A stretch of DNA of 17,932 bases. Source: a virus. The notes under the pieces were generated by a model. That model saw nothing but the letters and a program-made list of their open reading frames with translations. It was not told where the DNA came from and ran no database searches. Positions within the stretch are counted from its first letter, which is position 1; each line of letters begins with the position of its first letter. Of this stretch, positions 1-17,932 are shown one piece after another. The DNA is taken from the UHGV virus genome UHGV-1599718; one strand, written 5' to 3'. The position numbers were made by a program, and so were the translations under genes.

Positions 1-94
1 TGACATTTTTTACAGGTCGGCGAGTCTGCGTCTTCCTTCCTTCGAGGATGGCCCTAACCATATCGTCATTAAAAACAACACCACGTTCTTTCAT
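1..94 (-). CDS. phage protein, N-terminal fragment only (gene continues beyond window start); ASCH-like N-terminal motif
   Basis: Minus-strand ATG at 94..92 overlaps the TGA of the upstream ORF (ATGA). It opens a frame reading MKERGVVFNDDMVRAILEGRKTQTRRPVKNV with no stop before position 1. The motif resembles ASCH-type phage proteins, from memory only. Confidence 0.35.
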   Translation of the reverse strand, partial: MKERGVVFNDDMVRAILEGRKTQTRRPVKNV

Positions 95-249
95 TTAGAA
101 GCCACCTTGTTCAATTTCCGGCGACAAGACACGCAATCATCAGGACTCTCAAAAGTGTCTGGCTCACGGTAATCACCAAAATACATCCAACGGCCGCAAA
201 TGCTGGTTACTTCACCTTCATTAAAATAATGATGTTTATTCGCCTTCAT
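91..249 (-). CDS. small Cys-rich hypothetical protein (about 52 aa, possible zinc-ribbon)
   Basis: Internal ATG at 249..247 (MKANKHHYF...) chosen over the track start at 345 to avoid a 67-nt overlap with the upstream gene. CxxxW and CxxC motifs present. Stop overlaps the next start. Confidence 0.35.
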   Translation of the reverse strand: MKANKHHYFNEGEVTSICGRWMYFGDYREPDTFESPDDCVSCRRKLNKVASK

Positions 250-278
250 TGGCCTGACCCATCCGGCATTTTTCTTGC

Positions 279-644
279 TCACTTCAACTCCTCCCGACGA
301 CGTTCCTGAAGCTCTAGCATTGCGGCTCGGAAATCCTGCCACCATTCTTCATCGGCTACTGGGGTGTTCCGCTCCAGCACCTTGTCCGCATCGGCGATCA
401 GGTTTGCCAGACTCTTGTCTGAAATCTTCGTTACCGGAGTCGTTGGTTGCTCAACCTGCCCGATAGGTTTTATCGTGCTCAAAAGGAGGCGACGGCGGGA
501 AAGTGGTGCCCCACAACGACGGCCATCTTCCTTGCGATATGTTTCTTTCGGACCAACACACCAGGTTGTCGGCGTCTCGCGCAACTTCACTTTTTTCTCA
601 CCATCATTGGTAATGATTATTCCGGTATGTGTTTTGATGCTCAT
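279..644 (-). CDS. hypothetical phage protein (121 aa)
   Basis: ORF with ATG at 644..642 overlapping the TGA of the upstream gene (ATGA), so part of the same minus-strand operon. No family recognised. Confidence 0.5.
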   Translation of the reverse strand: MSIKTHTGIIITNDGEKKVKLRETPTTWCVGPKETYRKEDGRRCGAPLSRRRLLLSTIKPIGQVEQPTTPVTKISDKSLANLIADADKVLERNTPVADEEWWQDFRAAMLELQERRREELK

Positions 645-922
645 GCCACAGCCCCTCTCAACGGCTTAACTTTGGCTAATAAGGTGTTAAACAACATGGA
701 GTTAGGATTCATGCCAAATGGCAATTCCGGTTTAGCGGAGTAGTACAGGCAACCATTTATTTTCCTGGTTGTTATCTGTCCTTCGGCAACCATGCTTCTC
801 AGTCTGCAACGCATAGAGTTCTGCGACACACCAATGTGCTCCGCGATTACGTCCACTTTTGAACATGGGTGATCGGTCAGGAAATTAATCACATCTTGGG
901 GGTTAATAATTTTGCGTTTCAT
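641..922 (-). CDS. putative winged-helix DNA-binding protein (93 aa)
   Basis: Second in-frame ATG at 922..920 has an AAGGA about 10 nt upstream; the first ATG at 943 lies inside an AT-rich repeat with no RBS. HTH-like segment VDVIAEHIGVSQNSMRCRLRSMVAEGQI. Confidence 0.45.
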   Translation of the reverse strand: MKRKIINPQDVINFLTDHPCSKVDVIAEHIGVSQNSMRCRLRSMVAEGQITTRKINGCLYYSAKPELPFGMNPNSMLFNTLLAKVKPLRGAVA

Positions 923-942
923 TGTCGAGGCATCCTTATACA

Positions 943-968
943 TTTATATAAATATATAATTCTATATA
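943..968. promoter_or_regulatory. AT-rich operator/promoter-like repeat (TATATAA / TCTATA family), copy a
   Basis: tttatataaatatataattctatata lies directly upstream of the 641..922 gene; same motif family as copies at 2152, 5908, 5982, 6688 and 11052. Confidence 0.35.
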
Positions 969-988
969 CGGCGGGAGACGTCCCGCCG
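969..988 (-). terminator. stem-loop, candidate terminator after the 355-aa gene
   Basis: Perfect inverted repeat cggcggga-gacg-tcccgccg 12 nt downstream of the stop at 1000; followed on the minus strand by an AT/U-rich stretch. Confidence 0.4.
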
Positions 989-999
989 TAGGCTTACTG

Positions 1000-2067
1000 T
1001 CAGGCTTTCAATAGCGATTCTTTTAGATATCGGGCATCAGCCAGGGCGTTTGGAGTAATCTTGCGAACCCATGCATTACGGGTTGGACTCCACTTAAAGG
1101 CGCGTGATTTAAGCAGCGAACGAATGTTTGCCTCTGGTTTGCCAGGGAAATAAAACAGGATGCGGTTATCCTCTGGATCTATCTCCATAGAAAAGCCGTC
1201 GTATTCTTCGCGCTGTGCTCCTGTTACAGACTTGACCGATTCAAGCTCCTTAATACGGCTCTGTAGTCGTTTGATTTCGGCGTTATTGTTGCTCAGTGCG
1301 TATGAAGGGAATCCGATGCGCCCACAGAAATCTCCGGCCAGTAACTCTTTGGCTTCGCTTTCTGTAAACCTGAGATCGATTAATGCAGAAAGCTGCTGTA
1401 ATTGGTCTTTTTTGTATTTGCGAATGGCCTTATTTGCGGCCTTCATTTTGACGTGTGACTTCATGCAGCCTTGCAGCTTACGAAGCAACTTAAATAGCGC
1501 ATCAGGATCATCAGACGAAATTCCATTACGACCAACACCTGCGGCTTTGCTCTCGTAGTGTGATGCTTTACTTTCGCATTCAACAAACGCTTTTCTGAAT
1601 AACGCATCAGCTTTAGACAAACGGCGGCGATGGCCTTTCGCGCTATAATGGTCAACTAAAATCGGCTGGCCTAACGGGATCACATCCAACAGGTCATGCG
1701 CTCGCTTATGCGCTACCGCACCTTCTTTTCTGGCTTTTTCTGCACGAGCAATATATCGGGCAAGACGCGCGTTCTGGCGTTCCTGATAGGTGTTTACGTA
1801 ATCATCTCCGCGCTGCTGCTGTTCAAGCCATGCTTTGCGCAGATCTTCTGTTACGTCCACCAGCTCCGCAGGGATACAACCAGTTTGGGCTTCATAAGAG
1901 TAACCATCCTCATAGATACGCCCATCGTCTTCAACAAAGAAAAAGGTTTCGTGCTCATCGCTTTTGACCATACGACCATTAACATGGCGTAATAGGTAGC
2001 CAGTATCAGTGCTTAACAGGCTGTTAGGGTTGTTGATCCAGTCAGAAATAATTACTTGTTTATTCAT
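1000..2067 (-). CDS. hypothetical protein (355 aa), unknown function
   Basis: Long uninterrupted ORF starting ATG at 2067..2065; preceded by the conserved 89-bp leader. No family confidently recognised (DUF3560-like is a weak recollection only). Confidence 0.75.
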   Translation of the reverse strand: MNKQVIISDWINNPNSLLSTDTGYLLRHVNGRMVKSDEHETFFFVEDDGRIYEDGYSYEAQTGCIPAELVDVTEDLRKAWLEQQQRGDDYVNTYQERQNARLARYIARAEKARKEGAVAHKRAHDLLDVIPLGQPILVDHYSAKGHRRRLSKADALFRKAFVECESKASHYESKAAGVGRNGISSDDPDALFKLLRKLQGCMKSHVKMKAANKAIRKYKKDQLQQLSALIDLRFTESEAKELLAGDFCGRIGFPSYALSNNNAEIKRLQSRIKELESVKSVTGAQREEYDGFSMEIDPEDNRILFYFPGKPEANIRSLLKSRAFKWSPTRNAWVRKITPNALADARYLKESLLKA

Positions 2068-2073
2068 CAGATT

Positions 2074-2162
2074 TCTCCGGTTTAACCAGGGCGGGTATCG
2101 CTCGGTTTCGGTTATAACCTTAGGAAATTTTTTCCCACCTGTAAAGCACTTTTTATATAAAT
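2074..2162 (-). promoter_or_regulatory. conserved 89-bp promoter/5-prime leader element, copy A
   Basis: 89 bp differing at 2 positions from 10975..11063, in both cases immediately upstream of a minus-strand start codon; contains the palindrome GGTTATAACC. Confidence 0.55.
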
Positions 2163-2188
2163 CTATAATTATATATTTATAGATTTTC
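2152..2188. promoter_or_regulatory. AT-rich operator-like repeat, copy b (10-bp inverted repeat AAATCTATAA / TTATAGATTT)
   Basis: ttttatataaatctataattatatatttatagatttt; inverted halves aaatctataa and ttatagattt separated by 7 bp. Confidence 0.4.
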
Positions 2189-2236
2189 GATGTTCCCGAT
2201 GTCTACACACCATCAAAACAGCTCAAAATGACACTT

Positions 2237-2614
2237 TCACTCTCTTCGCTTTTTCAAATAGTCGACAACATACGCCCTGGCTTTTGCCAGCTTCCGGCGA
2301 TACTGTCTGAGACTAAGAGAAAGGGCGTGGGCTTTATCAATATGCGGTGCATTTATGTCGAGGCCCCGAATCTCCCACGCCCCGTATTCAATTCGGACAA
2401 CCAGCGCCGCAGTCTCATCAACTACCGTGAGGGCCGTCACCGCTCCCTCGATACTGGTTTCCAGTGAGTCATTTGGTGCGCCGCCCCCTCCGGTAAACTG
2501 GCAACGCGTAACCATCATCATTTCTAACATCGACGCGAAACCGCTACGGGCGTTGCAGCCATTGCGCACCCACAGCGCCCATAGCTCAAACAAGCTATCC
2601 AGATCGCGTCTCAC
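2237..2614 (-). CDS. phage antitermination protein Q-like (125 aa)
   Basis: N-terminal LFELWALWVRNG resembles the ERWGAWAANN motif of small Q-family antiterminators (QuuD-like), recalled from memory. GTG start at 2614..2612, 3 nt after the upstream stop. Confidence 0.55.
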   Translation of the reverse strand: MRRDLDSLFELWALWVRNGCNARSGFASMLEMMMVTRCQFTGGGGAPNDSLETSIEGAVTALTVVDETAALVVRIEYGAWEIRGLDINAPHIDKAHALSLSLRQYRRKLAKARAYVVDYLKKRRE

Positions 2615-2617
2615 TGT

Positions 2618-2950
2618 TCAGATCTCCCGTATCGTGACGGGATAAAGCGCCTCTACCTGCTTTTTCTTCATGATGTAGACGTCTGTTCGCACACCTTTAG
2701 TGTCGACACAATCAATCGTCCCATCGTCATAAAACACCATGAAATCAAGTTTATAAACGACACCACCAGGCAGATGAAAAGGCACCTGCATAAGAAACGT
2801 CACAACGCGGCCAGCTTTTCTCAGTAGCTTCAGTTCGCAGTAGTAATCAGCCTCTTTTTTGCTATCAAAAGCGATATCATCGACAACAGTTTTTTTATTG
2901 CCGTATTTGCTTTTCCTAGTCGCTGGTTTGCGAAAGCCGGTATATCTCAT
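2618..2950 (-). CDS. DUF1064-like phage protein (110 aa)
   Basis: Motif GNKKTVVDDIAFDSKKEADYYCELKLL is typical of DUF1064 proteins in lambdoid nin regions. ATG overlaps the upstream stop (ATGA). Confidence 0.55.
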   Translation of the reverse strand: MRYTGFRKPATRKSKYGNKKTVVDDIAFDSKKEADYYCELKLLRKAGRVVTFLMQVPFHLPGGVVYKLDFMVFYDDGTIDCVDTKGVRTDVYIMKKKQVEALYPVTIREI

Positions 2951-3351
2951 TTGGTATCCCCTGGTACTTCACCAAGACTAAGATCAAACCCAATTTCGTC
3001 TTTAACTGACTGCGGCAACAGCTCCCACGTCTGCGCACACAAAAATTCATCGGTGCCATAACGCTCAACAAAGCGAGCACAATTACTCAGGGGAGGGTGA
3101 CGAACGGCAATATGCGGAGGCACGCGCCCACCACCAGGCACAACACCGCGATGATGTGGTGCGCACAACCCAAAGCTATGGAAGTGGCAATTCTCATCAA
3201 CGCTGCCGTAATCAGGATCGTGATGTAGCTCCGTCCACAGCTCTGGATTCTCAATTTCACGGCCATCAATAATGCAAGCTATGCAACCCACGTGAGTGAG
3301 CACCGCTTGTATATAAAGTTTCTCTTTCTTCGTTGGTGTACGTCCGTTCAT
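2947..3351 (-). CDS. putative HNH-type nuclease, Ref (recombination enhancement function)-like (134 aa)
   Basis: Cys/His-rich pattern (HVGCIACII ... HHDPDYGS ... CHFH ... CAPHH) consistent with an HNH/Ref-like fold. Start overlaps the upstream stop. Confidence 0.45.
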   Translation of the reverse strand: MNGRTPTKKEKLYIQAVLTHVGCIACIIDGREIENPELWTELHHDPDYGSVDENCHFHSFGLCAPHHRGVVPGGGRVPPHIAVRHPPLSNCARFVERYGTDEFLCAQTWELLPQSVKDEIGFDLSLGEVPGDTK

Positions 3352-3584
3352 CAGCGCCCCTTACCATTGATAAAGAGGTTGAACTCGTTGATTAACTGGA
3401 CATACATGCTTCTGGCCGCGTAGTTCTTTGCCAGCTCTTTACGGGATGAGATCCCGCAAAACTCACGCAGAATCACAGAGGCCTCAGAACTGTTTGAAAC
3501 GTTCTTCCCTGTTTTACTGGTCAGAAAGCGCCAGAATTGGGGATTCTGGCAATGCATCGCAGCACCGCGAACATAACTACTCAT
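3351..3584 (-). CDS. hypothetical phage protein (77 aa)
   Basis: ORF with start and stop overlapping its neighbours (ATGA at both ends). Confidence 0.45.
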   Translation of the reverse strand: MSSYVRGAAMHCQNPQFWRFLTSKTGKNVSNSSEASVILREFCGISSRKELAKNYAARSMYVQLINEFNLFINGKGR

Positions 3585-4096
3585 TGATGGCCCCCGTCAT
3601 TTCTAGTGCTTTTCACCGTGCGGCTTCTTAAAAACCTGCCATCACGAACAACAGACACTTCTCGTTTACCCAACCTCATTTCACGGCGGTAACATTCAGA
3701 AAATGCCTCGTCCGGCATCATATAAATGCGACGCTTCGCCTCCGTATCCAGAAGGGAACGGCTTGGGGTTACATATAAGAACGACTCATCAATAGGGACA
3801 AAACCACGAGCAAGAATTGCTGGCAGAATGCCAGGAAGAACGCAGAAAACAGCTCCACGATGCAGCAACATCTGGTACTCCATGACCTCCGTTATCCCCG
3901 TGACGACTGTTACGGTGTCACGTCTGTTACGGCTGGCAACCAGTCGCTGCACACGTCCAATTTTCTGATCTACAGATAGATGTTTGCTATCGTTATCAAT
4001 ATGATCGATAACAAATCCTTTAATCGTTTGATCAAGGTAGTGCACCACCTGCGATTGAATCTGGTGATTATCACCAAAGAAGGCCAGAATCATCAT
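3581..4096 (-). CDS. hypothetical phage protein (171 aa)
   Basis: ORF with ATG at 4096 overlapping the stop of the Cro-like gene; no family recognised. Confidence 0.55.
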   Translation of the reverse strand: MMILAFFGDNHQIQSQVVHYLDQTIKGFVIDHIDNDSKHLSVDQKIGRVQRLVASRNRRDTVTVVTGITEVMEYQMLLHRGAVFCVLPGILPAILARGFVPIDESFLYVTPSRSLLDTEAKRRIYMMPDEAFSECYRREMRLGKREVSVVRDGRFLRSRTVKSTRNDGGHQ

Positions 4097-4587
4097 TCCT
4101 CAAGCCTCCCAAGTGCTGAACGCCGGGCGTTGCTAATCTCCTTATGAATCAGCTCGATATCGCTGGAATCTTTATTCTTAAGCTCCAGCACGGCAATCGC
4201 ATCACGAACCTCTGAAACGGTTACGTGTGAGTGTTTCCAGCGAGCAATGAATCGCGGACCGCGTAGATTGCAACGCTCCGCAGGCATCCCCAGCTCAGAG
4301 AAAACCGCTTTCAGCCTTGATAAGCAGTTAACAGGGAGATTCCCTTTGATCTTGTTCTGCCGAACCGATGTGCCATCGCTACGCTGGCGCTGACGTTCGG
4401 CAAAATCTGCCGCCCATTGCTGGACGTTAATCCGGCCTTCCGAATACGCCACCAGCAGCGTCAGGTTATCCGCACGAGGGAATCTCTCGAAGCGATACCA
4501 GGCACCAATCAGTGATGACGTAAAGCCAAACTTTCTGGCAACACCAATTTGGCCTCCATTTTCGTCAACCCACTCCTGAAAGGTCAT
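4093..4587 (-). CDS. Cro-like HTH DNA-binding protein with C-terminal extension (164 aa)
   Basis: First gene of the leftward operon, divergent from the CI-like gene. GGAG RBS 9 nt upstream of ATG 4587. N-terminal HTH-like segment GQIGVARKFGFTSSLIGAWYRFER. Confidence 0.55.
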   Translation of the reverse strand: MTFQEWVDENGGQIGVARKFGFTSSLIGAWYRFERFPRADNLTLLVAYSEGRINVQQWAADFAERQRQRSDGTSVRQNKIKGNLPVNCLSRLKAVFSELGMPAERCNLRGPRFIARWKHSHVTVSEVRDAIAVLELKNKDSSDIELIHKEISNARRSALGRLEE

Positions 4588-4606
4588 TTAACGAACTCCA
4601 GTTAAA

Positions 4607-4642
4607 ACCACGATATGTGGTATTAAAACCACATATCGTGAG
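4607..4642. promoter_or_regulatory. tandem operators O1 (ACCACGATATGTGGT, 4607-4621) and O2 (ACCACATATCGTGAG, 4628-4642)
   Basis: Two 15-bp ACCAC-N5-GTGGT dyads with centres 21 bp apart, between divergent CI-like and Cro-like genes. On the minus strand they fall in the spacer and -10 region of a TTGAAA-N17-TTTAAT promoter candidate. Confidence 0.6.
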
Positions 4643-4709
4643 TTTTTCAATGGGCGAAACAAAAAATAACCTTCTATTTGTGGTCCACCTCTCGTCTTAC
4701 CATGTGAAA

Positions 4710-4724
4710 ACCACTAAATGTGGT
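4710..4724. promoter_or_regulatory. operator O3 (ACCACTAAATGTGGT) upstream of the CI-like gene
   Basis: Same dyad architecture, 38 bp upstream of the start at 4762; adjacent TATAAA at 4729-4735. Confidence 0.55.
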
Positions 4725-4761
4725 AATGTATAAATAACCCACCATTCACGATTGATGAGAC

Positions 4762-5418
4762 ATGAAAAGCAACGACGAGAACATCAAGAAAGAAATAGGT
4801 CTGCGCATTCAGACTCTACGGAAACAATCCGGCATGACTGCCGGAGATCTCCAGCAAGTCACTGGAATAGGCTTAAGCACCTTGCAGAACTATGAGGCCG
4901 GATTAAGACAACCATCTATACCTGCCATCAAGAAAATCGCGCACGCCCTGAAAGCATCAGCGCCTTATATCGCGTGCTTAACAGATAACCCGTTCCCACC
5001 CCAGAATACTAACGCTCCTGTTATTCCTGGGCTTGTAGCTATAAAAAATGACATAGCATCGCACGCCGGAGAAAAACCAGTGCTGGCGATAGAACAGGAG
5101 ATTCTACGAAGCAAGAACATCAACCCATCGTCTCTGTCAGTTCTCCAGAGCAACGATGAGTTAATGTCACCAACAATATCCCCTGGCTCCCAAGTCCTGA
5201 TTAATACAGACGATACAGAGATTCATGAGGGGATCTATGCCCTTGAAGACAGAAATGGCCTGGTTGTTTTGAGGCACTGTAGAGTCATACCGGGTGACAA
5301 TGCTGTTATGCTGTCAACCGAAAGGGATGCTGAAATGAACACTAAGCATCTGAATAACGAGGAATTTAAGCGTTATAAAGTTCTTGGCCGCGTAGTTAGT
5401 GTTGTCAACTGGTTATGA
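4762..5418 (+). CDS. CI-like prophage repressor (HTH_XRE N-terminal domain plus S24 LexA-like peptidase C-terminal domain, 218 aa)
   Basis: HTH segment IGLRIQTLRKQSGMTAGDLQQVTGIGLSTLQNYEAG. C-terminal region ELMSPTISPGSQVLINTDD ... GDNAVMLS ... KVLGRVVSV matches the Ser/Lys autopeptidase layout of LexA/CI proteins. Confidence 0.8.
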   Translation: MKSNDENIKKEIGLRIQTLRKQSGMTAGDLQQVTGIGLSTLQNYEAGLRQPSIPAIKKIAHALKASAPYIACLTDNPFPPQNTNAPVIPGLVAIKNDIASHAGEKPVLAIEQEILRSKNINPSSLSVLQSNDELMSPTISPGSQVLINTDDTEIHEGIYALEDRNGLVVLRHCRVIPGDNAVMLSTERDAEMNTKHLNNEEFKRYKVLGRVVSVVNWL

Positions 5419-5460
5419 TACACAGCACGGCGAAAGCCGTGCATTTCTACGCTCAAAAAA

Positions 5461-5475
5461 ACCACATTTTGTGGT
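5461..5475. promoter_or_regulatory. operator O4 (ACCACATTTTGTGGT) upstream of the 5511 gene
   Basis: Same dyad, immediately followed by TTGACA (5477-5482) and TATAAA (5494-5499), 36 bp before the ATG at 5511. Confidence 0.5.
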
Positions 5476-5510
5476 TTTGACAACATGTAAAAGTATAAAA
5501 GAGGCTACGC

Positions 5511-5885
5511 ATGGAATTACATACAGCCAATAAAAACGAAACTCTGATCACTGCTGGAATCGAAATCCAAGCGTTGAACATAGCGATTGAGTGTATGTTA
5601 TGCCAACTCATTGATAATGAGAAAGATATCGACTGGATAGAATCTATCCTTCATCTGGCATCAGAACAAAAAGTCTGCCTCAAAACGGCCTTACAATACG
5701 ATGTGCCAGCGGTATCGAAGCTGTGCCAGTCATTGATGGCATATAACAGGGCTATTATTTCTGTATGCCTCATGATTCTCGATGAAAACACCCCTCTTAG
5801 CGACCGCTCAGAAGCTGCTCTAACCCTCTCACGTAAACAGCGACAGCTAGCAAATCAACTGATATCAACGATAGCTGACCTCTGA
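5511..5885 (+). CDS. hypothetical protein (124 aa), unknown function
   Basis: ORF with AGAGG RBS; operator O4 upstream and a terminator hairpin downstream. Confidence 0.6.
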   Translation: MELHTANKNETLITAGIEIQALNIAIECMLCQLIDNEKDIDWIESILHLASEQKVCLKTALQYDVPAVSKLCQSLMAYNRAIISVCLMILDENTPLSDRSEAALTLSRKQRQLANQLISTIADL

Positions 5886-5890
5886 CTGCA

Positions 5891-5908
5891 AGCGGGCTAA
5901 CGCCCGCT
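5891..5908 (+). terminator. stem-loop, candidate terminator after the 5511 gene
   Basis: agcgggc-taac-gcccgct directly after the stop at 5885, followed by an AT-rich run (ttatatgattat). Confidence 0.5.
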
Positions 5909-6013
5909 TATATGATTATAGATTTATATAATTATATAAAACGCTTTTCATCCGCCAAAAAGTTGGTTATGCTTATCTCATTCTATAAATATAGATTTAT
6001 AGAATTATATAAT
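5908..6013. promoter_or_regulatory. two AT-rich repeat clusters (copies c at 5908-5939 and d at 5982-6013) upstream of the ParA gene; candidate operator or centromere-like site
   Basis: ttatatgattatagatttatataattatataa and tctataaatatagatttatagaattatataat; TCTATA-AA-TATAGA is a perfect palindrome. Confidence 0.4.
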
Positions 6014-6035
6014 CAAACACATGGAGTCTCGACAA

Positions 6036-6689
6036 ATGACTATATCTGTAGGTATTTTCAACGGAAAAGGCGGCGTAACCAAATCAACCATTGCTCGTGC
6101 TTTAGCAGTTGCTTATGCAAAGGCTGGCTGGAATGTATGCCTGATCGATATGGATGTGCTTAACGGAACGGTAACGCGTTGGGTACAACGCAGAATGGCC
6201 AACAATATCGAACCTGCAATCGCGGCGCAGCCGTGCGGCACGCCATCACAAGTCCAGAAAATCATCGAATCAGAAGTATACGACCTGGTTATCGTTGATG
6301 GCGGTGCCTACGCATCTGAATCAGTACCGAAGCTATCTGAATTTCTGGATATGGTTATTTTGCCAACCAGATTCTCTACCGATGACCTGGAAACCACCGT
6401 TAACACTGCTCACGGTATCGTTAAAAAGGGTGTACCAATCAAGAAAATTTGCATGGTGTTTTCCGGCGCGGCTGAAAACGAAGCTGACTATATTGAAGCC
6501 CAAGAGTACCTGGCTAATACGCCATACTTTGTTGTTGATAAGTACATTCCCCACAAGCCAGCTCTGAGCAAAGCTCAGGATAAGGGCTTAAGCCTCATTG
6601 AGTGCTCATACGTTGCGCCACGCAAAAAGGCAGACGACGTTATTCAGGGGATTATCAACCAGCTTGAGGCTCTGACTACTGCCGCGTAA
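6036..6689 (+). CDS. parA: ParA/ParF-type partition ATPase (deviant Walker A)
   Basis: GKGGVTKST deviant Walker A at the N-terminus and DLVIVDGG Walker B-like motif. ATG 6036 has GGAG 9 nt upstream; the track start at 6021 lacks an RBS. Confidence 0.85.
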   Translation: MTISVGIFNGKGGVTKSTIARALAVAYAKAGWNVCLIDMDVLNGTVTRWVQRRMANNIEPAIAAQPCGTPSQVQKIIESEVYDLVIVDGGAYASESVPKLSEFLDMVILPTRFSTDDLETTVNTAHGIVKKGVPIKKICMVFSGAAENEADYIEAQEYLANTPYFVVDKYIPHKPALSKAQDKGLSLIECSYVAPRKKADDVIQGIINQLEALTTAA

Positions 6690-6720
6690 TATATAATTAT
6701 AGTTTTATAGATTTATATAA
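6688..6720. promoter_or_regulatory. AT-rich repeat copy e between the ParA gene and its partner
   Basis: aatatataattatagttttatagatttatataa starting at the ParA stop codon. Confidence 0.4.
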
Positions 6721-6732
6721 GAGGGGATACAC

Positions 6733-6981
6733 ATGGCCGCACCATCAAAACCACCAAAGAAGAACAGCAAAGGCGTACCGCCATCGATCGAACAACCGCA
6801 GGTTTTCGACCCGACTGAAACGCCAACCAGAACCAAATCAGGTGGGGCACAAATGGCGTTTAACGTCGACCCTGAATTTAAACGCGAGTACAAAACGTTC
6901 GCCAGCTCAATGGATATGTCATTGAAAGAAGTGCTGACAAAATCTTTTGAGTTACTCAAGTCTCAATACAACCAGAAGTAA
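6733..6981 (+). CDS. ribbon-helix-helix DNA-binding protein, ParG/Omega-like partition or regulatory partner (82 aa)
   Basis: Strong RBS AGAGGGG. Disordered basic N-terminus followed by an RHH-like C-terminus (AFNVDPEFKREYKTFASSMDMSLKEVLTKSFELL), immediately downstream of the ParA gene. Confidence 0.55.
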   Translation: MAAPSKPPKKNSKGVPPSIEQPQVFDPTETPTRTKSGGAQMAFNVDPEFKREYKTFASSMDMSLKEVLTKSFELLKSQYNQK

Positions 6982-7043
6982 GAGAAGGTGACGGCCTCCA
7001 GCGCCAACTGTTGGCCGTCGCGACACAACAAGGGGAATTTGTT

Positions 7044-7193
7044 ATGTCCGAGCAACAATATACACGGTTACTGAAAACTCGTCTAACCGACCTCAAACGG
7101 CTGCAAGCTGGTCGCTTATTTGCCCTGCTATCCACCAGGCCAGAATGGGTACGTGAAGCTGTTCTGAAAGGTTTAATGCGCTCCAGCGTTTAA
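7044..7193 (+). CDS. small hypothetical protein (49 aa)
   Basis: ATG at 7044 with AAGGGG about 8 nt upstream (the track start at 7011 is TTG); followed by a terminator hairpin. Confidence 0.35.
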   Translation: MSEQQYTRLLKTRLTDLKRLQAGRLFALLSTRPEWVREAVLKGLMRSSV

Positions 7194-7209
7194 ATTCAAC
7201 CATAAAAAA

Positions 7210-7225
7210 GGCCCCCGAAGGGGCC
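7210..7225. terminator. bidirectional intrinsic terminator
   Basis: ggcccc-cgaa-ggggcc flanked by an A-run on the left; on the minus strand the stem is followed by ttttttatgg. Confidence 0.5.
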
Positions 7226-7231
7226 TAATCG

Positions 7232-7354
7232 CTACTTGCTGCTAATGTTTATCGTCACATTCAGAGCGTTATCAGTAATCTTCCAACCCTCCCCATGTGG
7301 CGTAAACAAAGCTCCAGTAACAACGATAAAAATACACATACAGTATTTTTTCAT
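7232..7354 (-). CDS. possible small hydrophobic peptide (40 aa); speculative
   Basis: Internal ATG of ORF 7232..7414 gives MKKYCMCIFIVVTGALFTPHGEGWKITDNALNVTINISSK; ends at the minus-strand face of the 7210-7225 terminator. Weak RBS. Confidence 0.2.
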   Translation of the reverse strand: MKKYCMCIFIVVTGALFTPHGEGWKITDNALNVTINISSK

Positions 7355-7752
7355 TGTATGGCCCTTACAGGCCGTTTCACGGCATCCCCACCGACGAAAA
7401 CAACGCGAGAGCAAGCACGGCTGCTTGTGCTTGCATGTACGGCAACGGAGAATCCTCCCCTAAAGTCGGTGCCCGGGTGCGAATCGGCGGGAAGGTCCAC
7501 AGGTATTTTACGATTATTTTAAGATTAGTAATAGGAAAGAAATTAAACGAAAAAACTCGTTTATTTTCACAAAATCAGTAACCTACCCACAATCTGTGAG
7601 TTTGCAGGCACAACAAGAACCACAATTTTTTGAAGCATAATAGTGGACTATTATTACCTTTTGGGTAAAATTAACTTGCTGCTTGTGCTTGCGTGGTTGT
7701 TTATACAACAACGTAATGCTGAAAGGACCGCGAATCCGATCAGCACGAAAGA

Positions 7753-7779
7753 ACCGTCCTCAATAGGGCGGTTTTTTTG
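7753..7779 (+). terminator. intrinsic terminator candidate in a non-coding region
   Basis: accgtcct-caat-agggcggt (one G-U pair) followed by TTTTTTT. Confidence 0.5.
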
Positions 7780-7925
7780 TTTCTGCCTACCAATAAACCC
7801 ACGCTATGTGGTTGTCTCTGTTAAAATCCCGCCGTATTGACATGAATGCGCCATTGGTGGACACTTTCCGAGCCGTAGCAAAATCTACGGTCGGGATTGG
7901 AACCCCGATAATCATCATGGCGCAT

Positions 7926-7946
7926 ACCGCGTTAGCGGTTTTTTTA
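7926..7946 (+). terminator. intrinsic terminator candidate in a non-coding region
   Basis: accgc-gtta-gcggt followed by TTTTTTT. Confidence 0.5.
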
Positions 7947-8110
7947 TGCGTAAAGCACTGCTACACCCAAATTATGGTGGGGCGTGCGGGGGAGTCGTAA
8001 GACTCGCCGGATTCCATGGTGACCGGTAGTTCCAACCCTGTACGTCTCACCACCCAATGATTGGAACCAGACGGTGGTGAGTATCCTTAACCTTTAAGGG
8101 AACTATCACC

Positions 8111-8302
8111 ATGACAAACTTACCCCATGACTATTACGTCAACCTCGTAAAGATCCTTCTCAAGAAAGCCTCATACGCCGATAAATTACGCTTGGCTGAA
8201 ATCATCGAGCGCGAAGCTATGCGCATCGCCAGCAACGATAACGCTGTTTCTGACGCAAAAATCTCCCTCGTAACCAAAGTAGTTATGGGAGGTGCAAAAT
8301 GA
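8111..8302 (+). CDS. small hypothetical phage protein (63 aa)
   Basis: ORF whose TGA overlaps the ATG of the downstream Rha-like gene (ATGA); weak RBS. Confidence 0.45.
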   Translation: MTNLPHDYYVNLVKILLKKASYADKLRLAEIIEREAMRIASNDNAVSDAKISLVTKVVMGGAK

Positions 8303-9441
8303 AAACGCTTCCGACCGTTAACACCCTACAGCCTATCCTGCATAACCAGATCCCCGTTATCACTAGTGAACTTCTGGCGCAGTTATACGGAACAAAAATC
8401 AAAAACATTTCTGATAACTTTCTGAACAACTCGACGCGATTCGTAGCCGGAAAGCATTACTTTAAAATTGAAAAAAACGAATTACGCGAGTTCAAGAACA
8501 GACCCGAAACAATCGGGTTAGTTGGTAAAAATGCCCGCTCCCTAATTCTCTGGACCGAACGCGGGGCTGCACGTCACGCTAAAATGCTCGAAACCGATCA
8601 GGCGTGGGATGTATTCGAACGGCTGGAAGACTGCTATTTCAACCAGAACGCGCAAACGGCCGCGACCGTAACCGTCTCGCCAAACAATGCTCGTGAGGTT
8701 GTCGATACGCTCAACGCCAAACCGATGTTTTACATTAAGGTGTGCAATAACGAGCCACTCACAACCTCAGCCGATGTTGCCCAGGCATTCAGCACCACAA
8801 ACAATTCCATCGTTATGGCCATCGATGCGTTACGCATTCCTCGCACAGCTGCGGCACGTCATTTCTTTAAAGAGCAACGACCGCTGGAAGGAAGCGACCG
8901 CGAAATAACAATCTATCGCATGACAAAAGATGGATTTACCTTGCTCATGGAAAGTATCGACGGTCCAGGCGTGAAAGATATCAAGCTGGCCTACATTGAA
9001 GCCTTTAACGCTATCAGCAGCGTGTTAAAAACACAGTACGAGCGTGATCTGGCTAAACGACTGTACCAGGAAAAAACGATTATCCGCGCGGCAACAGAGC
9101 ATAATCGGCTATTAACGGAACCGAACTACAGGAAGGAACTAATCAAGGAGTTTGACAAGGCAACAGGGAAAACCAAAGCGGCGCTAAATCTGCCAGCAAT
9201 GACTCAGGAAAATGTGATATCAGCCTTACTTCTTGATCTGCTCAGAAACGCCAGAGCACTTATCAGCTTTGACGAAAACCTGAATCCTCAGCTCAAGCTA
9301 CTACCACCGACAGGCAAAGTAGTCGACCAGGCTGATCACAACAGCATACTCAGCGTTCTGGATGCAAACCTGCCAGCCAGGACACTACAGGATCTGATAA
9401 AAACATGTGCTGATAAGCTGGCACAGAAAAGCAGACCATAA
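8299..9441 (+). CDS. phage regulatory protein Rha family, antirepressor-like, with N-terminal ORF6N/KilA-N-like domain (380 aa)
   Basis: GGAGG RBS. N-terminal region (IPVITSELLAQLYGTKIKNISDNF ... SLILWTERGAARHAKM) resembles the ORF6N domain. Central region (PLTTSADVAQAFSTTNNSIVMAIDAL ... ITIYRMTKDGFTLLMESIDGPGVKDIKLAYIEAFNAI) resembles the Rha domain. Confidence 0.75.
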   Translation: MKTLPTVNTLQPILHNQIPVITSELLAQLYGTKIKNISDNFLNNSTRFVAGKHYFKIEKNELREFKNRPETIGLVGKNARSLILWTERGAARHAKMLETDQAWDVFERLEDCYFNQNAQTAATVTVSPNNAREVVDTLNAKPMFYIKVCNNEPLTTSADVAQAFSTTNNSIVMAIDALRIPRTAAARHFFKEQRPLEGSDREITIYRMTKDGFTLLMESIDGPGVKDIKLAYIEAFNAISSVLKTQYERDLAKRLYQEKTIIRAATEHNRLLTEPNYRKELIKEFDKATGKTKAALNLPAMTQENVISALLLDLLRNARALISFDENLNPQLKLLPPTGKVVDQADHNSILSVLDANLPARTLQDLIKTCADKLAQKSRP

Positions 9442-9447
9442 CTACAA

Positions 9448-9465
9448 GGGGCTACGGCCCCTTAC
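9448..9465 (+). terminator. stem-loop, candidate terminator after the Rha-like gene
   Basis: aagggg-ctac-ggcccctt 6 nt after the stop, followed by a T-rich stretch. Confidence 0.5.
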
Positions 9466-9637
9466 TCTTTTCTCTCTTATCAACACCAGAGACTTTCTGA
9501 AAATCCTTTCGAATAGCGTCAGCGTCACGCGCCAAGCCCATACTGGAACGTGTCGCCATATGACGAAAATGATCAACTGCCGGAAACAAAGAAATAATGG
9601 ACCCAATAGCTTGCAGCAAACTCGCTTTTCTACGCAT
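9452..9637 (-). CDS. possible small protein (61 aa); speculative
   Basis: ATG at 9637 with GGTGGA about 7 nt upstream gives MRRKASLLQAIGSIISLFPAVDHFRHMATRSS...; lies in an otherwise ORF-poor region. Confidence 0.2.
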   Translation of the reverse strand: MRRKASLLQAIGSIISLFPAVDHFRHMATRSSMGLARDADAIRKDFQKVSGVDKREKSKGP

Positions 9638-10180
9638 AATAATTCCACCATAACCGATAACCACCCTTCAGACACAACCCCCCCTCCCCCCATACAGGGT
9701 GCCCTTTACCGGAGTTCCGGCCCCTTCTCAAAAGCATCAAAAAAAGCTCGAGATCGAGTACCGGAACTCATGCCACCAGATAGCTCCACATCGTTTCCAA
9801 TGCTTCGCCGCCGTGTGCGCCCTGTGGCCCACAATCATGCCATTGGTCGTCTGATATACCTTCTTCTGCTCATAGAGCACAGGCGAGTTGTCGCACTCCT
9901 GCCTTTCTCAGACTCGACTTAGTTTAGATCGCTGTTCCTGGCTTGCGTCAGCACACTTTCCCCTTGTACGCATACCCGCGCGCCACTCCGCCCAAAAACA
10001 CCGAACCCAACGAAGTGGCAAAGACAACGACGCGAGCGTGAGTCTGAAATGGGCACCAGTAAAAAAGGGGTTGCAGGCGCAAAAAGATTTGATTATCTTT
10101 AGACGCAAGAAAGCCGCCCCAATCAAGAGGTGTCTTTTTAAATCCAGCCTACCAAGCAAGATTTAAATTTCAGACTGAAA

Positions 10181-10198
10181 ACCGCCCGGCAAGGCGGT
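10181..10198. terminator. bidirectional intrinsic terminator
   Basis: accgcc-cggcaa-ggcggt with an A-run before and TTTTT after; downstream of the minus-strand HTH gene and of whatever is transcribed rightward from the 9700-10180 region. Confidence 0.5.
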
Positions 10199-10250
10199 TT
10201 TTGTCTTTCTGGCGCTTACATTACACCACCATAAAACGATCCGTAAAGGA

Positions 10251-10523
10251 TCATTTGTTCCCTTGTTCCAATTCTGCCGACACTTTAACCTTTTCCCATA
10301 CAAGGGTTTGCAGCCTTAACAGAATCGCGTCTTTATCAAGGTGTGAAAGATCCTTCACCATATCGTCAAACGACAGAACGCGAATGGCCATCTCAATGAC
10401 CCTCGGCGGCTCCCCCTTCTCATATCGCTTATATGTAGCCAACGATATCCCAAATTCTTCGGCGGCTCGCTCCTGCGTCCAGTTCACCCCACGACGCCAT
10501 AATTTCAATTCATAACCCGTCAT
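10251..10523 (-). CDS. small HTH (XRE/Cro-like) DNA-binding protein (90 aa)
   Basis: ATG at 10523 preceded by GAGGAGGA at 5-nt spacing (the track start at 10556 is TTG). HTH-like segment WTQERAAEEFGISLATYKRYEKG. Confidence 0.6.
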   Translation of the reverse strand: MTGYELKLWRRGVNWTQERAAEEFGISLATYKRYEKGEPPRVIEMAIRVLSFDDMVKDLSHLDKDAILLRLQTLVWEKVKVSAELEQGNK

Positions 10524-10552
10524 AGCATCCTCCTCGCACAATATTAACACTC

Positions 10553-10577
10553 GCAAAGTGTCAAAATGACACTTTGC
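10553..10577. promoter_or_regulatory. perfect 11-bp inverted repeat GCAAAGTGTCA-AAA-TGACACTTTGC
   Basis: Sits between the 126-aa gene stop (10587) and the HTH gene start (10523); a 15-nt half-copy (tcaaaatgacacttt) recurs at 2223-2237 at the 3-prime end of the Q-like gene. Confidence 0.45.
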
Positions 10578-10586
10578 GCATTGTGT

Positions 10587-10967
10587 TTACTTAACGAGGA
10601 ATAAAAATGGTTTATTGTTCGGCGGTGTAATCGCGGCTGGCTCGCTTTTGCTCATGCGATCAGTGTACCAGGCCAGCTCCTTGTCAAAGTAAGCCTGATT
10701 AAAATAGGCAATGAATGTAGTTTCAAATCCATAACGGCCGCTAATACGCAGCATCTGATTGCCGTTCTCTGTTTCCAGATATACCTGGGCACGTTCCTGA
10801 TTCTCCTTCAGCCAGGTTAAAGCCTCATCGCATGAGGACACACGATACTCATCATCGTAGCAGTCATCGATGCGGCTTGAGGAAGAACGGCAAATCACGC
10901 CAACAGAACCAGCCAGGATAGTTTGAATTTTAAGGAAAGCGTTTTTGCGGATTTTAATCATGCTCAT
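10587..10967 (-). CDS. hypothetical protein (126 aa), unknown function
   Basis: ORF with ATG at 10967 immediately downstream of the second copy of the conserved leader. Confidence 0.65.
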   Translation of the reverse strand: MSMIKIRKNAFLKIQTILAGSVGVICRSSSSRIDDCYDDEYRVSSCDEALTWLKENQERAQVYLETENGNQMLRISGRYGFETTFIAYFNQAYFDKELAWYTDRMSKSEPAAITPPNNKPFLFLVK

Positions 10968-10974
10968 CGGGTTA

Positions 10975-11063
10975 TCTCCGGTTTAACCAGGGCGGGTATC
11001 GCTCGGTTTCGGGTATAACCTTAGGAAATTTCTTCCCACCTGTAAAGCACTTTTTATATAAAT
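10975..11063 (-). promoter_or_regulatory. conserved 89-bp promoter/5-prime leader element, copy B
   Basis: Differs from 2074..2162 at 2 positions, and the similarity continues about 13 bp into the adjacent AT-rich repeat; the flanking coding sequences are unrelated. Confidence 0.55.
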
Positions 11064-11086
11064 ATATAATTATATAATTCTATGAG
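11052..11086. promoter_or_regulatory. AT-rich operator-like repeat, copy f
   Basis: ttttatataaatatataattatataattctatgag. Confidence 0.4.
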
Positions 11087-11095
11087 CACAAAAAA

Positions 11096-11115
11096 GCCCC
11101 TTTGCAACAGGGGCT
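11096..11115 (-). terminator. intrinsic terminator of the toxin-antitoxin operon
   Basis: agcccct-ttgcaac-aggggct; on the minus strand the stem is followed by TTTTTTGTG, 16 nt after the antitoxin stop. Confidence 0.55.
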
Positions 11116-11130
11116 TATCATTCGTTCTGA

Positions 11131-11430
11131 TCAGATGTTAAACGCTATTCGTTTTCCTGTGGGAAGCTCAACATCCAGGCTTAATTTGCCTCCCATAGCT
11201 TCAACGTAACGCTTTAATGTCGCCAGCTTTAAATCATTTCCGCGCTGCTCCAGCTTTGTTACTGCTGGCTGGCTTATACCCATCGCCTCAGCAACCTGTT
11301 TTTGTGATAACTGGAGTTCTTCACGCATCATCTGCAAGCCGACCTCAAGAATCATCTCATCTGCCATTTCTTTAATTCGCGCCTGGCTTTCCGGTGAACG
11401 GCTGGCAATCGCCTCATCTAATGTTCTCAT
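11131..11430 (-). CDS. HTH (XRE-type) antitoxin, HigA-like addiction-module antidote protein (99 aa)
   Basis: HTH segment LQLSQKQVAEAMGISQPAVTKLEQRGNDLKLATLKRYVEAMGGKL; start overlaps the toxin stop (TAATG). Confidence 0.7.
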   Translation of the reverse strand: MRTLDEAIASRSPESQARIKEMADEMILEVGLQMMREELQLSQKQVAEAMGISQPAVTKLEQRGNDLKLATLKRYVEAMGGKLSLDVELPTGKRIAFNI

Positions 11431-11777
11431 TACTTGCTCTCCAGTGTGTTCAGATGTGCTGCAAACTCATCCTCAGCTATACGCACCAGTTTTTCATAAA
11501 ACCGCTTATCGTTACTTTTGTCTCCTGCACAAAGAACGATGGCCCGGCGAATCGGATCGAACGCATAAAAGGCTCTTATCGGACGGCCAGAAAACTGAAC
11601 GCGAAGCTCTTTCATATTTTTGTACCGAGAACCTTTTACGGTATCGGCATATGGCCTGGGTAACTCAGGTCCGTAAACCTGTAGCTTTTTCAAATCAGCC
11701 AAAACCTTTTCCTGAAGAGCGTCTTCTTGCTCATTTAGCCAGTCGTCAAATCGCTGGCTAAAAAGTACCGTCCACAT
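11430..11777 (-). CDS. RelE/ParE-superfamily toxin, HigB / Gp49-like addiction-module killer protein (115 aa)
   Basis: ATG at 11777 with AGGA RBS (the track start at 11783 is TTG). Motifs WLNE..., RAFYAFDPIRRAIVLCAGDK, FYEKLVRIAEDEF and the toxin-first gene order match HigB-type killer proteins. Confidence 0.7.
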   Translation of the reverse strand: MWTVLFSQRFDDWLNEQEDALQEKVLADLKKLQVYGPELPRPYADTVKGSRYKNMKELRVQFSGRPIRAFYAFDPIRRAIVLCAGDKSNDKRFYEKLVRIAEDEFAAHLNTLESK

Positions 11778-11786
11778 GCTCAATCC

Positions 11787-11833
11787 TATAACCTGTAGTT
11801 TATATCACTAAGTATATAACCTGTGAGTTATAA
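11787..11833. promoter_or_regulatory. candidate toxin-antitoxin operator: two copies of TATAACCTGT(A/G)AGTT(T)ATA
   Basis: tataacctgtagtttata (11787-11804) and tataacctgtgagttataa (11815-11833, containing the inverted pair TATAAC ... GTTATA) just upstream of the toxin start. Confidence 0.45.
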
Positions 11834-12021
11834 TTTCAAGAAAAACGGGGCTATTTAACATAATGGTCGTTATCGGCACCACCGGATCACCGTTCATTGT
11901 CGGATCTAAAAAATCCGCTCAAAAGATCATGTTTTCCTGGGCGTTTTCCACCGTTTTTTATGTTGCTTATTTGTTAATAAAATCTCGTTTCCAGTTTCGC
12001 CTTATTTTCGACGCGAAAGCC

Positions 12022-12285
12022 CTATTTTTGTGACTTTACTCCTGGCATATGGACTTCCCAGCGCCGAATCCCCATAGCTGCGCAAAAATCAGCCACATAA
12101 TTCAATCCCGCCCATTCGCGGATACCACCACGGGCTTTTTCAATGAAAACGGCAATCCCTTTTTTATTGAGAGCAAAAAGCCGCCAGCTTTTTGTCACTT
12201 CGTCCTGGGTAGCCACAACACAAGTGAAAGCTCCCATGCGATACAGGTCCAAGAACTCTTTGCGTGTTTTGCGTACAAGTTCCAT
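12022..12285 (-). CDS. hypothetical protein (87 aa) separated from its native RBS and promoter by the IS21 insertion
   Basis: ATG at 12285..12283 (MELVRKTRKEF...) lies 2 bp from the IS left end. When the IS and one duplication copy are removed by eye, a GAGG RBS sits about 7 nt upstream. The longer track ORF (start 12348) reads into the IS terminal repeat. Confidence 0.5.
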   Translation of the reverse strand: MELVRKTRKEFLDLYRMGAFTCVVATQDEVTKSWRLFALNKKGIAVFIEKARGGIREWAGLNYVADFCAAMGIRRWEVHMPGVKSQK

Positions 12286-12388
12286 AATGTTAGCGCCAGT
12301 GATATAAGACGGTAATTCACCATTTGGATTGTCCGCTCCACCCAACATGTTGTTTCCTTAAGGTTCCCACACCAGAAAGGACATCAAC

Positions 12389-14358
<1,970 letters not shown>

Positions 14359-14443
14359 CGAAAGTATTTTAGCGGGCATGAAAATGGCAAATAACGGTTA
14401 AAAATCGTGGCGTTGACAATAACAAACCTCATATTTGCATGTT

Positions 14444-14731
14444 TCAAACATCTGTTTTGTTATCAATGAAGATTAACCCTAACCCAGCGAAGTAACACAG
14501 CAGCGCCCAGGCTGCATACGGAATGCTGGATCTGGATGTGGACTCCTTTAACATCTGCCAGTTGCGAACATTGCGACTATCTTTTAAGCCAAGTTTTTTG
14601 GCCAACTGCGAGCCGCTCATTCCGGTCAGGCCAATGACTGCCCGAACTTCTCCACACGTAGGTGATTCCCATTCATCCGCTTTTTTTAAACAAGCCGGAT
14701 TCAACATTTTTAAAACAGTATCTTTATCCAT
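14444..14731 (-). CDS. HTH DNA-binding protein with hydrophobic C-terminal segment (about 95 aa)
   Basis: ATG at 14731 with GGAG about 7 nt upstream. HTH-like segment IGLTGMSGSQLAKKLGLKDSRNVRNWQ; C-terminal IPYAAWALLCYFAGLGLIF looks like a membrane anchor. Its stop lies 25 bp from the IS21 right end. Confidence 0.5.
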   Translation of the reverse strand: MDKDTVLKMLNPACLKKADEWESPTCGEVRAVIGLTGMSGSQLAKKLGLKDSRNVRNWQMLKESTSRSSIPYAAWALLCYFAGLGLIFIDNKTDV

Positions 14732-14761
14732 AACCATCTCCATTTATTACATCTACGATGG

Positions 14762-14802
14762 TAGGAAATCTTTTCCTATGTGGCAATAGAAATTTACCAC
14801 AT
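14762..14802. promoter_or_regulatory. operator-like palindromes upstream of the 14444..14731 gene
   Basis: Perfect palindrome TAGGAAA-tct-TTTCCTA (14762-14778) and dyad ATGTGG-N13-CCACAT (14778-14802); TAGGAAATC recurs at 14832-14840. Confidence 0.35.
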
Positions 14803-15129
14803 TTCGTATAAGACAAGTTTTCTATACCTAATAGGAAATCATGATTCTTACGTTTTATCGCGTTCTGATGGCTACTGTGTGCGTATTTATCGACGTTTAT
14901 TGATAAAGCTCACCCCTTCCTCCTGCAAAGCCCGGCCGTAGGCCTTATTTCGGCCTTATATAAATTGATTTTGTATAGTTCGAAACGCGCCGTTTCGAAA
15001 AGGATGATCAGGCTGCTCCATGCCTCCGGCAAGTGCCGGAGGAGGTATATTTGAGCGTAGCGATTCGAACCGGCGCGAGCTTTAGCTCGCTGCAAGGGCG
15101 AACATATTCACAGGCAAAGCCTGGGTAAG

Positions 15130-15370
15130 TTAAATAAAGAAAGTCTTAATAAAAGAAAGTGATTTTGCATTTATTTGTTTAGTGCATCTATTATAAAAAA
15201 CCATTTGCATATATGTATCAAAACTGTGGATAACTTTATTAGCCGATGCCTGTAAAGGCGATATTTTCGCTGTGTTCAGGTTTAGAGAAAATTAATTTAG
15301 ATTGTTTTTTGAACAGGTATTTTATTGCGACGTAGATAATCCTCCGGTAAAACCGGATTCATCATTCAGG
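15130..15370. other. putative replication origin region of the IncFII-type replicon (AT-rich, DnaA box, short direct repeats)
   Basis: Lies immediately downstream of the RepA stop. TGTGGATAA (complement TTATCCACA, the DnaA box consensus) at 15225-15233; AAAGAAAGT at 15136-15144 and 15152-15160; ATTTGCAT repeated. Confidence 0.4.
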
Positions 15371-15374
15371 TGGG

Positions 15375-16223
15375 TTAATGTTGGAGTGATTTCCAGGTCT
15401 TTCTTAGCCTGTTATAACGCTGCTCAACGAGGGATCGTAAATATGCAAGGTCAGCACCAGGATACATGCCATCAGCAAATTCCTGACTAACCTCTCTGGT
15501 GATTTGATGACGAAGTTCGGCCTCTCCCTTTTCACGAACAAGACGCGCAGCTCTCTCCGCTGCTTTCTGTTTTGCCTTTATCTCTCTGGCCGTCTTCCTC
15601 TGACGCCATACATTCTCCATCTGCTCCTGAATAACAATACGCTTATAATCAGCCTCCGTTATCGCTTTTTTAAGCCGTTCGCTATTCTTCGCATTGAAGT
15701 AATTAAGTTTCTGGCTAACCGCACGTCTCCATGCTTGTTCAGTAATACCAACGGTTTCCAGCAGTTGATCACGAATCTCTATTTTCGCTGGCCAATACTG
15801 TTTATTCACCCGATCCCAGCGACGTTCATAATCAATAAAACCTAACGCTTTCAGTTGCGACAACGCCCTTGTACAGCGCGTTATAGACTTGTTCCCAGCT
15901 TCGGATACGGTAGACAGGCCGCAAAAATCAGCCAACGCCTCAGCACTGGCCAGAACCCGCTTAGAAATGATGTTTACATGGTGCAAAATCGCAGCAATCA
16001 CAGCATTAATCGCCCGACGACGATGCTCGTTTATCCGGCGTTTCCGCTCTGACGGTTGATTAACGTAGAACGCAACCTCACACGTAAGATCACGACCATT
16101 AATGCGCTGTAAAGCATCAGATAATACCAGCGGCAGCTTGTGCGTATGGTGCTTTGGAGGCTGGAACTCCGGCGACAAATTACAAACGTAAGCTGAACGT
16201 AGAGACGGCATTGGTCTATCCAT
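15375..16223 (-). CDS. repA: IncFII-type plasmid replication initiator RepA (RepFIIA family, about 283 aa)
   Basis: Segment RRRAINAVIAAIL ... ADFCGLSTVSEAGNKSITRCTRALSQLKALGFIDYERRWD aligns by eye with R100/R1 RepA1 (RRRAIDALLQGL ... AIECGLATESAAGKLSITRATRALTFLSELGLITYQTEYD). Start placed at MDRPMPSL (16223); an in-frame upstream ATG at 16361 would add 46 aa and may instead be a leader ORF. Confidence 0.8.
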   Translation of the reverse strand: MDRPMPSLRSAYVCNLSPEFQPPKHHTHKLPLVLSDALQRINGRDLTCEVAFYVNQPSERKRRINEHRRRAINAVIAAILHHVNIISKRVLASAEALADFCGLSTVSEAGNKSITRCTRALSQLKALGFIDYERRWDRVNKQYWPAKIEIRDQLLETVGITEQAWRRAVSQKLNYFNAKNSERLKKAITEADYKRIVIQEQMENVWRQRKTAREIKAKQKAAERAARLVREKGEAELRHQITREVSQEFADGMYPGADLAYLRSLVEQRYNRLRKTWKSLQH

Positions 16224-16267
16224 ATGTTCGCTCTTGCGTCCACGGAAAACCAACGTATAATGGGAGT

Positions 16268-16353
16268 TGTCGAGGCGCCCATGGATTGTTGTTGGTTTTT
16301 GTTTCTTTCCGTGGATGTCGCAAGAAGCCCGCAGATTTATCTGCGGGCTTTTT
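16268..16353 (+). ncRNA. candidate CopA-like antisense RNA of the repA leader
   Basis: Plus-strand TTGCGT (16234-16239), 16 bp spacer, TATAAT (16256-16261), then about 85 nt ending in the hairpin agcccgcag-atttat-ctgcgggct plus TTTT (16326-16353). Antisense to the region upstream of the repA start. Confidence 0.45.
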
Positions 16354-16397
16354 GTTTCCATATCTGGTCACTTTTCAACCAGACACCCACAATCATA

Positions 16398-16412
16398 ACC
16401 ACGTTACGTGGT
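16398..16412. promoter_or_regulatory. operator O5 (ACCACGTTACGTGGT) in the repA promoter region
   Basis: Same ACCAC-N5-GTGGT dyad as O1-O4, about 175 bp upstream of the repA start, adjacent to a TATGAT -10 candidate on the minus strand. Confidence 0.5.
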
Positions 16413-16542
16413 TTTAAGAGAACTCTACCACAACACTTTCGGTCATGCACGAAGTCTCTCACTGATCGAACGATAATCCACCAGTAAAAGGATCTAAATT
16501 GGATCTCGTTTTGCGAGCATCATACTACTGGCCTAACTCCAG

Positions 16543-17097
16543 TCAATGATTCCCAGCCGGAAACCTGCGGTAAAGCGTGGATAAGGTAACATCGAAGATA
16601 ATCGCTATCCGCTTACGTGAAACACCATTCGCAATAAGCCTTCCGATCTGTTCCCATTGCTCTGGTGCCAATTTTGAGCGGCGTCCTCCTATCCTGCCGT
16701 TAGCCCTTGCCACCGCCAATCCTGCACGCGTTCTTTCAATCATATTTTCCCGCTCCATCTCTGCGACTGCACTCAGCATCGTGTAGGCAAAGCGGCCAAT
16801 TGAAGTGCTAATTTTTATCCCTTCCGTAATCGAAATAAACTCAATGTTGTTTGATAAAAAATAGTTTAGTAAATCAACAAGATGAATCAGAGAACGCCCC
16901 ATTCGGTCCAGCTTCCAGACAATAACCGTATCGCCCGGCCGTAACACCTTCAGTAGCTTATCAAGTCCTGGTCGTTTTGATTTAGCACCGGATATTTTAT
17001 CTTCAAAAATCCGGTCACATCCTGAACTCCTGAGCGCCTCCAATTGTAATTCCAAATTCTGGTCAAAAGTTGACACCCTCGCATAACCATATTGCAT
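16543..17097 (-). CDS. serine recombinase, DNA invertase of the Hin/Gin/Cin/Pin family (184 aa)
   Basis: N-terminus MQYGYARVSTFDQNLELQ with catalytic-Ser context; VWKLDRMGRS; C-terminal HTH (RKRIAIIFDVTLSTLYRR). Near-collinear by eye with e14 Pin. Confidence 0.9.
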   Translation of the reverse strand: MQYGYARVSTFDQNLELQLEALRSSGCDRIFEDKISGAKSKRPGLDKLLKVLRPGDTVIVWKLDRMGRSLIHLVDLLNYFLSNNIEFISITEGIKISTSIGRFAYTMLSAVAEMERENMIERTRAGLAVARANGRIGGRRSKLAPEQWEQIGRLIANGVSRKRIAIIFDVTLSTLYRRFPAGNH

Positions 17098-17107
17098 ACT
17101 TTCTAAA

Positions 17108-17932
17108 CCGCGATTGTTGCTAAAAGCGGGAAAAAATATCGTTCAGACGACACAGAGGCAATTCGCAAAAACCTCGGTTTACAGGAAACGGTAAATAAGG
17201 CTGGTAACGCCGTTCAAAAGACAGGTGATACCTTGTCCGGCGGACTTACTTTTGAAAACGACTCAATCCTTGCCTGGATTCGGAATACTGACTGGGCAAA
17301 GATTGGATTTAAAAATGATGCCGACAGCGATACTGATTCATACATGTGGTTTGAAACAGGCGACAACGGAAATGAATATTTCAAATGGAGAAGCCGCCAG
17401 AGCACCACAACAAAAGACCTGATGAATCTTAAATGGGATGCTTTGTCTGTCCTTGTTAAAGCCCTTTTCAGCAGTGAAGTAAAAATATCGACAGTCAATG
17501 CACTGAGGATATTTAATTCATCTTTTGGTGCCATTTTTCGCCGTTCTGAAGAATGCCTGCATATCATCCCGACACGAGAGAATGAGGGAGAAAATGGTGA
17601 TATAGGGCCACTACGCCCCTTTACGCTTAATCTCAGAACTGGTCGGATAAGCATGGGGCATGGTCTTGATGTTACAGGGGATATATTTGCAAACCGTTTT
17701 GCAATTAACAGTAGTACCGGCATGTGGATTCATATGCGTGACCAGAATGTTATTTTGGGACGCAATGCGGTATCCACCGATGGTGCACAGGCATTACTTC
17801 GTCAGGACCATGCTGATCGCAAATTTATGATTGGTGGACTGGGAAATAAGCAATTTGGCATCTACATGATTAATAACTCAAGGACAGCCAATGGCACCGA
17901 TGGTCAGGCGTACATGGATAATAACGGGAACT
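17108..17932 (+). CDS. tail-fibre C-terminal variable segment (no start codon of its own; 3-prime end beyond window); probably the silent alternative copy inside an invertible segment
   Basis: Open frame from the stop at 17105 to the window end, absent from the ORF track because it has no in-window stop. Translation ... NRFAINSSTGMWIHMRDQNVILGRNAVSTDGAQALLRQDHADRKFMIGGLGNKQFGIYMINNSRTANGTDGQAYMDNNGN resembles phage tail-fibre C-termini. Confidence 0.6.
17162..17187. other. gix/hix-like recombination crossover site
   Basis: TTCGCAAAAACC-TC-GGTTTACAGGAA: the right half equals the Mu gix half-site and the left half matches the TTATCAAAAACC consensus at 9-10 of 12 positions. It lies 65 bp from the invertase start, inside the tail-fibre reading frame. 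Confidence 0.65.

What the first reader, a model, noticed from the sequence alone, without database searches (positions are those of the whole stretch)
1..17932. Hybrid phage/plasmid architecture: lambdoid-type immunity and Q genes beside an IncFII RepA replicon, ParA/RHH partition pair, toxin-antitoxin module and invertible tail-fibre switch
One 18-kb stretch carries temperate-phage hallmarks (CI-like repressor with S24 domain, Cro-like gene, Q antiterminator, nin-like genes, Rha antirepressor, invertase plus tail fibre) and plasmid-maintenance hallmarks (IncFII-type RepA with antisense RNA and DnaA box, ParA plus RHH partner, HigBA-like module). No lambdoid O/P-type replication genes sit between the Cro-like gene and Q. 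This suggests an element that persists as a plasmid prophage, with replication supplied by RepA.
Basis: partly seen in the sequence, partly recalled or inferred. Interest (0 to 1): 0.7.

Follow-up and report, generated by a model that had tools for sequence, protein, structure and literature searches.

The report
Phage-plasmid regulatory and maintenance half
This 18-kb stretch is the control and maintenance half of a roughly 48-kb virus of E. coli and its relatives that lives as a free plasmid; dozens of near-identical copies are already in public databases, so it is real but not a surprise.

Summary
The window is 98-99% identical to about 60 circular, non-mobilizable 46-52 kb plasmids of Escherichia, Klebsiella aerogenes and Salmonella. 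It is equally close to three 49-kb Yersinia phage genomes. The relatives carry complete myovirus head, tail and lysis modules and no conjugation genes.

Tools confirm these parts:
- an IncFII-family RepA, with a conserved antisense RNA and the window's only perfect DnaA box;
- ParA;
- a HigB/HTH pair;
- an ORF6N-Rha antirepressor;
- a Gin-type invertase with a crossover site and a silent tail-fibre segment.

The 'Q' gene has no Pfam hit. It is nevertheless a remote relative of phage 21 Q.

Three points need correcting. The CI-like repressor lacks the S24 Ser/Lys dyad. 'Cro-like' is positional only. The RHH fold could not be shown.

- an IS21 insertion;
- a P1/N15-type C4 RNA module in front of the antirepressor;
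- a ryfA/TimP-type toxin locus;
- CI-type operators, including one in the repA leader;
- dispersed 8-bp repeat arrays at par and several other gene starts.

The regulatory logic resembles N15 and P1 more than lambda. This is a new member of a known kind; interest is moderate to low.

The parts
641..943 (-). 100-aa winged-helix (MarR-like) protein; an 8-bp repeat array (936-967) overlaps its start
   Evidence: phrog_1687 E 5e-32; array
1000..2067 (-). DUF3560 protein, 355 aa; its C-terminal half matches a PHROG annotated as primase
   Evidence: Pfam DUF3560 E 3.8e-31; phrog_19458 E 2e-37
2055..2181 (-). Copy A of a ~115-bp direct repeat. It holds an 8-bp array, a promoter-like TTTACA-17-TAAGGT, and the RBS and ATG of the DUF3560 gene. 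It lies directly downstream of the Q-like gene
2237..2614 (-). Q21-type antiterminator-like protein, 125 aa (NCBIfam PA0613 family, weak hit)
2618..3351 (-). DUF1064 (resolvase-like) and Ref-like RecA-dependent nuclease genes
   Evidence: Pfam PF06356 E 7e-19 and PF16786 E 1.6e-11
3351..4587 (-). Three genes of unknown function (77, 171 and 164 aa). The 164-aa gene (4093-4587) occupies the 'cro' position, divergent from cI
   Evidence: PHROG families of unknown function only; no Pfam, NCBIfam or PDB hit; AF2 model pLDDT 62
4588..4761 (.). Divergent control region with operators ACCAC-N5-GTGGT at 4607-4621 and 4710-4724, and degenerate copies at 4628-4642 and 4670-4684
   Evidence: arms conserved in the diverged relative L011
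4762..5418 (+). CI-like repressor: N-terminal Cro/C1 HTH and a degenerate S24-like C-terminal domain (Glu133 where Ser is expected; Leu170/Arg171 where Lys is expected)
5461..5475 (.). Further perfect CI-type operator, between cI and the 124-aa gene at 5511-5885
   Evidence: conserved in L011
5908..6020 (.). Two clusters of 8-bp units (TTATAKAW) upstream of parA: candidate centromere/operator
   Evidence: conserved in L011
6021..6689 (+). Small ParA-type partition ATPase, 222 aa
   Evidence: Pfam CbiA/ParA/MipZ; NCBIfam ParA_partition E 5e-22 (78.5 bits, below its 180-bit cut-off)
6733..6981 (+). 82-aa partner of ParA, putative RHH centromere-binding protein; preceded by an 8-bp array at 6697-6720
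   Evidence: Position and sequence pattern only; no family or PDB hit
7204..7500 (-). ryfA-type RNA with a 40-codon hydrophobic ORF (7232-7354): a TimP-like type I toxin locus
   Evidence: Rfam RF00126 142 bits against a gathering score of 80; ORF translation; PMC7667032 (listed; only its title and the start of its abstract were seen)
7838..8113 (+). ImmI-type control region: promoter-like TTGACA-17-GACACT (7838-7866), IsrK/a1b1-like leader (7859-7945), C4 antisense RNA (7970-8057), and the C4 target spanning the RBS and ATG of orf63 (8099-8113)
   Evidence: Rfam C4 84 bits, IsrK 70 bits; loop-target complementarity; loop and target covary in L011
8111..9441 (+). orf63 (in the position of icd, not a homologue) overlapping by 4 nt the ORF6N-Rha antirepressor gene (8299-9441)
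10251..11085 (-). 126-aa gene and 101-aa HTH gene, preceded by copy B of the ~115-bp repeat (10964-11085)
11131..11783 (-). HigB-type (Gp49/RelE-ParE) toxin and HTH antitoxin; the two coordinate ranges share one base
   Evidence: Pfam PF05973 E 6e-23 and HTH_3 E 4e-10
12288..14418 (+). IS21 (istA, istB), 2131 bp, with 4-bp target duplication ATAA. It is inserted 2 nt upstream of the ATG of an 87-aa gene (12022-12285, -)
14900..15374 (-). Candidate origin region downstream of repA, with the perfect DnaA box (15225-15233) and AT-rich repeats
   Evidence: the position is analogous to R1 oriR (own knowledge)
15375..16223 (-). RepA, IncFII family. The start is ATG 16223 or ATG 16211; the 328-aa in-frame extension is not conserved
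16234..16360 (+). Antisense RNA gene in the repA leader: promoter 16234-16261, RNA about 16266-16360, with stem-loop I and a terminator
16398..16412 (.). Perfect CI-type palindrome ACCACGTTACGTGGT in the repA leader, about 100 nt downstream of the predicted repA promoter (16519-16546, -)
   Evidence: arms conserved and spacer variable in L011 and L012
16543..17097 (-). Gin/Hin/Cin-type serine DNA invertase
   Evidence: Pfam Resolvase E 3e-44 and HTH_7
17163..17932 (+). gix/cix-like crossover site (about 17163-17190), followed by a silent alternative tail-fibre C-terminal segment that runs off the window

Best explanation
The window is the non-structural half of a temperate myovirus that is kept in lysogens as a low-copy plasmid (a phage-plasmid).

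Shown by homology and comparison:
- An IncFII-family RepA, with an origin-like region downstream of it, supplies replication.
- A small ParA with an 82-aa partner, a HigB/HTH pair and a ryfA/TimP-type locus are maintenance functions.
- A CI-like repressor sits divergent to an early operon that ends in a distant relative of phage 21 Q.
- A C4-type antisense RNA precedes an ORF6N-Rha antirepressor.
- A Gin-type invertase adjoins alternative tail-fibre ends.

Inferred mechanism:
1. RepA synthesis is set by a ~95-nt antisense RNA. It pairs with the repA leader, possibly through a leader ORF whose stop lies 4 nt before ATG 16211.
2. Lysogeny is held by the CI-like protein binding ACCAC-N5-GTGGT operators between cI and the early operon.
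3. The same palindrome in the repA leader lets CI damp repA, as CB does at the N15 repA promoter. Loss of CI would then raise the copy number for lytic growth. This would explain why no O/P-type genes are present.
4. CI lacks a recognisable Ser/Lys dyad, so induction probably goes through the antirepressor. The C4 RNA blocks its translation by pairing across the orf63 RBS and ATG, as in P1 ImmI and N15 immA.
5. The Q-like protein turns on the late genes.
6. The 8-bp arrays upstream of parA are the centromere. Their copies at several other gene starts may make the ParA partner a wider regulator.

IS21 is a recent passenger.
For: Identity and state of the element.

RepA, DnaA box and antisense RNA, including conservation of its promoter and a compensatory stem change.

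Leader ORF.

Operators: 4 perfect sites and 1 with one mismatch in the window, against 0.3 expected. In the full 50-kb relative the perfect copies lie only in the immunity region and the repA leader. In relatives of 72-74% identity the arms are kept while the spacer and flanks diverge.

No catalytic dyad in CI. No LexA box.

C4 module: Rfam 84 bits. Loop segments 8015-8022 and 8027-8033 are complementary to the contiguous stretch 8099-8113. L011 carries a C4 whose loop (CUGCAAA) and targets (UUUGCAG) have changed together.

Q.

Arrays: 21 matches against 0.01 expected; 8 loci in L001; conserved in L011.

N15 precedent for repressor operators at repA and an RNA-controlled antirepressor: PMC4488713.
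Against: - No experiment bears on this copy, and the window holds no replicon junction.
- The repA-leader palindrome lies about +100 from the predicted promoter. No conserved promoter overlaps it, and it could be an RNA hairpin instead.
- The operator near the ImmI promoter has one mismatch and is not seen in L011.
- The dyad-loss argument rests on low-identity alignments. An Ala-Gly resembling the LexA cleavage site is retained.
- The RHH fold and the binding of the arrays by the ParA partner are untested.
- Rfam's CopA model does not match.
- The classic IncFII equivalog TIGR03474 scores far below its cut-off (79 against 447).
- A separate lytic replication function could lie in DUF3560 or outside the window.
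Confidence: 0.85

Rival explanations
1. It is a defective or domesticated element: a plasmid carrying a decaying prophage or a tailocin-like cluster, which no longer makes infectious virus.
For: IS elements occur in family members: IS21 here, and IS3 inside the tail-fibre gene of CP099184.1. One relative is only 39 kb. Most records are annotated simply as plasmids.
Against: Three full-length genomes are deposited as phages with Y. pestis EV76-CN given as host, and two as E. coli phages. The relatives read in full keep complete head, tail, lysis and packaging genes. IS21 here leaves every gene with an assigned role intact.
Confidence: 0.08
2. RepA serves plasmid maintenance only. Lytic replication uses another function, such as DUF3560 with its primase-like C-terminal half or genes outside the window. 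The ACCAC-N5-GTGGT palindrome in the repA leader would then be an mRNA hairpin that belongs to the antisense control, not a CI operator.
For: The palindrome is about 100 nt downstream of the predicted promoter, with no conserved promoter over it. Conserved arms with a variable spacer also fit a stem with a variable loop. DUF3560 matches phrog_19458, annotated 'primase'. P1 has a separate lytic replicon (own knowledge).
Against: The arms are identical to those of the operators in the cI control region. A perfect copy is expected about 0.05 times by chance in 50 kb (my own estimate). N15 shows exactly this coupling (PMC4488713). No recognisable initiator, helicase loader or polymerase gene is annotated in the relatives.
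Confidence: 0.3
3. It is a chromosomal lambdoid prophage that picked up a plasmid replicon fragment.
For: The window alone shows no replicon ends. The cI/early-operon/Q order looks lambdoid.
Against: All near-full-length matches among 5,426 complete E. coli genomes are separate plasmid records of 39-52 kb. All 61 PLSDB records are plasmids. No integrase is listed in the annotated relatives. RepA, the antisense RNA, the DnaA box and par are intact and conserved.
Confidence: 0.03

Closest known systems
Linear phage-plasmid N15 (and PY54, phiKO2)
   Same: - A CI-like repressor (CB), a divergent early operon and Q in one immunity region.
- Repressor operators both in that region and at the replication gene repA, so the prophage repressor sets the copy number.
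- A single RepA and no O/P genes.
- A second immunity locus in which a small RNA controls an antirepressor.
(PMC4488713.)
- Dispersed partition sites (own knowledge).
   Different: - N15 is a linear siphovirus with a telomere resolvase, and its large RepA is unrelated. Here the relatives are circular myoviruses with an IncFII-family RepA and antisense RNA control.
- The partition system is a small ParA with an 82-aa partner, not SopAB.
- No DNA similarity was found.
Phage-plasmids P1/P7, ImmI region (c4-icd-ant) and C segment
   Same: - C4 antisense RNA (Rfam RF01695, 84 bits), with an a1b1-like leader and loop-target pairing over the RBS of the first ORF.
- That ORF is translationally coupled to the antirepressor.
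- A non-cleavable repressor countered by an antirepressor, and operators scattered over the genome (own knowledge of P1).
- A Ref-like nuclease.
- A Cin/Gin-type invertase, with tail-fibre ends 88% identical to P1/P7 S.
   Different: - The repressor is a Cro/C1-HTH protein, not P1 C1.
- orf63 has no similarity to Icd, or to anything in deposited phages other than the three Yersinia copies.
- The replicon is not the P1 RepA/iteron type.
- The genome is half the size.
- The head genes are closest to Vibrio phages X29, phi 2 and Rostov 7 (63-65% terminase identity).
IncFII (R1/R100) basic replicon
   Same: - RepA of Pfam PF02387.
- A counter-transcribed ~95-nt two-hairpin RNA in the leader.
- A leader ORF ending next to the repA start.
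- A DnaA box and an AT-rich region downstream of repA.

   Different: - It scores as NCBIfam RepA_IncFII_LM, not as the classic IncFII equivalog (79 against 447 bits).
- No Rfam CopA match.
- No copB gene: the gene upstream is the invertase.
- A CI-type palindrome sits in the leader.
- No replicon type was shown for the two relatives inspected.
Phage 21 / 933W Q antiterminators (Pfam PF06530)
   Same: Collinear profile match, and the predicted fold is closest to Q21, with a sigma region-4-like C-terminal HTH. It is the last gene of the early operon and is followed by a promoter-like repeat.
   Different: The protein itself does not reach any Pfam threshold. It is shorter (125 aa against 157-162 aa). 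It belongs to a separate family of about 130 cluster representatives, which also gives a weak match to NCBIfam PA0613_fam. No Q-binding site or terminator was identified.

Membership tests
Phage-plasmid | Plasmid replication and partition genes together with a complete phage structural, packaging and lysis set on one replicon | tested here: met
   The window holds RepA and ParA. Relatives 98-99% identical hold terminase, portal, capsid, sheath, tube, baseplate, holins and endolysin.
Phage-plasmid | Extrachromosomal in the lysogen | tested here: inconclusive
   All 61 PLSDB relatives are plasmid records, and the two read in full are circular. All near-full-length hits in complete E. coli genomes are plasmid records. 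The state of this copy is not visible in the window.
Phage-plasmid | Produces infectious particles | not testable with these tools
   Indirect only: the same genome is deposited as Yersinia phage vB_YpM_39/41/44 and as E. coli phage records. No paper was found.
IncFII (R1/R100-type) replicon | RepA of the IncFII RepA family | tested here: met
   PF02387 E 1.3e-43; NF040977 232 bits against 70.
IncFII (R1/R100-type) replicon | Equivalog of classic IncFII RepA | tested here: not met
   TIGR03474 79 bits against a cut-off of 447; PRK13750 82 bits against 478.
IncFII (R1/R100-type) replicon | CopA-type antisense RNA against the repA leader | tested here: inconclusive
   No Rfam CopA match at E<=1. 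A conserved antisense promoter and a two-hairpin RNA with a compensatory change are present.
IncFII (R1/R100-type) replicon | CopB repressor gene upstream of repA | tested here: not met
   The upstream gene is the invertase. No small ORF with a family hit lies in 16362-16542.
IncFII (R1/R100-type) replicon | Leader peptide translationally coupled to repA | tested here: inconclusive
   A 51-codon ORF ends 4 nt before ATG 16211. The arrangement is kept in L012 but not in L011.
Lambdoid phage | CI repressor with an autocleaving S24 domain | tested here: not met
   The S24 hit is below threshold. Glu stands at the Ser position and Leu/Arg at the Lys position. The neighbouring Ser136 is Ala in a relative. 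The alignments are low-identity.
Lambdoid phage | O/P-type replication genes in the early right operon | tested here: not met
   The genes between 4093 and 2614 are of unknown function, DUF1064 or Ref-like.
Lambdoid phage | Divergent cI/cro with multiple shared operators | tested here: inconclusive
   Operators are present. The gene in the cro position is 164 aa with no detectable HTH family.
Q21-type antiterminator (PF06530) | Match to the family model | tested here: inconclusive
   No Pfam hit for the protein itself. The family profile hits Q21 in the PDB at E 3.7e-5, and hhalign against Q933W gives E 3.4e-5. 10 of 113 relatives hit PF06530.
P1-type ImmI (c4-icd-ant) | C4 RNA with loops complementary to sites at the RBS of the downstream ORF | tested here: met
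   RF01695 84 bits; 8+7 nt of contiguous target complementarity over the ATG; covariation in L011.
P1-type ImmI (c4-icd-ant) | An Icd homologue | tested here: not met
   orf63 matches only the three Yersinia phage copies among 50,697 phage records. P1 Ant was not compared; the antirepressor here is of the ORF6N/Rha type.
Type Ib partition system (small ParA + RHH protein + upstream repeats) | Small Walker-type ParA without an N-terminal HTH | tested here: met
   222 aa; CbiA/ParA/MipZ hits over the whole length.
Type Ib partition system (small ParA + RHH protein + upstream repeats) | Ribbon-helix-helix centromere-binding partner | tested here: inconclusive
   No Pfam, NCBIfam or PDB hit, alone or as a profile. 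Only the sequence pattern fits (strand MAFNV, then two helices).
Type Ib partition system (small ParA + RHH protein + upstream repeats) | Repeat array upstream of the operon | tested here: met
   Two clusters of 4-5 8-bp units at 5908-6020, conserved in L011. Binding is not testable.
Gin/Hin/Cin invertible tail-fibre switch | Serine invertase, a crossover site, and alternative fibre ends in inverted order | tested here: met
   The second crossover site lies outside the window. Relatives show two opposed tail-fibre assembly genes.
HigBA-type toxin-antitoxin | Gp49/HigB toxin gene upstream of an HTH antitoxin gene | tested here: met
   PF05973 E 6e-23; HTH_3 and HTH_37.
ryfA/TimP type I toxin | ryfA RNA with a short hydrophobic ORF | tested here: met
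   RF00126 142 bits; the 40-aa ORF MKKYCMCIFIVVTGALF.... A TimR-like antisense RNA was not looked for.

The most novel reading that the evidence does not exclude
One IncFII-type replicon may serve both lysogenic maintenance and lytic amplification because the phage repressor binds inside the repA leader. The repressor would thus take over the role that CopB has in R1, on top of the antisense RNA control. In parallel, the small ParA partner would bind eight dispersed 8-bp arrays and so act as both centromere protein and global regulator of the non-structural genes. That would make this un-named 48-kb myovirus lineage a circular, independently assembled counterpart of the N15 control circuit.
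Probability: 0.3. Interest if true: 0.55.

Novelty: new member of a known kind. Interest (0 to 1): 0.35.

Why it matters
Phage-plasmids move genes by infection while persisting like plasmids. This lineage occurs in clinical, animal and environmental Escherichia, including the reference strain ATCC 25922. It is not among the types listed in the phage-plasmid typing scheme I could read (PMC12977533). It is usually annotated as a cryptic non-mobilizable plasmid, so its ability to spread as a virus is easily overlooked.

Its control circuit combines parts known from N15, P1, R1 and phage 21. If the repressor does gate the IncFII-type replicon, the element is a compact system for studying how one origin is switched between maintenance and lytic amplification. 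As a sequence, however, it is already well represented in databases, and the general idea is not new.

Tried and rejected
- Literature: searches for a name or description of this family found only P1-, SSU5- and N15-type elements. No supplementary tables were held for the Pfeifer 2021 paper.
- A scan of one-genome-per-species contigs for RepA found nothing. IMG/VR gave the diverged relatives that were used instead.
- Single-sequence PDB searches for the 'Q', 'Cro' and ParA-partner proteins gave nothing useful. So did the first shallow 'Q' profile and hhalign with that shallow alignment (prob 1.3%).
- The profile of the ParA partner found no RHH structure.
- The AF2 model of the 164-aa 'Cro-position' protein was too poor (pLDDT 62) to search with.
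- No LexA box is present. SOS control of the antirepressor through LexA inside this window is therefore rejected.
- Weak Rfam hits to Thr_leader, CsrC and RNAI are terminator-like chance matches.
- A second repA promoter overlapping the leader palindrome was considered and dropped, because the -10-like TATGAT is not conserved in L011 or L012.
- The 328-aa extended RepA was rejected, because relatives have 10- and 13-nt indels in that stretch.
- SSU5/pSLy3 membership was rejected on size and morphology.

Full report
**What is in the window**

ORF listing and family searches give the following gene order.

On the minus strand, from 4587 down to 91, lies an early operon:
- a 164-aa protein of unknown family;
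- 171-aa and 77-aa proteins of unknown function;
- a Ref-like RecA-dependent nuclease (PF16786);
- DUF1064;
- a DUF3560 protein;
- a MarR-like protein and two small proteins of unknown function.

On the plus strand lie:
- a 218-aa HTH repressor (4762-5418) and a 124-aa protein of unknown function;
- ParA (6021-6689), an 82-aa partner and a 60-aa ORF;
- further on, a 63-aa ORF overlapping an ORF6N+Rha antirepressor (8299-9441).

Back on the minus strand lie:
- an HTH gene and a 126-aa gene;
- a Gp49/HigB toxin with an HTH antitoxin (11131-11783);
- an 87-aa gene;
- IS21;
- a 99-aa gene;
- RepA (PF02387, E 1.3e-43);
- a serine invertase (16543-17097).

The window ends in tail-fibre coding sequence.

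**What element it belongs to**

Megablast finds the window at 98-99% identity, apart from IS21 and the tail-fibre end, in circular plasmids of 46-52 kb. These include the plasmid of E. coli ATCC 25922. It also finds the window in Yersinia phages vB_YpM_39, 41 and 44, each 49 kb.

The backbone segment 2237-7193 occurs in 61 PLSDB records. All are typed non-mobilizable. They come from E. coli, E. albertii, E. fergusonii and K. aerogenes, with more distant copies in Salmonella.

Full annotation of two relatives shows terminase, portal, ClpP-like protease, decoration and capsid proteins. It also shows sheath, tube, tape measure, baseplate and tail fibres with two opposed assembly genes, plus two holins, a GH108 endolysin and a tRNA. 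There are no transfer genes. A terminase 99.8% identical to that of the relative CP099184.1 is also present in two E. coli phage records. The nearest other phages are Vibrio myoviruses X29, phi 2 and Rostov 7, at 63-65% identity.

Only the three Yersinia records among 50,697 phage records encode this RepA. I found no paper describing the lineage. It is absent from the types listed in the phage-plasmid typing paper I could read. The window itself ends inside the element on both sides.

**The replicon**

RepA scores as NCBIfam RepA_IncFII_LM (232 bits, cut-off 70). It falls far below the classic IncFII equivalog (79 against 447). It is therefore a member of the IncFII RepA superfamily but not an R1/R100-type protein.

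The only perfect DnaA box in the window lies about 140 bp downstream of the repA stop, in an AT-rich repeat region.

Rfam's CopA model does not match. The leader nevertheless holds a + strand promoter, TTGCGT-16-TATAAT, and a ~95-nt RNA with a large-loop hairpin and a terminator (-41.4 kcal/mol, z -5.8). Two relatives have only 72-74% nucleotide identity here (L011 and L012, from IMG/VR). In both, the antisense promoter is invariant. The terminator stem shows an A-U to G-C double change. The first stem is kept through G-U and A-U changes, and its loop differs in sequence and length. That is the pattern expected of an incompatibility-determining antisense RNA.

The 10- and 13-nt indels in that loop rule out the 328-aa in-frame RepA extension that some annotations use. 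A 51-codon leader ORF ends 4 nt before ATG 16211. This resembles translational coupling, but it is kept in only one of the two relatives.

**Immunity**

The region between cI and the early operon holds two perfect and two degenerate ACCAC-N5-GTGGT palindromes. Further copies lie:
- just after cI (5461);
- upstream of the antirepressor operon promoter (7798, one mismatch);
- in the repA leader (16398).

Five sites were found against 0.3 expected. In the full 50-kb relative, perfect copies occur only in the immunity region and the repA leader. In L011 the cI product is only 65% identical, and L012 is similarly diverged. In both, the arms at the repA site are kept while the spacer (GTTAC, ACAAC, ACATC) and the flanks change.

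This matches N15, where the CB repressor binds three operators between cB and cro and two at the repA promoter, and so sets the copy number (PMC4488713). Here the site is about 100 nt downstream of the predicted repA promoter, and no conserved promoter overlaps it. A roadblock role is therefore an inference, and an RNA-hairpin role remains possible.

The repressor's C-terminal domain gives only a sub-threshold S24 hit. In every alignment I could make:
- Glu133 takes the place of the catalytic Ser (NDELMSPT against GDSM.PT);
- Leu170 or Arg171 takes the place of the Lys;
- the nearby Ser136 is Ala in L011;
- the ATCC 25922 copy has a two-residue insertion at that spot.

An Ala-Gly like the LexA cleavage site is retained. 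I infer a non-cleaving repressor, with moderate confidence.

**The antirepressor module**

Rfam finds an IsrK/a1b1-like leader (7859-7945) and a C4 antisense RNA (7970-8057, 84 bits) directly upstream of orf63 and the antirepressor. The two unpaired C4 segments, CAUGGUGA and UAGUUCC, are complementary to the contiguous sequence GGAACUAUCACCAUG, which spans the orf63 start codon. L011 has its own C4. Its loop (CUGCAAA) and both flanking targets (UUUGCAG) have changed together.

This is the P1/P7 ImmI and N15 immA design. orf63 is not an Icd homologue. No LexA box is present. Some relatives carry an extra HTH gene inserted at 7784/7795, just upstream of this operon.

**The 'Q' gene**

The protein itself has no Pfam hit, only a weak full-length NCBIfam match to PA0613_fam. 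A profile search of 1.84 billion representatives returned 130 small proteins. An alignment of 113 of them gave three results:
- it hits phage 21 Q in the PDB at E 3.7e-5, with the next hit at 0.24;
- it aligns with Q of 933W, a PF06530 member, at 72% probability and E 3.4e-5 over 111 columns;
- ten members reach PF06530 individually.

**Partition and dispersed repeats**

ParA is a small Walker-type ATPase. Its 82-aa partner has the sequence pattern of an RHH protein, but no search could show this.

Units of 8 bp (TTATAKAW) form arrays:
- upstream of parA, in two clusters;
- between parA and its partner;
- at the starts of the MarR-like, DUF3560 and 126-aa genes.

There are 21 matches against 0.01 expected. 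The full relative has eight such loci, and the arrays are conserved in L011.

Three of the arrays are part of a ~115-bp repeat that also carries a promoter-like sequence and the RBS and ATG of the gene that follows. One copy lies directly after the Q-like gene. A centromere role for the arrays at par, and a wider regulatory role elsewhere, is a hypothesis. It is modelled on omega of pSM19035 and on the dispersed N15 centromeres (own knowledge).

**Other maintenance and passenger elements**

A ryfA-type RNA (142 bits) with a 40-codon hydrophobic ORF lies at 7204-7500. Chromosomal ryfA encodes the membrane toxin TimP, which is repressed by the small RNA TimR (title of PMC7667032). L011 lacks it.

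IS21 (2131 bp, target duplication ATAA) sits 2 nt upstream of the ATG of an 87-aa gene. It is absent from CP099184.1, vB_YpM_39 and the ATCC 25922 plasmid.

The invertase is followed by a gix/cix-like site and a promoterless tail-fibre C-terminal segment, 88-95% identical to those of Mu, SfMu, P1 and P7.

**Verdict**

'Lambdoid' should be replaced by 'N15/P1-like control with an IncFII-family replicon'. The sequence family is already abundant in databases and the concept is established, so this is a new member of a known kind and of moderate to low interest. The most interesting open point is whether the repressor gates the replicon.

Noticed in passing
window 12288-14418: IS21 (istA/istB), with 4-bp duplication ATAA, is inserted 2 nt upstream of the start codon of an 87-aa gene (12022-12285, -). 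It is absent from the three relatives compared base by base. Another family member (NZ_CP032259.1) also carries an IS21.
   Followed up: yes
window 7204-7500 (-): A ryfA-family RNA (142 bits) with a 40-aa hydrophobic ORF, MKKYCMCIFIVVTGALFTPHGEGWKITDNALNVTINISSK. It looks like a plasmid-borne TimP-type type I toxin. A TimR-like antisense RNA was not searched for. The diverged relative L011 lacks the locus.
   Followed up: partly
window 2055-2181 and 10964-11085; third copy at L001 37603-37733: A ~115-bp direct repeat (about 95% identical between copies) includes an 8-bp array, a promoter-like TTTACA-17-TAAGGT with a GGAAA..TTTCC dyad in its spacer, and the RBS and ATG of three unrelated genes. 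One copy directly follows the Q-like gene, so it may be a shared late or regulated promoter.
   Followed up: partly
window 936-967, 2153-2184, 5908-6012, 6697-6720, 11054-11085; eight loci in L001: Arrays of the 8-bp unit TTATAKAW lie at the par operon and at several other gene starts. They are conserved in a relative of 74% identity. The binding protein is unknown.
   Followed up: partly
window 2237-2614 (-) and alignment A5: The Q-like protein belongs to a family of about 130 cluster representatives with no Pfam model. Its only NCBIfam match is a weak one (E 2.5e-4) to PA0613_fam. I recall PA0613 as a gene of the Pseudomonas aeruginosa pyocin cluster; if so, that gene may also be a Q21-type antiterminator.
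   Followed up: no
between window 7784 and 7795 (L003 19495-20299; L002 30747-31427): Relatives, including the ATCC 25922 plasmid and the Yersinia phages, carry an extra ~0.7-0.8 kb with an HTH regulator gene at this point, just upstream of the antirepressor operon. The window and CP099184.1 lack it. It may be a second regulator of the antirepressor.
   Followed up: no
L011 6142-6685 (window-like orientation): The diverged relative has a C4 RNA with a different loop/target pair, followed directly by a short Rha-type antirepressor and no orf63. This looks like a heteroimmune variant of the module.
   Followed up: partly
L001 40060-40095: Two adjacent one-mismatch copies of the CI-type palindrome lie at the start of a ParB/Srx-domain gene, ahead of the packaging genes. 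They may be a further repressor-controlled point outside the window.
   Followed up: no
window 9441-10250: About 800 bp have no convincing gene apart from a 62-aa ORF annotated in relatives (9452-9640, -). The stretch is conserved at 77% in L011 from 9664 onward. Its function is unknown.
   Followed up: no

Follow-up and report, generated by a model that had tools for sequence, protein, structure and literature searches.

Proteins of the DUF3560/YdbA family (Pfam PF12083) are typical of the leading regions of conjugative plasmids, the parts that enter a new cell first. In pO157 the DUF3560 gene lies in the leading region with antirestriction genes on one side and ssb on the other, in pMccB17 ydbA lies ahead of ssb, and the genes adjoining relatives encode SSB, an orphan DNA methylase, KorA/KorB, RadC, a SprT-like protein, a relaxase, and T4CP. 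The family is listed as supplementary family 28 (YdbA/PF12083) in Samuel et al. 2024, with 1,913 members and a median position of 12 from oriT. We found 8,914 representative clusters matching the domain at E<=1e-3. A search of the literature on DUF3560, PF12083, YdbA, and PA0613 returned no functional study and no solved structure giving a function, and no published test of DUF3560 inhibiting host defense or the SOS response was found.

DUF3560 also occurs as a module of polyvalent proteins, a class found in phages and conjugative elements to which ArdC belongs and for which "solo" versions encoded beside these genes are described as acting in early invasion (Iyer et al. 2017, PMC5512222, which does not name DUF3560). 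Fusions are frequent among relatives and join DUF3560 to ArdC-N, to ArdC-N with MPTase and DUF2958, to ddrB-ParB, to a beta-clamp-like domain, or to LPD30 and LPD29. Relatives of 781-1,685 aa do qualify as polyvalent proteins, and in Dickeya an LPD29 gene adjoins the DUF3560 gene.

A different kind of precedent is offered by partition and maintenance regulons, such as those of omega of pSM19035 (7-bp heptad arrays), ParG of TP228 (boxes with an 8-bp period), KorB of RK2, StbA of R388, and ArdK with the CUP repeats of IncN pKM101, in which short tandem repeats recur at several promoters of one element, the par operon included, and repeated promoter modules precede establishment genes. The phage-plasmid N15 carries dispersed SopB centromeres. 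Lambdoid Q/PR'/tR' cassettes of the Q21 type, finally, follow the order gene, promoter, terminator, late genes.

Here we describe a locus that resembles each of these systems in part. We put at about one in two the probability that it is a self-contained single-gene establishment or anti-defense cargo cassette, running from promoter to terminator and built around a DUF3560 protein.

Results

The host element is a phage-plasmid

The window, a stretch of 17,932 nucleotides from the UHGV virus genome UHGV-1599718, represents the plasmid/early region of a phage-plasmid of E. coli and relatives, a myovirus of ~48 kb. The lambdoid prophage setting implied by an initial annotation, made from the window's letters and open reading frames, does not apply, since the element is a phage-plasmid and not integrated. 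It is typed non-mobilizable, relaxase and T4SS genes are absent from the complete record, and it has no oriT; the gene is not one of a leading region in the sense of Samuel et al. 2024, which lie first after oriT on the strand transcribed from the entering DNA. The element encodes an IncFII-type RepA. Assignment to the pSLy3 phage-plasmid group was rejected, that group being part of the ~100-kb SSU5 supergroup. A toxin-antitoxin pair and other accessory genes lie near the gene described below.

A solo DUF3560 protein

The open reading frame at 1000..2067 (minus strand; 355 aa, ATG start) is preceded by a Shine-Dalgarno GGAG at 2075..2078 (minus), read from the sequence 7 nt 5' of the ATG and unchanged across 5/5 aligned module copies, and the initial annotation was right to treat it as a real gene. 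The protein, for which it recognized no family, does have one: residues 94-216 match Pfam DUF3560 (PF12083) at E 3.8e-31 and 108.2 bits, against a gathering cut-off of 27.2 bits, covering profile positions 2-124 of 124, and RefSeq already annotates the gene as DUF3560. Phrog_6744 matches across the full length, and homologues range from 43 to 99% identity. All 30 invariant columns of a 37-sequence alignment are kept in the window protein, as are family motifs that reach past the Pfam domain toward the C-terminus (IPxGQPILxxHxS, GISSDDP, MKxxNxxIR, DFCGRxGF, ENRxxFxFxGKP, and FKWSPxRxAWVR). By its sequence, the protein is a new member of a known, uncharacterized family.

The protein begins with a beta domain (aa ~5-65), continues with the helical DUF3560 core (aa 93-280), and ends in an alpha/beta domain (aa 285-355); its AF2 model has a pLDDT of 89.9. 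YdbA of F-like and other conjugative plasmids shares the Pfam domain, the conserved motifs to the C-terminus, and the mobile-element setting among establishment-type genes. The window copy differs in residing in a non-conjugative phage-plasmid without oriT and in having its own ~90-aa N-terminal beta region unrelated to ArdC-N: neither of the two domains of ArdC, the single-strand-DNA-binding ArdC-N and the C-terminal zincin metallopeptidase, gave a Pfam match in the protein, and the reading of the N-terminal domain as a diverged ArdC-N was rejected after hhalign against the ArdC-N part of fused relatives (probability 0.5%). It also differs from YdbA at two near-invariant core residues of the 37-sequence alignment, with D in place of near-invariant G139 and Y in place of consensus H141, a departure that counts against the reading favored here. 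Whereas polyvalent proteins are large and combine several effector domains, this is a solo protein of 355 aa with one recognized domain and without ArdC-N, MPTase, ddrB-ParB, or LPD29/30 as partners.

The profile and structure searches proposed in the initial annotation had divergent outcomes. The former led to DUF3560, an uncharacterized family and not a housekeeping phage family, while fold searches yielded coiled-coil noise only, and no PDB sequence or fold match assigning an activity to the protein was found. The suggestion of a cargo-type gene with a possible defense or anti-defense role fits the context of the relatives, which points to establishment or anti-defense and away from replication and morphogenesis. 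Membership in a defense system was itself rejected, as PADLOC models had zero matches to the gene and its neighbors.

A role in replication or priming is suggested by labels on related phage proteins. Residues 173-351 match phrog_19458, annotated as primase, at E 2e-37; further matches are to primase-annotated proteins of Faecalibacterium and Clostridium phages, and one relative carries a fused DNA polymerase III beta-like domain. However, Pfam finds neither a primase nor a Toprim or AEP domain in the labeled proteins (one has a weak DUF3560 tail only), the 355-aa protein gave no primase fold or sequence match in the PDB, and the element already has its IncFII-type RepA. The primase identity was rejected, since the labels of phrog_19458 and of two phage proteins are without domain support and no such domain occurs in the 355-aa protein; a replication protein of any kind is, in our estimate, highly improbable.

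A promoter and leader module used three times

The gene runs from right to left, so that the leader at 2068-2236 lies upstream in the gene's own sense, on the minus strand. An 89-bp element about 98% identical to 10975-11063 had been reported there, and we count 87/89 identical positions between 2074-2162 and 10975-11063 (97.8%). The likeness extends to 108 nt at 95% (2074-2181 versus 10975-11082) and ends sharply at both ORF starts. Chance likeness is excluded by a 35-nt core of the leader: the complete 48-kb genome has exactly 3 copies of it, and 100 shuffles have none.

Copy B, with array, promoter, leader, and Shine-Dalgarno sequence, spans 10975..11085 (minus) and precedes a 126-aa gene (g126; 10587..10967, minus) that has a phrog_8090 match only and no Pfam, NCBIfam, or PADLOC match; a hairpin with a 12-bp stem follows at about 10548-10578 (-21 kcal/mol, z -5.1). 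The third copy lies outside the window (L002 46574-46657) and heads the structural operon. The element had been described as a leader of unknown-gene cassettes. It is indeed a repeated leader, but not a general one for cassettes, as it sits before the identical three gene positions in every relative.

The module consists of four 8-bp TTATATAA repeats, a candidate -35 hexamer TTTACA, a 17-bp spacer with an inverted repeat, a candidate -10 hexamer TAAGGT, a ~43-nt untranslated region, and GGAG. Before the DUF3560 gene, four palindromic TTATATAA-like units occupy 2153..2184, immediately 5' of the candidate -35 hexamer (2140..2145, minus; the same in all copies), and the candidate -10 hexamer follows at a distance of 17 bp (2117..2122, minus; TATGGT in other copies). 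The latter was recognized by inspection and conservation, the consensus promoter scan having called no promoter at the module because TAAGGT matches at only 3/6 positions; both hexamers were thus assigned by eye. The spacer holds the inverted repeat TGGGAAA-AAA-TTTCCTA (2121..2137, minus), identified by reading the sequence and aligning the copies and perfect in a Klebsiella relative (TAGGAAA-ATA-TTTCCTA); it is a candidate second operator or activator site. The 5' untranslated leader (2068..2110, minus, from an inferred transcription start) is near-invariant, both among the three genes within one genome and in a relative with 70% protein identity.

Several readings of the leader and the module were rejected. 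A structured RNA is not indicated, as folding of the leader was not significant (z -0.88) and differences between lineages do not compensate for one another. Neither is a target of the neighboring C4 or isrK RNAs: no complementarity was found, duplex energies being no better than those of shuffles. Control by a cI-type repressor was dismissed, since ACCAC-N6-GTGGT operators occur only at 4600-4730. Repeated modules comparable to that of the window precede DUF3560 and neighboring genes in unrelated elements; KorB-type operators were searched for near DUF3560 genes, with none found. Common descent with the repeated modules of a Pseudomonas conjugative plasmid was likewise rejected, as a MAFFT alignment was suggestive while nhmmer gave zero matches there; nor did nhmmer find similarity between the window module and modules of other elements.

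The upstream gene and a possible late promoter

The gene upstream of the module (2237..2614, minus) encodes a 125-aa protein that may be an antiterminator like Q21 or a DNA-binding regulator of the sigma-region-4 type. The initial annotation had called it Q. The gene exists where Q was placed, although the label is an interpretation and not an observation: the predicted fold resembles Q21 and AlpA, but membership in any Q family was not found by sequence, and hhalign against QuuD gave a probability of 1.2%. The position itself does match that of a lambdoid Q and late promoter. In the complete genome the 125-aa gene comes after the nin-like genes Ref and DUF1064, and downstream on the same strand lie holins and lysozyme, with structural genes after them.

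This arrangement suggests another reading of the locus, in which the module serves as a late promoter of the PR' type and includes a site for Q loading, the 125-aa protein is a Q21-type antiterminator, and DUF3560 is the first gene on the late transcript, expressed mainly in lytic growth, its product perhaps packaged and injected with the DNA like P1 Dar and phage polyvalent proteins. Ref and DUF1064, the 125-aa gene, the promoter, the hairpin, and then the lysis and structural genes follow one another on one strand as in a lambdoid cassette, and one of the three module copies heads the structural operon itself. The conserved initial transcribed region common to three genes has the look of a Q-utilization site, and Q21 recognizes direct repeats of 8-bp subsites (bioRxiv 10.1101/651190). 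The spacer inverted repeat, centered near -22, is also reminiscent of the late promoters of P1.

Against it stand, besides the failure to place the 125-aa protein in a Q family, a 146-aa gene that the Klebsiella relative has in addition, placed between its 125-aa gene and its module, and the lack of a convincing -10-like pause element in the leader of E. coli, which has GATACC where the Klebsiella relative has GATAGT. The arrays lie too far upstream for a Q21-type element and are also found at parA, where a Q role makes no sense, and the copy before g126 has no late genes after it. Unlike the lambdoid Q cassette, moreover, this one has a 1.07-kb coding gene between promoter and terminator. A late-gene unit seems to us possible, though clearly less probable than an establishment or anti-defense cassette.

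The downstream end of the unit bears on both. Directly 3' of the 355-aa stop codon, a GC-rich hairpin with an A/U-rich tail (970..987, minus; -19.4 kcal/mol, z -3.2) is a candidate terminator that would close the single-gene unit. Its weak U run kept it from being called in the terminator scan. As in the lambdoid cassette, the hairpin is followed by lysis and structural genes.

Eight arrays shared with the partition locus

The complete genome contains eight of the 8-bp arrays, all intergenic and none in structural genes, against 0 in 200 shuffles. One lies at 936..967, between the DUF3560 hairpin and the next gene, which encodes a 100-aa winged-helix/MarR-like protein (641..943). Three of the eight are at parA and the 82-aa gene behind it: two flank the parA promoter (5908-5939 and 5973-6020, within 5908..6020) and one lies immediately before the 82-aa gene (6689..6720).

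The small ParA ATPase (6036..6689, plus; 217 aa by the RefSeq start) matches Pfam CbiA, ParA, and MipZ, is ParF-sized, and has a weak match to ParF 4dzz (E 3e-4). The 82-aa protein (6733..6981, plus) has a basic, probably disordered N-terminal tail and a ParG-like C-terminal pattern; it gave no Pfam or PDB match, and hhalign placed aa 40-72 on the ParG ribbon-helix-helix 36-68 at E 0.05 and a probability of 1%. A small ParA, an 82-aa partner, and arrays at the par promoter may reflect type Ib partition (ParF-ParG, delta-omega); the partner resembles ParG in layout, and a ribbon-helix-helix nature for it has no statistical support. From these features, the 82-aa protein is the best candidate for the array-binding protein, with the 100-aa winged-helix protein as an alternative. 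Compared with the described partition regulons, the TTATATAA unit and the module sequence are specific to the window lineage, and binding is putative.

Given their place 5' of the -35 hexamer, the arrays might just as well serve as UP-like elements or activator sites. The gene might be a lysogenic-conversion moron, expressed constitutively from the plasmid-prophage and serving the resident element or its host, for instance by excluding other mobile elements or in DNA metabolism, and not entry, with the AT-rich arrays as mere UP-like or nucleoid-protein sites. Morons are typically single genes with a promoter and a terminator of their own, as here, UP elements sit where these arrays do, and the nearby toxin-antitoxin pair and accessory genes would be fitting company. 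Yet the defense models had zero matches, in its distribution the family goes with transfer and entry regions and with polyvalent proteins, not with defense islands, and a specific binding protein is favored by the strict 4 x 8-bp architecture, which recurs eight times, also at parA. We consider a moron quite unlikely.

Discussion

If the locus is an establishment or anti-defense cassette, the DUF3560 protein would help the element to establish itself in a new cell, acting on the incoming DNA or on an attacking host factor through the conserved polar loops of its helical core and its basic, Trp-rich C-terminal domain. Transcription would start from the module's sigma-70-type promoter (TTTACA, 17 bp, TAAGGT), which would be free in a naive cell and later repressed through the TTATATAA arrays by a small partition-type protein, most plausibly the 82-aa ParG-like protein or else the 100-aa winged-helix protein. 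The outcome would be a short-lived burst of expression upon entry, of the kind known from the omega, KorB, StbA, and ArdK plasmid regulons. In the plasmid state the hairpin after the ORF would end the unit, and in lytic growth the upstream Q21-like protein may allow RNA polymerase to read through into the lysis and late genes. Both the gating of the cassette by a partition-type repressor and this possible Q-like read-through are points that we infer short of proof. The single-strand entry logic of leading regions is not directly transferable, because the element injects dsDNA and has no oriT or relaxase.

A wider form of this proposal, which we hold to be rather improbable as a whole, is that of an entry regulon in which DUF3560 is an undescribed establishment or anti-defense effector, common to conjugative plasmids (in leading regions and polyvalent proteins) and phage-plasmids, and a small partition protein binds all eight centromere-like TTATATAA arrays. 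Levels of the partition protein would then time a burst of DUF3560, an MT-A70 methylase, ParB/Srx-like proteins, and g126, and the same promoters may also load the Q21-like antiterminator in lytic growth.

Public records already carry the gene as DUF3560, and DUF3560/YdbA is among the 100 largest leading-region gene families. A solo copy in a clean promoter-to-terminator cassette of a 48-kb phage-plasmid that plates on laboratory hosts is thus a convenient system for finding the role of the family. From the standpoint of the element, a module used three times and eight arrays common to the partition locus hint at a possible coupling of plasmid maintenance, entry functions, and late transcription.

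Family assignment and predicted structure

The 355-aa open reading frame of the initial annotation is real and lies on the minus strand (1000..2067), but its description as a protein of no recognised family gave way to a Pfam profile search, which places residues 94-216 in DUF3560 (108 bits against a cut-off of 27). This identity is not new: it is already in public records, and the RefSeq name of the protein reflects it. A word-index search recovered 724 relatives, and because most of these (~265 aa) span residues ~91-355, the conserved unit of the family is roughly double the length of the Pfam domain; 1.84 billion representatives, searched with a profile, gave 8,914 clusters at E≤1e-3. Thirty columns are invariant in an alignment of 37 diverse sequences, located in loops and at helix ends and including the motifs IPxGQPILxxHxS...R, GISSDDP, MKxxNxxIR, DFCGRxGF...NNN, ENRxxFxFxGKP...R..LK, and FKWSPxRxAWVR.

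In a confident AlphaFold model (pLDDT 89.9, pTM 0.79), an N-terminal beta domain with five strands (residues ~17-53) is followed by long helical hairpins (93-128, 143-177, 190-217, and 255-280) and a C-terminal beta-beta-beta-alpha-beta-beta-alpha domain. The N-terminal ~90 residues are common only to close relatives and a Dickeya/Yersiniaceae group, and their reading as a diverged ArdC-N domain was rejected. The gene adds a lineage-specific N-terminal domain to a large, named, uncharacterised family, to which the literature searched assigns no function. That DUF3560 is a priming protein is among the less likely readings; a “primase” label is attached to phrog_19458 and to two phage proteins with the same C-terminal half, without domain support.

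DUF3560 genes in establishment regions

The family is tied to entry or establishment regions and to polyvalent proteins. Neighborhoods of relatives are establishment regions of conjugative elements, with SSB, an orphan cytosine methylase, KorA, an LPD30-LPD29 protein, a SprT-like protein, T4CP, and TrwC relaxase in Pseudomonas; ParA, KorB, KorA, LPD29, and SSB in Dickeya; and ParA, ParB, KorA-like, KleA-like, and RadC proteins on metagenomic plasmids. On pO157 the gene is flanked by antirestriction/DUF1380 genes and ssb, and on pMccB17 it is ydbA, 5' of a methyltransferase gene and ssb. In a survey of leading regions, DUF3560 is family 28 of the top 100 (1,913 members; label “Uncharacterized; DUF3560”; UniProt names YdbA, PF12083), with a median position of 12 from oriT on the leading-transcript strand (Samuel et al., Nature 2024). 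Domain fusions give the same indication, joining DUF3560 to ArdC-N, to ddrB-ParB, to LPD30 and LPD29, to a DNA polymerase III beta-like domain, or to ArdC-N and a zincin MPTase (with or without DUF2958) in proteins of 1,142-1,685 aa. Such fusions are the polyvalent proteins described by Iyer et al. 2017, which, with their solo domains, were argued to act early in invasion.

A phage-plasmid with two immunity layers

Some 57 circular E. coli, Escherichia, and Klebsiella “plasmids” (47-50 kb), typed as non-mobilizable, are 99.5-99.9% identical to window positions 900-2300, and three Yersinia myoviruses (vB_YpM_39, 41, and 44; 49 kb) are equally close. Since the complete record NZ_CP020518 combines a complete head, contractile-tail, and lysis set with genes for an IncFII-type RepA, for a small ParA, and for HigB/HigA, the window is the non-structural portion of a phage-plasmid. 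A Hin invertase is encoded here too, and the window carries an IS21-family insertion (12389-14358; IstA-like transposase and IstB ATPase) missing from NZ_CP020518 at the matching place.

Three palindromes of the type ACCAC-N6-GTGGT (4600-4735), between a cI-like repressor gene (4762-5418) and a divergent early operon, are presumably cI operators; the DUF3560 promoter module lacks them. A P1-type immI module (7872-8057 and 8111-9441) runs from isrK (Rfam, 70 bits) and a C4 antisense RNA (84 bits), both directly 5' of a 63-aa ORF, to a 380-aa ORF6N + Rha antirepressor; immunity in the element is therefore two-layered, with the cI-like repressor as one layer and this C4/antirepressor module as the other. 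The otherwise non-coding interval from the par locus to immI holds a full-length ryfA RNA (7204-7500, minus strand; 142 bits, gathering score 80). At 40811-44691 of NZ_CP020518, outside the window, three genes for proteins with ParB/Srx N-terminal domains lie immediately 5' of the terminase genes, and a tRNA-Met is followed by an MT-A70 methylase gene; genes of these kinds are likewise characteristic of plasmid leading regions and of packaged proteins of the P1 Dar type.

A promoter module at three fixed positions

The 89-bp leader repeat was confirmed (2074-2162 versus 10975-11063, 87/89 identical). At 95%, similarity continues over 108 nt and breaks off sharply at the starts of the two different ORFs, and the “leader” is in fact an entire promoter module. 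Read with the gene, this module comprises four 8-bp units close to TTATATAA (2184-2153), AAAAAGTGC, a candidate -35 (TTTACA, 2145-2140), a 17-bp spacer holding the inverted repeat TGGGAAA-AAA-TTTCCTA, a candidate -10 (TAAGGT, 2122-2117; TATGGT in other copies), and a leader of ~43 nt followed by GGAG, 7 nt, and ATG. A consensus promoter scan made no call at the module because the -10 matches just 3/6; the putative promoter is assigned by conservation, its elements being kept in 5/5 aligned copies. Three of these precede genes in E. coli elements, and two precede genes in a relative from Klebsiella aerogenes with a DUF3560 protein of 70% identity. Module copies of one genome share the same variants, an indication that they evolve in concert or co-evolve with a trans factor. 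The leader showed no significant RNA fold and no complementarity to C4 or isrK RNAs.

A third copy (46574-46657 of NZ_CP020518, outside the window) precedes an 89-aa gene heading the structural operon; in relatives this gene encodes 73, 76, 89, or 97 aa. All 21 IMG/VR stretches with the module have it before DUF3560, the 126-aa gene (10587..10967, minus strand), or this variable third gene (73-97 aa). Because these positions are always the same three, the module is a lineage-specific promoter and not a roaming cassette leader.

Strong hairpins lie directly 3' of DUF3560 (970..987, minus strand, a candidate terminator; z -3.2) and of the 126-aa gene (z -5.1), and thus each gene is a one-gene unit. 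That DUF3560, as such a unit, is a constitutive moron is a less likely reading. Within the second hairpin, a perfect palindrome, AAGTGTCA-AAA-TGACACTT (10556-10574), borders directly on the start of a gene for a 101-aa HTH protein (10251..10556). A 15-nt half, TCAAAATGACACTTT, is found again in identical form at 2223-2237, where it overlaps the 125-aa gene's stop codon.

Unrelated conjugative elements of Dickeya (L005; 9950-9992, 11189-11231) and Pseudomonas (L006; 239-354, 4029-4082, 4718-4827, 7022-7143, 7646-7768, 9054-9176) also carry repeated promoter/leader modules, each of which terminates in a GC hairpin plus GGAG and stands before DUF3560, LPD29/30, methylase, or small genes; nhmmer found no similarity to the module of the window. 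L005 has a dispersed palindrome, TTTTGTGCATGCACAAAA, at at least seven sites.

A candidate Q protein

The 125-aa protein (2237..2614, minus strand) has no Pfam, NCBIfam, or PDB match apart from the uncharacterised NCBIfam PA0613_fam (weak, full-length; 21 bits, E 2.5e-4). In the Pseudomonas R/F-pyocin cluster, PA0613 immediately precedes the holin gene, also a Q-like position. Homologues among 5.8 billion proteins were close relatives only, hhalign against QuuD gave a probability of 1.2%, and no pause element was identified in the E. coli leader. Gene order, from nin-like Ref and DUF1064 genes through the 125-aa gene, promoter, and hairpin to the lysis genes, also fits a Q position; in the Klebsiella relative, an additional gene intervenes between the 125-aa gene and the module. 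A Q21-like role is plausible: Q21 itself resembles the sigmaE region 4 structure (Yin et al.), as the 125-aa protein may do, and the layout fits. The main rival explanation draws on this same layout: the module would simply be a late promoter, with DUF3560 made late and possibly packaged.

Arrays shared with the par locus

Arrays of 4-5 palindromic TTATATAA-like units number six in the window (936-967, 2153-2184, 5908-5939, 5973-6020, 6689-6720, 11054-11085) and eight in the complete genome (also 46650-46681 and 47778-47817 of NZ_CP020518). All are intergenic, none lies within the 28 kb of structural genes, and 200 shuffled sequences contained none. They precede all three module genes, a 100-aa winged-helix, MarR-like gene (641..943), and the tRNA-Met/MT-A70 methylase unit; two flank the promoter of parA (6036..6689), and another precedes the downstream 82-aa gene (6733..6981). 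The arrays of the module genes are shared with the par locus.

At 217 aa, ParA is small, and its resemblance to ParF is weak. The N-terminal half of the 82-aa protein is basic and of low complexity; the protein's C-terminal pattern, QMAFNVDPEFKREYKTFASSMDMSLKEVL, falls exactly on the ParG ribbon-helix-helix in a weak hhalign match (E 0.05; ParG sequence 100% identical to annotated ParG genes). Taking the partition- or maintenance-protein regulons of ParG, omega, KorB, StbA, and N15 SopB as analogues, we infer that the arrays may serve the partition system as centromere/operator sites and, in addition, gate promoters elsewhere in the element.

Discussion

In the mechanism we propose, the DUF3560 protein would help the incoming element establish; the 82-aa (or 100-aa) protein would bind the arrays, allowing expression at entry and repression afterwards; and the 125-aa protein would let transcription pass the hairpin during lytic growth. 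Judged from sequence, the regulatory wiring seems a more unusual part than the gene. With a probability of roughly one in five, the phage-plasmid may possess an entry regulon timed by a partition protein that includes a new anti-defence effector.

Follow-up and report, generated by a model that had tools for sequence, protein, structure and literature searches.

The immunity region of this DNA carries a family of 15-bp dyads with the architecture ACCAC-N5-GTGGT, and these dyads are likely to serve as the operators of the lysogeny repressor (the CI-type product of 4762-5418) in the circuit proposed below. Defined in this way, the operator offers a sequence-level map of that circuit, which would take in the early promoter, the autoregulation of the repressor, the antirepressor operon and the replication initiator. 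We infer binding and regulation from the positions of the sites and from homology. The window, that is, the whole stretch of 17,932 nt that was analyzed, belongs to a circular myovirus phage-plasmid of about 48 kb, which is represented by Yersinia phage vB_YpM_41, by 61 plasmids in PLSDB and by a plasmid of E. coli ATCC 25922 (NZ_CP009073.1). The 61 plasmids are mostly from E. coli and also from E. albertii, E. fergusonii, Klebsiella and Salmonella, and the element has also been isolated as virions infecting Yersinia pestis. The records of the phage-plasmid are annotated almost wholly as "hypothetical". Literature text searches returned no study of the regulation of this phage-plasmid and nothing on vB_YpM_41. 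A text search for ACCAC/GTGGT returned mostly unrelated papers, and the top match, the one inspected, mentions operators without the motif. The pSLy3 group was considered as this element and was rejected, being of the SSU5 type.

The sites on which the analysis is based are as follows; the scores are those of the weight matrix described below.

4607-4621, strandless: operator O1, ACCACGATATGTGGT, perfect dyad, 29.9 bits
4628-4642, strandless: operator O2, ACCACATATCGTGAG, two mismatches in the right half, 23.0 bits
4710-4724, strandless: operator O3, ACCACTAAATGTGGT, perfect dyad, 25.7 bits
5461-5475, strandless: operator O4, ACCACATTTTGTGGT, perfect dyad, 30.8 bits, the best match to the consensus
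7798-7812, strandless: operator O_ant, CCCACGCTATGTGGT, one mismatch, 21.7 bits
16398-16412, strandless: operator O_rep, ACCACGTTACGTGGT, exact, 30.8 bits

The initial annotation had described four 15-bp dyads of shared architecture, O1 to O4, and all four were found where it had placed them, three of them perfect and O2 with its two mismatches. The window contains four exact copies of the pattern, the fourth being that at 16398; 200 dinucleotide shuffles gave an expectation of 0.01, and none of them reached four matches. That is, the frequency of the motif is far above chance. When up to two mismatches were allowed, nine sites were found in the window against 5.3 expected, which is no better than chance. 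O2 could therefore not be justified from the window alone, and a weight matrix from relatives was used instead. This 21-bp matrix was trained on divergent relatives only, with 200 shuffles as the control. In the window-wide scan, six sites scored at least 21.7 bits (in descending order, those starting at 5461, 16398, 4607, 4710, 4628 and 7798); the seventh-ranked site scored 10.3 bits, and the best site in any shuffle 15.9 bits. The 23.0 bits of O2 thus support it against this shuffle maximum, and in every relative the O2 position reads ACCAC-N5-GTGGG, with one mismatch, 21 bp from O1. The extended consensus of the operator is AAAACCAC-RWWWY-GTGGTTTT. A matrix scan of the structural-gene half of two complete genomes gave no operator sites.

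We then compared the sites among relatives by phylogenetic footprinting, in which the 172-174 bp intergenic region between cI and the early gene was aligned across seven lineages. Invariant columns made up 28 of 30 in the half-sites, 3 of 15 in the spacers and 57 of 129 elsewhere (Fisher p = 3e-7 and 1e-6). Relatives with a repressor of 60-66% identity keep the positions of the sites and the half-sites, whereas the 5-bp spacers and the flanking intergenic DNA diverge. The positions of O1 and O3 are conserved in all relatives, and O4 scores about 33 bits in every one of them with the relatives-only matrix. Within the E. coli clade, O4 and O_ant vary in their spacers while their half-sites are intact. 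O_rep is conserved, again with variable spacers, in L002, L003, L004, L005, L043 and L051. O_ant is present in all loci of the E. coli clade and in L005 (ACCACAATGCGTGAT); it is absent in L002-L004 and missing from the Salmonella and Citrobacter freundii lineages. These results indicate that the dyads are a genuine conserved operator family, since the relatives keep both positions and half-sites.

The same dyad geometry was seen beside the cI/cro-like gene pair in distant homologues of Vibrio phages (25-30% identity). Homologue K303 has a perfect dyad, ACCACAAAACGTGGT, beside cI, and L069 has ATCACGTTTTGTGGT upstream of cI and ACCACTTTTCGTGAT just downstream of it (position 3153). The survival of the geometry and of a near-identical half-site at this distance makes the cassette useful for studying how repressor specificity persists or drifts. 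Covariation of recognition helix and half-site cannot be followed within the family because both are invariant. Only distant Vibrio clades hint at it, through the ACAAC-N5-GTTGT found beside cI in the H905 group. A profile search of genome contigs with the repressor alignment gave no confirmed relative. The tandem O1-O2 pattern was found at 45 loci in IMG/VR, 12 of them from this phage-plasmid family. Most of the remainder resemble GC-rich sequence, and the flanks of L020, L024 and L046 are A/T-richer; at L020 and L024, the only two inspected, no HTH gene adjoins the pattern. This outcome therefore yields no independent relatives that have the operator only.

The first two operators lie beside the following features.

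4622-4650, minus strand: predicted early (lytic) promoter P_L, -35 TTGAAA (4650-4645), -10 TTTAAT (4627-4622), 17-bp spacer
4093-4587, minus strand: gene of a 164-aa protein, first gene of the leftward early operon, phrog_7452, putative Cro/YdaS-like N-terminal domain plus C-terminal domain

That O1 and O2 cover a leftward promoter, as had been claimed, agrees well with this prediction. The 17-bp spacer of P_L is filled exactly by AA plus O2, and O1 adjoins the -10 hexamer and spans the predicted start (about 4615). The hexamers are conserved in relatives as TTGAAA/TTGATA/TTGCTT and TTTAAT/TTATAT. The tandem arrangement of the two sites was likewise confirmed, with 21 bp from centre to centre. 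Since this distance puts O1 and O2 on one helix face, binding would probably be cooperative, and the conservation of the spacing in seven lineages makes such cooperativity plausible. In lysogeny, repressor dimers on O2 and O1 would block the leftward early promoter.

The sites might instead function in the RNA, by forming hairpins or terminators, because O1-O2 can form a stem of 13-14 bp with a T-tail on both strands; a terminator scan flags 4608-4641 on both strands, and the fold energy is about -22 kcal/mol. We regard this reading as highly improbable. Any pair of tandem dyads folds back on itself, and the hairpin of a single dyad (5-bp stem, 5-nt loop) is too weak for a terminator. The spacer columns vary freely and the half-sites do not; in L005 and L006 the spacers are non-complementary, so that internal loops break the stem while the half-sites stay fixed. 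Moreover, the predicted P_L transcript starts inside O1, and the hairpin would therefore not be in the transcript. The terminator reading of O1-O2 was rejected on the ground that the complementarity of the spacers is not conserved.

We next consider the protein that would bind these sites as operators.

4762-5418, plus strand: gene of the CI-type repressor, 218 aa, XRE helix-turn-helix plus LexA-fold C-terminal domain, phrog_4
4721-4729, plus strand: predicted extended -10 of the cI promoter, TG-G-TAATGT, overlapping the right half of O3

The N-terminus of the repressor matches Pfam HTH_3 above the cut-off (E 4.5e-11) and repressor families of PHROG, whereas its score with Pfam Peptidase_S24, 18.4 bits, is below the cut-off of 23.3 bits. 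In Foldseek searches with a structure model of moderate confidence (pLDDT 72), the N-terminal domain matched SinR, C.BclI and the N-terminal domain of P22 c2, the C-terminal domain matched LexA (TM 0.74), UmuD' (0.73) and lambda CI (0.66-0.68), and the full-length model matched a lambda-186 hybrid, 186 CI and LexA. A sequence-profile search of the PDB with the repressor returned HTH domains only, and hhalign did not align the C-terminal domain when the family profile was compared with LexA and lambda CI. Residues 9-75, the HTH, are nearly invariant across the family, which parallels the invariant half-site.

Read in the register of the motifs and aligned by MAFFT to LexA and lambda CI, the repressor has Leu134 at the position of the catalytic Ser and Arg171 at that of the Lys. 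That is, DELM(S/A)PTI aligns with G-D/N-S-M-x-P and gives Leu134, and LRHCR gives Arg171; both residues are invariant in the family. Judging from these residues, the repressor lacks the catalytic Ser-Lys dyad and should not self-cleave. Induction is therefore expected through an antirepressor and not through self-cleavage.

O3, which had been placed upstream of the CI-like gene, does lie there, at a distance of 38 bp, and it overlaps the predicted -10 of cI, whose predicted start is near 4736. In the seven-lineage alignment this extended -10 is conserved and reads TGGTAATGT/TGGTAAAGT/TGGTAAGGT. The position of O3 over the -10 therefore implies autoregulation, which would be negative.

The initial annotation had named the products of 4762-5418 and 4093-4587 as the proteins to be studied for binding, and both appear to be the right candidates, the former as a CI-type repressor and the latter through a distant Cro/YdaS-type relation. 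The 164-aa protein has no match in Pfam or NCBIfam, and its structure model is poor. Its N-terminal 70 or so residues match small divergent genes beside the cI of Vibrio phages (tblastn E 3e-8 to 2e-3), and these small genes match YdaS_toxin and P22_Cro. From these matches we think that this N-terminal part is distantly related to Cro/YdaS-type proteins, and that the 164-aa protein is a candidate lytic repressor on the same operators; it would probably compete with CI for some of the sites. The argument that the Vibrio phages lack the 164-aa protein, so that CI is the sole common factor, was withdrawn, since sensitive tblastn showed the N-terminal domain of this protein to be homologous to their cro-position genes.

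These findings bear on the possibility that the Cro-like protein is the main or sole binder of the dyads, or that it binds some of the sites and CI the others; CI would then recognize another motif, such as AACCTTC-N5-GTGGT. A site of this asymmetric form, AACCTTC-TATTT-GTGGT, lies at 4668-4684 between O2 and O3 (42 and 40 bp from them, centre to centre). It is kept in seven of seven lineages in the intergenic alignment, this variant recurs upstream of the lysis genes in relatives, and the Vibrio relatives have CTGC-N5-GTGGT sites that resemble it. This second class of motif needs a binder. In addition, the 164-aa protein (75-76% overall identity) has an N-terminal domain whose conservation in the family equals that of the HTH of CI, and it accompanies the dyad in the Vibrio phages. 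Comparison cannot separate the two proteins, since no relative, Vibrio phages included, has cI, the cro-like gene or the dyad without the other two. Nevertheless, we think that a principal role of the Cro-like protein is unlikely. The early operon of a lysogen needs a repressor from the rightward gene, and dyads over P_L and repA suit a maintenance repressor. Symmetric dyads at 21-bp spacing suit a dimer with an oligomerizing LexA-fold domain, and the Cro proteins of N15, phiKO2 and PY54 bind just one site and not the repA operators. The asymmetric site at 4668-4684 is possibly a weak operator.

The gene that follows cI is preceded by O4.

5425-5449, plus strand: terminator-like hairpin after cI, GCACGGC-GAAA-GCCGTGC followed by ATTTCTA
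5511-5885, plus strand: gene of a 124-aa protein, phrog_7632, 49-62% identical in relatives

O4 lies between the terminator of cI, the T-tail of which is stronger in the aligned relatives, and the 5511 gene. Neither the 124-aa protein nor the 171-aa protein had a match in the Pfam and NCBIfam scans. The initial annotation had placed O4 over the promoter of the 5511 gene. This could not be upheld, for a consensus scan and inspection of five lineages revealed no conserved sigma-70 promoter between the cI terminator and the start codon. O4 is the strongest site, and it would control the 124-aa gene, or anchor a loop to O1-O3, or do both; control of the 124-aa gene by the repressor is possible from the position of the site. 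That O4 is only a distal anchor, which loops to O1-O3 at a distance of 751-854 bp and sharpens repression as the OL-OR sites of lambda and the FL/FR sites of 186 do, is a possibility that we hold to be the less probable one but worth weighing. O4 is the best match to the consensus in every lineage and is flanked by A/T tracts and not by promoter hexamers. The C-terminal domain has the fold that mediates higher-order assembly in lambda and 186 CI, and the L069 relative also has its dyad just downstream of cI. On the other hand, O4 is only 35 bp from the start codon of the 5511 gene, beside a conserved Shine-Dalgarno sequence, and the equivalently placed OL sites of N15 do control the promoter of the next gene.

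The position of O4, directly upstream of the 124-aa gene and near the par operon, also raises the question of whether the binder is a host factor or a further protein of the element (the 124-aa product, for instance, or a partition protein) and the dyads have no role in immunity. We consider this very unlikely. The iterons of the par region form a separate family, TTATAGAT/TTATATAA. Conservation among the candidates is lowest for the 124-aa protein, of which no homologue was detected in the Vibrio phages that share the dyad. We know of no E. coli regulator with an ACCAC-N5-GTGGT consensus.

With CI taken as the repressor of the circuit, O_ant and O_rep would extend it beyond the immunity region. 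O_ant precedes the following module.

7872-9441, plus strand: secondary immunity module, consisting of isrK (7872-7945), C4 antisense RNA (7970-8057), a 63-aa ORF (8111-8302) and the antirepressor gene (8299-9441)

In Rfam, isrK scored 70.2 bits (gathering score 50) and C4 84.3 bits (gathering score 45). The 380-aa product matched antirepressor PHROGs and the Pfam families ORF6N and Phage_pRha, and the 63-aa ORF overlaps the start of its gene. By this gene content, the isrK-C4-antirepressor operon is identified as a module of the P1 immI type, in which C4, a small ORF and the antirepressor share one operon. O_ant lies about 60 bp upstream of the start of isrK and is followed by an extended -10-like sequence, TGTTAAAAT (7819-7827). 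It is about 25 bp upstream of the -35 of a conserved TTGACA promoter; conservation does not extend to the sequence of the upstream extended -10. The repressor would bind O_ant in the E. coli clade, and induction would proceed through the antirepressor, itself restrained by the C4-type antisense RNA. No LexA boxes were found in the window.

O_rep lies in the promoter region of the replication gene.

15375-16223, minus strand: gene of an IncFII-family RepA, Pfam IncFII_repA PF02387 (E 1.3e-43), NCBIfam RepA_IncFII_LM NF040977 (231 bits, cut-off 70)
16392-16430, minus strand: predicted repA promoter(s), extended -10 TG-G-TAGAGT (16430-16422), alternative -10 TATGAT (16397-16392)

The probable start of repA is at 16223 (MDRPMPSL), in an ORF that stays open as far as 16361. 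Folding shows strong structure in the leader (z = -6.3), and a plus-strand terminator lies at 16328-16356. A relaxed-threshold Rfam search of the leader for CopA gave no match, only terminator-like partial matches. No CopB-like ORF stood out on casual inspection of the DNA that separates repA from the invertase gene. O_rep, a perfect dyad, falls within the predicted core promoter, and the relatives with repA have kept it. With the extended -10 it would occupy about +4 to +18, and with the alternative -10 it would lie in the spacer; TGnTAGAGT is kept in four lineages. The predicted starts are near 16415 and/or 16385. Among PLSDB plasmids, the DNA of the replicon occurs in this phage-plasmid family only.

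Repressor on O_rep would lower the transcription of the initiator and hence the copy number. If the repressor were inactivated, the early operon and repA would therefore be derepressed together. We tentatively suggest, at somewhat less than even confidence, that the repressor takes the CopB role at an IncFII-type replicon and sets the lysogenic copy number, and that its inactivation by the antirepressor leads to runaway repA expression, which would serve as lytic replication without a separate lytic replicon. If so, the switches for lysis-lysogeny and for copy number would be one device, in an element common in E. coli and present in ATCC 25922. The initial annotation had regarded the region 4607-5475 as a complete and compact switch. 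This description has to be revised in both respects, as the same operator occurs outside that region at 16398 (repA) and 7798 (antirepressor operon), and as the LexA-like domain, apparently without catalytic Ser and Lys, means that induction should rely on the antirepressor module 3 kb away.

Our model couples plasmid copy control to the lysis-lysogeny decision, a coupling known so far mainly from N15 and P1. In N15 and phiKO2, the repressor CB, which has no self-cleavage residues, binds three OR and two OL operators, of which the OL pair overlaps the repA promoter and reduces the copy number (PMC4488713, PMC4997575). The present element shares with them a prophage repressor without self-cleavage residues, dyad operators between divergent repressor and lytic genes, operators directly downstream of the repressor gene (in N15, OL just past cB), an antirepressor operon under a C4/CA-type RNA (in N15, immA with a small processed RNA), and one operator motif at both the immunity region and the repA promoter. 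The proposed logic thus matches that of N15 CB, from different parts. N15 CB and the CI-type repressor are only 24% identical (pairwise E 7e-5), and the N15 operators are 16 bp long with TA-N10-TA in place of ACCAC-N5-GTGGT. The plasmid of N15, a siphovirus, is linear, has a telomerase (protelomerase) gene and encodes a large RepA, whereas the present element is a circular plasmid of a myovirus; its RepA belongs to the IncFII family, and the leader is structured and presumably under antisense control. In this element the replication operator is 11 kb from cI and not adjacent to it.

With the lambda-type switches (lambda, 434, P22 and 186), the element shares a repressor made up of two domains, an HTH and a C-terminal domain of the LexA fold; a divergent promoter region of about 170 bp with several dyad operators; neighbouring sites about two helical turns apart; an operator on the repressor's own promoter; and a gene in the Cro position that is first in the lytic operon. 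It differs from them in that RecA-stimulated self-cleavage is not expected, the catalytic Ser and Lys being replaced; in having two plus one symmetric sites and an asymmetric one in place of OR1-3; in a Cro-position protein of 164 aa with an extra domain; and in operators also at the plasmid replication gene and the antirepressor operon.

P1 and P7 are also circular myovirus plasmid prophages with primary-repressor operators scattered over the genome, and their immI (c4-icd-ant) has the C4 RNA, the small ORF overlapping the antirepressor gene and an upstream operator for the primary repressor. In P1 this operator is in the Op51/P51a arrangement. P1 C1, however, has no known relation to XRE/CI proteins, and its sites, to which it binds as a monomer, are asymmetric and 17 bp long. 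The plasmid replicon of P1, with its iteron RepA, is not known to be controlled by C1 but the lytic replicon is, whereas here the operator is on the plasmid replicon itself.

In the classical IncFII plasmids R1 and R100, CopB represses the repA promoter and CopA is an antisense RNA. Shared with these plasmids are the RepA family, a dyad for a repressor (predicted in the present case) inside the repA promoter, and a long structured leader whose end hairpin has, on the opposite strand, the form of a terminator; the difference is that the operator here would belong to a phage repressor. Finally, Gifsy GfoR/GtgR, 186 Tum and N15 AntC resemble the present system in that the repressor has no autocleavage residues and the antirepressor gene is outside the immunity region (PMC3121763). 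Those antirepressors are controlled by LexA, whereas here the control would be by the C4-type RNA and possibly by the repressor too.

Exact copies of ACCAC-N5-GTGGT occurred four times in the 17.9 kb, where 0.01 were expected. Three of these belong to the four dyads that the initial annotation had proposed as operators (O1-O4), and its four coordinates were all correct when we read the sequence again. The fourth exact copy, at 16398 (O_rep, at the repA promoter), had been missed, as had a further site at 7798 (O_ant, upstream of the antirepressor operon). That is, O1-O4 were all real sites, but the set was incomplete. The features concerned are as follows.

O1: 4607, perfect ACCAC-N5-GTGGT
O2: 4628, ACCACATATCGTGAG, two mismatches
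O3: 4710, perfect ACCAC-N5-GTGGT
O4: 5461, perfect ACCAC-N5-GTGGT
-35 of P_L, the leftward early promoter: TTGAAA, 4650-4645, minus strand, predicted
Spacer of P_L: AA plus O2, 17 bp, minus strand
-10 of P_L: TTTAAT, 4627-4622, minus strand, predicted
Downstream of the P_L -10: O1, then a GGAG Shine-Dalgarno sequence, then ATG at 4587, minus strand
isrK RNA: 7872-7945
C4 antisense RNA: 7970-8057
63-aa ORF: 8111-8302, overlapping the antirepressor start
Antirepressor: 380 aa, within the module 7872-9441, ORF6N and pRha domains

The 2-kb region around the dyads was 99.8% identical to Yersinia phage vB_YpM_41, which is circular, 49 kb long and annotated as 'hypothetical' for nearly all genes. It also matched 58 plasmids of 46-51 kb at 95-99.6% and three more at about 68%; these were from E. 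coli in most cases and non-mobilizable in all cases. Better-annotated relatives encode a P2-like contractile tail, terminase, portal, capsid, ParA and an IncFII-family RepA. Judged from this gene content and the plasmid matches, the element is a circular myovirus phage-plasmid. Our literature search found no publication on this common, unstudied phage-plasmid, whose operators and regulon were readable from sequence. The E. coli ATCC 25922 plasmid NZ_CP009073.1 (48,488 bp) is a family member, 97.8% identical in the repA region, which makes this strain a handy experimental host for the family. The window also carries an IS21-family insertion (12389-14358; IstA-like transposase 12389-13561, IstB ATPase 13558-14358) and, on the minus strand, a HigB/HigA-like toxin-antitoxin pair (11131-11783; Gp49-family toxin 11430-11783, HTH_3 antitoxin 11131-11430). 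The pair is kept in relatives, and neither the transposase nor the IstB gene was found between it and repA in the relative loci L002-L005.

We compared six relatives, from Salmonella, Citrobacter freundii, C. amalonaticus, Klebsiella aerogenes and a Yokenella-type contig, in which the repressor is 60-66% and the DNA about 68% identical. When two mismatches were allowed, the pattern was no more frequent in the window than by chance, so O2 requires separate support. O1, O2, O3 and O4 lay at equivalent positions in all six relatives, and O_rep was kept wherever the locus extended to repA. The distance between O1 and O2 was always 21 bp, the relatives' O2 being ACCAC-N5-GTGGG. The extended consensus was AAAACCAC-RWWWY-GTGGTTTT. 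The proposal of an operator family also held in a window-wide scan with a 21-bp weight matrix, trained on the relatives only with the window excluded: six sites scored 21.7-30.8 bits and the next one 10.3, the maximum in 200 shuffles being 15.9. A chance origin is ruled out by the exact-match and matrix shuffles. When the 172-174 bp intergenic region was aligned across seven lineages, invariant columns made up 28/30 of the half-sites, 3/15 of the spacers and 57/129 of the remainder (p about 1e-6 or lower). Among the near-identical E. coli-clade sequences, ATTTT, GATTT and GCTTT all occurred as the O4 spacer, with constant half-sites. On this alignment evidence, the pattern is the signature of a dyad that a protein binds and whose spacer is free to change. 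A terminator or hairpin reading of O1-O2 fails, because complementarity of the spacers is not kept across lineages. In two complete genomes, the half that holds the structural genes contained no dyad sites.

The claim that O1 and O2 lie over a leftward promoter was borne out by conserved hexamers around them (TTGAAA/TTGATA/TTGCTT and TTTAAT/TTATAT in relatives); a consensus scan did not detect P_L, because it demands A as the second base of the -10. O2 occupies the P_L spacer and O1 spans about -6 to +9, the classic repression positions relative to this predicted promoter. The operon encodes first the 164-aa Cro-like protein (4093-4587), then a Ref-type nuclease and proteins with DUF1064 and DUF3560; holin, lysozyme and methyltransferase genes are also part of it in relatives. 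By this gene content it is the putative early/lytic operon. The right half of O3 overlaps an extended -10, TG-G-TAATGT (4721-4729; TGGTAAAGT and TGGTAAGGT in relatives). This predicted -10 is conserved. Given the overlap, occupancy of O3 should switch off the repressor gene.

The most interesting element of the circuit is its link to repA. O_rep (16398-16412), a perfect dyad, lies upstream of the minus-strand gene 15375-16361, which encodes an IncFII-family RepA (Pfam E 1.3e-43; NCBIfam RepA_IncFII_LM 231 bits). With the conserved extended -10 TG-n-TAGAGT (16430-16422), O_rep would lie at about +4 to +18; with the alternative TATGAT (16397-16392), it would lie within the promoter spacer. Under both choices it is inside the predicted repA core promoter. 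In IncFII replicons, repression of repA is normally performed by CopB. The repA leader (16223-16397, minus strand) is strongly structured (z = -6.3) and resembles the antisense-RNA-controlled IncFII leader. Read on the plus strand, its conserved hairpin (16328-16356) makes a good terminator, which suggests a CopA-like antisense RNA, although an Rfam scan of the leader did not find CopA. The longest repA ORF (start 16361) is likely overcalled: similarity to the family starts at residue ~55, and the ATG at 16223 (MDRPMPSL), which fits the relatives better, is probably the start. A Hin-type invertase gene (16543-17097, minus strand), which adjoins tail-fibre genes in relatives, lies immediately upstream of the repA promoter region, and read-through from it could be a source of basal repA transcription.

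O4 was the top consensus match in each lineage. It lies 18 bp past the cI terminator hairpin and 35 bp ahead of the start codon of the 124-aa gene (5511-5885). The initial annotation had put it over a promoter of this gene, but neither a consensus scan nor the relatives' alignment revealed a conserved promoter between the terminator and the gene, so the claim is unproven. Control of the 124-aa gene by O4 would agree with N15, whose OL operators occupy the same position directly downstream of cB; a tentative alternative is that O4 loops to O1-O3 as a distant anchoring site. The distant Vibrio relative L069 also has a dyad just downstream of cI (position 3153), and therefore the position of O4 is conserved. 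Farther on, 8-bp-phased TTATAGAT/TTATATAA repeat clusters (5908-5939, 5973-6020, 6689-6728) lie on both sides of parA (6021/6036-6689), ahead of an 82-aa ORF (6733-6981). These repeats, which bear no relation to the ACCAC dyads, are likely a partition centromere/operator.

With one mismatch, O_ant (7798-7812) scored 21.7 bits; it precedes a conserved predicted TTGACA promoter (7838) that would drive isrK, the C4 RNA, the 63-aa ORF and the antirepressor. The region 7872-9441 is, by its predicted RNAs and domains, a secondary immunity module of the P1 immI/N15 immA type. O_ant was present in all E. coli-clade loci and C. amalonaticus and absent from the Salmonella and C. freundii lineages examined; it is a probable, non-universal operator. 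Between the par genes and this operon we also found a full-length match to ryfA RNA (7204-7500, minus strand; Rfam 142 bits, gathering score 80), with a sub-threshold dyad-like sequence upstream (7586-7600, 10.3 bits).

The product of 4762-5418 (CI) matched HTH_3 (E 4.5e-11) and, over its full length, phage repressor PHROGs. Full-length structural matches to its AlphaFold model (pLDDT 72) were the lambda-186 hybrid repressor, 186 CI, lambda CI and LexA, and the model's C-terminal domain matched those of LexA and UmuD' at a TM of about 0.73. DELM(S/A)PTI is in register with the S24-family G-D/N-S-M-x-P, so that Leu stands where the nucleophile is expected; in LRHCR, Arg falls on the general base. 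A MAFFT alignment to manually entered LexA and lambda CI references concurred. The domain looks like a dead peptidase retained for dimerisation or oligomerisation; a comparable non-cleaving domain is reported for N15/phiKO2 CB (PMC4488713, PMC4997575). Residues 9-75, with the whole helix-turn-helix, are almost invariant in the family, which fits the invariant half-sites, and the C-terminal domain is divergent. The 164-aa protein had no Pfam, NCBIfam or confident structural matches. Its first ~70 residues align (E 3e-8 to 2e-3) to the small genes that Vibrio phages carry divergently from cI, of which one scores 29.9 bits on YdaS_toxin and also matches P22_Cro, and another matches the PHROG of the 164-aa protein. 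This transitive evidence gives moderate support for a Cro-type domain followed by a C-terminal domain without assigned function.

A covariation test is impossible within the family, where neither candidate HTH domain nor the half-site varies. The nearest repressor homologues outside it are in Vibrio and Aliivibrio phages (25-30% identical). K303 has a perfect ACCACAAAACGTGGT upstream of cI, flanked by CTGC-N5-GTGGT sites spaced at 22 and 42 bp; the site is ATCAC-N5-GTGGT in PhiPS02 and L069, and the H905 group has ACAAC-N5-GTTGT plus CCGC-N5-GTGGT. Since a perfect dyad has a chance probability of roughly 2e-4 in about 200 bp, we consider, from this comparison, that the dyad is part of a conserved cI/cro-like/operator cassette. 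In L054, L056 and L069 (PhiPS02, K303 and a related IMG/VR contig) the whole cassette is distantly homologous (proteins 25-34% identical) and has a near-identical operator (ACCAC/ATCAC-N5-GTGGT), with sites 22 and 42 bp apart and one more dyad just past cI. Because the cro-like gene travels with the dyad, the comparison cannot tell CI from Cro. On functional grounds the symmetric dyads are very probably CI sites, because they cover the P_L and repA promoters, which need repression in the lysogen, and because Cro of N15, phiKO2 and PY54 binds a single site, which is not among the repA operators (PMC4488713, PMC4997575). Binding by a host or partition protein is highly improbable, as the par region's own iterons are unrelated to the dyads; the 124-aa protein is the least conserved candidate (49-62%), without detectable homologue in the dyad-bearing Vibrio phages.

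We computed where the sites lie and how conserved they are, the protein folds, and the RNA and RepA families; from these we infer binding, promoter activity and regulation. In lysogeny, CI dimers on O1 and O2, probably cooperative, would keep the early operon silent; CI on O3 would autoregulate cI, and CI on O_rep would limit repA transcription and hence copy number. CI would also occupy O4 and, in the E. coli clade, O_ant. Since CI is predicted to be incapable of self-cleavage, induction would need the antirepressor, whose synthesis the C4-type RNA would restrain; the window contains no LexA box. If CI were lost, the early operon and repA would be derepressed simultaneously. N15 CB likewise has operators in immB and on the repA promoter, the latter lowering copy number, and this non-cleavable repressor acts beside an RNA-controlled antirepressor (PMC4488713, PMC4997575). 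The circuit logic is the same, but CB and CI are 24% identical, the operator sequences are unlike, the replicon here is IncFII-type, and the element is a circular plasmid with a myovirus virion. Dispersed operators and the immI design recall P1.

A second conserved motif, the asymmetric AACCTTC-N5-GTGGT, lies at 4668-4684 (spacer TATTT), 42 bp from O2 and 40 bp from O3. It may serve as a weak site for the repressor or belong to another regulator. Every relative has another copy upstream of the holin/lysozyme genes (7970 in the relative locus L001, with equivalents in L002-L006), in a nested palindrome, TAACCAC-N5-GAAGGTT ... AACCTTG-N6-GTGGTAA. It is followed by a conserved region of ~150 nt and a strong terminator, an arrangement reminiscent of a late promoter whose leader is of the antitermination type.

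Follow-up and report, generated by a model that had tools for sequence, protein, structure and literature searches.

Repeat arrays of 8-bp units at the par locus and dispersed genes of an E. coli phage-plasmid as probable sites of an RHH-like partition protein

Repeat arrays and the genes around them

The window (the whole stretch of DNA analysed, 17,932 nucleotides) is the early/maintenance region of an E. coli phage-plasmid of about 48 kb. It contains six repeat arrays, A to F, each of 32 bp and composed of four in-phase 8-bp units with the consensus TTATAKAW. The preliminary description had reported an AT-rich repeat family at six intergenic sites, and each was found there or directly adjacent, in a more regular form than described. 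Its assignment of the sites to genes was also right: parA is preceded by two clusters and separated from the 6733..6981 gene by a third, and 641..922, 1000..2067 and 10587..10967 each have one in front. The features of the par locus were as follows.

5908..5939, + strand: array C, the distal par array, TTATATGA TTATAGAT TTATATAA TTATATAA
5945..5973, + strand: predicted parA promoter, -35 TTTTCA at 5945-5950, 17-nt spacer, -10 TATGCT at 5968-5973
5973..6012, + strand: array D, the proximal par array, a degenerate TTATCTCA, then TTCTATAA ATATAGAT TTATAGAA TTATATAA
6036..6689, + strand: parA, 217 aa, a small partition ATPase of the Walker type that lacks an N-terminal DNA-binding domain (type Ib)
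6689..6720, + strand: array E, ATATATAA TTATAGTT TTATAGAT TTATATAA
6733..6981, + strand: candidate centromere-binding protein gene, 82 aa, directly downstream of parA

Array C starts directly behind the hairpin that terminates 5511..5885, and its 3' edge is 5 nt from the predicted parA -35. Array D has a four-unit core at 5981-6012 and a degenerate fifth unit at 5973-5980; the parA ATG lies 23 nt past its end, and the translation start region (GGAG...CTCGACAAATG) follows the array. Arrays C and D stand on either side of the predicted parA promoter, from which transcription would start near 5980. This promoter was read from the sequence and scores under the threshold of the sigma-70 consensus scan. 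The same layout was found with clearer promoters in 10 relatives, with for example TTGCCT-17-TACTCT/TATGCT and TTGCAC-N17-TATACT at the same par position; in relatives, the place of array C is occupied by a different repeat. Array E fills the spacer between parA and the 82-aa gene, beginning within the parA stop codon and ending at the GAGGGG ribosome-binding site, and the two genes are probably co-transcribed.

ParA matched Pfam CbiA/ParA/MipZ/AAA_31 and the PHROG ParA-like partition protein, and in the PDB it matched ParF (4dzz) and ParA (5u1g) with E-values of about 3e-4. Its score against NCBIfam ParA_partition was 78.6 bits, under the 180-bit cut-off, and it is therefore a divergent member of this family. 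The homologues in relatives carry the ParA annotation.

Away from the par locus, the window contains three further arrays, all on the opposite strand.

936..967, - strand: array A, ATATAGAA TTATATAT TTATATAA ATGTATAA
2068..2152, - strand: promoter-leader module behind array B, predicted -35 TTTACA at 2145-2140, -10 TAAGGT at 2122-2117
2153..2184, - strand: array B, ATCTATAA ATATATAA TTATAGAT TTATATAA
10968..11053, - strand: second promoter-leader copy (repeat D2), behind array F, predicted -35 at 11046-11041, -10 at 11023-11018
11054..11085, - strand: array F, TCATAGAA TTATATAA TTATATAT TTATATAA

Array A follows directly on the hairpin behind the DUF3560 gene and stands 13 nt ahead of the ATG of 641..922, directly in front of the ribosome-binding site; the product of this gene is a 93-aa protein with a MarR/FaeA-like winged helix. 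Array B stands at the front of the promoter-leader module of 1000..2067, a DUF3560 gene whose product has a primase-like C-terminus. Past the terminator of a HigBA-like toxin-antitoxin pair comes array F, which leads into the module of the 10587..10967 gene, whose 126-aa product has no assigned function. Behind array B, the spacer of the putative promoter holds the palindrome GGAAA-AAA-TTTCC, and the -10 is followed by a leader of about 45 nt with GGAG at its end and then the ATG. The module is present in three copies per genome with about 95% identity (behind B, behind F and a third outside the window), and array, promoter and leader together form a cassette of about 120 bp. Between the end of arrays B and F and the predicted -35 of the module lie 5-9 nt, and the third copy is arranged likewise. 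The predicted transcription starts of the modules behind B and F are near 2110 and 11011 on the minus strand. Arrays A and E occupy stop-to-RBS spacers that are too short for a downstream promoter, and they may act through an internal promoter, as a roadblock or only as a centromere.

The predicted promoters are weak and agree with the consensus at 8 of 12 positions. In gene orientation, the sigma-70 consensus scan detected no promoter at or inside any array; the proposed promoters fall under its threshold and are supported by comparison with relatives. The leader RNA of the module was not significantly structured (z -0.72), and a riboswitch-like reading was dropped for this reason.

The regularity of the arrays was evaluated in three ways. 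The 12-mer TATAGATTTATA, with up to 2 mismatches allowed, had 27 matches in the window compared to 1.44 expected. The three-unit pattern had 26 compared to 0.01. Runs of at least three in-phase units formed 6 blocks in the window and none in 100 dinucleotide-preserving shuffles. When the window was scanned without bias for AT-rich blocks with no more than 2 G/C per 24 nt, the same six arrays and no others were recovered. The complete relative L003 carries eight arrays. Genome-wide, five arrays lie beyond the par locus, and three of these five fall in the window. In L003 the scan returned 13 blocks, and since 5 of these lack the unit (the other 8 being the arrays), the arrays are not merely generic AT-rich DNA.

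The partner protein and array types in relatives

The 82-aa protein has a disordered, basic N-terminal tail (residues 1-39) with a conserved [KR]..KG.PP motif, and a core consisting of a beta-strand at 40-46 (QMAFNVD, hydrophobic-alternating) and helices at 47-59 and 62-79, according to the AF2 secondary structure. The tails of the family members contain the conserved motif [KR]-x2-3-[KL]-G-x-P-P in a disordered region. As a single query, the protein had no match in Pfam, NCBIfam or the PDB, and in PHROGs it fell into an unnamed family only. The profile of its close homologues gave only chance matches in the PDB, the word-index protein search returned only close relatives (at least 78% identity), and the fold searches with the monomer model were empty. 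No library searched gave a family name for this partition protein.

RHH proteins surfaced only once the profile was widened with the partners from other par cassettes. The widened profile matched the RHH protein SvtR (2KEL, E 2.8e-5) in register over the strand-helix-helix and, weakly, ParG (1P94, E 0.39), also in register. Moreover, hhalign of the narrow family against SvtR gave an E-value of 5.5e-4 with a probability of 30%, and one family member matched Pfam 56B_RHH (1.1e-4). Omega chains did not appear in the PDB searches with the protein or the family profiles at E-values up to 10. At the profile level, the 82-aa protein is RHH-like, with a ParG/Omega-like tail and strand-helix-helix layout.

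Arrays were found at the same positions beside homologous parA/partner cassettes in 12 other replicons, both phage-plasmids and plasmids, and their period was 8 bp except in the IncI-gamma/S. fonticola type. The unit of the Salmonella phage-plasmid is TTATAKAW, as in the E. coli phage-plasmid, and that of a 24-kb conjugative plasmid of E. coli is of the TTATATWW type. The other units are AWWTAWWT in the Serratia phage-plasmid, KATATAWW in contigs L030/33/35, AATCTTTA in L032, CTATAAAG in L036, TTCGCTWW in the P. aeruginosa phage-plasmid, AGCGAA in Erwinia, WTTAGCT in P. amygdali, ACGAAA in Nostoc and TTTCATG in Paracoccus. The series contains at least nine different 8-bp units, paired with differing beta-strand residues. 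Across 12 loci, the predicted outward-facing beta-strand triad of the partner covaried with the repeat unit, as listed here.

E. coli and Salmonella: triad Q-A/S-N, unit TTATAKAW
Pseudomonas and Erwinia: triad D-N-K, unit TTCGCT
Serratia and L032: triad x-N-N, CTTTAAAT-type unit
L030/33/35: triad Q-L-R, unit KATATAWW
P. amygdali: triad D-G-K, unit TTAGCT

The contact triad is itself a prediction, because the register of the beta-strand was set by analogy.

The dispersed promoter-leader module is homologous in four phage-plasmid lineages (E. coli, Serratia, L030/33/35 and L032), and in all four the array before it is always of the local par-type repeat. The modules behind the arrays of Serratia and the other phage-plasmids have better -35/-10 hexamers than the E. 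coli element. When the 85-nt leader was used as a query for phage-plasmids with another par system, only the same 62 records were returned; unlike this search, the more distant relatives do keep the leader/module with a different array type. A scan of genome contigs with ParA gave no useful match. The 24-kb plasmid has only ParA, the partner, the HigBA pair and a weak RepA match in common with the phage-plasmid, and two of its arrays are located within the T4SS operon, in stop-to-RBS spacers.

The arrays, the RHH-like partner, the covariation and the switching to the local repeat point to a centromere and global operator of type Ib (ParG/Omega-like). We consider it likely that the arrays are the cognate sites of the 82-aa RHH protein, of the ParG/Omega kind, and serve as both centromere and shared operator. 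The preliminary description had proposed that an RHH protein encoded beside ParA binds the dispersed family in the manner of Omega, and the RHH profile, the covariation and the array switching support this at the level of sequence. Its further suggestion that cargo genes belong to the regulated set did not hold, as the genes behind the arrays are backbone genes, namely those of the primase-like DUF3560 protein and small proteins.

Known partition systems and alternative explanations

The proposed design is a known one (ParG, Omega), here in an uncharacterised family. ParG binds 4-bp boxes separated by 4-bp AT spacers, one dimer per box, at a distal centromere and a proximal operator (PMC3130281). 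As in the phage-plasmid, the ParF/ParG locus of TP228 encodes first a small ATPase of the ParA type and then a small protein in which a flexible tail precedes a C-terminal RHH, and its sites occur every 8 bp, direct and inverted, in two clusters upstream of the operon (the parH centromere and the OF operator). The ParF and ParG structures were also among the few PDB matches here. However, the sequences are very distant (ParF, E 3e-4; ParG, E 0.39) and the homology is marginal. TP228 has an ACTC box plus spacer in clusters of 12 and 8 units, whereas the phage-plasmid has the TTATAKAW unit in four-unit arrays, an additional array that separates parA from the partner gene, and five further dispersed arrays; a like dispersal was not found for TP228 in the literature searched.

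The ParB protein of pB171 is an RHH protein that binds short repeats. We know of no dispersed sites elsewhere on this plasmid. Its par2 locus, also an E. coli type Ib system, has one site cluster ahead of the par genes, parC1, and another behind them, parC2 (PMC4270457), whereas in the phage-plasmid the second cluster lies between parA and the partner gene. N15 is a phage-plasmid with partition-protein sites scattered over the genome, IR1-4 (PMC7205306), but SopAB is of type Ia. SopB is a large HTH ParB that acts on single 16-bp palindromes with spreading, and N15 has neither short tandem repeat arrays nor an RHH protein.

Omega of pSM19035 is an RHH centromere-binding protein with repeat arrays at several promoters, one of them ahead of the RHH gene itself. 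Its parS sites overlap the three promoters PcopS, Pdelta and Pomega (PMC5016525), and because of this placement Omega links partition, copy control and maintenance. One Omega dimer binds each repeat, whichever its orientation, and full ParA activation requires four or more contiguous repeats (PMC9499535), a minimum that matches the four-unit arrays described here. On the other hand, the Omega sites are 7-bp WATCACW heptads in arrays of 7-10, compared to the 8-bp TTATAKAW, and no search detected sequence similarity between Omega and the 82-aa protein. Furthermore, pSM19035 is a Gram-positive theta plasmid and not a phage-plasmid, and differs from the latter in that parA and the partner gene are probably co-transcribed in the phage-plasmid. 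By analogy, the 82-aa protein would be Omega-like in its working and would stand outside the Omega family.

It could be that only the par arrays are an RHH centromere/operator, and that the dispersed copies are extra centromere sites or leftovers of cassette duplication without a role in transcription. No promoter fits into the spacers filled by arrays A and E or by the two T4SS-operon arrays of the 24-kb plasmid, the 120-bp cassette moves as one unit, and the four separate centromere sites of N15 provide a precedent (PMC7205306). We nevertheless regard this as unlikely. Four lineages keep the array 5-9 nt upstream of the -35 of the conserved module, and the array was swapped for the local repeat type and not lost; a fixed position and replacement by the local type are expected of an operator or activator site. 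Moreover, the sites of pSM19035 serve both jobs (PMC5016525).

There is little probability that the arrays are bound by another regulator of the element, whether the 641..922 protein, the HigA-like protein (11131..11430), the CI-like repressor or a further protein. The 641..922 protein had been put forward as a candidate binder, and an array in front of the gene of a winged-helix-type product would suit autoregulation, but this 93-aa protein has no detectable homologue in the array-bearing Serratia, 24-kb plasmid and Pseudomonas elements. The E. coli element and the 24-kb plasmid have similar units and also a HigA-like HTH antitoxin in common (49% identity), which is a partial confounder for this one comparison. 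However, HigBA is absent from the Serratia phage-plasmid, which has arrays, and none is annotated beside the Erwinia, P. amygdali, Paracoccus and Nostoc cassettes. The CI-like repressor has its own, separate family of palindromic operators (ACCAC-N5-GTGGT). Tandem 8-bp units in direct and inverted orientation fit RHH dimers and not HTH dimers on palindromes, and ParA and its partner were the sole proteins common to every array-bearing locus examined.

It is highly improbable that the arrays are generic AT-rich promoter DNA, UP elements or H-NS/IHF/Fis sites that resemble each other through composition and promoter duplication. The arrays are about 90% A+T and rich in TATAAT-like hexamers, they have the position ahead of promoters from which UP elements work, and they start right past terminators. 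But the strict 8-bp phasing with four-unit length never arose in the 100 shuffles, and the remaining AT-rich blocks of the complete relative lack the unit. The arrays of Pseudomonas, Erwinia, Nostoc and L036 (TTCGCTAA, ACGAAA, CTATAAAG) are not AT-only and still keep period and position. In addition, E. coli, Serratia and Salmonella have practically the same RNA polymerase and nucleoid proteins, whereas the differing units track the par cassette. The shuffles, the AT-block scan and these arrays of mixed composition answer the concern, raised in the preliminary description, that the repeats might be indistinguishable from generic AT-rich promoter sequence. Iterons or a DNA-unwinding element for RepA were rejected because the arrays are dispersed and repA is flanked by its own repeats (family D10), and a role as AU-rich translational enhancers ahead of the ribosome-binding site was rejected because the equivalent Pseudomonas, Erwinia and Nostoc arrays are not AU-rich.

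Proposed mechanism and distribution

If the arrays are the centromere and shared operator of the 82-aa protein, one RHH dimer would bind each 8-bp unit via a two-stranded beta-ribbon, with predicted contacts at Q40, A42 and N44, and four neighbouring dimers would cooperatively coat each 32-bp array. Centromere activity would reside in a partition complex formed on three arrays, namely C (about -41 to -72), D (about +1 to +33) and E, and from this complex the ATPase activity of ParA would be stimulated by the basic N-terminal tail of the protein. Autoregulation of the parA promoter between C and D would run through these arrays as well. At the dispersed arrays, the concentration of the partition protein would determine how strongly the primase-like DUF3560 gene and a number of small genes are expressed, alongside partition, in parallel with Omega at PcopS, Pdelta and Pomega. 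The protein might repress or activate at these sites, or the sites might merely add centromere capacity.

A wider interpretation, which we put forward tentatively as a possibility, is that this RHH protein acts as master regulator across a widespread phage-plasmid group. The four-unit arrays would then tie segregation to the expression of the primase-like replication gene, of a tRNA region and of genes that lead into the late region, and the level of the protein would report the plasmid state to the phage programme. The specificities of protein and array might have been swapped repeatedly in concert at all 6-8 sites per lineage. The result would be groups defined jointly by incompatibility and regulatory immunity, and a natural RHH recognition code that can be read from beta-strand triad to 8-bp unit.

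If the proposed role is correct, one 82-aa protein governs the inheritance of the element together with a set of replication and accessory promoters, and its removal or titration could cure or de-repress the element. The same promoter module and array architecture with varied units offers a natural series on how RHH proteins read DNA. The relatives could be used to study how the operators of a whole regulon change specificity together, and how incompatibility is avoided among related phage-plasmids.

A literature search on the names of the Yersinia phages found nothing. Of 5,426 complete E. coli genomes, 71 carried the phage-plasmid, among them that of the reference strain ATCC 25922. Further hosts are Salmonella, Klebsiella and Escherichia albertii, and in Yersinia it exists in the form of infectious phages.

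Repeat arrays in the phage-plasmid and its par locus

The 17.9-kb window is the early and plasmid-maintenance region of a circular phage-plasmid of about 48 kb with a myovirus-type structural module. About 60 Escherichia plasmids, among them that of E. coli ATCC 25922 (48,488 bp), and the three Yersinia phages vB_YpM_39/41/44 share 98-99% identity with its par region. Among 5,426 complete genomes of E. coli the phage-plasmid was present in 71, nearly always as a plasmid. Position-weight and degenerate-pattern scans alike found exactly six repeat arrays in the window, listed here with the relevant genes.

936-967, minus strand, array A
1000..2067, DUF3560/primase-like gene
2153-2184, minus strand, array B
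4762..5418, CI-like HTH/S24 repressor
5908-5939, array C
5981-6012, array D
6036..6689, ParA
6689-6720, array E
6733..6981, 82-aa protein (the partner)
8299..9441, ORF6N/Rha antirepressor-like gene
11054-11085, minus strand, array F
11131..11783, HigBA-like toxin-antitoxin pair
15375..16361, RepA

Each array is 32 bp long and consists of four in-phase 8-bp units with the consensus TTATAKAW, and the TTATATAA unit is a palindrome. The repeat family at six intergenic sites noted in the preliminary description is real and more regular than stated there; its TATAGA/TCTATA words come from the units TTATAGAT and TTATAGAA and their complements. The three-unit pattern matched 26 times in the window, compared with 0.01 expected, and an unbiased scan for AT-rich blocks returned only the six arrays. 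The arrays are not generic AT-rich sequence, the alternative raised in that description, since blocks with at least three in-phase units (six in the window) were absent from 100 dinucleotide-preserving shuffles, and five of the 13 AT-rich blocks in the complete relative CP099184.1 lacked the unit, the other eight being the arrays.

The whole element has eight arrays, and the structural genes contain none. Outside the window, one array (CP099184.1, 36467-36498) immediately follows the final ORF of the lysis cassette and precedes a tRNA-Met gene (anticodon CAT, 36637-36712) by 138 nt, with no convincing promoter seen between array and tRNA gene; another array precedes an 89-aa gene. At the par locus, array C starts immediately 3' of the hairpin terminating the upstream gene. 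Five nt past the end of array C is a weak putative promoter (TTTTCA 5945-5950, 17 nt, TATGCT 5968-5973), which was read by eye and falls under the consensus-scan threshold. Array D follows this promoter and ends 23 nt ahead of the parA ATG, and array E runs from the parA stop codon up to the ribosome-binding site of the 82-aa gene.

The partner protein and the repeat unit in related cassettes

The 82-aa protein alone had no match in Pfam, NCBIfam or PDB. In the AlphaFold model, residues 1-39 are unstructured and are followed by a strand-like QMAFNVD and helices 47-59 and 62-79; this layout of disordered tail, strand and two helices is that of ParG and Omega (PMC5016525). A profile of the 82-aa protein and the partners of related ParA proteins matched the ribbon-helix-helix (RHH) regulator SvtR (PDB 2KEL, E 2.8e-5) and, weakly, ParG (1P94, E 0.39), both over exactly the strand-helix-helix region. 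The narrow partner family aligned with SvtR by hhalign in the same register at low probability, and one family member matched Pfam 56B_RHH.

The strongest evidence on the candidate binder is the comparison across par cassettes. Homologous parA/partner cassettes have arrays at matching places: two clusters surround the parA promoter, and another usually adjoins the partner gene. Most arrays have a period of 8 bp, and four-unit arrays are frequent. Array counts were non-random in every complete element tested (0 to 0.2 expected). The partners were aligned on the conserved strand-[D/G/P]-[P/A]-E junction, and the predicted outward beta-strand residues, in a register inferred by analogy with Arc and ParG, were compared as a triad.

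Predicted outward strand triad of the partner and repeat unit of the arrays
Element; triad; unit
E. coli phage-plasmid (window); Q-A-N; TTATAKAW
Salmonella phage-plasmid; Q-S-N; TTATAKAW
E. coli 24-kb conjugative plasmid; Q-N-Y; TTATATWW-type
Related contigs L030/31/33/34/35; Q-L-R; KATATAWW
Serratia phage-plasmid; P-N-N; AWWTAWWT (CTTTAAAT-type)
Related contig L032; L-N-N; AATCTTTA
P. aeruginosa phage-plasmid; D-N-K; TTCGCTWW
Erwinia; D-N-K; AGCGAA (= TTCGCT)
P. amygdali; D-G-K; WTTAGCT
Nostoc; N-N-K; ACGAAA
Related contig L036; L-N-R; CTATAAAG

The same or nearly the same triad went with the same core across unrelated hosts (Pseudomonas and Erwinia; Serratia and L032), and triads that differ accompany units that differ. 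The Paracoccus array is TTTCATG at 8-bp spacing, and the more distant IncI-gamma/S. fonticola type has a longer partner and 12-bp units. Between the E. coli and Salmonella (pAR-0407-1) elements the TTATAKAW unit is unchanged; identity was 96% for ParA, 90% for the partner and 89% for the HigA-like antitoxin, compared with 45-68% for other neighbouring proteins. The conservation of ParA and partner above their neighbours suggests strong constraint by the multi-site regulon or a recent exchange of the par cassette.

Dispersed arrays and their modules

Arrays away from the par locus were found in every complete relative examined. There were seven blocks in orthologous places in Salmonella, 5-6 arrays in Serratia, and 3-6 arrays per 20 kb in L030/33/35. 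With the threshold loosened to two units, P. aeruginosa had eight blocks (0.21 expected by chance), and its 2-3-unit blocks off the par locus are weaker evidence than four-unit arrays. In the 24-kb conjugative plasmid NZ_CP101228.1, four-unit arrays (3866-3897 and 5639-5670) exactly fill stop-to-RBS spacers inside the T4SS operon, in the virB9/virB10 gap and after a virB6-like gene, so that the partition protein may also act within this conjugation operon.

Two modules were recognized in the window genome. The first is an array plus a segment of about 85 nt, about 95% identical in three copies per genome (B, F and one outside the window), and the homology between copies begins exactly at the array. 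The segment comprises TTTACA, 17 nt including the palindrome GGAAA-AAA-TTTCC, TAAGGT, a leader of about 45 nt, GGAG and ATG; RNA structure in the leader was not significant (z -0.72). These cassettes of about 120 bp (2068-2184, 10968-11085 and CP099184.1 37603-37720) precede unrelated genes, namely the DUF3560/primase-like, 126-aa and 89-aa genes. A homologous promoter-leader module follows dispersed arrays in E. coli, Serratia, L030/33/35 and L032, with CTTGCA/CTTGTC/CTTTACA as -35 variants, a 17-nt spacer with palindrome, TATTCT/TATAAT/TACTAT/TAAGGT as -10 variants, and the leader end GGAGATAA ahead of ATG. In each case the array before it is of the local par type and stops 5-9 nt short of the -35. 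On this evidence the module was inherited, and its array fits the partition protein that the element carries, which is hard to explain unless the arrays are read by that protein or by something strictly par-linked.

The second module is an array, 8-23 nt, and the translation start CTCGACAA(A)TG, found at parA (site D, 6020-6038) and the 641..922 gene (site A, 920-935), and in the relatives L006 (about 27707-27730) and L030 (about 6590-6613). This start is common to parA and other genes with an array immediately upstream in several lineages, which suggests that array and translation start region were duplicated together. Several arrays start directly after terminator hairpins or stop codons.

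The spacer palindrome of the first module (minus strand, 2123-2139 and 11024-11040) stands between the predicted -35 and -10 hexamers and is conserved as GGAAA-AAA-TTTCC in E. coli and TAGGAC-N5-GTCCTA in L006, L030, L033, L035 and L032. It may be a second operator for some dimeric regulator, giving the module promoters two inputs.

The proposal that the RHH protein beside ParA binds the arrays is supported by the comparative evidence, as the unit covaries with the partner and homologous modules carry the local par-type array. One dimer would bind each 8-bp unit, giving four dimers per array. Arrays C, D and E would form the centromere and the autoregulatory operator of the promoter between C and D, and the N-terminal [KR]..KG.PP tail of the partner would stimulate ParA. 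The dispersed arrays, which lie at about -41 to -72 of the predicted module promoters or ahead of a ribosome-binding site, would put the DUF3560 gene and several small genes under the influence of the partition protein; these arrays may serve repression (as with Omega), activation, a read-through block, or centromere capacity only.

The system would work like TP228 ParG at parH/OF, where boxes recur every 8 bp, each box takes one dimer, and a distal centromere is paired with a proximal operator (PMC3130281), and like pSM19035 Omega, with arrays at several promoters including its own (PMC5016525), but it belongs to neither family by sequence or repeat type. Full ParA activation by Omega needs at least four contiguous repeats (PMC9499535). 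N15 is a phage-plasmid precedent for dispersed partition sites, yet it is type Ia with an HTH ParB (PMC7205306). On this comparison the predicted arrangement is of a known kind: a type Ib RHH protein would bind the centromere and also regulate several promoters. Here it occurs in a family of phage-plasmids and plasmids that is fairly widespread and uncharacterised. Less usual is that repeat specificity would have switched repeatedly, regulon-wide, in step with the protein.

Other candidate binders and neighbouring elements

Only ParA, the partner, the HigBA pair and a weak RepA match are common to the 24-kb plasmid and the phage-plasmid. HigBA was rejected as the binder because it is missing from Serratia and most other array-bearing loci, and the CI-like repressor because it probably has a dispersed motif of its own. 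The 93-aa MarR/FaeA-like protein (641..922) and the 126-aa and 124-aa proteins were set aside as well, since no homologue of them was detected in Serratia, the Pseudomonas element or the 24-kb plasmid.

The putative repressor motif, the palindrome ACCAC-N5-GTGGT, has five sites in the window (0.3 expected):

4607-4621
4710-4724
5461-5475
7798-7812
16398-16412

Two lie in the divergent region of the CI-like repressor gene and early operon, one is 3' of the repressor gene, one precedes the isrK/C4 RNA region, and the last is 37 nt upstream of repA. They are probably operators of the CI-like repressor and as such would link lysogeny control with replication. Three Rfam matches above the gathering score lie just upstream of the antirepressor-like gene, and the region resembles an antisense-RNA immunity module of the P1/P7 immI type.

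7204-7500, minus strand, ryfA, 142 bits
7872-7945, plus strand, isrK, 70 bits
7970-8057, plus strand, C4 antisense RNA, 84 bits

Direct repeats GATAATCCnCCnGTAAAA flank repA (15335-15352 and 16472-16489), with a weaker copy at 7448-7465; they are distinct from the TTATAKAW arrays and may be RepA iterons or operators. The stretch 12389-14358, missing from most relatives, is richer in G+C (0.53-0.56, compared with about 0.45) and has two ORFs that overlap; their lengths, 390 and 266 aa, are compatible with an IS21-family istA/istB insertion; IS21 is annotated there in one related record.

Follow-up and report, generated by a model that had tools for sequence, protein, structure and literature searches.

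In the type I toxin-antitoxin system timPR, the toxin mRNA timP is the transcript also known as ryfA (PMC7667032). [quoted passage not shown] The chromosomal copies of Salmonella and E. coli (PMC7667032, PMC11228461, PMC13000454) sit between sseA and sseB, whereas the copy described here is carried on a phage-plasmid. The RyfA1/RyfB1 pair of Shigella dysenteriae belongs to the same family: as cited in PMC7667032, RyfB1 is a TimR homolog that lowers RyfA1 levels, and the pair is chromosomal and was described as a virulence sRNA pair, with the peptide not considered. [quoted passage not shown]

The immI mechanism of phages P1 and P7 was reportedly worked out by Citron & Schuster in 1990, Biere in 1992 and Riedel in 1993. 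Mechanistic details of the P1 system include RNase P processing of the C4 RNA and Rho-dependent polarity. In Gifsy-1, IsrK supplied in trans raises antirepressor translation more than 100-fold (PMC4825925).

The window analysed here is the whole 17,932-nt stretch of a virus genome (UHGV-1599718), and its carrier is an E. coli phage-plasmid family of ~48 kb with an IncFII-RepA. It contains a 0.9-kb stretch without any annotated feature in public records. To the left lies a ParA gene (6036-6689; Pfam), with a small gene in the parB position also upstream of the interval, and to the right an ORF6N/Rha antirepressor gene (8299-9441; Pfam), which agrees with the original prediction that the stretch separates partition and antirepressor modules. 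The stretch had also been proposed to encode small RNAs or an RNA-based control element, with a type I toxin and its antisense RNA as one possibility. All features listed in that proposal were found at the coordinates given, and the Rfam scan suggested with it supported the idea, three families scoring above their gathering cutoffs inside the interval: ryfA (142.3 bits, cutoff 80), C4 (84.3 bits, cutoff 45) and isrK (70.2 bits, cutoff 50). Below-threshold matches to RNAI, over the TimR-like RNA (26.7 vs 47 bits), and to Phe_leader, Atu_C8, PhrS and sR58 were put down to chance or generic hairpin resemblance. The interval's remaining ORFs are mechanical and lie over the RNA genes. Interval 7204-8110 holds two adjacent RNA-control modules, both of known kinds, and these are very probably a timPR-type type I toxin-antitoxin pair and a P1 immI-type switch, standing next to each other as independent modules. 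RNA family membership, anatomy, pairing and covariation are established in the present analysis.

The right-hand module and its target genes comprise the following features:

7837-7865, plus strand: inferred promoter of the IsrK/C4/ant operon, TTGACA-17-GACACT, read from the sequence
7872-7945, plus strand: IsrK-like leader RNA with a1 at 7897-7903, b1 at 7912-7920 and a terminator at 7926-7939 followed by a T-run (RF01394, 70.2 bits)
7970-8057, plus strand: C4 antisense RNA with loop b' at 8014-8022 and a' at 8029-8035 (RF01695, a family with a long closing stem and two recognition elements inside it; 84.3 bits, E 1e-15, model positions 1-87 of 87)
8061-8113, plus strand: predicted downstream C4 targets a2 (8061-8067, UUGGAAC) and b2 (8106-8113, UCACCAUG), from pairing and covariation
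8111-8302, plus strand: 63-aa ORF placed where P1 has icd; ATGA at 8299-8302 is the overlap of its stop with the antirepressor start
8299-9441, plus strand: antirepressor with ORF6N and Phage_pRha domains (Pfam; PHROG anti-repressor families)

The promoter of this operon has a weak -10 element and was missed by the pattern scan; the stretch is conserved in all relatives. The plus-strand terminator predicted at 7926-7946 was called by the scan, and in the Rfam match to isrK (RF01394), a family whose trait is three hairpins including a terminator, it serves as that terminator. The 63-aa ORF matched phrog_7886 only, a family of unknown function, and had no match among Pfam or NCBIfam families.

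The layout corresponds to that of P1/P7 immI, with a C4 RNA carrying the recognition elements a' and b', a1/b1 upstream, a2/b2 downstream, and b2 placed over the translation start of a small ORF coupled to the antirepressor; at this locus, b2 (8106-8113) overlies the AUG at 8111 of the 63-aa ORF. Pairing among a', a1 and a2 extends over 7 bp and among b', b1 and b2 over 8-9 bp. All three copies of each site (a1/a'/a2 and b1/b'/b2) covary, with three a-types and three b-types seen in five (a,b) specificity combinations, and cross-allele pairing between C4 and its targets drops to 2-5 nt. Alleles thus differ in specificity, likewise a feature of P1/P7 heteroimmunity, and because the five combinations come from reassorting two recognition loops, heteroimmunity groups are predicted within the phage-plasmid family. 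The locus differs from P1/P7 immI in the intrinsic terminator (the IsrK 3' end) between a1/b1 and C4, in a small ORF without detectable relation to a named family, and in an ORF6N/Rha-type antirepressor; at the DNA level, only ~60 nt resemble P1. The original prediction had missed this P1-type c4 immunity switch in the right half, the presence of two separate modules, and the nature of the repeat discussed below as an RNA-RNA pairing site.

By homology with these systems, transcripts would start at ~7872 and some of them would stop at 7926-7946, giving a short IsrK-like RNA with the decoy sites a1/b1, while transcripts reading through from the same start would yield C4 RNA. The C4 loops a' and b' would then pair with a2 and b2 and cover the AUG that opens the 63-aa ORF, turning the translationally coupled antirepressor off, and the short a1/b1 RNA may titrate C4 and thereby lift the block.

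It is possible, if doubtful, that the IsrK-like RNA does not titrate C4 in trans and is only an attenuated 5' leader, with a1/b1 acting in cis during C4 maturation, or else a refolding activator of the Gifsy-1 type. The locus resembles Gifsy-1 isrK-orf45-anrP-isrJ (PMC4825925) in that the IsrK model was matched above threshold and an antirepressor lies downstream in both; the two would also share a short terminated RNA and a read-through mRNA from one promoter, and a C4-like RNA (the stable STnc1160 in Gifsy-1) follows IsrK in each. The Gifsy-1 work credits activation to refolding of the isrK-orf45 mRNA, without settling the C4-like role of STnc1160 (PMC4825925), and the Rfam c4-a1b1 model (RF03163) reached only 38.2 bits over the IsrK-like leader, under its cutoff of 46.7. 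Against this, each allele shows a1 and b1 changing in step with a' and b', which argues for selection on pairing of C4 with the upstream sites, and the present locus has no orf45 equivalent. No orf45-type ORF was found directly after IsrK, where only a 27-codon ORF (7946-8029) starts beyond the terminator; while orf45 of Gifsy-1 overlaps the C4 region, the first sizeable ORF past the IsrK-like leader is here the separate 63-aa ORF downstream of C4, as in P1. The Gifsy-1 mechanism is therefore not transferable literally.

The left-hand module comprises these features:

7204-7500, minus strand: timP/ryfA-like toxin mRNA (RF00126, 142.3 bits, E 4.7e-37, model positions 1-296 of 296)
7209-7226, minus strand: intrinsic terminator of the timP-like mRNA, AGGCCCC-TTCG-GGGGCCT plus a U-run (pattern scan; 3' hairpin of the ryfA model)
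7232-7354, minus strand: TimP-like ORF of 40 aa plus stop, with a hydrophobic N-terminal segment (translation; alignment to K-12 TimP)
7420-7437, minus strand: predicted TimR-binding site in the 5' arm and loop of SL2, RNA nt 64-81 (complementarity; covariation with 7678-7695)
7465-7471, minus strand: site 1 (CACCGAC) of the SL1-SL3 pseudoknot, with its partner site 3 (GUCGGUG) at 7389-7395
7644-7671, plus strand: predicted promoter of the TimR-like sRNA, TGGACT-16-TAAAAT (pattern scan)
7678-7782, plus strand: TimR-like antitoxin sRNA with seed 7678-7695, two hairpins and a terminator at 7753-7779 (fold; homology to TimR)

A full-length match to the ryfA model is common to this copy and chromosomal timPR. 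The mRNA likely starts at 7498-7500 and has a 5'UTR of ~146 nt with stem-loops SL1-SL4, so that the AUG falls on RNA nt 147, and its ORF of 40 codons stands at the conserved position (family ~38-41 codons). Of the bidirectional terminator predicted at 7210-7225, the hairpin (7209-7226) is real, but the scan called it on the minus strand only; with TAATCG and no T-run following on the plus strand, the consensus does not support bidirectionality.

The 40-aa hydrophobic peptide suspected on the minus strand (ORF 7354->7232, MKKYCMCIFIVVTGALFTPHGEGWKITDNALNVTINISSK) turned out to be a homolog of TimP. Its hydropathy profile is shared with TimP, with a Kyte-Doolittle mean over residues 4-17 of 2.36 (2.34 in K-12 TimP), and a small ORF of like size with a hydrophobic N-terminus is found in chromosomal timPR as well. 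The reading frame is intact in four variants, including one with a 3-nt deletion. No model in Pfam or PHROGs matched the peptide, and against NCBIfam NF040796 (toxic_TimP) it scored 23 bits (E 7e-5), under the cutoff of 45. Divergence of the peptide is thus a point of difference from chromosomal timPR, and by its sequence it is a divergent relative that falls short of the NF040796 naming threshold.

The leader was examined in an alignment of 18 timP leaders (7 from phage-plasmids and 11 chromosomal ones from 6 genera), using the published registers, which were checked against the Salmonella +1 primer. The published SL1-4 and pseudoknot were 93.3% paired across the 18 leaders, compared with ~40% when the partners were slid. 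The site 1-3 pseudoknot formed 7/7 pairs in 18/18 sequences, with compensatory changes in 3/7 pairs, and the site 2-4 contact was 100% paired. The published architecture is retained in the 5'UTR, where SL4 sequesters the Shine-Dalgarno, and SL1-SL4, the site 1-3 pseudoknot and the site 2-4 contact of chromosomal timPR are all kept in the phage-plasmid copy. In contrast, the site 1-2 helix of the inactive state, paired in 11/11 chromosomal leaders, carried two mismatches (A35-C59 and U37-U57) in 7/7 phage-plasmid copies, with a duplex dG of -2.0 to -3.2 vs -3.9 to -6.4 kcal/mol in the chromosomal ones. This helix is a mechanistic detail rather than a trait that defines the timPR family; with its disruption in all seven phage-plasmid copies, control may differ in detail.

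That the ryfA-like transcript is chiefly a non-coding regulatory sRNA, like RyfA in UPEC, APEC and Shigella, with the 40-codon ORF incidental, is improbable. RyfA is treated as an sRNA influencing stress resistance and virulence in PMC8205139, PMC13188913 and PMC10664665, and the sub-cutoff NCBIfam score of the peptide would suit such a role. The conserved position of the ORF, its conserved hydrophobic N-terminus and a frame that outlasts the 3-nt deletion all speak for coding, however, and TimP translation and toxicity have been demonstrated for the family (PMC7667032). The retention of a Shine-Dalgarno-sequestering SL4, a translation-activating pseudoknot and the 2-4 contacts is sensible only for a translated mRNA and argues further against a non-coding RNA.

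The second half of the toxin-antitoxin reading concerns the direct repeat. The motif CTGCTTGTGCTTGC occurs only twice, at 7421 and 7679, and the 14-nt repeat first reported at 7421-7434 and 7679-7692 can be lengthened to 15 identical nt (7420-7434 and 7678-7692), or to 18 nt if a single mismatch is allowed. When 7195-8110 was shuffled 300 times by dinucleotides, the longest exact direct repeat averaged 9.3 nt and reached 14 nt at most. The hairpin described around the first copy, GCAAGCAC-N8-GTGCTTGC, was found at 7411-7434 and is SL2. The TimR-like and timP-like RNAs are complementary at a site 66 nt upstream of the AUG, through 15 Watson-Crick pairs or, counting one G-U, over 18 nt. Judged from these sequences, the direct repeat is the pairing site of toxin mRNA and antitoxin, its second copy being the 5' end of the TimR-like sRNA.

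The predicted promoter of this sRNA puts its start at ~G7678, the very base at which the complementarity begins. Folded with ViennaRNA, 7678-7786 (dG -43.5, z -5.4) left the 5' 11 nt unpaired, and the earlier-noted plus-strand terminator at 7753-7779 formed its terminal hairpin and U-run, though the simple pattern scan called no terminator there; in some relatives, a G-U pair of this terminator is changed to A-U (GGGCGG to GGACGG). The body of the RNA has 78-79% identity to both K-12 TimR copies at alignable positions and also resembles the Salmonella TimR template sequence. A divergent TimR-homologous sRNA, the 5' end of which is complementary to SL2 at over 60 nt from the RBS on its upstream side, is likewise the arrangement of chromosomal timPR, although the divergent spacer measures 76-90 nt there and 177 nt in the phage-plasmid copy.

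The seed duplex with the cognate timP had a predicted energy of -35.9 kcal/mol, a value reached by 1/500 shuffles. Across 18 loci, the two pairing sites change jointly in three alleles (CTGC/CTGC, CTGT/CTGT and CCGC/CCGC), which, with single paired differences, amount to few independent covariation events. The alleles were also considered as separate specificities; this was rejected, as cross-allele seed duplexes (-31 to -35 kcal/mol) come close to cognate ones (-36 to -40 kcal/mol), and the three are probably not distinct in specificity. Two measures were uninformative: at full length the two RNAs reached -60.6 kcal/mol in RNAduplex, no improvement on the average shuffle (-63.1), and the longest complementary run with G-U allowed (18 observed; shuffles mean 10.9, maximum 19) did not discriminate. 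Watson-Crick runs, exact-repeat shuffles, seed duplexes and covariation were therefore used. Chromosomal homologs carry unrelated sequences at the same two positions, again mutually complementary. The recognition sequence of the phage-plasmid pair is thus unrelated to that of chromosomal timPR, its cross-duplexes with the K-12 partners lie at shuffle background, and it is not expected to pair with TimR or timP of the host chromosome.

A decaying passenger, captured from the chromosome and since deprived of function, is a very improbable account of the pair: the divergent peptide, the broken site 1-2 helix and the unusually long divergent spacer (177 vs 76-90 nt) would fit it, but ~60 plasmids and 3 phages keep the pair with intact ORF, promoters and terminators, and compensatory changes are kept in the pairing sites and the pseudoknot. 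Least credible of all is that repeat and hairpins act as DNA (iterons, a partition site, or operators for par or immunity proteins), since, despite a location immediately downstream of parA and the small parB-position gene, and although direct repeats are typical of centromeres and iterons, there are two copies only, 258 bp apart with a spacer that varies greatly among alleles, and they fall exactly at the timPR pairing positions (sRNA 5' end and SL2), where chromosomal homologs have unrelated but mutually complementary sequences; the centromere/iteron reading was rejected on these counts.

As a timPR-type pair, the module may work as follows, with toxicity, repression and all expression outcomes inferred by homology. 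A leftward mRNA (~7500->7204) would encode the 40-aa TimP-like membrane toxin behind a structured leader of 146 nt. SL4 would hide the Shine-Dalgarno, and toxin translation would require the SL1-SL3 pseudoknot (sites 1-3) as well as the site 2-4 interaction. The divergent sRNA of ~105 nt (7678-7782) would use the 15-18 nt at its 5' end to bind SL2 in the loop and 5' arm, and so block toxin translation.

The RNA genes are present in ~60 sequenced plasmids and 3 phages, and this includes plasmids in 67/5,426 complete E. coli genomes; E. coli ATCC 25922 and AR_0015 (NZ_CP024865) are examples of carrier strains. Contigs from one genome per species gave no exact match to the TimR-like body, and from its sequence distribution the timPR-like module appears confined to the present phage-plasmid family. 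In the literature, of which coverage was incomplete, I found no earlier description of a mobile timPR, Yersinia phages and phage-plasmid ryfA included. The novelty is modest: a pair on a mobile element, predicted not to pair with host timPR, and with a weakened OFF-lock helix. The elements are of known kinds and current understanding is not overturned; the apparent 0.9-kb gap in the records can take named features.

Because the pair adjoins parA/parB, plasmid maintenance or exclusion would be its likeliest role. A Gp49/HTH type II pair also lies on the element, at 11131-11783. Deleting timR in Salmonella, so that TimP is expressed from its native locus, does not halt growth (PMC7667032), which makes a role in post-segregational killing uncertain. 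Tentatively, the phage-plasmid timPR might be a mobile-element specialisation, predicted not to pair with host timPR, placed beside partition genes and without the OFF lock, that serves as a post-segregational-killing or abortive-infection device. If so, the toxin mRNA would by default be in a translatable, TimR-sensitive state, and plasmid loss (hence loss of TimR), or shut-off of TimR at phage attack or induction, would free the toxin fast; the timPR family would then gain a clear biological role, which is still lacking for the chromosomal copies. The altered site 1-2 helix of every examined phage-plasmid copy offers a natural variant for the published structural-switch model. For chromosomal timPR, with a detailed mechanism and no established biological role, the plasmid copy beside par is a natural test case for maintenance or exclusion.

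Scanning the interval between the partition and antirepressor genes against Rfam returned three matches above threshold:

7500-7204, minus strand: ryfA (142.3 bits, threshold 80)
7872-7945, plus strand: isrK (70.2 bits, threshold 50)
7970-8057, plus strand: C4 antisense RNA (84.3 bits, threshold 45)

A permissive scan of the interval added c4-a1b1 at 7859-7911, which was sub-threshold (38.2 bits versus 46.7), and beyond it only noise. These matches support the original prediction of small RNAs or an RNA-based control element, possibly with a type I toxin/antisense pair. The interval is no new type of element: its contents are new members, so far unannotated, of the known RNA families timP/ryfA, TimR, IsrK/c4-a1b1, and C4. 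The public records inspected carry no annotation under 7195-8110.

The window has genes for an IncFII-type RepA, a Ref-like nuclease, ParA, and a cI-like HTH/S24 repressor, which make it a phage-plasmid. Its plasmid family is non-mobilizable, ~46-52 kb in size, and comes from E. coli, E. fergusonii, and E. albertii. A 916-nt query (7195-8110) matched 59 PLSDB plasmids, 54 of them with a single match spanning 80% or more of its length and 11 at an identity of 99% or more, as well as the Yersinia pestis phages vB_YpM_39, 41, and 44 (86-89% match), and at least 80% of the stretch was present in 67 of 5,426 complete E. coli genomes. The same replicon carries a second addiction-type module at 11131-11783 (minus strand), consisting of a Gp49/HigB-like toxin (117 aa) and an HTH_3 antitoxin (99 aa).

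The gene ryfA is now named timP; in Salmonella it is the mRNA for a 38-aa toxic inner-membrane protein. Its repressor is the divergently encoded sRNA TimR, whose 5' end is complementary over 18 nt to a part of the timP 5'UTR that precedes the RBS by >60 nt, and in every species examined the opposite strand upstream holds a complementary stretch and then a terminator (PMC7667032). The left module of the interval shows exactly this arrangement and is read as a timPR-type type I toxin-antitoxin. The predicted 14-nt direct repeat at 7421 and 7679 is present, occurs only at both positions, and extends to 15 nt exact or 18 nt with one mismatch (7420-7437 and 7678-7695), while exact repeats in shuffles of the region averaged 9.3 nt and none exceeded 14 nt. 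A pattern scan placed a promoter just upstream of the second copy:

7644-7671, plus strand: predicted TimR-like promoter, sigma-70-like, TGGACT-16-TAAAAT

Transcription from it is predicted to start at about G7678, where the complementary stretch begins, giving a TimR-like RNA of ~105 nt; in its predicted fold the 5' seed is unpaired and is followed by two hairpins and a terminator. The 5' end pairs with nt 64-81 of the timP-like RNA; the duplex has 15 Watson-Crick bp, or 18 bp if one G-U is counted, and its target is the 5' arm and loop of the leader stem-loop SL2, 66 nt before the AUG. As the repeat copies match these pairing sites, the 'direct repeat' is what antisense pairing between two divergent transcripts looks like on the plus strand. 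The hairpin GCAAGCAC-N8-GTGCTTGC was located at 7411-7434, and the proposed terminator at 7753-7779 is real though the scan missed it: a very stable fold (dG -43.5 kcal/mol, z -5.4) ends in this hairpin followed by U7, and the hairpin's G-U pair becomes A-U in relatives. The hairpin at 7209-7226 was called as a terminator on the minus strand only; the plus strand lacks a T-run after it, and 'bidirectional' was the sole predicted detail left without support.

The 40-aa minus-strand peptide ORF also proved real. The peptide MKKYCMCIFIVVTGALFTPHGEGWKITDNALNVTINISSK aligns with K-12 TimP (MKIRCFCIVLIVSGALLTEV...SSK) and shares its hydropathy profile, and the body of the TimR-like sRNA has 78-79% identity with both E. 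coli K-12 TimR copies. The peptide scores 23 bits with the NCBIfam TimP model, below the cutoff of 45, which probably explains why pipelines leave it unnamed; the exact sequence is public only as 'hypothetical protein'. The TimR-like RNA (7684-7779, plus strand) also resembles the ColE1 RNAI model below threshold (26.7 bits versus 47, E 0.018), probably only as a generic multi-hairpin antisense likeness. The predicted TimR-like promoter shares its -35 with a palindrome, ATAATAG-TGGA-CTATTAT at 7638-7655, which is kept in two of three spacer types, and could be an operator controlling antitoxin transcription. A 49-aa ORF (7044-7193, plus strand) with only a weak phrog_22022 match separates the parB-position gene from the timP terminator and is annotated in some relatives (WP_000003577.1); the junction upstream of it differs in the compared locus L004.

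The pairing site occurs as three alleles among 18 loci from plasmids, phages, and IMG/VR contigs, and both copies always carry the same change (CTGCTTG/CTGCTTG, CTGTTTG/CTGTTTG, CCGCTTG/CCGCTTG). In chromosomal homologs from six genera, the same two positions are unrelated in sequence, yet again mutually complementary. The published leader architecture (PMC11228461, PMC13000454), with numbering verified against the Salmonella +1 primer, was scored on an alignment of 18 timP leaders, seven from phage-plasmids and 11 chromosomal. Across these, SL1-SL4 and the pseudoknot were 93.3% paired, versus 37-46% with partners slid. The site 1-3 pseudoknot was 100% paired with compensatory changes in three of seven pairs (for example, CACCGAC/GUCGGUG in the window versus CGCUGGC/GCCAGUG in K-12). 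Pairing was likewise 100% in the site 2-4 contact that frees the SD. The TimP-like frame is intact in four peptide variants, one with an in-frame 3-nt deletion.

The phage-plasmid copies differ from chromosomal timPR in several respects. Seed duplexes between the plasmid and K-12 pairs (-19.4 and -19.3 kcal/mol) lie at shuffle background (means -20.7 and -19.4), while the cognate plasmid duplex reaches -35.9 kcal/mol, and the plasmid timPR is thus predicted not to cross-react with the host pair. Duplexes across the three plasmid alleles range from -31 to -35 kcal/mol, and these are probably cross-reactive. In Salmonella, the inactive conformation of the timP mRNA is stabilised by the site 1-2 helix (PMC11228461, PMC13000454); two of its five pairs (window 7439-7443 and 7465-7471; timP-like RNA nt 57-61 and 33-37) are mismatched, A35-C59 and U37-U57, in all seven phage-plasmid copies and in none of the 11 chromosomal ones. 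Its predicted dG is -2.0 to -3.2 kcal/mol in the former versus -3.9 to -6.4 in the latter, whereas sites 1-3 and 2-4 are similar. Divergent-gene spacing is 177 nt here versus 76-90 nt in chromosomes, and the spacer itself is very different from one allele to another. Upstream of ryfA, K-12 itself (L003) carries two TimR-like genes (557-656 and ~885-979). Pairing with timP is strongest for the distal one, annotated as timR (-36.2 kcal/mol), and weaker for the proximal one (-26.0); a short fragment between them (~738-760, GGCCCTTTCCGCCG) resembles the timP 5' end, which suggests an old tandem duplication.

In five relatives, an insert of 670-795 bp separates the TimR-like terminator from the IsrK promoter, at precisely the point of window 7786/7787. 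Its minus-strand gene encodes an HTH_3/XRE protein (179-197 aa) in which no S24 domain was detected:

L002 6591-7130, minus strand: HTH_3/XRE gene
L005 2030-2623, minus strand: HTH_3/XRE gene
L007 2050-2622, minus strand: HTH_3/XRE gene
L008 2081-2620, minus strand: HTH_3/XRE gene
L011 2035-2607, minus strand: HTH_3/XRE gene

The insert is absent from the window, where the palindrome CCACGCTATGTGG (7799-7811) next to its site is retained and could be the operator of this protein; the gene, lost from this plasmid, may encode a local repressor acting on the IsrK/C4/ant operon.

The right module is read as an antisense switch of the P1 immI type and has the following parts:

7837-7865, plus strand: candidate promoter of the IsrK-like RNA, TTGACA-17-GACACT, conserved, with a weak -10 uncalled by the scan
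7912-7920, plus strand: b1, 9 bp with b' including one G-U
8014-8022, plus strand: b', CCAUGGUGA, C4 element pairing b1 and b2
8029-8035, plus strand: a', GUUCCAA, C4 element pairing a1 (7897-7903) and a2 (8061-8067)
8106-8113, plus strand: b2, 8 bp with b'

The single-stranded C4 elements a' and b' hence have partners on both flanks of C4. The AUG of a 63-aa ORF (8111) is covered by b2, and the stop codon of this ORF shares the ATGA at 8299-8302 with the start codon of the ORF6N/Rha antirepressor. In the c4-icd-ant operons of P1 and P7, C4 blocks translation of a small ORF and thereby ant expression, and the right module appears to follow the same logic. The predicted terminator at 7926-7946, called by the pattern scan, is that of IsrK; it is shared with Gifsy-1 IsrK, here separates a1/b1 from C4, and is extra relative to P1/P7. 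In Gifsy-1, the short IsrK RNA raises antirepressor translation >100-fold in trans, and the authors describe IsrK as complementary to the downstream C4-like STnc1160 (PMC4825925). ORF inspection of the interval found no orf45 equivalent, which makes titration of C4 by a short a1/b1 RNA the most economical reading. A putative 27-codon ORF (7946-8029, plus strand), much shorter than orf45, begins directly behind the terminator of IsrK and extends over the 5' half of C4. Distant matches to the leader in 167 phage records, including Stx phages, ST64B, phiV10, P1, D6, and SJ46, mark it as a common, known device.

Four aspects are modestly new: a timPR copy on a mobile element, of which no earlier description was found in the literature searched, itself incompletely covered; the predicted lack of pairing with the host pair; the weakened inactive-state helix; and the combinatorial C4 specificity alleles. 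Toxicity, repression, a role in maintenance, and antirepressor control are what I infer from homology and conserved pairing. Among 11 distinct C4 sequences there are three a-types (GGAAC, GGCGT, AGCCT) and three b-types in five combinations; a1/a'/a2 and b1/b'/b2 change jointly in every case, and non-cognate combinations pair over only 2-5 nt. Recognition loops reassort within one phage-plasmid family (window 7872-8113 and loci L004-L016, alignment A2), and the C4 allele is unlinked to the TimR/timP allele, L002 for example combining the window's C4 type with a type B TimR. Different C4 alleles would confer heteroimmunity, and their reassortment predicts several heteroimmunity groups within a single phage-plasmid family.

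Follow-up and report, generated by a model that had tools for sequence, protein, structure and literature searches.

In the 17,932-nt viral sequence analyzed here (UHGV-1599718; "the window" denotes this whole stretch), the leader that precedes a 126-aa gene, termed leader B, is probably one of three KorC-type repressible promoter-leader modules carried by a P2-like phage-plasmid of about 48 kb. We base this assignment on a KorC homologue encoded by the same replicon, on dyads shared among the leaders and the promoter of the homologue's gene, on a layout like that of IncP-1 plasmid leaders, and on a covarying hairpin at the 5' end of the predicted transcript. The module belongs to a known regulatory kind, that of the KorC-regulated kil genes of IncP-1 plasmids, and is not a new mechanism. 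The features discussed below are listed in Table 1.

Table 1 Features of the leaders, their genes, and the associated regulatory elements in the window.
Feature	Position	Strand	Remarks
MarR/FaeA-like gene, 100 aa	641..943		Beside array 936..967
TTATATAA array	936..967		Between the DUF3560 and MarR/FaeA-like genes
DUF3560 gene, 355 aa	1000..2067	-	Behind leader A
Leader copy A	2065..2184	-	Array 2153-2184, -35 2140-2145, operator 2121-2137, -10 2117-2122, hairpin 2084-2107, SD 2074-2078, ATG 2065-2067
Two TTATATAA arrays	5908-5939 and 5973-6012		Upstream of parA; TRF, repeat search
parA	6021..6689		Small ParA (about 220 aa), arrays on both sides
TTATATAA array	6689..6720		Between parA and the 82-aa gene
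82-aa gene	6733..6981	+	After parA; disordered basic N-tail, strand-helix-helix pattern; candidate ParG-like array binder
GC-rich hairpin	10176..10203		T/A runs on both sides, terminator-like unit end; 3' of the HTH gene
XRE/HTH_3 gene, 90 aa, phrog_6962	10251..10523	-	Weak RstR-like match
Perfect 12-bp inverted repeat CGCAAAGTGTCA-AAA-TGACACTTTGCG	10552..10578		Just 5' of the HTH gene
126-aa gene, phrog_8090	10587..10967	-	Behind leader B
Leader B overall	~10968-11085	-	Array, -35, dyad, -10, hairpin, SD, then ATG
Leader B Shine-Dalgarno GGAGA	10975..10979	-	In conserved ACCGGAGA, 7 nt 5' of ATG
Leader B 5'-UTR hairpin AACC-G(A)GCG-auacc-CGC(C)C-u-GGUU	10985..11008	-	Covariation; model R1 match at 10965-11038
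Leader B predicted -10 TAAGGT	11018..11023	-	17 nt from -35; TATGGT in other copies
Leader B putative KorC-type operator dyad TGGGAAG-AAA-TTTCCTA	11022..11038		2 mismatches to TAGGAAA-N3-TTTCCTA
Leader B predicted -35 TTTACA	11041..11046	-	Inside AAAGTGCTTTACAGG; IncP-1beta counterpart AAAGTGCTTGACAGG
Leader B AT-rich array, four 8-bp units, consensus TTATATAA	11054..11085	-	TRF period 8, 3.8 copies; just 5' of -35
Intrinsic terminator	11094..11116	-	After higBA (11131..11783); insulates leader B from upstream transcription
korC-like gene, 95 aa, phrog_8351	14444..14731	-	Candidate repressor of four operators
Promoter of korC-like gene, TTGCCA-17-TACCAT	14758..14786	-	Called promoter; directly 5' of the 95-aa gene
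Fourth, perfect operator TAGGAAA-AGA-TTTCCTA	14762-14778		Within the korC-like promoter

A leader repeated in front of different genes

The source replicon is a 48.7-kb E. coli phage-plasmid. Leaders A and B both stand 5' of minus-strand genes (the DUF3560 gene and the 126-aa gene, respectively) and share a 108-nt repeat (10975-11082 versus 2074-2181) with 95% identity; a gapped alignment of the two covers 119 nt at 93%. Identity ends a few bases from both start codons and, on the other side, inside the AT-rich repeat. The repeat thus excludes coding sequence, in agreement with an earlier sequence-only reading of this DNA, which had described one element in front of two different genes. That reading counted two copies; the replicon has three, the third (copy C) lying beyond the window, upstream of an 89-aa gene and after an MT-A70 methylase. 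For a 17-nt core of the leader, the plasmid has three occurrences where 0 are expected, which excludes chance as the source of the repeat. Three leader copies per plasmid were found in almost all of the 66 PLSDB plasmids and 3 phage records.

The leader copies evolve in concert and are more conserved than the flanking genes: identities are 92-99% between leader paralogues and 83-89% between leader orthologues of the E. coli and Salmonella lineages, compared with 55-78% for the flanking genes. The two outcomes that the sequence-only reading had named as refuting it, a duplication that takes in coding sequence and a lack of conservation in the non-coding part, were thus not observed. In this family, which occurs in E. 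coli ATCC 25922 among other hosts, the same three genes are found behind the three copies in the E. coli, Yersinia-phage, IMG/VR, Salmonella, Klebsiella, and Citrobacter members. Exceptions are few: in contig L013, copy C is followed by another gene, and the Enterobacter relative L033 has neither copy B nor the 126-aa gene; in L009, the segment upstream of copy B varies. When all mobile elements are considered, the gene clusters behind the module number about 25 and are unrelated to one another, some of the matches being due to chance. Of the earlier proposal that a promoter/leader module drives interchangeable cargo and marks an exchange hotspot, the reusable module before unrelated genes is borne out, but interchange within the element family finds little or no support, the same genes recurring in nearly all members. 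As far as sequence comparison tells, operator, hairpin, and Shine-Dalgarno (SD) sequence travel as one portable unit, which is met on IncP-1-like plasmids, on Burkholderia-type plasmids, and in a phage.

The copies could also be kept alike mainly as recombination substrates or module boundaries that promote cargo exchange, regulation being secondary. Concerted evolution would fit such a role, as would a hybrid leader in L007 (an A-type spacer before a C gene), the deviating gene content of L013 and L033, assemblies that often break within the leader, and the variety of clusters behind the module across elements, chance matches included. We consider this quite improbable, because nearly all family members, from five genera, retain the same three genes, and because conservation falls on the -35, the dyad, the SD, and the paired positions of the stem and not on loops and spacers, a pattern that selection for mere homology does not predict.

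Predicted promoter, putative operator, and a KorC homologue

On the minus strand, leader B consists of four 8-bp TTATATAA units, the -35 hexamer TTTACA, a 17-bp dyad T(G/A)GGAAA-N3-TTTCCTA that runs into the -10, a short hairpin, the SD, and the ATG. The dyad fills the promoter spacer, and its final TA forms the first bases of the -10. The -35 fits the consensus at 5 of 6 positions and the -10 (TAAGGT) at 3 of 6; a promoter consensus scan of 10100-11200 called no promoter, and the same hexamer pair was called as a promoter in the Salmonella leader copy. The palindrome GGTTATAACC, which the sequence-only reading had noted in copy A only, proved irrelevant: it is not conserved among the copies and, in copy A, represents a single-base polymorphism between the -10 and the hairpin. 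The suggestions that the element is a regulator binding site or a structured RNA fared better, the former through the 17-bp dyad and the KorC homologue encoded on the same replicon, which point to a putative operator, and the latter through the covariation of the 5' hairpin.

A search of the complete 48.7-kb plasmid for the dyad, allowing one mismatch, gave four sites in total, three in the leaders and one, perfect, in the promoter of the gene for a 95-aa protein; several operons thus share the dyad, as in a regulon. The operator in the latter promoter is kept in the Salmonella, Citrobacter, and Enterobacter relatives. The 95-aa protein is homologous to KorC. Its alignment with R772 KorC spans 80 residues (residues 11-85 of that 85-aa protein) at 51% identity (E 4e-23); identity is 41% with an E. 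coli IncP KorC and 52% with the protein that other IncP-1 plasmids encode at the position of korC. A homologue (P0032) is located in a klcA-klcB-korC-kleE-korA-incC-korB synteny, and tblastn searches with the 95-aa protein matched features annotated KorC. We infer that this KorC homologue would bind all four dyads; the operator core is GAAA/TTTC in the phage-plasmid versus GGCA/TGCC in IncP-1, so the specificity of the homologue is assumed. A search of the whole plasmid for KorA and KorB operators (O_A and O_B) found none beyond chance, so the circuit is not the full kil-kor regulon. Co-repression by KorA, through an O_A (GTTTAGCTAAAC) at the -35, is a trait of the IncP-1 promoters and not of KorC regulation as such.

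The weak -10 would also suit a promoter of middle or late phage genes, dependent on a phage activator bound at the AT-rich arrays or at the dyad. Copies A and C lie inside long co-directional phage operons, C preceding packaging genes, and the arrays, at about -40 to -75, fall in the region used by activators and UP elements. Nevertheless, such a promoter is very improbable in our view: the dyad sits between the -35 and -10, the position of a repressor, and its IncP-1 counterpart is a proven repressor site (PMC7314908, PMC7414963). Moreover, the -35 is good, some arrays lie at places where a promoter is not expected, and the TGT-N12-ACA motif of P2 Ogr-type late promoters is absent from the leader sequence, for which reason a promoter of that type was rejected. 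A LexA box was likewise sought in the leader sequence and rejected, its motif being absent.

Correspondence with plasmid leaders

The phage-plasmid element is homologous as a whole module to the klcA and kleA leaders of IncP-1 plasmids, which align with it base for base from AAAGTGCTTGACAGG through the ATG. The -35 context of IncP-1 is nearly identical (AAAGTGCTT(G/T)ACAGG), and the operator, TAGGGCA-N3-TGCCCTA, is likewise a 7-N3-7 dyad with TAGG/CCTA at its ends that overlaps the -10; the distance from operator start to start codon is 72-77 nt in every case. A homologous 5' hairpin and ACCGGAGA as SD are common to both systems, and IncP-1 replicons likewise have several near-identical leader copies before unrelated small genes. 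Pfam PF17383 bears the name 'KorC regulated protein A'.

The two systems differ in the replicon, which is P2-like and tailed with an IncFII-type RepA in one case and a conjugative plasmid in the other, and in the genes behind the leaders (DUF3560, 126-aa, and 89-aa genes versus klcA or kleA). The korC-like gene has its own operator-bearing promoter, whereas korC of IncP-1 is found at the end of the klcA operon. In the phage-plasmid, devoid of KorA and KorB operators, the 8-bp AT-rich array holds the position that O_A has in the IncP-1 klcA and kleA promoters.

In RP4, klcA, kleA, and kleC are under global repression by KorC and are strongly induced upon entering a new cell, klcA being up 120- to 224-fold (PMC7314908). 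KorC is also the main global regulator of RA3 (IncU), where, by its published description, one small repressor coordinates the dispersed promoters of replication, stability, and transfer modules (PMC7414963). The korCp promoter of RA3 is weak and constitutive (PMC7414963), in contrast to the operator-bearing promoter of the korC-like gene.

A covarying hairpin at the predicted 5' end of the transcript

The hairpin of leader B begins ~2-3 nt past the predicted transcript start, which would lie at ~11009-11012 on the minus strand. In 20 leader sequences, it is 92.5% paired and 6 of 8 pairs have changed on both sides; none of 500 shuffles of these sequences was as good (0/500) and slid controls gave 19-49%. 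RNAalifold recovers the hairpin independently. For 90 distinct leaders, pairing is 95.3% and 7 of 8 pairs show compensatory changes; alignment A6 is fitted to the covariance model's own structure. Many pairs in these 90 leaders are G.U, which marks the transcribed strand. The stems are invariant inside the phage-plasmid family, and the covariation arises from the comparison with plasmid leaders. Folding of single leaders was unremarkable (z -1.5 to -2.2), the hairpin emerging only from comparative analysis. With alignment A5 and model R1, the window copies score 73-75 bits. A scan of Rfam 15 gave no match on either window leader (E up to 1) or on the IncP-1 klcA and kleA leaders, and the part of the literature covered contains no description of the leader hairpin or of KorC in phage-plasmids; a paper on the Yersinia phage HQ103 contributed nothing to the subject.

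Such a hairpin could mean that post-transcriptional control is dominant, the hairpin and ACCGGAGA forming an RNA element that regulates in cis, either as the target of a protein or sRNA or by switching to a form that occludes the ribosome-binding site, and the DNA dyad being secondary. Besides the covariation and the strand-specific G.U pairs, a UTR as conserved as the operator across genera, a possible alternative GGU/ACC pairing beside the SD, and the lack of an Rfam family covering the leader are in favor of this explanation. We nonetheless judge it unlikely, as the folding energies are unremarkable, the invariant SD flank offers no covariation for an occluding helix, and the hairpin is small and located at the extreme 5' end, like mRNA-stabilising hairpins; furthermore, a complete repressor/operator pair already accounts for regulation.

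Within the KorC-type module that we prefer, the hairpin may serve mRNA stability. Short 5'-terminal stem-loops are known to stabilise bacterial mRNAs, e.g. in the ompA 5' UTR, and the leader resembles these in having a short hairpin ~2-3 nt from the predicted 5' end and, after it, an unpaired SD. In contrast to the ompA-type stabilisers, the hairpin keeps both a bulge and a recurrent A.C position, a hint of more specific recognition.

Genes and boundaries of the leader B cassette

The terminator that the sequence-only reading had placed upstream of copy B was confirmed on the minus strand (Table 1). The same reading had closed the cassette with a perfect 11-bp palindrome and had included the small HTH gene; the strongest palindrome is instead one of 12 bp located between the 126-aa and HTH genes, and is probably the HTH protein's own operator. 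Given this palindrome and the presence of the HTH gene in L033, a relative without leader B, the gene is probably a separate autoregulated unit rather than part of the cassette. A half-site of the HTH palindrome is also found 5' of leader A (2223-2237) and is not conserved in Salmonella.

Cassette B might be a phage moron, a variably present insert with promoter, gene, and terminator of its own: a predicted promoter and flanking terminators are present, absence was seen in one distant relative (L033), and the unit is otherwise constant across the family. The 126-aa protein gave no match in Pfam, NCBIfam, or PADLOC, and matched only a family of unknown function in PHROGs. Its AF2 model predicts a confident alpha/beta fold, and a structural search with this model returned no significant neighbor.

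AT-rich arrays and the parA region

The plasmid has eight period-8 TTATATAA arrays in all, six of them within the window. Repeats of period 8 at 5908-5939, 5990-6013, and 6697-6717 lie on both sides of parA. Centromeres of type Ib partition systems are bound by small ribbon-helix-helix (RHH) proteins that are also transcription repressors, such as ParG at parH of TP228 and omega of pSM19035. The parA region resembles these systems in that 8-bp repeat arrays flank a small parA, followed by a protein of ~80 aa with a disordered N-tail, and in that related arrays occur at other phage-plasmid promoters, as is the case for the omega heptads. It differs in the repeat unit, TTATATAA, in the array located between parA and the small gene, and in the 82-aa protein, for which no similarity to ParG or omega could be detected in sequence or fold. 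Pfam (E up to 10), Foldseek, and PDB profile searches for an RHH/ParG relationship were all non-significant, and hhalign against an approximate ParG query gave a Prob of 1%. In the 82-aa protein, the strand-like QMAFNV comes before two helices at the C-terminus. The MarR/FaeA-like gene behind one of the arrays provides a second candidate for an array binder.

Proposed regulation and implications

We propose that a sigma-70 promoter, TTTACA-17 nt-TAAGGT, would carry a palindromic operator in its spacer and first -10 bases. As the 95-aa KorC homologue accumulates, it would bind the four sites and shut them off. The 5' hairpin of the transcript, together with a strong ribosome-binding site at a fixed distance, would yield a stable and well-translated mRNA. 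The four AT-rich units may be the target of a second regulator, for which the small partner protein of ParA is the likeliest candidate, the arrays forming a family of eight centered on parA. The operons under this control would be the DUF3560 operon, the 126-aa gene, and the 89-aa gene leading to the ParB/Srx genes. By analogy with RP4, entry into a naive, repressor-free cell would probably trigger a burst of expression from these three operons, which would be silenced in the established plasmid-prophage. Copy C heads toward packaging genes and fits an 'early burst' role less obviously.

A broader version of this scheme is conceivable, but we offer it tentatively and hold it to be rather doubtful. 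The phage-plasmid may have taken over the 'zygotic induction' of plasmids, its three KorC promoters firing establishment or anti-defence genes, including the 126-aa gene; the partition protein would act as a global co-repressor through the eight 8-bp arrays, maybe as scattered centromeres, and the hairpin of the ~90 leaders would be a hitherto undescribed RNA motif that regulates in cis through a specific partner, rather than by stabilisation alone.

The KorC-type module ties a widespread and poorly annotated family of phage-plasmids, from E. coli, Salmonella, Klebsiella, Citrobacter, and Yersinia-infecting phages, to the well-studied regulatory logic of plasmids. It adds a small covarying 5' hairpin that is absent from Rfam, and it names a likely regulator and regulon for genes now labelled 'hypothetical'. 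The model predicts which genes would be expressed first in a naive cell, making them candidates for anti-defence or 'kil' functions.

The leader is a three-copy element of a phage-plasmid

Megablast matches the window at 98-99% identity to one family of circular E. coli plasmids, ~48 kb in size, e.g. pHN68-3 (NZ_CP141847.1) and the 48.5-kb plasmid of ATCC 25922; three 49-kb Yersinia phages (vB_YpM_39, 41 and 44) also match it. The replicon is a phage-plasmid: P2-like head, tail and lysis genes stand on the full record together with genes for a RepA of IncFII type, a small ParA and a CI-like XRE/S24 repressor, and with higBA.

Aligning 2074-2181 with 10975-11082 gave 95% identity over 108 nt (119 nt at 93% when gapped). 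Identity stops a few bases short of the minus-strand start codons at 2067 (355-aa DUF3560 protein) and 10967 (126-aa protein), and its other border lies within the AT-rich repeat, as expected from the sequence-only reading of a repeated element before two different coding sequences. That reading counted two copies, which is correct for the window, but the whole replicon holds three: leader A before the DUF3560 gene, leader B before the 126-aa gene and leader C, outside the window, before an 89-aa gene and downstream of an MT-A70 methylase. All three are found in every complete family member; PLSDB contains 191 leader places in 66 plasmids, and three phage records contain 3 places each. The terminator read upstream of copy B is present at 11094-11116, after higBA. 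The GGTTATAACC palindrome assigned to copy A proved to be a one-base polymorphism. Many draft-assembly and IMG/VR contigs of the family start or end in the leader, short-read assemblies being broken by the three-copy repeat; contigs L024, L025, L027, L017, L018 and L004 have an end within it.

Leader paralogues of the same genome are 92-99% identical and carry the same lineage-specific changes in all three copies. For leader orthologues, identity between the lineages of E. coli and Salmonella is 83-89%, compared with only 55-78% at the DNA level for the adjacent genes. The IMG/VR contig L007 (about 4426) has a hybrid leader, with an A-type SD-ATG spacer before the copy-C gene, and in contig L013 (about 1914) copy C is followed by a different gene, of 73 aa, with only the first ~8 codons in common; both point to recombination within or beside the leader. 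From these identities, the common changes and the L007 hybrid, we conclude that the leader copies are under purifying selection and homogenised by recombination.

Other features of the replicon

Rfam matches and neighbouring genes of the P1-type immunity-I region are listed in the table (Pfam families for the antirepressor-like gene are those of relatives). An IS21 element occupies 12287-14419 (istA 12389..13561, istB 13558..14358) and is missing from pHN68-3, where the insertion point is 28111-28114, at the start of an 87-aa gene (28113..28376) that follows the korC-like gene and precedes higBA; the flanks share a 4-bp overlap resembling a target duplication. The XRE/S24 repressor gene (4762..5418) is flanked on both sides by ACCACA-N4-TGTGGT-like dyads, e.g. 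AAAACCACATTTTGTGGTTTT (4618-4724, 5456-5485), which probably serve as its operators and differ from both the KorC-type dyads and the AT-rich arrays. A Hin/Pin-type invertase gene (16543..17097, minus) adjoins tail-fibre segments 87-95% identical to their Mu, P1/P7, SfMu and D108 counterparts, and 16543-17932 is an invertible host-range segment.

Features of leader B and of the immunity-I region
Feature	Position	Strand	Basis
AT-rich array, four 8-bp units, consensus TTATATAA	11054-11085	-	sequence
AAAAAGTGC, between array and -35		-	
Predicted -35 TTTACA	11041-11046	-	sequence
Dyad TGGGAA(A/G)-AAA-TTTCCTA, in 17-nt promoter spacer	11022-11038		
Predicted -10 TAAGGT (TATGGT in other copies)	11018-11023	-	sequence
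Hairpin AACC-GAGCG-auacc-CGCCC-u-GGUU	10985-11008	-	
AAACCGGAGA, 3' of hairpin, then 7 nt, then ATG		-	
P1-type immunity-I region	7859-8057	+	
c4 a1/b1 target	7859-7911	+	Rfam match
isrK	7872-7945	+	Rfam match
C4 antisense RNA	7970-8057	+	Rfam, 84 bits
Small ORF, 3' of immunity-I region	8111..8302		
380-aa ORF6N/Rha-type antirepressor-like gene	8299..9441		Pfam
ryfA-family sRNA, full-length match	7204-7500	-	142 bits, gathering score 80

The promoter dyad and a KorC homologue

The consensus scan called the promoter TTTACA-17-TATGGT in the Salmonella leader copy; in the window, the weaker TAAGGT version of leader B was not called. Searching the whole plasmid with TAGGAAANNNTTTCCTA (at most one mismatch) returned only four sites, the three leaders and one perfect dyad at 14762-14778. 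The latter occupies the spacer of TTGCCA-17-TACCAT (14786-14758), itself a called promoter. The gene directly 3' of it encodes 95 aa with a helix-turn-helix-like middle, and promoter, dyad and gene are all kept in Salmonella, Citrobacter and Enterobacter relatives.

With tblastn against PLSDB, the 95-aa protein matches features annotated "transcriptional repressor KorC"; BLASTP gave 51% identity over 80 aligned residues with R772 KorC (residues 11-85 of the 85-aa protein, E 4e-23), and identity to another E. coli IncP KorC is 41%. Its most distant homologue in a large protein collection (P0032, 52% identity) is encoded at the IncP-1 korC position, ssb-trfA-klcA-klcB-[P0032]-kleE-korA-incC-korB. 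Judged from these comparisons, the 95-aa protein is a KorC homologue, and the dyad is its candidate operator.

The leader resembles those of IncP-1 kil genes

Dyads of 17 bp also occur where klcA and kleA promoters are annotated in R772 and in further IncP-1 clades, as well as on a Burkholderia plasmid, in the forms TAGGGCA-N3-TGCCCTA, TAGGACA-N3-TGTCCTA and TAGGACG-N3-CGTCCTA; the -10 begins with the final TA of the dyad, just as in the phage-plasmid leader. The R772 klcA and kleA leaders are near-identical to each other and align with the phage-plasmid element through AAAGTGCTTGACAGG, operator, hairpin and ACCGGAGA to the ATG, and in each of the 29 distinct sequences gathered the start codon lies 72-77 nt from the beginning of the operator. 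The whole phage-plasmid leader is homologous to the IncP-1 kil leaders. The element belongs to the known KorC-type kil-kor promoters, its unexpected host replicon being a tailed phage-plasmid. It differs from them in predicted operator specificity and in the neighbour of the -35, which is a KorA operator in IncP-1 and the proximal TTATATAA unit of the AT-rich array here; a search of the phage-plasmid for KorA and KorB operators found none.

Two KorC-type modules facing away from each other, ~160 bp apart, occur on Paraburkholderia, Caballeronia and Trinickia contigs (L039, L044, L053, L064, L065 and L075). The gene driven by one of the two modules encodes a ~705-aa protein that matches ParB_N weakly, and leader C of the phage-plasmid likewise leads to ParB/Srx-domain genes.

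TRF detected period-8 arrays at both window leaders and at three sites flanking parA. The arrays (six in the window, eight on the plasmid) are all intergenic, with 0 in the structural-gene half, and their positions are kept in Salmonella. An Enterobacter relative without leader B retains an array before a different promoter, which makes the array a separable module. The best candidate for an array binder, with about an even chance of being right, is the 82-aa product of the gene after parA, with its basic, disordered tail followed by strand, helix and helix; no search supported an RHH/ParG assignment. The alternative candidate is the product of the MarR/FaeA-like gene behind the array at 936-967.

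The 5' hairpin is conserved as RNA

The sequence-only reading had allowed for a structured RNA, and the covariation analysis agreed. In a 20-sequence MAFFT alignment, 92.5% of the cells of the 8-pair hairpin were paired and both sides had changed in 6 of the 8 pairs. Shuffled alignments reached the observed values in 0/500 cases on four of five measures (5/500 on the count of further pair types), pairing fell to 19-49% when the partner was shifted by 1-3 columns, and RNAalifold independently predicted the identical helix. The covariance model built from this alignment found only the known copies in the window (2065-2137, 10965-11038). A pattern scan (one genome per species) yielded 116 stretches, mostly on proteobacterial plasmid contigs and often as two copies ~2.2 kb apart. 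The model aligned 136 matches, 90 of them distinct, in an alignment fitted to its own structure; pairing was 95.3%, 21 further pair types were seen and 7 of 8 pairs showed double changes. Within the phage-plasmid family itself the stems are invariant. A protein-binding DNA palindrome is the other reading, but the frequent G.U pairs and the asymmetry of the bulge speak for an RNA of the transcribed strand. By its covariation, the hairpin is a conserved RNA structure; common to the phage-plasmid and IncP-1 leaders, it is absent from Rfam, and no description of it turned up in the searchable literature.

About 10 nt separate the -10 of leader B from the hairpin, and a predicted transcript start about 7-8 nt past the -10 would place it 2-3 nt from the 5' end. 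Hairpins that stabilise mRNA sit at such positions, from which we infer that this one may have the same role.

Genes behind the leaders

The 126-aa protein is confined to the phage-plasmid family, down to 63% identity in its most divergent full-length member, and has no match in Pfam, NCBIfam or PADLOC. Its structure model is a confident alpha/beta domain (pLDDT 81) with no significant neighbour in a structural search. The 90-aa HTH gene comes with a perfect palindrome of its own and is still present where leader B is missing; it therefore probably forms a separate, autoregulated unit, with read-through as an additional input. A terminator-like hairpin at 10176-10203 is real. The cassette's best palindrome, of 12 bp, separates the 126-aa gene from the HTH gene at 10552-10578. 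From this HTH-gene palindrome, a half-site of 13 nt (AGTGTCATTTTGA) recurs at 2223-2237 (minus), ~40 nt upstream of the leader A array, and the corresponding site of the Salmonella relative does not conserve it. Residues 173-351 of the DUF3560 protein (1000-2067, minus), its C-terminal half, match phrog_19458, annotated primase (E 2e-37).

The idea of a reusable, regulated promoter-leader with a structured RNA stands, but that of an exchange hotspot is not supported within the family itself, whose members have nearly the same three genes behind the leaders. When all retrieved elements are considered, the module does precede other unrelated genes, about 25 protein clusters (some of them chance matches) that include KlcA antirestriction, KleA (Pfam "KorC regulated protein A"), RadC-like JAB, ParB_N and DUF3560 proteins.

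KorC, a global repressor of IncP-1 plasmids, represses klcA, kleA and kleC, which are the RP4 genes most strongly induced on entry into a new cell, klcA by 120- to 224-fold (PMC7314908); the promoters that KorC coordinates in RA3 are those for replication, stability and transfer (PMC7414963). The gene set behind the module resembles plasmid establishment or leading-region genes, and by this analogy we infer that the 126-aa gene may have an early, entry-triggered role.

Follow-up and report, generated by a model that had tools for sequence, protein, structure and literature searches.

The locus described here raises a simple question: what is a long, perfect inverted repeat doing between two genes of a phage-plasmid, and does it act as DNA bound by a protein, as RNA, or as neither? 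Within the 17,932 nt of the virus genome UHGV-1599718 that were analysed (the window), the sequence GCAAAGTGTCA-AAA-TGACACTTTGC occupies positions 10553-10577, and a preliminary description had offered it as the operator of the adjacent HTH protein, as a Q-utilisation-like element or as a recombination scar. We found that the 11-bp perfect inverted repeat is real and lies where it had been placed, between a 126-aa gene (10587-10967, - strand) and a 90-aa XRE-type HTH gene (10251-10523, - strand), 29 nt upstream of the latter; its arms are one base longer than had been stated, giving a perfect 12+3+12 palindrome, CGCAAAGTGTCA-AAA-TGACACTTTGCG (12 pairs, 10552-10578), which imperfect outer arms (AACAC/GTGTT) lengthen still further. 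It is a two-fold symmetric DNA site, as expected of an operator (roughly 15-25 bp). Chance is an unlikely origin: the palindrome was matched in 0 of 200 shuffles, and 3 of 60 first-order Markov simulations of the window produced a perfect inverted repeat of at least 11 bp.

The palindrome in its phage-plasmid

The window belongs to a P2-like myovirus phage-plasmid of E. coli, ~48 kb in size. Over the 1.5 kb around the palindrome it is 98-99% identical to some 70 plasmids of E. coli, among them pHN68-3 and the 48.5-kb one of ATCC 25922, and the Yersinia phages vB_YpM_39, vB_YpM_41 and vB_YpM_44 are as close as these plasmids; in the RefSeq annotation of pHN68-3, the palindrome falls in the plasmid-maintenance/accessory region. 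The gene order on the - strand of the window is RepA, HigB/HigA, the 126-aa gene and the HTH protein, followed by a convergent ORF6N/Rha antirepressor-like gene, and a terminator-like hairpin at 10176-10203 (11 pairs, then TCTTTCT on the + strand and an A-run on the other side) appears to close the HTH transcription unit and to be common to the convergent + strand genes.

The 126-aa gene upstream of the palindrome belongs to PHROG 8090 (function not annotated), has no Pfam match, and is a separable module: it is missing or replaced in three relatives (L058, L062 and L063) in which the palindrome and the HTH gene persist. Leader/promoter copy B (10975-11082, - strand) would drive the 126-aa gene and could read on into the palindrome; in L062 and L063, its AT-rich element immediately precedes the palindrome and HTH gene. 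This 108-nt promoter/leader is duplicated in the window at 95% identity, with copy A (2074-2181) ahead of a DUF3560 gene and copy B ahead of the 126-aa gene. An AT-rich repeat family (TTATATAAATATATAATTATATA-like) is present in five intergenic regions (928-970, 2153-2195, 5908-6015, 6689-6723 and 11038-11088) and looks like a dispersed promoter or operator set.

Other features of the window were recorded alongside. The longest perfect inverted repeat (13-bp arms, CACGATATGTGGT...ACCACATATCGTG, 4609-4640) is found where the early-left operon and a CI-like XRE/S24 repressor gene (4762-5418) diverge and, together with related AAAACCACAT... copies at 5458 and 11498, probably forms the main set of immunity operators. 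Three Rfam families score above their gathering thresholds: C4 antisense RNA (7970-8057, +), isrK (7872-7945, +) and ryfA (7204-7500, -); the first two closely precede a 63-aa ORF and the ORF6N/Rha antirepressor-like gene (8299-9441), a layout resembling the P1-type immI (c4-icd-ant). An IS21-family insertion (12389-14358), with genes for an IstA-like transposase (390 aa) and an IstB-like ATPase (266 aa), is not at this place in pHN68-3.

The HTH protein (MTGYELKLWRRG...), which we propose as the binding protein, matches the Pfam families HTH_3 (E=1.2e-6) and HTH_31 (E=1.3e-6), passing the Pfam cut-off in both cases, and belongs to PHROG 6962, annotated as of unknown function. Its AF2 monomer model is of the generic XRE type, with five helices and a pLDDT of 74, and a fold search with this model returned generic XRE matches only (all E>0.1). 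Among solved structures, Aca2, MqsA and HipB come closest by sequence (E from 9e-4 to 0.03), and Aca2, MqsA, HipB, SinR and Aca1 by sequence or fold, all of them weak matches. These five are dimeric HTH proteins that bind palindromes (PMC6765145).

The palindrome among HTH homologues

Homologues of the HTH protein (34-73% identity) are found in other phage-plasmids, in genomic islands and in an IncI/K conjugative plasmid. Those of phage-plasmids (68-73% identity; protein search, with the contigs read) have GTGTCA-N3-TGACAC 42-50 nt before the start codon, measured from centre to start. This site is kept with the 126-aa gene upstream (Klebsiella-type and Salmonella), with a 146-aa gene in its place (Yokenella-type), with an AT-rich repeat promoter that has no ORF (Citrobacter), or with a divergent gene upstream. 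Across six diverged phage-plasmid lineages (alignment A2), the operator core and a downstream TGnTAnnnT are invariant while the surrounding sequence has diverged, and the TG, the TA and the final T of the latter always follow 12 nt after the palindrome.

We searched a family profile (alignment A1), which recovered 24 loci in one-genome-per-species contigs and more in viral contigs. These 24 further loci (39-63% identity; Serratia, Enterobacter, Hafnia, Erwinia, Citrobacter, Buttiauxella and others) have AAGTG-N9-CACTT in most cases, and almost all monocistronic members of the family have this palindrome just 5' of the gene (e.g. AAGTGCAGAATCTGCACTT, AAGTGACAAAATGTCACTT, AAGTGCCAATTTGGCACTT and AAGTGCAATTTCTGCACTT). 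In the 24 loci it is centred 22-26 nt before the ATG, directly after a TAAAAT/TATAAT-like box, and at several of them it is present in two to three copies ~56 nt apart; two perfect AAGTG-N9-CACTT sites, 67 nt apart, precede a homologue (34% identity) that an IncI-gamma/K1 plasmid carries in its leading region. After dereplication, 25 of 44 family loci had the motif in the 150 nt before the start, one mismatch being allowed (vs. 7 of 813 background windows from the same loci). It is missing in about a third of the family loci, which are either internal to operons or have other palindromes. A different 20-bp palindrome, AATGTTCAAATATGAACATT, was seen upstream of a 45-47% identical homologue in L111 and L113 (IncL/M pOXA-48-type and IncFII(K) plasmids), a homologue that lies inside or ahead of a restriction-endonuclease-like/tyrosine-recombinase gene cluster.

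The same family core is present in the window (AAGTG TCAAAATGA CACTT, 10556-10574). On an operator weight matrix built from 27 operators of other family loci, with the window palindrome excluded, the palindrome scored 26.5 bits, the best of 100 shuffles reached 13.4 bits, and the second-best site in the window scored 3.5 bits; the whole of pHN68-3 (48.7 kb) contains the motif a single time, at the HTH gene. A purely descriptive grouping of the family by helix-3 sequence paired recognition helices with inner half-sites as follows: SLATYKRYE with GTGTCA, GLRTYKRYE with GTGCCA, CLRSYKDYE with GTGCAA, SMRTYIRYE with ATGTGACA, and SRRTYQKYE with GCGCA.

These results support the operator proposal of the preliminary description: AAGTG-N9-CACTT follows the HTH family through unrelated contexts, staying with the HTH gene across 34-100% protein identity, keeps a fixed distance to the start codon, and co-varies with the recognition helix. 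On this comparative evidence, we consider the palindrome to be most likely the operator through which the adjacent 90-aa XRE-type HTH protein would control its own gene.

Two other assignments of the element were tried and rejected. The first took the 126-aa gene as its anchor. The E. coli clade alone, in which the palindrome is fixed and its surroundings change, would link the two, but distant relatives show the opposite: the genome-contig scan found no relative of the 126-aa gene, and distant viral homologues of its product (47% identity) have ordinary terminators downstream and no HTH gene, and thus the palindrome is not tied to the 126-aa gene. The second took AAAGTGTCA-N3-TGACACTTT as the site of a universal protein. 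This sequence is present in ~20 unrelated viral contigs (GC 0.27-0.67), four times in some of them; these contigs have no common neighbouring protein, none of them encodes the HTH family, and several of the sites are plain terminators with a T-run, so a common system was rejected. Two of the viral contigs (L042 and L044; GC 0.35) each have four dispersed intergenic AAAGTGTCA-TWA-TGACACTTT copies without the HTH family, and these may be a separate regulatory motif that converged on the same sequence. A search of the literature on the phage family and on the motif returned nothing relevant; HQ103 is an unrelated 32-kb phage.

A possible hairpin or cassette boundary, and the half-copy

The palindrome lies 9 nt past the stop codon of the 126-aa gene, and it might instead be mainly an RNA hairpin (a terminator, an attenuator or a 3'-end stabiliser of the 126-aa transcript, bidirectional where a convergent gene has been inserted) and no protein site at all. 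The stem (12 pairs, 6 of them G-C) is stable: the 49 nt around the palindrome fold at -21 kcal/mol, folding z-scores are -5.2 for the - strand and -4.2 for the + strand, and a terminator scan flags the palindrome on the + strand (CATTGTGTTT). Relatives add to this: distant 126-aa homologues have canonical terminators at the equivalent place, the palindrome lies between convergent genes in L003-type relatives, and a 21-mer identical to that of the palindrome is a terminator stem in unrelated viral contigs. Moreover, hairpins are stronger with an upstream ORF (-21, -23, -19 and -12 vs. -11 and -4 kcal/mol without one), and of the four lineages that have a gene upstream, three lie between -19 and -23 kcal/mol and one at -11.6 kcal/mol.

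However, the transcribed (- strand) side has no U-tract, its tail being GAGUGUUAAUAU, and the - strand sequence 3' of the stem, GAGTGTTAATAT, lacks the U-run of a Rho-independent terminator; the + strand passed the terminator scan, but no + strand gene in this window reads into the palindrome. The element also stays with the HTH gene where there is no co-directional upstream gene (L062, L063, L112 and island loci), and there it overlaps the -10/+1 region, so that the full hairpin cannot be transcribed. The inner core, moreover, is conserved as sequence and not merely as pairing, and the E. coli clade tolerates mutations in a single arm. RNA covariation in the outer arms (A2) amounted to three double changes, a number reached in 94 of 500 shuffles and not above controls, and Rfam has no family at or near the palindrome. 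We regard an RNA element in place of a protein site as unlikely. The outer arms of the operator may additionally form a 3' hairpin of the upstream mRNA, a secondary role hinted at by the stronger hairpins of lineages with an upstream ORF and by the 3-nt spacer that is flipped among relatives.

The preliminary description had also raised the prospect that the sequence is a scar marking cassette boundaries, and had noted a partial copy of it elsewhere in the window. The 15-mer TCAAAATGACACTTT indeed recurs exactly at 2223-2237 (- strand, AAAGTGTCATTTTGA), where it spans a full half-site and the spacer and reaches 3 nt into the other half-site, and 0 of 200 shuffles gave two matches even with two mismatches allowed. 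A recombination hotspot or scar, with this copy as a second scar of the same process, would fit a number of observations. Homology between lineages with differing upstream cassettes begins at the left edge of the palindrome; a 141-aa gene cassette lies 12 nt to its right in L003, L007 and L010, and a 318-bp MITE-like element 29 nt to its right in the Yersinia phages 41 and 44; the 3-nt spacer is flipped among relatives (TTT/AAA and AAT/ATT), showing that the arms interact; the 15-mer covers lineage-specific inner bases and not only the family-conserved AAGTG, which suggests copying by descent; and in Salmonella a 147-aa gene stands in place of the 54-nt spacer that holds the 15-mer.

Set against these, the palindrome has no associated recombinase, the nearest recombinase-family gene (16543-17097) being 6 kb off, beside an invertible tail-fibre segment. 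The flanks of the two 15-mer copies have no further homology, and the motif is kept with the HTH gene across the whole range of protein identity in contexts without these cassettes. As to the cassette junctions, the left module edge abuts the palindrome, and the two insertions lie 12 and 29 nt to its right, near and not inside it, at points that differ from each other. What is conserved from this left edge onwards is a module of operator, promoter and HTH gene, and the palindrome marks the end of the module because it is the regulatory site of that module and not debris. The element being conserved and sequence-specific wherever the HTH gene occurs, the scar reading found little support, and we judge it very unlikely.

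The insertions and flips deserve description in their own right. The 141-aa gene (L003 2326-2751; also L007 and L010) is on the opposite strand and encodes an N-terminal hydrophobic segment; in these three relatives, the operator faces the 3' end of this convergent gene. The 318-bp element (L002 2229-2546, in vB_YpM_41; also in phage 44) lies between the HTH Shine-Dalgarno sequence and the ATG, has ~27-bp terminal inverted repeats and an ATAGC duplication, and has related copies in 368 plasmid records at 767 places; it has probably silenced the HTH gene in these two plaque-forming phages, and phage 39 is without the insertion. The spacer reads TTT or AAA within the E. coli clade (L007, L021 and L124) and AAT or ATT in Klebsiella-type and Salmonella relatives (L057 vs. 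L060), a pattern that template switching or intramolecular recombination of the arms would be expected to give.

As for the half-copy itself, it abuts the stop codon (2237-2239, - strand) of a 125-aa gene. The label Q given to that gene is not supported: the gene has no Pfam match and no Q family, belongs to PHROG 5285 (unknown function), and in NCBIfam has only a weak PA0613_fam match (21 bits vs. a cut-off of 100). A Q-utilisation-like antitermination element, made up of the palindrome and the copy at the end of this gene, is suggested by position only, the half-copy lying ~40 nt upstream of the AT-rich promoter/leader copy A. The 125-aa protein lacks a Q-family match, leader copy B has no such motif upstream, and Rfam has no match at either site; furthermore, the half-copy is absent from Salmonella pAR-0407-1, where the 147-aa gene fills the interval, yet the 125-aa protein of this relative is 92% identical. 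We consider antitermination of this kind extremely improbable. 

Nor is the half-copy a predicted second operator, a candidate that we rejected: it lacks the second conserved pentamer (GCTGT instead of CACTT), it scores -0.6 bits on the operator matrix, which is noise level, and half-site searches gave no enrichment in the window. The 25 nt that hold it are invariant in diverged E. coli-clade variants, and the next 25 nt carry eight substitutions. Since it carries the lineage-specific inner bases of the operator, the half-copy points to copying by descent, and it is possibly a weak auxiliary site or a relic.

Proposed autoregulation and comparison with known systems

We return to the palindrome as the operator of the HTH gene. 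A generic scan for consensus sigma-70 -35/-10 elements found no promoter here. The invariant TGnTAnnnT reads TGtTAATAT in the window and is a putative extended -10 (10541-10549, - strand; TG at 10549-10548, hexamer at 10546-10541); the proposed promoter is without a -35, transcription would start near 10534, and the leader would be only ~11 nt. A Shine-Dalgarno sequence, GGAGGA (10528-10533, - strand), was read from the sequence, and a G-rich block is conserved in A2.

We propose that a dimer of the HTH protein would bind the two-fold symmetric AAGTG-N9-CACTT. With this start, the palindrome would lie at about -43 to -19, directly upstream of the extended -10, and negative autoregulation is inferred from this placement. 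In distant members, the operator lies over the -10/+1 region instead. Negative autoregulation would be the most likely outcome because the bound dimer would exclude RNA polymerase in the phage-plasmid arrangement and in that of the distant members alike, and transcription of the gene would thus be held down by its own product. In the window, the bound dimer might also block read-through from the 126-aa gene. We think repression likely, rather than activation.

Two observations complicate this picture. In L003, L007 and L010, the HTH gene is cut off from the palindrome and the associated -10 by a 570-bp cassette, the 141-aa + strand gene together with upstream DNA of its own lying between ...GAGTGTTAATAT and the HTH start; the HTH gene there uses other upstream DNA, and the pairing of operator and gene is therefore not obligatory in cis. 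In addition, the 12-15 bp arms exceed what the family core needs, a point against a pure operator role. On the read-through transcript of the 126-aa and HTH genes, a hairpin of -21 kcal/mol is predicted 29 nt before the HTH start codon. By analogy with Aca2, the element could work at two levels, as a DNA operator and as an RNA hairpin bound by the same HTH protein, tuning translation or mRNA fate; and as the AAGTG-N9-CACTT core is common to phage-plasmid, conjugative leading-region and island homologues, the regulators of co-resident elements might cross-regulate one another. We hold these two extensions, taken together, to be improbable.

An ordinary autoregulatory operator, which is most likely what the palindrome is, would be routine by itself. 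What the comparison adds is AAGTG-N9-CACTT as the operator consensus of a so far uncharacterised group of small HTH regulators (PHROG 6962), whose relatives were found by tblastn (E<=1e-3) in 3,781 plasmid records, 3,302 of them conjugative, as well as in enterobacterial islands and phage-plasmids. The consensus, point mutations in it and the predicted start offer a handle on what these regulators control, including genes of plasmid leading regions, and the annotation of the element is freed of the unsupported 'Q gene / qut' reading.

Of the known systems, Rho-independent terminators resemble the palindrome in having a 12-bp stem, half of it G-C, a 3-nt loop and a position directly after a stop codon; unlike them, the palindrome has no U-run on the transcribed strand, and its stem sequence itself is conserved. 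A closer likeness is to autoregulated XRE-family (Cro/C1-type) regulators such as the antitoxins HipB and MqsA, which are likewise small HTH_3-type proteins with a symmetric site of ~19-21 bp in their own promoter region, a site that among members of the family described here is often present in two to three copies. In contrast to HipB and MqsA, the HTH protein has no adjacent toxin partner, the HigBA pair (11131-11783) being a separate operon, and its sequence similarity to these and other solved members is marginal, as given above. To our knowledge, AAGTG-N9-CACTT matches no operator of HipB/MqsA-type proteins.

Among solved structures, the best sequence match is Aca2 of phage ZF40 (PDB 7EZY; E=9e-4, aligned from residue 1, MTxYEL...), and as in Aca2 loci, a small gene, of unknown or anti-defence function, precedes that of the regulator. 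Aca2 is an anti-CRISPR-associated dimeric HTH autorepressor of mobile elements that binds inverted repeats in its own operon (PMC6765145, PMC13551039); it also binds RNA hairpins of its own mRNA, and such motifs can lie between the genes of an operon (PMC13551039). The HTH protein is nevertheless shorter (90 vs. 125 aa) with a differing C-terminal part, has no DUF1870 Pfam match (E<=0.01), and is associated with an AAGTG-N9-CACTT core in place of the TTCG-N6/8-CGAA core of Aca2 repeats (PMC6765145); its repeat separates the HTH gene from the gene before it, whereas that of Aca2 precedes the operon. On the lack of DUF1870 and on the repeat sequence, we rejected membership in Aca2.

The remaining comparison is with a protein annotated as 'ygeA' in the leading region of the IncI-gamma/K1 plasmid pS12-1. 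F-plasmid YgeA (PMC9849209) was considered as a characterised homologue and rejected, since it is not homologous and has only the name in common with the IncI/K annotation. The pS12-1 protein differs in its setting, the leading region of a conjugative plasmid, and in having operators over the -10/+1 rather than the -35 region; it is, however, homologous to the HTH protein of the window (34% identity over 73 aa, with the N-terminus MTGxEL(R/K)(L/I)WR in common), and its gene has two perfect AAGTG-N9-CACTT sites upstream, the proximal one following TGaTAAAAT.

Follow-up and report, generated by a model that had tools for sequence, protein, structure and literature searches.

A very probable antisense RNA and a proposed leader-peptide-free RNA switch in the repA leader of a phage-plasmid replicon

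How is RepA synthesis controlled in the replicon of this phage-plasmid, and does the control follow the CopA/CopT/tap logic of IncFII plasmids, as an earlier note on this DNA had proposed? The window, by which we mean the whole 17,932-nt stretch of viral DNA analyzed, carries repA on its minus strand. On the opposite strand lies what is, judging from sequence comparison and folding models, very probably the gene for a ~90-nt antisense copy-number regulator of repA. Our main reading, to which we assign a probability of roughly 60%, is that this RNA is constitutive and untranslated and would regulate copy number negatively through a switch between three segments (A, B, and C) of the repA leader.

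The replicon itself is defined by the following features.

15375..16211, minus strand: repA, 278 aa from the conserved AUG at 16211 (282 aa from the alternative start at 16223)
15225..15233, minus strand: perfect DnaA box TTATCCACA, located past the end of repA in AT-rich sequence (0.09 expected by chance)
16519..16546, minus strand: probable repA promoter, TTGACT-N16-TATGAT, matching the consensus at 10/12 positions

RepA matched Pfam PF02387 (E = 1.3e-43) and, over model positions 1-266, the NCBIfam family RepA_IncFII_LM (NF040977), where its score of 231.4 bits against a cut-off of 70 makes it a family member. Its score against the IncFII-proper equivalog TIGR03474 (78.6 bits, cut-off 446.9) was below threshold, and its identity to the RepA of the IncL plasmid pOXA-48 was only ~20%. 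The repA promoter hexamers are conserved in all lineages, with a variable spacer. The co-oriented gene upstream of repA (16543-17097) encodes a serine DNA invertase (Resolvase/HTH_7) and not CopB, in agreement with the earlier statement that a copB gene is absent. By analogy, the stretch around the DnaA box is the probable replication origin; IncFII-type replicons have their origin, with its DnaA box, on the downstream side of repA, and the position here agrees with that layout.

Of 5426 complete E. coli genomes, 71 (1.3%) contain the 48-kb phage-plasmid that carries this replicon, and the common quality-control strain E. coli ATCC 25922 is a carrier (plasmid NZ_CP009073.1, with the locus at ~12,900-13,300). 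No genome with two such phage-plasmids was found among the carriers examined. A 94-kb record with two replicon copies is another assembly of ATCC 25922, about twice the length of the 48.5-kb plasmid; it is probably a dimer rather than a case of two co-resident alleles, and its first half was read. Membership of the pSLy3/SSU5 group, pSLy3 being placed within the SSU5 supergroup, was weighed and discarded, elements of that group being much larger than 48 kb. Literature searches did not find a description of this replicon, and a protein scan of genome contigs and a pattern scan gave no matches. The antisense gene and repA leader were described from 33 related loci, 30 of them of the E. coli type.

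Opposite the repA leader, the plus strand carries the following elements.

16234..16261, plus strand: antisense RNA promoter, with -35 box TTGCGT (16234-16239), 16-nt spacer, and -10 box TATAAT (16256-16261)
~16268..16357, plus strand: predicted antisense RNA of ~88-92 nt, with a putative start at 16266-16269
16274..16319, plus strand: stem-loop I, the predicted recognition hairpin of the antisense RNA, with a stem of 16274-16285 paired with 16308-16319
16286..16307, plus strand: hypervariable loop of stem-loop I, presumed to determine specificity (incompatibility)
16320..16357, plus strand: antisense intrinsic terminator, a 16-bp hairpin followed by a U-tract

The TTGCGT-N16-TATAAT promoter and the strong intrinsic terminator described earlier are thus both present, the terminator hairpin beginning ~60 nt past the -10 box, and the RNA is complementary to the repA leader over ~90 nt, as had been claimed. 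TTG-N19-TATAAT occurred twice in the window against 0.17 occurrences expected from shuffles. Both hexamers were invariant in 15 alleles from 6 lineages, and distant relatives as well as pOXA-48 have a TATAAT at the corresponding position. The terminator hairpin (16320-16355) has a GC core, GCCCGCAGA/TCTGCGGGC, and the tail TTTTTGTTT; its stem changed in a compensatory manner, from GCAGAT/ATCTGC to GCGGAT/ATCCGC, in loci L027, L032, and L034.

When folded, the RNA from 16268 to 16357 formed two hairpins at -41.4 kcal/mol (z = -6.1, with 0/200 shuffles as good), the same fold was obtained in 11/11 alleles tested, and 99% of cells were paired. Stem-loop I contains one fully compensatory pair (G-C to A-U in L002) as well as one-sided changes that keep the pairing (G-C to G-U, U-G to U-A). 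With its one compensatory pair, covariation within the antisense RNA alone was not significant, as 83/500 shuffles reached the observed score. The likeness to CopA that had been expected of the fold holds for the two hairpins and the length of ~90 nt and does not extend to sequence: a search of 16100-16560 against Rfam at E <= 10 gave no match to RF00042 (CopA) and only partial, terminator-like matches, in which terminator-like sub-models aligned locally to the terminator hairpin (CsrC 3' hairpin, E = 6e-5). The whole window at the gathering threshold matched no plasmid antisense family.

This last result, together with a -35 box that matches the consensus at only 3/6 positions, could be taken to mean that there is no antisense gene here, the hexamers having arisen by chance and the hairpin serving the repA leader or the invertase transcript as a structural element or as a terminator in both directions. 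Generic scans of the window also listed neither the promoter, probably because of its weak -35 box, nor the terminator, probably because A-U pairs that extend the stem absorb the T-run. We nevertheless consider this explanation most improbable, since the U-tract follows the hairpin on the plus strand only, the two hexamers are invariant in all lineages and placed like the antisense promoters of classical relatives, and invariant stems flank a hypervariable loop, which is the pattern expected of an antisense specificity hairpin. A plus-strand ORF of 87 aa (16224-16487) was not accepted, as its frame would not survive the loop indels of 1, 4, and 7 nt. Among loci of the E. coli group, no variation was seen in the promoter, either stem, the terminator, or the repA start region. 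From these sequence features, their conservation, and the folding energetics, we infer that the RNA is expressed. Taken together, the 33-locus comparison supports a working regulator, and the proposal that a countertranscript regulates copy number negatively in an IncFII-superfamily replicon gains support from boxes, stems, and a terminator that are invariant or compensating around a hypervariable loop.

Whether the antisense RNA would act through a leader peptide, as CopA acts through tap, depends on where repA begins and on which frames precede it.

16359..16361, minus strand: upstream ATG in frame with repA, not a conserved start

A RepA of 328 aa beginning at this ATG was rejected as an over-extension, since the RepA_IncFII_LM alignment starts at residue 60 of that ORF and the RepA proteins of relatives are annotated at 277-278 aa. 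PGAP calls for repA in this family are 278, 282, or 326 aa long depending only on the loop allele, and the comparison indicates that the RefSeq annotations of 326-328 aa are over-extended. The candidate starts are 16211 and 16223; a Shine-Dalgarno (SD) sequence for repA has no clear match.

The classical alternative is that the antisense RNA blocks a leader ORF, in the 16361 frame or another, to which repA is translationally coupled. Leader peptides are the rule in relatives, the RNA resembles CopA in size and in its two hairpins, and in the window two frames are suggestive: the one from ATG 16361, which had been described as a 46-codon leader frame, is indeed in frame with repA and without a stop up to the ATG at 16223, and the +2 frame stops at TAG 16218-16216, before the AUG at 16211. 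Neither frame survives comparison. The 16361 ATG, which lies just outside the predicted antisense RNA, is absent in Salmonella relatives and out of the repA frame in L006, L017, L018, and L019, and its frame is closed by an in-frame stop in L003. In the +2 frame, which includes a possible start at GTG 16371, there is no start codon past the loop, and L006 and L015 have interruptions. Other candidates fared no better: the AUG at 16282 is conserved, but the stop of its +1 ORF varies in position, although the ORF may be translated; the in-frame UUG at 16252 was rejected, the UUG and AUG candidates that lie in B and C not keeping one frame across lineages; and the AUG of a conserved CAUGGA is found, according to lineage, in frame 0, +1, or +2. 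Among the relatives compared, no frame for a tap-like leader peptide has both a conserved start and a conserved stop, and CUCCC stands where classical relatives have AAGGA, the SD of their leader peptide. These comparisons largely refute translational coupling through a leader ORF, which we regard as very unlikely, and with a RepA below the TIGR03474 cut-off and no Rfam CopA match, the CopA/CopT/tap logic is not supported in its specifics for this replicon.

The repA mRNA instead offers three segments that could pair with each other.

16291..16324, minus strand: segment A of the repA mRNA, CUUGCG-ACA-UCCACGGAAA(insertion)AAAACCAAC, the predicted antisense target and 5' arm of a long-range helix
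16233..16254, minus strand: segment B of the repA mRNA, GUUGGUUUUCCGUGGA-CGCAAG, which can pair with A or C
16209..16224, minus strand: segment C, UAUGGAUAGACCAAUG, the repA translation-initiation region, including AUG 16223 and the conserved AUG 16211

Segment A is supported by the inverted repeats I2 and I3, and segment B is a near-copy of the 3' half of antisense stem-loop I that overlaps the antisense promoter at its -35 box and spacer. A and B form a helix of 22 bp, which the minimum-energy structure of the full leader contained in 8/8 alleles folded. Across 9 distinct sequences, 95.8% of A:B cells were paired and three pairs were changed on both sides, one of them occurring as A-U, G-C, and C-G; L028 differs from the E. 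coli loci by three compensatory A:B pairs. The covariation score of the helix was 0.130, compared to 0.059 +/- 0.013 in shuffles (0/500 reached the observed value) and at most 0.039 in slid controls. In L026, L029, and L031, whose RepA identity is 60%, the sequences of A and B are unrelated to those of the other loci and the arrangement is the same. The number of lineages that contribute these compensatory changes is small, and such changes could also arise by template switching at a quasi-palindrome, without selection at the RNA level.

When the target region was blocked in constrained folds, B paired with C in 5/5 alleles tested, and the probability that positions -15 to +3 of the conserved AUG are unpaired fell from 0.53-0.59 to 0.19-0.35. 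Because lineages pair B with C in different registers, so that MAFFT columns are out of register, these hairpins were evaluated by per-sequence folds with shuffles rather than by a column-wise covariation score. In 6 lineages they had energies of -16 to -20.5 kcal/mol (z = -2.9 to -5.7, with 0/200 shuffles as good), the complementarity being kept despite strong sequence divergence of C. A:B was the more stable of the two helices in 15/15 alleles (-24 to -42 kcal/mol versus -16 to -20.5 kcal/mol). Stem-loop I of the sense strand is weak (-1.7 to -5.5 kcal/mol), and A is therefore accessible.

An inverted repeat such as A/B could also act at the DNA level, as the operator of a dimeric protein such as RepA or a phage repressor that controls the antisense promoter or repA, rather than as an RNA helix. 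Its arms of 15-22 bp lie ~50 bp apart, B covers part of the antisense promoter (the -35 box and spacer), and operator-like symmetry nearby had been described earlier. That repressor-type operator is probably the palindrome AACCACG-TAA-CGTGGTT (16398-16414), a candidate operator that is present with conserved arms. For A/B itself we find this explanation highly unlikely, because U-G wobble cells keep RNA pairing and not DNA symmetry, an insertion of 5-9 nt is found in one arm only (in the window, L006, and L040), which is unexpected for an operator, the 60% clade has wholly different half-sites but a conserved RepA, and the complementarity between B and C has no DNA-level explanation.

A more serious alternative, although still an unlikely one, is that the antisense RNA works mainly by forming a duplex that is degraded by RNase III or RNase E, or by transcriptional interference, and that A:B and B:C are by-products of a local inverted duplication. 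The ~90-nt complementarity would allow a full duplex, B does resemble a duplicated part of the antisense gene, and the convergent promoters are ~250 nt apart. As by-products, however, A:B would hardly be expected to persist through three double changes and a complete replacement of its sequence in the 60% clade, nor C to stay complementary to B in 6 lineages while diverging strongly, and in the E. coli group B and C each form a single haplotype while the adjoining sequence varies. The 22-bp A:B helix could be an RNase III substrate too, which could change the outcome.

In the three-segment switch that we favor, A would pair with B, ~60 nt downstream, once B has been transcribed and if no antisense RNA is bound, and the A:B helix would occupy B such that C stays open and RepA is translated. 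Were antisense RNA to capture A first, B would be left free to fold onto C, in a hairpin that would bury the repA AUG and the bases just upstream. As copy number and with it the antisense RNA concentration rise, RepA synthesis would fall, and replication would therefore fall as well. The direction of regulation and the kinetic order of folding are predictions of this model. We propose that the greater stability of A:B over B:C, together with its earlier formation, makes a leader peptide unnecessary. Immediately after the B:C hairpin comes CCGUCUCUACGUU rather than a U-run, and the start codon lies inside the hairpin, in contrast with a terminator of the pT181 type, so the effect would be on translation and not on transcription.

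The part of the antisense RNA that varies is the loop of stem-loop I, which is 20-30 nt long and occurs as 11 alleles in the 30 E. coli-type loci and as 13 alleles over all 33 loci. In the 13 distinct sequences of the E. coli group, the loop had 9 haplotypes compared to 1 in each flank, and its mean pairwise difference was 0.204 per site versus 0.000-0.022 elsewhere. It is A/C-rich (CCAACAACAAUCC and variants); the ATCC 25922 allele is (CAA)3, that of L015 is AAUUAACC, and that of the window carries a unique insertion, in which TTTTTGTTTC at 16296-16305 duplicates 16349-16358. In IncFII plasmids the loop sequence determines incompatibility, and our expectation for this loop is drawn from that system: we infer that the loop sets which antisense RNA recognizes which plasmid. 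Through this loop diversity, a single phage-plasmid lineage probably comprises many incompatibility types.

That IncFII-superfamily replicons are under antisense control is textbook knowledge, and the antisense RNA by itself is for this reason an ordinary finding. What the locus adds is a natural case in which the leader peptide of I-complex and L/M replicons has apparently been lost and a stronger long-range helix takes over; as the classical layout is kept in a relative with 63% RepA identity, this evolutionary transition can be studied directly. We would go further only tentatively, and consider it somewhat less than an even bet that the leader peptide and pseudoknot of these relatives were replaced by an RNA-only, co-transcriptional three-way switch in which segment B is an in-cis mimic of the replicon's own antisense inhibitor, and that the part of the loop free of A:B is under diversifying selection. 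If so, a dozen or more mutually compatible specificities would exist within a phage lineage that is ~98% identical, which would matter for superinfection and for the co-residence of related phage-plasmids. The allelic series of loops (11 alleles in 30 near-identical loci) is a handle on how phage-plasmids avoid incompatibility with their kin, and since ATCC 25922 and 1.3% of complete E. coli genomes carry the element, experiments would be easy to set up.

Among known systems, the IncFII replicons R1 and R100 share with this one the Rep superfamily PF02387, an antisense RNA of ~90 nt with two hairpins directed to the repA leader, and an origin with a DnaA box downstream of repA; they differ in having CopA, tap, and copB, none of which was matched here, where a serine DNA invertase lies upstream. 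In the attenuation systems of pT181, pIP501, and pAMbeta1, the antisense RNA binds the first segment and blocks a preemptor helix, so that the middle segment can join the third in an inhibitory hairpin. The three-segment logic is the same, the preemptor corresponding to A:B and the decision being presumably co-transcriptional; the Rep families and hosts are unrelated. The REx-C modules of Pseudomonas PFP/RepJ and of ColE2-type replicons are likewise compact, with an antisense RNA, a terminator hairpin flanked by A-runs, and compensatory stem changes; in these modules a few loop changes overcome incompatibility, and some members have no leader peptide (PMC5304414). Their Rep proteins and sequences are unrelated to those of the present replicon, and no A:B:C switch is described in PMC5304414.

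The closest relatives are the pseudoknot systems of the IncI-complex (ColIb-P9 Inc RNA/repY/repZ and the IncB plasmid pMU720) and of IncL/M (pMU604, pCTX-M3, and pOXA-48, with RNA I/repB/repA). According to the published account of pMU604, rep is translated only if the stem-loop I region pairs over a long range with a distal sequence upstream of the rep start, and the antisense RNA prevents this pairing (PMC8125031). The relatives at 63% and 37% RepA identity and pOXA-48 have the antisense -10 box in the same place, a leader peptide, and a distal pseudoknot partner for the loop, and this classical layout matches the published pMU604 mechanism. In L005, L025, and pOXA-48, the SD of the leader peptide lies over the antisense -10 box (AAGGAUUAUA), and the peptide has 15-17 codons and a UGA that overlaps or just follows the GUG start of rep; the corresponding site here is CUCCCAUUAUA, with no conserved ORF. 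The replicon in the window thus differs in lacking the leader peptide (repY/repB) and its SD, in starting repA with AUG and not GUG, in lacking the UUGGCG-type loop motif of L005 and L025, and in having a separate antisense terminator hairpin rather than one dual-purpose hairpin. In addition, a 22-bp helix replaces stem-loop I where relatives have a loop pseudoknot of 7-8 bp, such that A:B and stem-loop I are mutually exclusive. The shared features are the same initiator family (RepA_IncFII_LM), a short antisense RNA whose promoter lies within the leader and has its -10 box in the homologous place, stem-loop I of the rep mRNA as the target, a long-range pairing to a distal sequence upstream of the rep start (here A:B), and a hairpin that holds this distal sequence and sequesters the rep start (SLIII; here B:C). 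The IncI-complex and IncL/M pseudoknot type, in a leader-peptide-free form, is a better analogy for this replicon than CopA/tap.

Pfam PF02387 (E = 1.3e-43) places the product of the minus-strand ORF at 15375-16361 among the IncFII-superfamily replication initiators, with RepA scoring 231 bits against the NCBIfam model RepA_IncFII_LM (cut-off 70) but only 78.6 bits against the IncFII-proper model TIGR03474 (cut-off 446.9). The element around repA is a 47-50 kb phage-plasmid with a full gene map of terminase, portal, capsid, contractile tail, tail fibres and invertase, ParA/ParB, and a toxin-antitoxin pair. In PLSDB, the surrounding DNA matched 59 plasmids at 95-99% identity, nearly all from Escherichia and including the E. 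coli ATCC 25922 plasmid, while 3 Salmonella plasmids matched the element at ~75%; the same region is present in 3 plaque-isolated Yersinia phages. The replicon was found in 71 of 5426 complete E. coli genomes, always plasmid-borne and once per genome. An AT-rich stretch with a perfect DnaA box downstream of repA is the probable origin of replication.

Upstream of repA and co-oriented with it lies a gene for a serine DNA invertase rather than a CopB-like repressor; the earlier note had described a CopA/CopT/tap-like region without CopB. The invertase stop codon and the repA promoter's -35 box overlap, so invertase transcripts could read through into repA. This Cin/Hin/Pin-type invertase adjoins tail-fibre sequence (window 16543-17932), as do the invertases of the P1 and Mu host-range switches. 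Elsewhere in the window, Rfam matched ryfA (7204-7500, minus strand), isrK (7872-7945, plus strand), and C4 antisense RNA (7970-8057, plus strand), the last of which presumably marks a P1/P7-like immunity RNA region. Two consecutive plus-strand ORFs of 390 and 266 aa (12389-14358), between the toxin-antitoxin region and the replicon, look like IS21-family istA/istB from their translations; the ATCC 25922 plasmid annotation does not list istA/istB-like genes at the corresponding place.

The predicted antisense promoter and strong intrinsic terminator that had been noticed opposite repA were both found:

16234-16261, plus strand: antisense promoter, with -35 TTGCGT (16234-16239), a 16-nt spacer, and -10 TATAAT (16256-16261), read from the sequence
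16320-16355, plus strand: terminator hairpin with a 16-bp stem, followed by a U-tract

Generic promoter and terminator scans listed neither element; TTG-N19-TATAAT occurs twice in the window compared to 0.17 times expected. Folding the predicted RNA (~16268-16357), a check that the earlier note had proposed, gave two hairpins, a recognition stem-loop and the terminator (-41.4 kcal/mol, z = -6.1). The same fold was obtained for 11/11 alleles tested, with 99% of cells paired. Covariation within the antisense RNA was slight (1 compensatory pair, a score reached by 83 of 500 shuffles) because its stems hardly vary, and between lineages the terminator stem shows a compensatory change from GCAGAU/AUCUGC to GCGGAU/AUCCGC. 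Membership in the CopA family was not borne out, with no Rfam family matching the antisense RNA.

The comparison covered 33 related loci, drawn from PLSDB, IMG/VR, and metagenomes, together with more distant relatives found via the RepA protein. PLSDB loci were collected by BLAST, while IMG/VR and metagenome loci were picked by an exact 36-nt anchor inside 16316-16351, so invariance within that interval is forced, though not within 16198-16282, which lies outside the anchor. In the E. coli group of near-identical loci, to which the window's locus belongs, one haplotype was found both for 16313-16367 (terminator and one stem arm) and for 16198-16282 (other stem arm, -10 and -35 boxes, and repA start region), and the ~25-nt loop between the stem arms had 9 haplotypes in 13 distinct sequences. 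Mean pairwise difference per site was 0.204 for the loop, compared to 0.014 for the coding part of repA and 0.022 for the 5' leader. With ten complete plasmids added, the 33 loci carried 13 loop alleles, 11 of them in an E. coli-type background, and the window's allele was unique among them. Invariant stems with a hypervariable loop are expected of the antisense specificity hairpin in IncFII and I-complex systems. The same expectation applies to REx-C systems (PMC5304414). The comparative pattern fits this expectation and supports a functional antisense RNA with a specificity hairpin. Some alleles, however, resemble slippage or duplication products, namely (CAA)n, A-runs, and the window's TTTTTGTTTC duplication, and therefore loop hypermutability and selection are not separable from these data. 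TTTTTGTTTC occurs at 16296-16305, as a window-specific loop insertion, and at 16349-16358, in the terminator tail; since the insertion duplicates this tail, a local duplication or template switch is suggested as the origin of the window's allele.

We then folded the whole repA leader of 8 alleles from its conserved promoter. A 22-bp long-range helix between segments A (the predicted antisense target) and B formed in 8/8 alleles, and constrained folds defined a third segment, C, at the repA start:

16546-16519, minus strand: predicted repA promoter TTGACT-N16-TATGAT, conserved across relatives
16324 to 16291, minus strand: segment A, 5'-CUUGCG-ACA-UCCACGGAAAACCAAC, from leader folds
16254 to 16233, minus strand: segment B, 5'-GUUGGUUUUCCGUGGA-CGCAAG, from leader folds
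16224 to 16209, minus strand: segment C, UAUGGAUAGACCAAUG, from constrained folds

Segment B runs across the antisense promoter's -35 box and spacer and lies outside the antisense-complementary region, and A and B are visible as inverted repeats in the DNA (I2, I3). Apart from a 3-nt gap, B reproduces the antisense stem-loop's 3' half exactly; the repA mRNA effectively carries a cis copy of the A-binding part of its presumed inhibitor. Across 9 distinct sequences, 95.8% of A:B cells were paired and 3 pairs had changed on both sides, one of them appearing as A-U, G-C, and C-G. The covariation score was 0.130 compared to 0.059 +/- 0.013 for shuffles (0/500 reached it) and at most 0.039 with the partners slid. 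Locus L028 differs from E. coli by 3 fully compensated pairs (CCACCGGAAUCCAAC with GUUGGAUUCCGGUGG), and the clade with 60% RepA identity (L026, L029, L031) builds A:B from unrelated sequence, UUGUCAGCCAGG-UA-GCCACAC with GUGUGGC-CCUGGCUGACAA, in the unchanged order of terminator hairpin, A, antisense -10 box, and B. These compensatory changes come from few lineages and could be explained by single-step quasi-palindrome template switching. The variable loop portion is mostly the part not used in A:B, which fits a loop constrained in one part by A:B and free elsewhere to change specificity. RNase III may cut the 22-bp helix.

Bound antisense RNA was imitated by forbidding pairing in the antisense-complementary region of the leader. 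With A blocked, B paired with C, burying AUG 16223 and AUG 16211 in E. coli, and the unpaired probability from -15 to +3 around the conserved AUG fell from 0.53-0.59 to 0.19-0.35 (5 alleles). Segment C is among the most diverged stretches between lineages (CCAGCG, UUCAACG, or CCAAC, each with CAUGGA) and is still complementary to its own lineage's B. The B:C hairpins (-16 to -20.5 kcal/mol, z = -2.9 to -5.7) were matched by 0/200 shuffles in each of 6 lineages, and A:B (-24 to -42 kcal/mol) was more stable than B:C in 15/15 alleles. The sense-strand stem-loop I is weak (-1.7 to -5.5 kcal/mol) because antisense G-U pairs become C-A mismatches in the mRNA. During leader transcription, A would stay accessible in a weak hairpin while another ~60 nt are synthesized. 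Were A free of antisense RNA, B would lock onto it upon emerging, leaving C open and RepA made; were A captured, B would fold onto C and close the repA start site. In the 60% clade, the region around the first cistron's start responded to a blocked A in the same way. An ORF of 158-162 aa overlaps the repA start there (ATGA; L026 2016-2504, L029 2028-2504, L030 1236-1712), similar to IncFII_repA (PF02387) in L029 and L030 and shortened in L031; it appears to be the cistron under the same A:B:C design.

ATG 16361 is in frame with repA and opens 46 codons without a stop, as had been noted, but the proposed tap-like leader is not kept among relatives: the ATG is absent at that position in Salmonella relatives, loop indels of 1, 4, 7, 8, and 13 nt put it out of frame in L006, L017, L018, and L019, and L003 has an in-frame stop. 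In the +2 frame ending at TAG 16216, no start codon follows the loop, and L006 and L015 interrupt the frame. The +1 ORF opened by the conserved AUG 16282 lacks a Shine-Dalgarno (SD) sequence, lies inside a stem, and ends at different positions between relatives. Across the relatives compared, neither of these two frames provides a conserved short leader ORF. The NCBIfam alignment starts at residue 60 of the long repA ORF, the start common to all lineages aligns with AUG 16211 (MPSLRSAYVCN), and only E. coli and L028 have AUG 16223 in frame. PGAP/RefSeq starts give 277-278, 282, or 326 aa, varying solely with whether the upstream frame stays open in the given loop allele (L001, L003, L040-L049), and the long versions are probably mis-annotations.

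Other leader elements are also conserved. The palindrome AACCACG-TAA-CGTGGTT (16398-16414), whose arms are conserved around a variable centre in every lineage, is probably what the earlier note meant by a repressor-type operator; it could act as a protein operator or form an RNA hairpin in the leader. A further hairpin (16363-16395, minus-strand sense), GGUGUCUGGUUG-AAAAG-UGACCAGAUAU, adjoins the antisense-terminator complement on its 5' side; its stem is wholly different in L002, L027, L028, L032, and L034, yet looks self-complementary by eye, and its loop is a second small hot-spot (5 haplotypes). Two GATC (Dam) sites 11 nt apart (16490-16504), which directly follow the predicted start of repA transcription, are kept at near-equal spacing in aligned relatives, with differing intervening bases.

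Taken together, the earlier idea of an antisense copy-number regulator without CopB is right in kind as a prediction but wrong in detail, as the RNA is no CopA family member and there is no tap-like or 46-codon leader; the replicon is of interest mainly because its leader peptide has apparently been lost and because of the allelic series of the loop. The classical layout is present in L025 (63% RepA identity), L005 (37%; K. pneumoniae KPC plasmid p09A18011_A_KPC, 43,621 bp), and IncL pOXA-48 (~20%, over the sole stretch aligned by BLASTP). These have a single large stem-loop with a UUGGCG-type loop (UUUGGCCGG in pOXA-48), an AAGGA SD sequence overlapping the antisense -10 box (AAGGAUUAUA), a 15-17-codon leader peptide containing loop-complementary sequence, and a UGA stop overlapping, or just after, the GUG repA start. 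This layout corresponds to the pMU604 mechanism as published, where repA translation requires a pseudoknot that RNA I blocks (PMC8125031). In contrast, the window's clade has the -10 box at the same place, with AAGGA replaced by CUCCC and the leader ORF gone. As in I-complex and L/M systems, an activating long-range pairing would face competition from the antisense RNA, and the start would be hidden by an SLIII-like hairpin, but we propose that the activating pairing here has become a helix strong enough to dispense with a leader peptide. The logic formally resembles the preemptor of pT181-type attenuators, although at the level of translation, with no U-run after B:C. Judged from sequence comparison, the most fitting description of the system is a variant of IncI-complex/IncL-M control without a leader peptide and with a hypervariable specificity loop.

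Follow-up and report, generated by a model that had tools for sequence, protein, structure and literature searches.

The stretch of DNA that we analyse here (the window, 17,932 nts) is, by genome comparison, part of a myovirus phage-plasmid of about 48 kb. Its repA region (15300-17100) shares 98-99% identity with about 60 circular plasmids of E. coli, E. albertii, E. fergusonii and Klebsiella aerogenes, roughly 46-52 kb in size with two outliers of 32 and 94 kb, which include pHN68-3 and one plasmid from E. coli strain ATCC 25922 (NZ_CP009073, 48.5 kb, 98% identical). The same region is 98% identical to phages vB_YpM_39, 41 and 44, isolated on Yersinia pestis EV76. The annotation of pHN68-3 reports terminase, portal, capsid, sheath, tube, baseplate, holin and lysin, which amount to a complete contractile-tail phage, with an invertible tail-fibre segment, and it also reports the plasmid genes parA, repA and toxin-antitoxin pairs; it is this combination that identifies the window as derived from a myovirus phage-plasmid. 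No recognisable initiator besides RepA and no protelomerase are annotated in pHN68-3. In PLSDB, the family comprises 62 plasmids from E. coli, E. albertii, E. fergusonii, Salmonella and Klebsiella aerogenes. A literature search for this phage-plasmid group found neither a name nor a study; pSLy3 proved to be SSU5-related.

A CI-like repressor gene (4762-5418, plus strand) encodes a protein of 218 aa with an HTH_3 domain and a degenerate S24-like C-terminal domain, and it is followed by orf124. A divergent region of 175 bp separates it from a Cro-like early gene (4093-4587, minus strand), whose 164-aa product belongs to PHROG 7452, has no Pfam hit, and has an N-terminus that by eye resembles a Cro/YdaS-type HTH. 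ParA is encoded at 6021-6689 (Pfam). An immI-like module similar to that of P1 is found by Rfam and Pfam at 7859-9441 (plus strand). It consists of an a1b1/isrK-like RNA (isrK, 70 bits) and a C4 antisense RNA at 7970-8057 (84 bits), with an Rfam span of 7859-8057, followed by a 63-aa ORF and an Ant-like protein with ORF6N and pRha domains (8299-9441). Pfam also identifies the IS21-family genes istA (12389-13561) and istB (13558-14358), and a Hin/Pin-type invertase (16543-17097, minus strand) with its stop codon at 16543. The IS21-family insertion (12288-14418) is absent from pHN68-3 and lengthens the distance from the repressor gene to repA by 2.1 kb; the pHN68-3 alignment across it has a 4-bp overlap, suggestive of a target duplication of that length.

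The replication gene repA (15375-16211, minus strand; start placed by homology) encodes a 278-aa protein that matches PF02387 (IncFII_repA) with E = 1.3e-43 and 149.8 bits. A longer form (15375-16361, minus strand), with 326 aa in RefSeq and 328 aa in the ORF list, would run its first ~50 codons through the antisense-RNA region. We reject the 328-aa ORF, as indels in relatives break its N-terminal frame; the gene probably starts at 16211 or 16223, and the RefSeq start of the Salmonella homologue is the equivalent ATG. Opposite the repA leader, in the position of CopA, we predict a countertranscript (16234-16357, plus strand) with a promoter TTGCGT-16-TATAAT (16234-16261), a stem-loop and a strong terminator hairpin. 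Its fold energy is -43.1 kcal/mol (z = -5.7). The promoter and stems are conserved, and four pairs show compensatory changes, three of them in the terminator. Downstream of repA, an oriR-like region (15100-15233, minus strand) has a perfect DnaA box TTATCCACA at 15233-15225, about 145 nt after the repA stop, and then AT-rich DNA, an assignment made from sequence only.

The original prediction called this replicon IncFII-type. That description holds for the Pfam family and for the layout of the replicon, and it does not extend to the RepA sequence, which is at most 37% identical to other PLSDB replicons, or to the antisense RNA, for which Rfam searches of the whole window and of the leader alone give no CopA-like match above threshold. 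In a tblastn search of RepA against PLSDB (E <= 1e-20, 157 records), identity falls from 83% to 37% outside the phage-plasmid group. The same prediction had noted the lack of a CopB-like gene upstream of repA, and inspection of the ORFs from the invertase to repA agrees: there is no plausible one between the invertase stop and the repA leader.

What does lie between the invertase stop and the repA leader is the dyad ACCACGTTACGTGGT at 16398-16412, with arms and spacer ACCAC-GTTAC-GTGGT. Its 15 bp form a perfect palindrome centred on the middle base, and it is upstream of repA, given the minus-strand orientation of that gene. Read on the repA strand, the order is GTGCAT, 17 nt, TGGTAGAGT, TCTCTTAAA, ACCACGTAACGTGGT. 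We assign by eye a predicted proximal promoter P2, with the extended -10 element TGGTAGAGT (16422-16430, minus strand) of the form TGnTAGAGT, and the weak -35-like hexamer GTGCAT (16445-16450, minus strand) 17 nt upstream of it. The P2 start would then be near A16415/16414, which places the dyad at about +4 to +18. A second predicted promoter, P1 (16519-16546, minus strand), lies upstream at the 3' end of the invertase gene; it reads TTGACT-16-TATGAT and has 10/12 consensus matches. A consensus promoter scanner flags only P1 in this region, not P2. Another TATGAT (16397-16392), directly after the dyad, was considered as the repA -10 element and rejected because it is not conserved: relatives have TACGAT, TATGAA, TAAGTA, TAAGAA or TGCGAA at that position, and the second immunity class described below has no equivalent. 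Between the predicted P1 and P2 there are three GATC sites at 16502, 16491 and 16464 (16464-16505), two of which are AGATCC repeats 11 bp apart. GATC clusters are found at the matching place in most relatives, the second immunity class included, and may provide a Dam/SeqA input to repA transcription.

The arms of the repA dyad recur at a small number of other places in the window. Allowing at most one mismatch to ACCAC-N5-GTGGT, there are five sites when 0.30 are expected (0.50 in a separate shuffle set for the arm pattern), and none of 200 shuffles reached five. This count supports the claimed kinship of the dyad with the sites that surround the CI-like gene. Allowing at most three mismatches to ACCACGTTACGTGGT, there are seven strand-matches when 0.28 are expected, and again no shuffle out of 200 reached seven. 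The exact 15-mer occurs once, and it is the most symmetric member of the family. Perfect arms are found at 4607-4621, 4710-4724 (38 bp upstream of the CI-like start codon), 5461-5475 (between the CI-like gene and orf124) and at repA itself; the fifth site, upstream of the immI-like module at 7798-7812, reads CCCAC...GTGGT. A degenerate operator, ACCACATATCGTGAG (4628-4642), keeps 8/10 arm positions. Its start is 21 bp from that of the 4607 operator; the two are mutually inverted, spacers included, and jointly form a 34-bp palindrome (4608-4641). The sites at 4607, 4628 and 4710 are all inside the 175-bp divergent region. Such a spread of sites, at the switch, after the CI gene and before c4/ant, is typical for the operator set of a temperate phage. 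The repA site is 10.9-11.8 kb away from the CI-flanking sites, of which 2.1 kb corresponds to the IS21-family insertion, not found in relatives.

We collected related loci from PLSDB, GenBank phages, IMG/VR, metagenomes and Logan, by means of RepA homologues and, in IMG/VR and the metagenomes, of a 21-nt leader motif. All related loci with the leader motif and enough upstream sequence present the same succession of a -10 element, 8-10 nt, and a dyad. The scripted conservation count includes 52 locus entries, with some contigs counted more than once; three loci inspected separately (L003, L031 and L067) have the same pattern. Wherever the upstream sequence of a related replicon reaches far enough, whether in one immunity class, in the other or in L067, the extended -10 element is TGnTAGAGT, the only exception being L041, with TGCTAAAGT. 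The -35-like element is retained with equal spacing in both classes, as GTGCAT, GTGCAC or ATGCAC. The dyad was originally proposed to be in the repA promoter region, and its fixed place behind a near-invariant extended -10 element argues for that proposal. In alignments with the Salmonella plasmids, which have about 75% identity in the spacer between the invertase and the leader, and with other relatives, a conserved block extends from GAAAGTG through the -10 element to the dyad arms, and the five central bases of the dyad differ. For the ACCAC class as a whole, 10/10 arm positions are invariant across five lineages, which have five different spacers (GTAAC, GTTGT, GATGT, GATGC and GCTAC). The arms remain intact with RepA identity among these lineages down to 62% (L067). 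Invariant arms around a varying spacer are the pattern expected for a protein dimer on two half-sites. Taken together, the site counts and the conservation down to 62% RepA identity rule out a chance origin of the dyad. The upstream promoter has equivalents as well, TTGACT-16-TATCAT in Salmonella relatives and L067, and TTGACG-16-TAGAAT in the second class; in L010 the P1 -35 element is missing and the dyad is still present.

The second immunity class is a Citrobacter-type heteroimmune clade, here class 2, that includes a Citrobacter freundii contig (L023) and many metagenomic contigs; the clade is represented here by L023, L025-30, L036-42, L049 and L061. Its members have a RepA about 60% identical to that of the window, a Mu-like baseplate, and an unchanged gene order from repA to CI; the CI homologue has 27% identity to the window CI-like protein. 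The repA site in class 2 is ACTACAAAACGTAGC, in the arrangement TGCTAGAGT-10 nt-ACTACAAAACGTAGC, and the switch has ACTACAA/TTGTAGT motifs in place of ACCAC. In the 20.8 kb of L023, the 7-mer ACTACAA/TTGTAGT appears six times, five of them within about 150 bp of the CI switch and one at repA. The pattern ACTAC-N5-GTAGT with at most one mismatch is found in L023 only at the switch and at repA, and a scan of the same contig finds no ACCAC-type site. In the class 2 switch, most sites are half-sites whose second arm is poor. Judged from these sequences, the repA site has changed together with the immunity specificity, from ACCAC/GTGGT to ACTAC/GTAG. An unbiased k-mer comparison of the 36 nt after the -10 element with the rest of each locus points in the same direction. 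The longest shared words fall in the CI switch: TTAAAACCACG in the window (4602-4612), TTGACTACAAAA in L023 (19559-19570) and TGACTACAAAA in L038 (8605-8636). We estimate the chance that a 12-mer from a 36-nt segment recurs inside a region of about 200 bp at ~6e-4. These words shared between repA and the switch in both classes argue more strongly than any other evidence that the repA site is read by the protein that reads the switch operators. The recognition-helix region is nearly alike in the two CI proteins (GIGLSTLQNYEAG and GIPRSTIQNYEAG), which fits a change of one base per half-site. We searched for a third immunity class with RepA homologues, in IMG/VR, in one metagenome scan and in GTDB genomes, where the sole match is a Buchnera RepA, and found only two classes; the joint change is therefore effectively one evolutionary event.

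From this we favor, with a probability of about 0.7, the reading that the immunity regulator binds 16398-16412 and represses repA transcription. The binding, the identity of P2, the sign and size of the effect and the route of induction are what we infer from sequence patterns. A regulator bound to the dyad could instead have another main job, either as an anchor for looping to the switch operators 9-12 kb off, or as a roadblock to reduce transcription that enters the repA leader from the invertase gene and P1. We consider this unlikely. The dyad is indeed isolated and single, with the highest symmetry of the family, P1 is a scanner-flagged promoter about 100 nt upstream, and long-range cooperativity between OL and OR has been raised as a possibility (PMC4997575). 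But the distance of 8-10 nt from the -10 element is fixed in both classes while the flanks and the upstream gene vary, which points to a promoter-linked function, and the dyad persists in L010 despite the missing P1 -35.

Regarding which protein would bind, the CI-like HTH repressor is the most likely binder of 16398-16412, as a dimer, with the Cro-like product possibly binding also or instead. The CI-like protein matches Pfam HTH_3 (4.5e-11), S24 below the Pfam cut-off (0.0018), and over its full length PHROG 4 'transcriptional repressor' (1e-26). Between-class identities do not separate the candidates, since the CI, Cro-like, ParA, ParG-like and orf124 products have all diverged between classes. 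It is quite improbable that the Cro-like early protein alone, or some other element-encoded factor, binds the dyad and acts in lytic growth instead of lysogeny, for example by shutting or retuning repA. The operators adjoin both the CI-like and the Cro-like genes, the Cro-like protein also differs between classes (43% identity), and in phiKO2 CB and Cro differ in site preference (PMC4997575). However, it is CB and not Cro that binds the repA operators of phiKO2 (PMC4997575), and among the genes beside the sites, the CI-like gene alone clearly encodes an HTH-plus-dimerisation repressor. As for other factors, we judged both the ParG-like protein and RepA unlikely binders. The 8-bp TTATAGAT / TTATATAA arrays at 5908-6020 and 6689-6728, which flank parA and differ from the ACCAC dyads, probably serve as centromere or operator for the partition pair formed by ParA and an 82-aa ParG-like RHH protein. 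With these repeat arrays of their own, the partition genes leave the dyads without need of the ParG-like protein to explain them. A scan of the origin region finds no dyad, which makes RepA autoregulation unlikely. That the palindrome acts as RNA, as a hairpin or attenuator in P1-derived repA transcripts or as a back-up terminator for the countertranscript, is very improbable: the plus strand does have a 6-bp stem followed by TTTT and the scanner scores the sister dyad at 7799-7811 as terminator-like, but it reports no terminator-like site in 16100-16600, the class 2 version ACUAC-AAAAC-GUAGC pairs only 4 bp, and it is the arms that agree with the switch DNA motifs, with a spacer free to vary.

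In the favored reading of repression by the immunity regulator, a dimer of the CI-like repressor would sit on the dyad at about +4 to +18 of P2, a position at which it would block RNA polymerase. In the lysogen, P1 would supply a basal synthesis of RepA, limited by the countertranscript (~16267-16357). Once the repressor is inactivated, probably by the Ant-like antirepressor, P2 would fire, the added repA mRNA would outrun the antisense RNA, and replication would rise. CI would thus take the place that CopB has at PrepA in R1, with the role that CB has at OL-repA in N15 and phiKO2. Concerning inactivation, alignment of the CI-like proteins with lambda CI and LexA (MAFFT) shows no Ala-Gly site and a gap at the catalytic Lys, and BLASTP of CI against LexA gives no alignment. 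No LexA box was found in the window; L023 has one upstream of P1 that is not conserved in L025. Without an Ala-Gly site, the catalytic Lys or a LexA box in the window, self-cleavage is unlikely, and the S24-like fold is probably kept for dimerisation only. By analogy with P1, induction through the c4/Ant module appears more likely than RecA-stimulated self-cleavage, and the immI-like module is the probable route of repressor inactivation. The dyad at 7798-7812 is about 25 bp upstream of a TTGACA hexamer.

The closest functional precedent is that of the N15 group. That a prophage repressor controls repA in N15-type elements, as the original prediction stated, is documented for N15 and phiKO2, where copy number is lowered by CB bound to two OL operators at the repA promoter (PMC4997575). 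What N15, phiKO2 and PY54 share with the window is a prophage-repressor operator at the repA promoter, here by prediction, and a repressor without the residues of self-cleaving repressors. They differ in that cB adjoins repA and there are two OL sites, whereas here there is one dyad and the repressor gene is 9.5-11.8 kb away. The N15 RepA is from another protein family and the N15 prophage is linear; here a PF02387 RepA comes with a predicted countertranscript, the related records are circular, and pHN68-3 has no annotated protelomerase.

In layout, the replicon predicted here is closer to R1/R100 (IncFII). In the R1 scheme, a constitutive promoter lies upstream of a repressible one that is proximal to repA, together with an antisense RNA, RepA and an origin further downstream (PMC5717011), and the predicted layout reproduces the two promoters, the antisense RNA, a PF02387 RepA, and an origin with a DnaA box and AT-rich DNA. 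In contrast to R1/R100, there is no copB, the predicted repressor is of the phage CI type and encoded far away, and the operator comes after the -10 element; the RepA relationship is a distant one, and in PLSDB nothing falls in the gap from 83% to 37% identity. Should P1 be constitutive, the contribution of P2 repression to steady-state copy number may be no more than auxiliary, which is what has been described for CopB in R1 (PMC5717011). A contig of a conjugative plasmid with a VirB-type T4SS (L024) has a 63%-identical RepA and, directly upstream of repA in the position of CopB, two paralogous XRE-type HTH genes (8968-9745), with a LexA-box-like sequence upstream of them. This case suggests that pairing with an HTH repressor is common in this RepA lineage.

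The likeness to P1 is in the scattered repressor sites, one of them before a c4/ant module, and in a master repressor tied to a replication function, which here is a prediction. In P1, plasmid maintenance (repA/oriR, iteron-controlled) and lytic growth (repL) each have their own replicon, of which C1 controls just the lytic one, whereas here the plasmid-type RepA is the only recognisable initiator. The C1 protein and its operators are unrelated in sequence to those of the window, and the C1 operators are asymmetric. As in lambda-type CI/Cro systems, dyad sites cluster between divergent repressor and early genes and the site shifts with repressor specificity; the CI-like protein departs from lambda-type CI in lacking the Ala-Gly site and catalytic Lys. 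CI-type repressors usually bind paired operators cooperatively, in contrast to the single dyad at repA.

Phage-plasmids have to replicate at the pace of the cell as prophages and amplify when lytic. To our knowledge, the wiring of this switch in replication is known in detail only for a few models such as P1 and N15. The arrangement in the window suggests a third solution, in which a phage CI-type repressor, acting from about 10 kb away, would occupy the CopB position of an R1-like replicon controlled by antisense RNA. A tentative extension is that one replicon serves both lifestyles, with antisense-limited RepA at low copy and CI-released repA for lytic amplification. In that case, a single circuit would comprise immunity, copy control and exclusion of homoimmune genomes that superinfect, as would follow from an operator that evolves together with immunity specificity; the resident CI would block an incoming repA promoter just as pre-existing CopB blocks the establishment of R1. 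It would also bear on how copy number, and so the dosage of cargo genes, responds to induction signals. The family is common in PLSDB plasmids and includes infectious Yersinia pestis phages, so that the prediction is easy to test in available strains, and the paired change of operator and repressor is ready material for a specificity swap.

Several other features of the window and its relatives are of separate interest. No conserved tap-like leader peptide was found in the repA leader. An ATG at 16282 opens an 83-codon out-of-frame ORF, and this start is common to the Salmonella relatives and absent in class 2. Class 2 has an additional ORF of 158-162 aa between the leader and a 277-aa repA (L023 9516-10004; L026 9528-10004), with an ATGA overlap, and the L026 copy matches PF02387. 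A DUF3560 protein has a primase-like PHROG match. Between the par genes and the immI-like module, there is a full-length Rfam match to the ryfA RNA family (7204-7500, minus strand) with 142 bits for a gathering score of 80. The segment just upstream of the immI operator (7490-7794) is mosaic with respect to L001 (10162-11128); at that segment, pHN68-3 has about 970 bp with a gene for a 190-aa HTH regulator, and the window is without that gene. Finally, the invertase (16543-17200 region) adjoins the tail-fibre segment, and a gix/cix-like crossover sequence AAACCTCGGTTTACAGGAA is found near 17172-17192; together, the invertase and the crossover sequence are consistent with a P1/Mu-like host-range switch.
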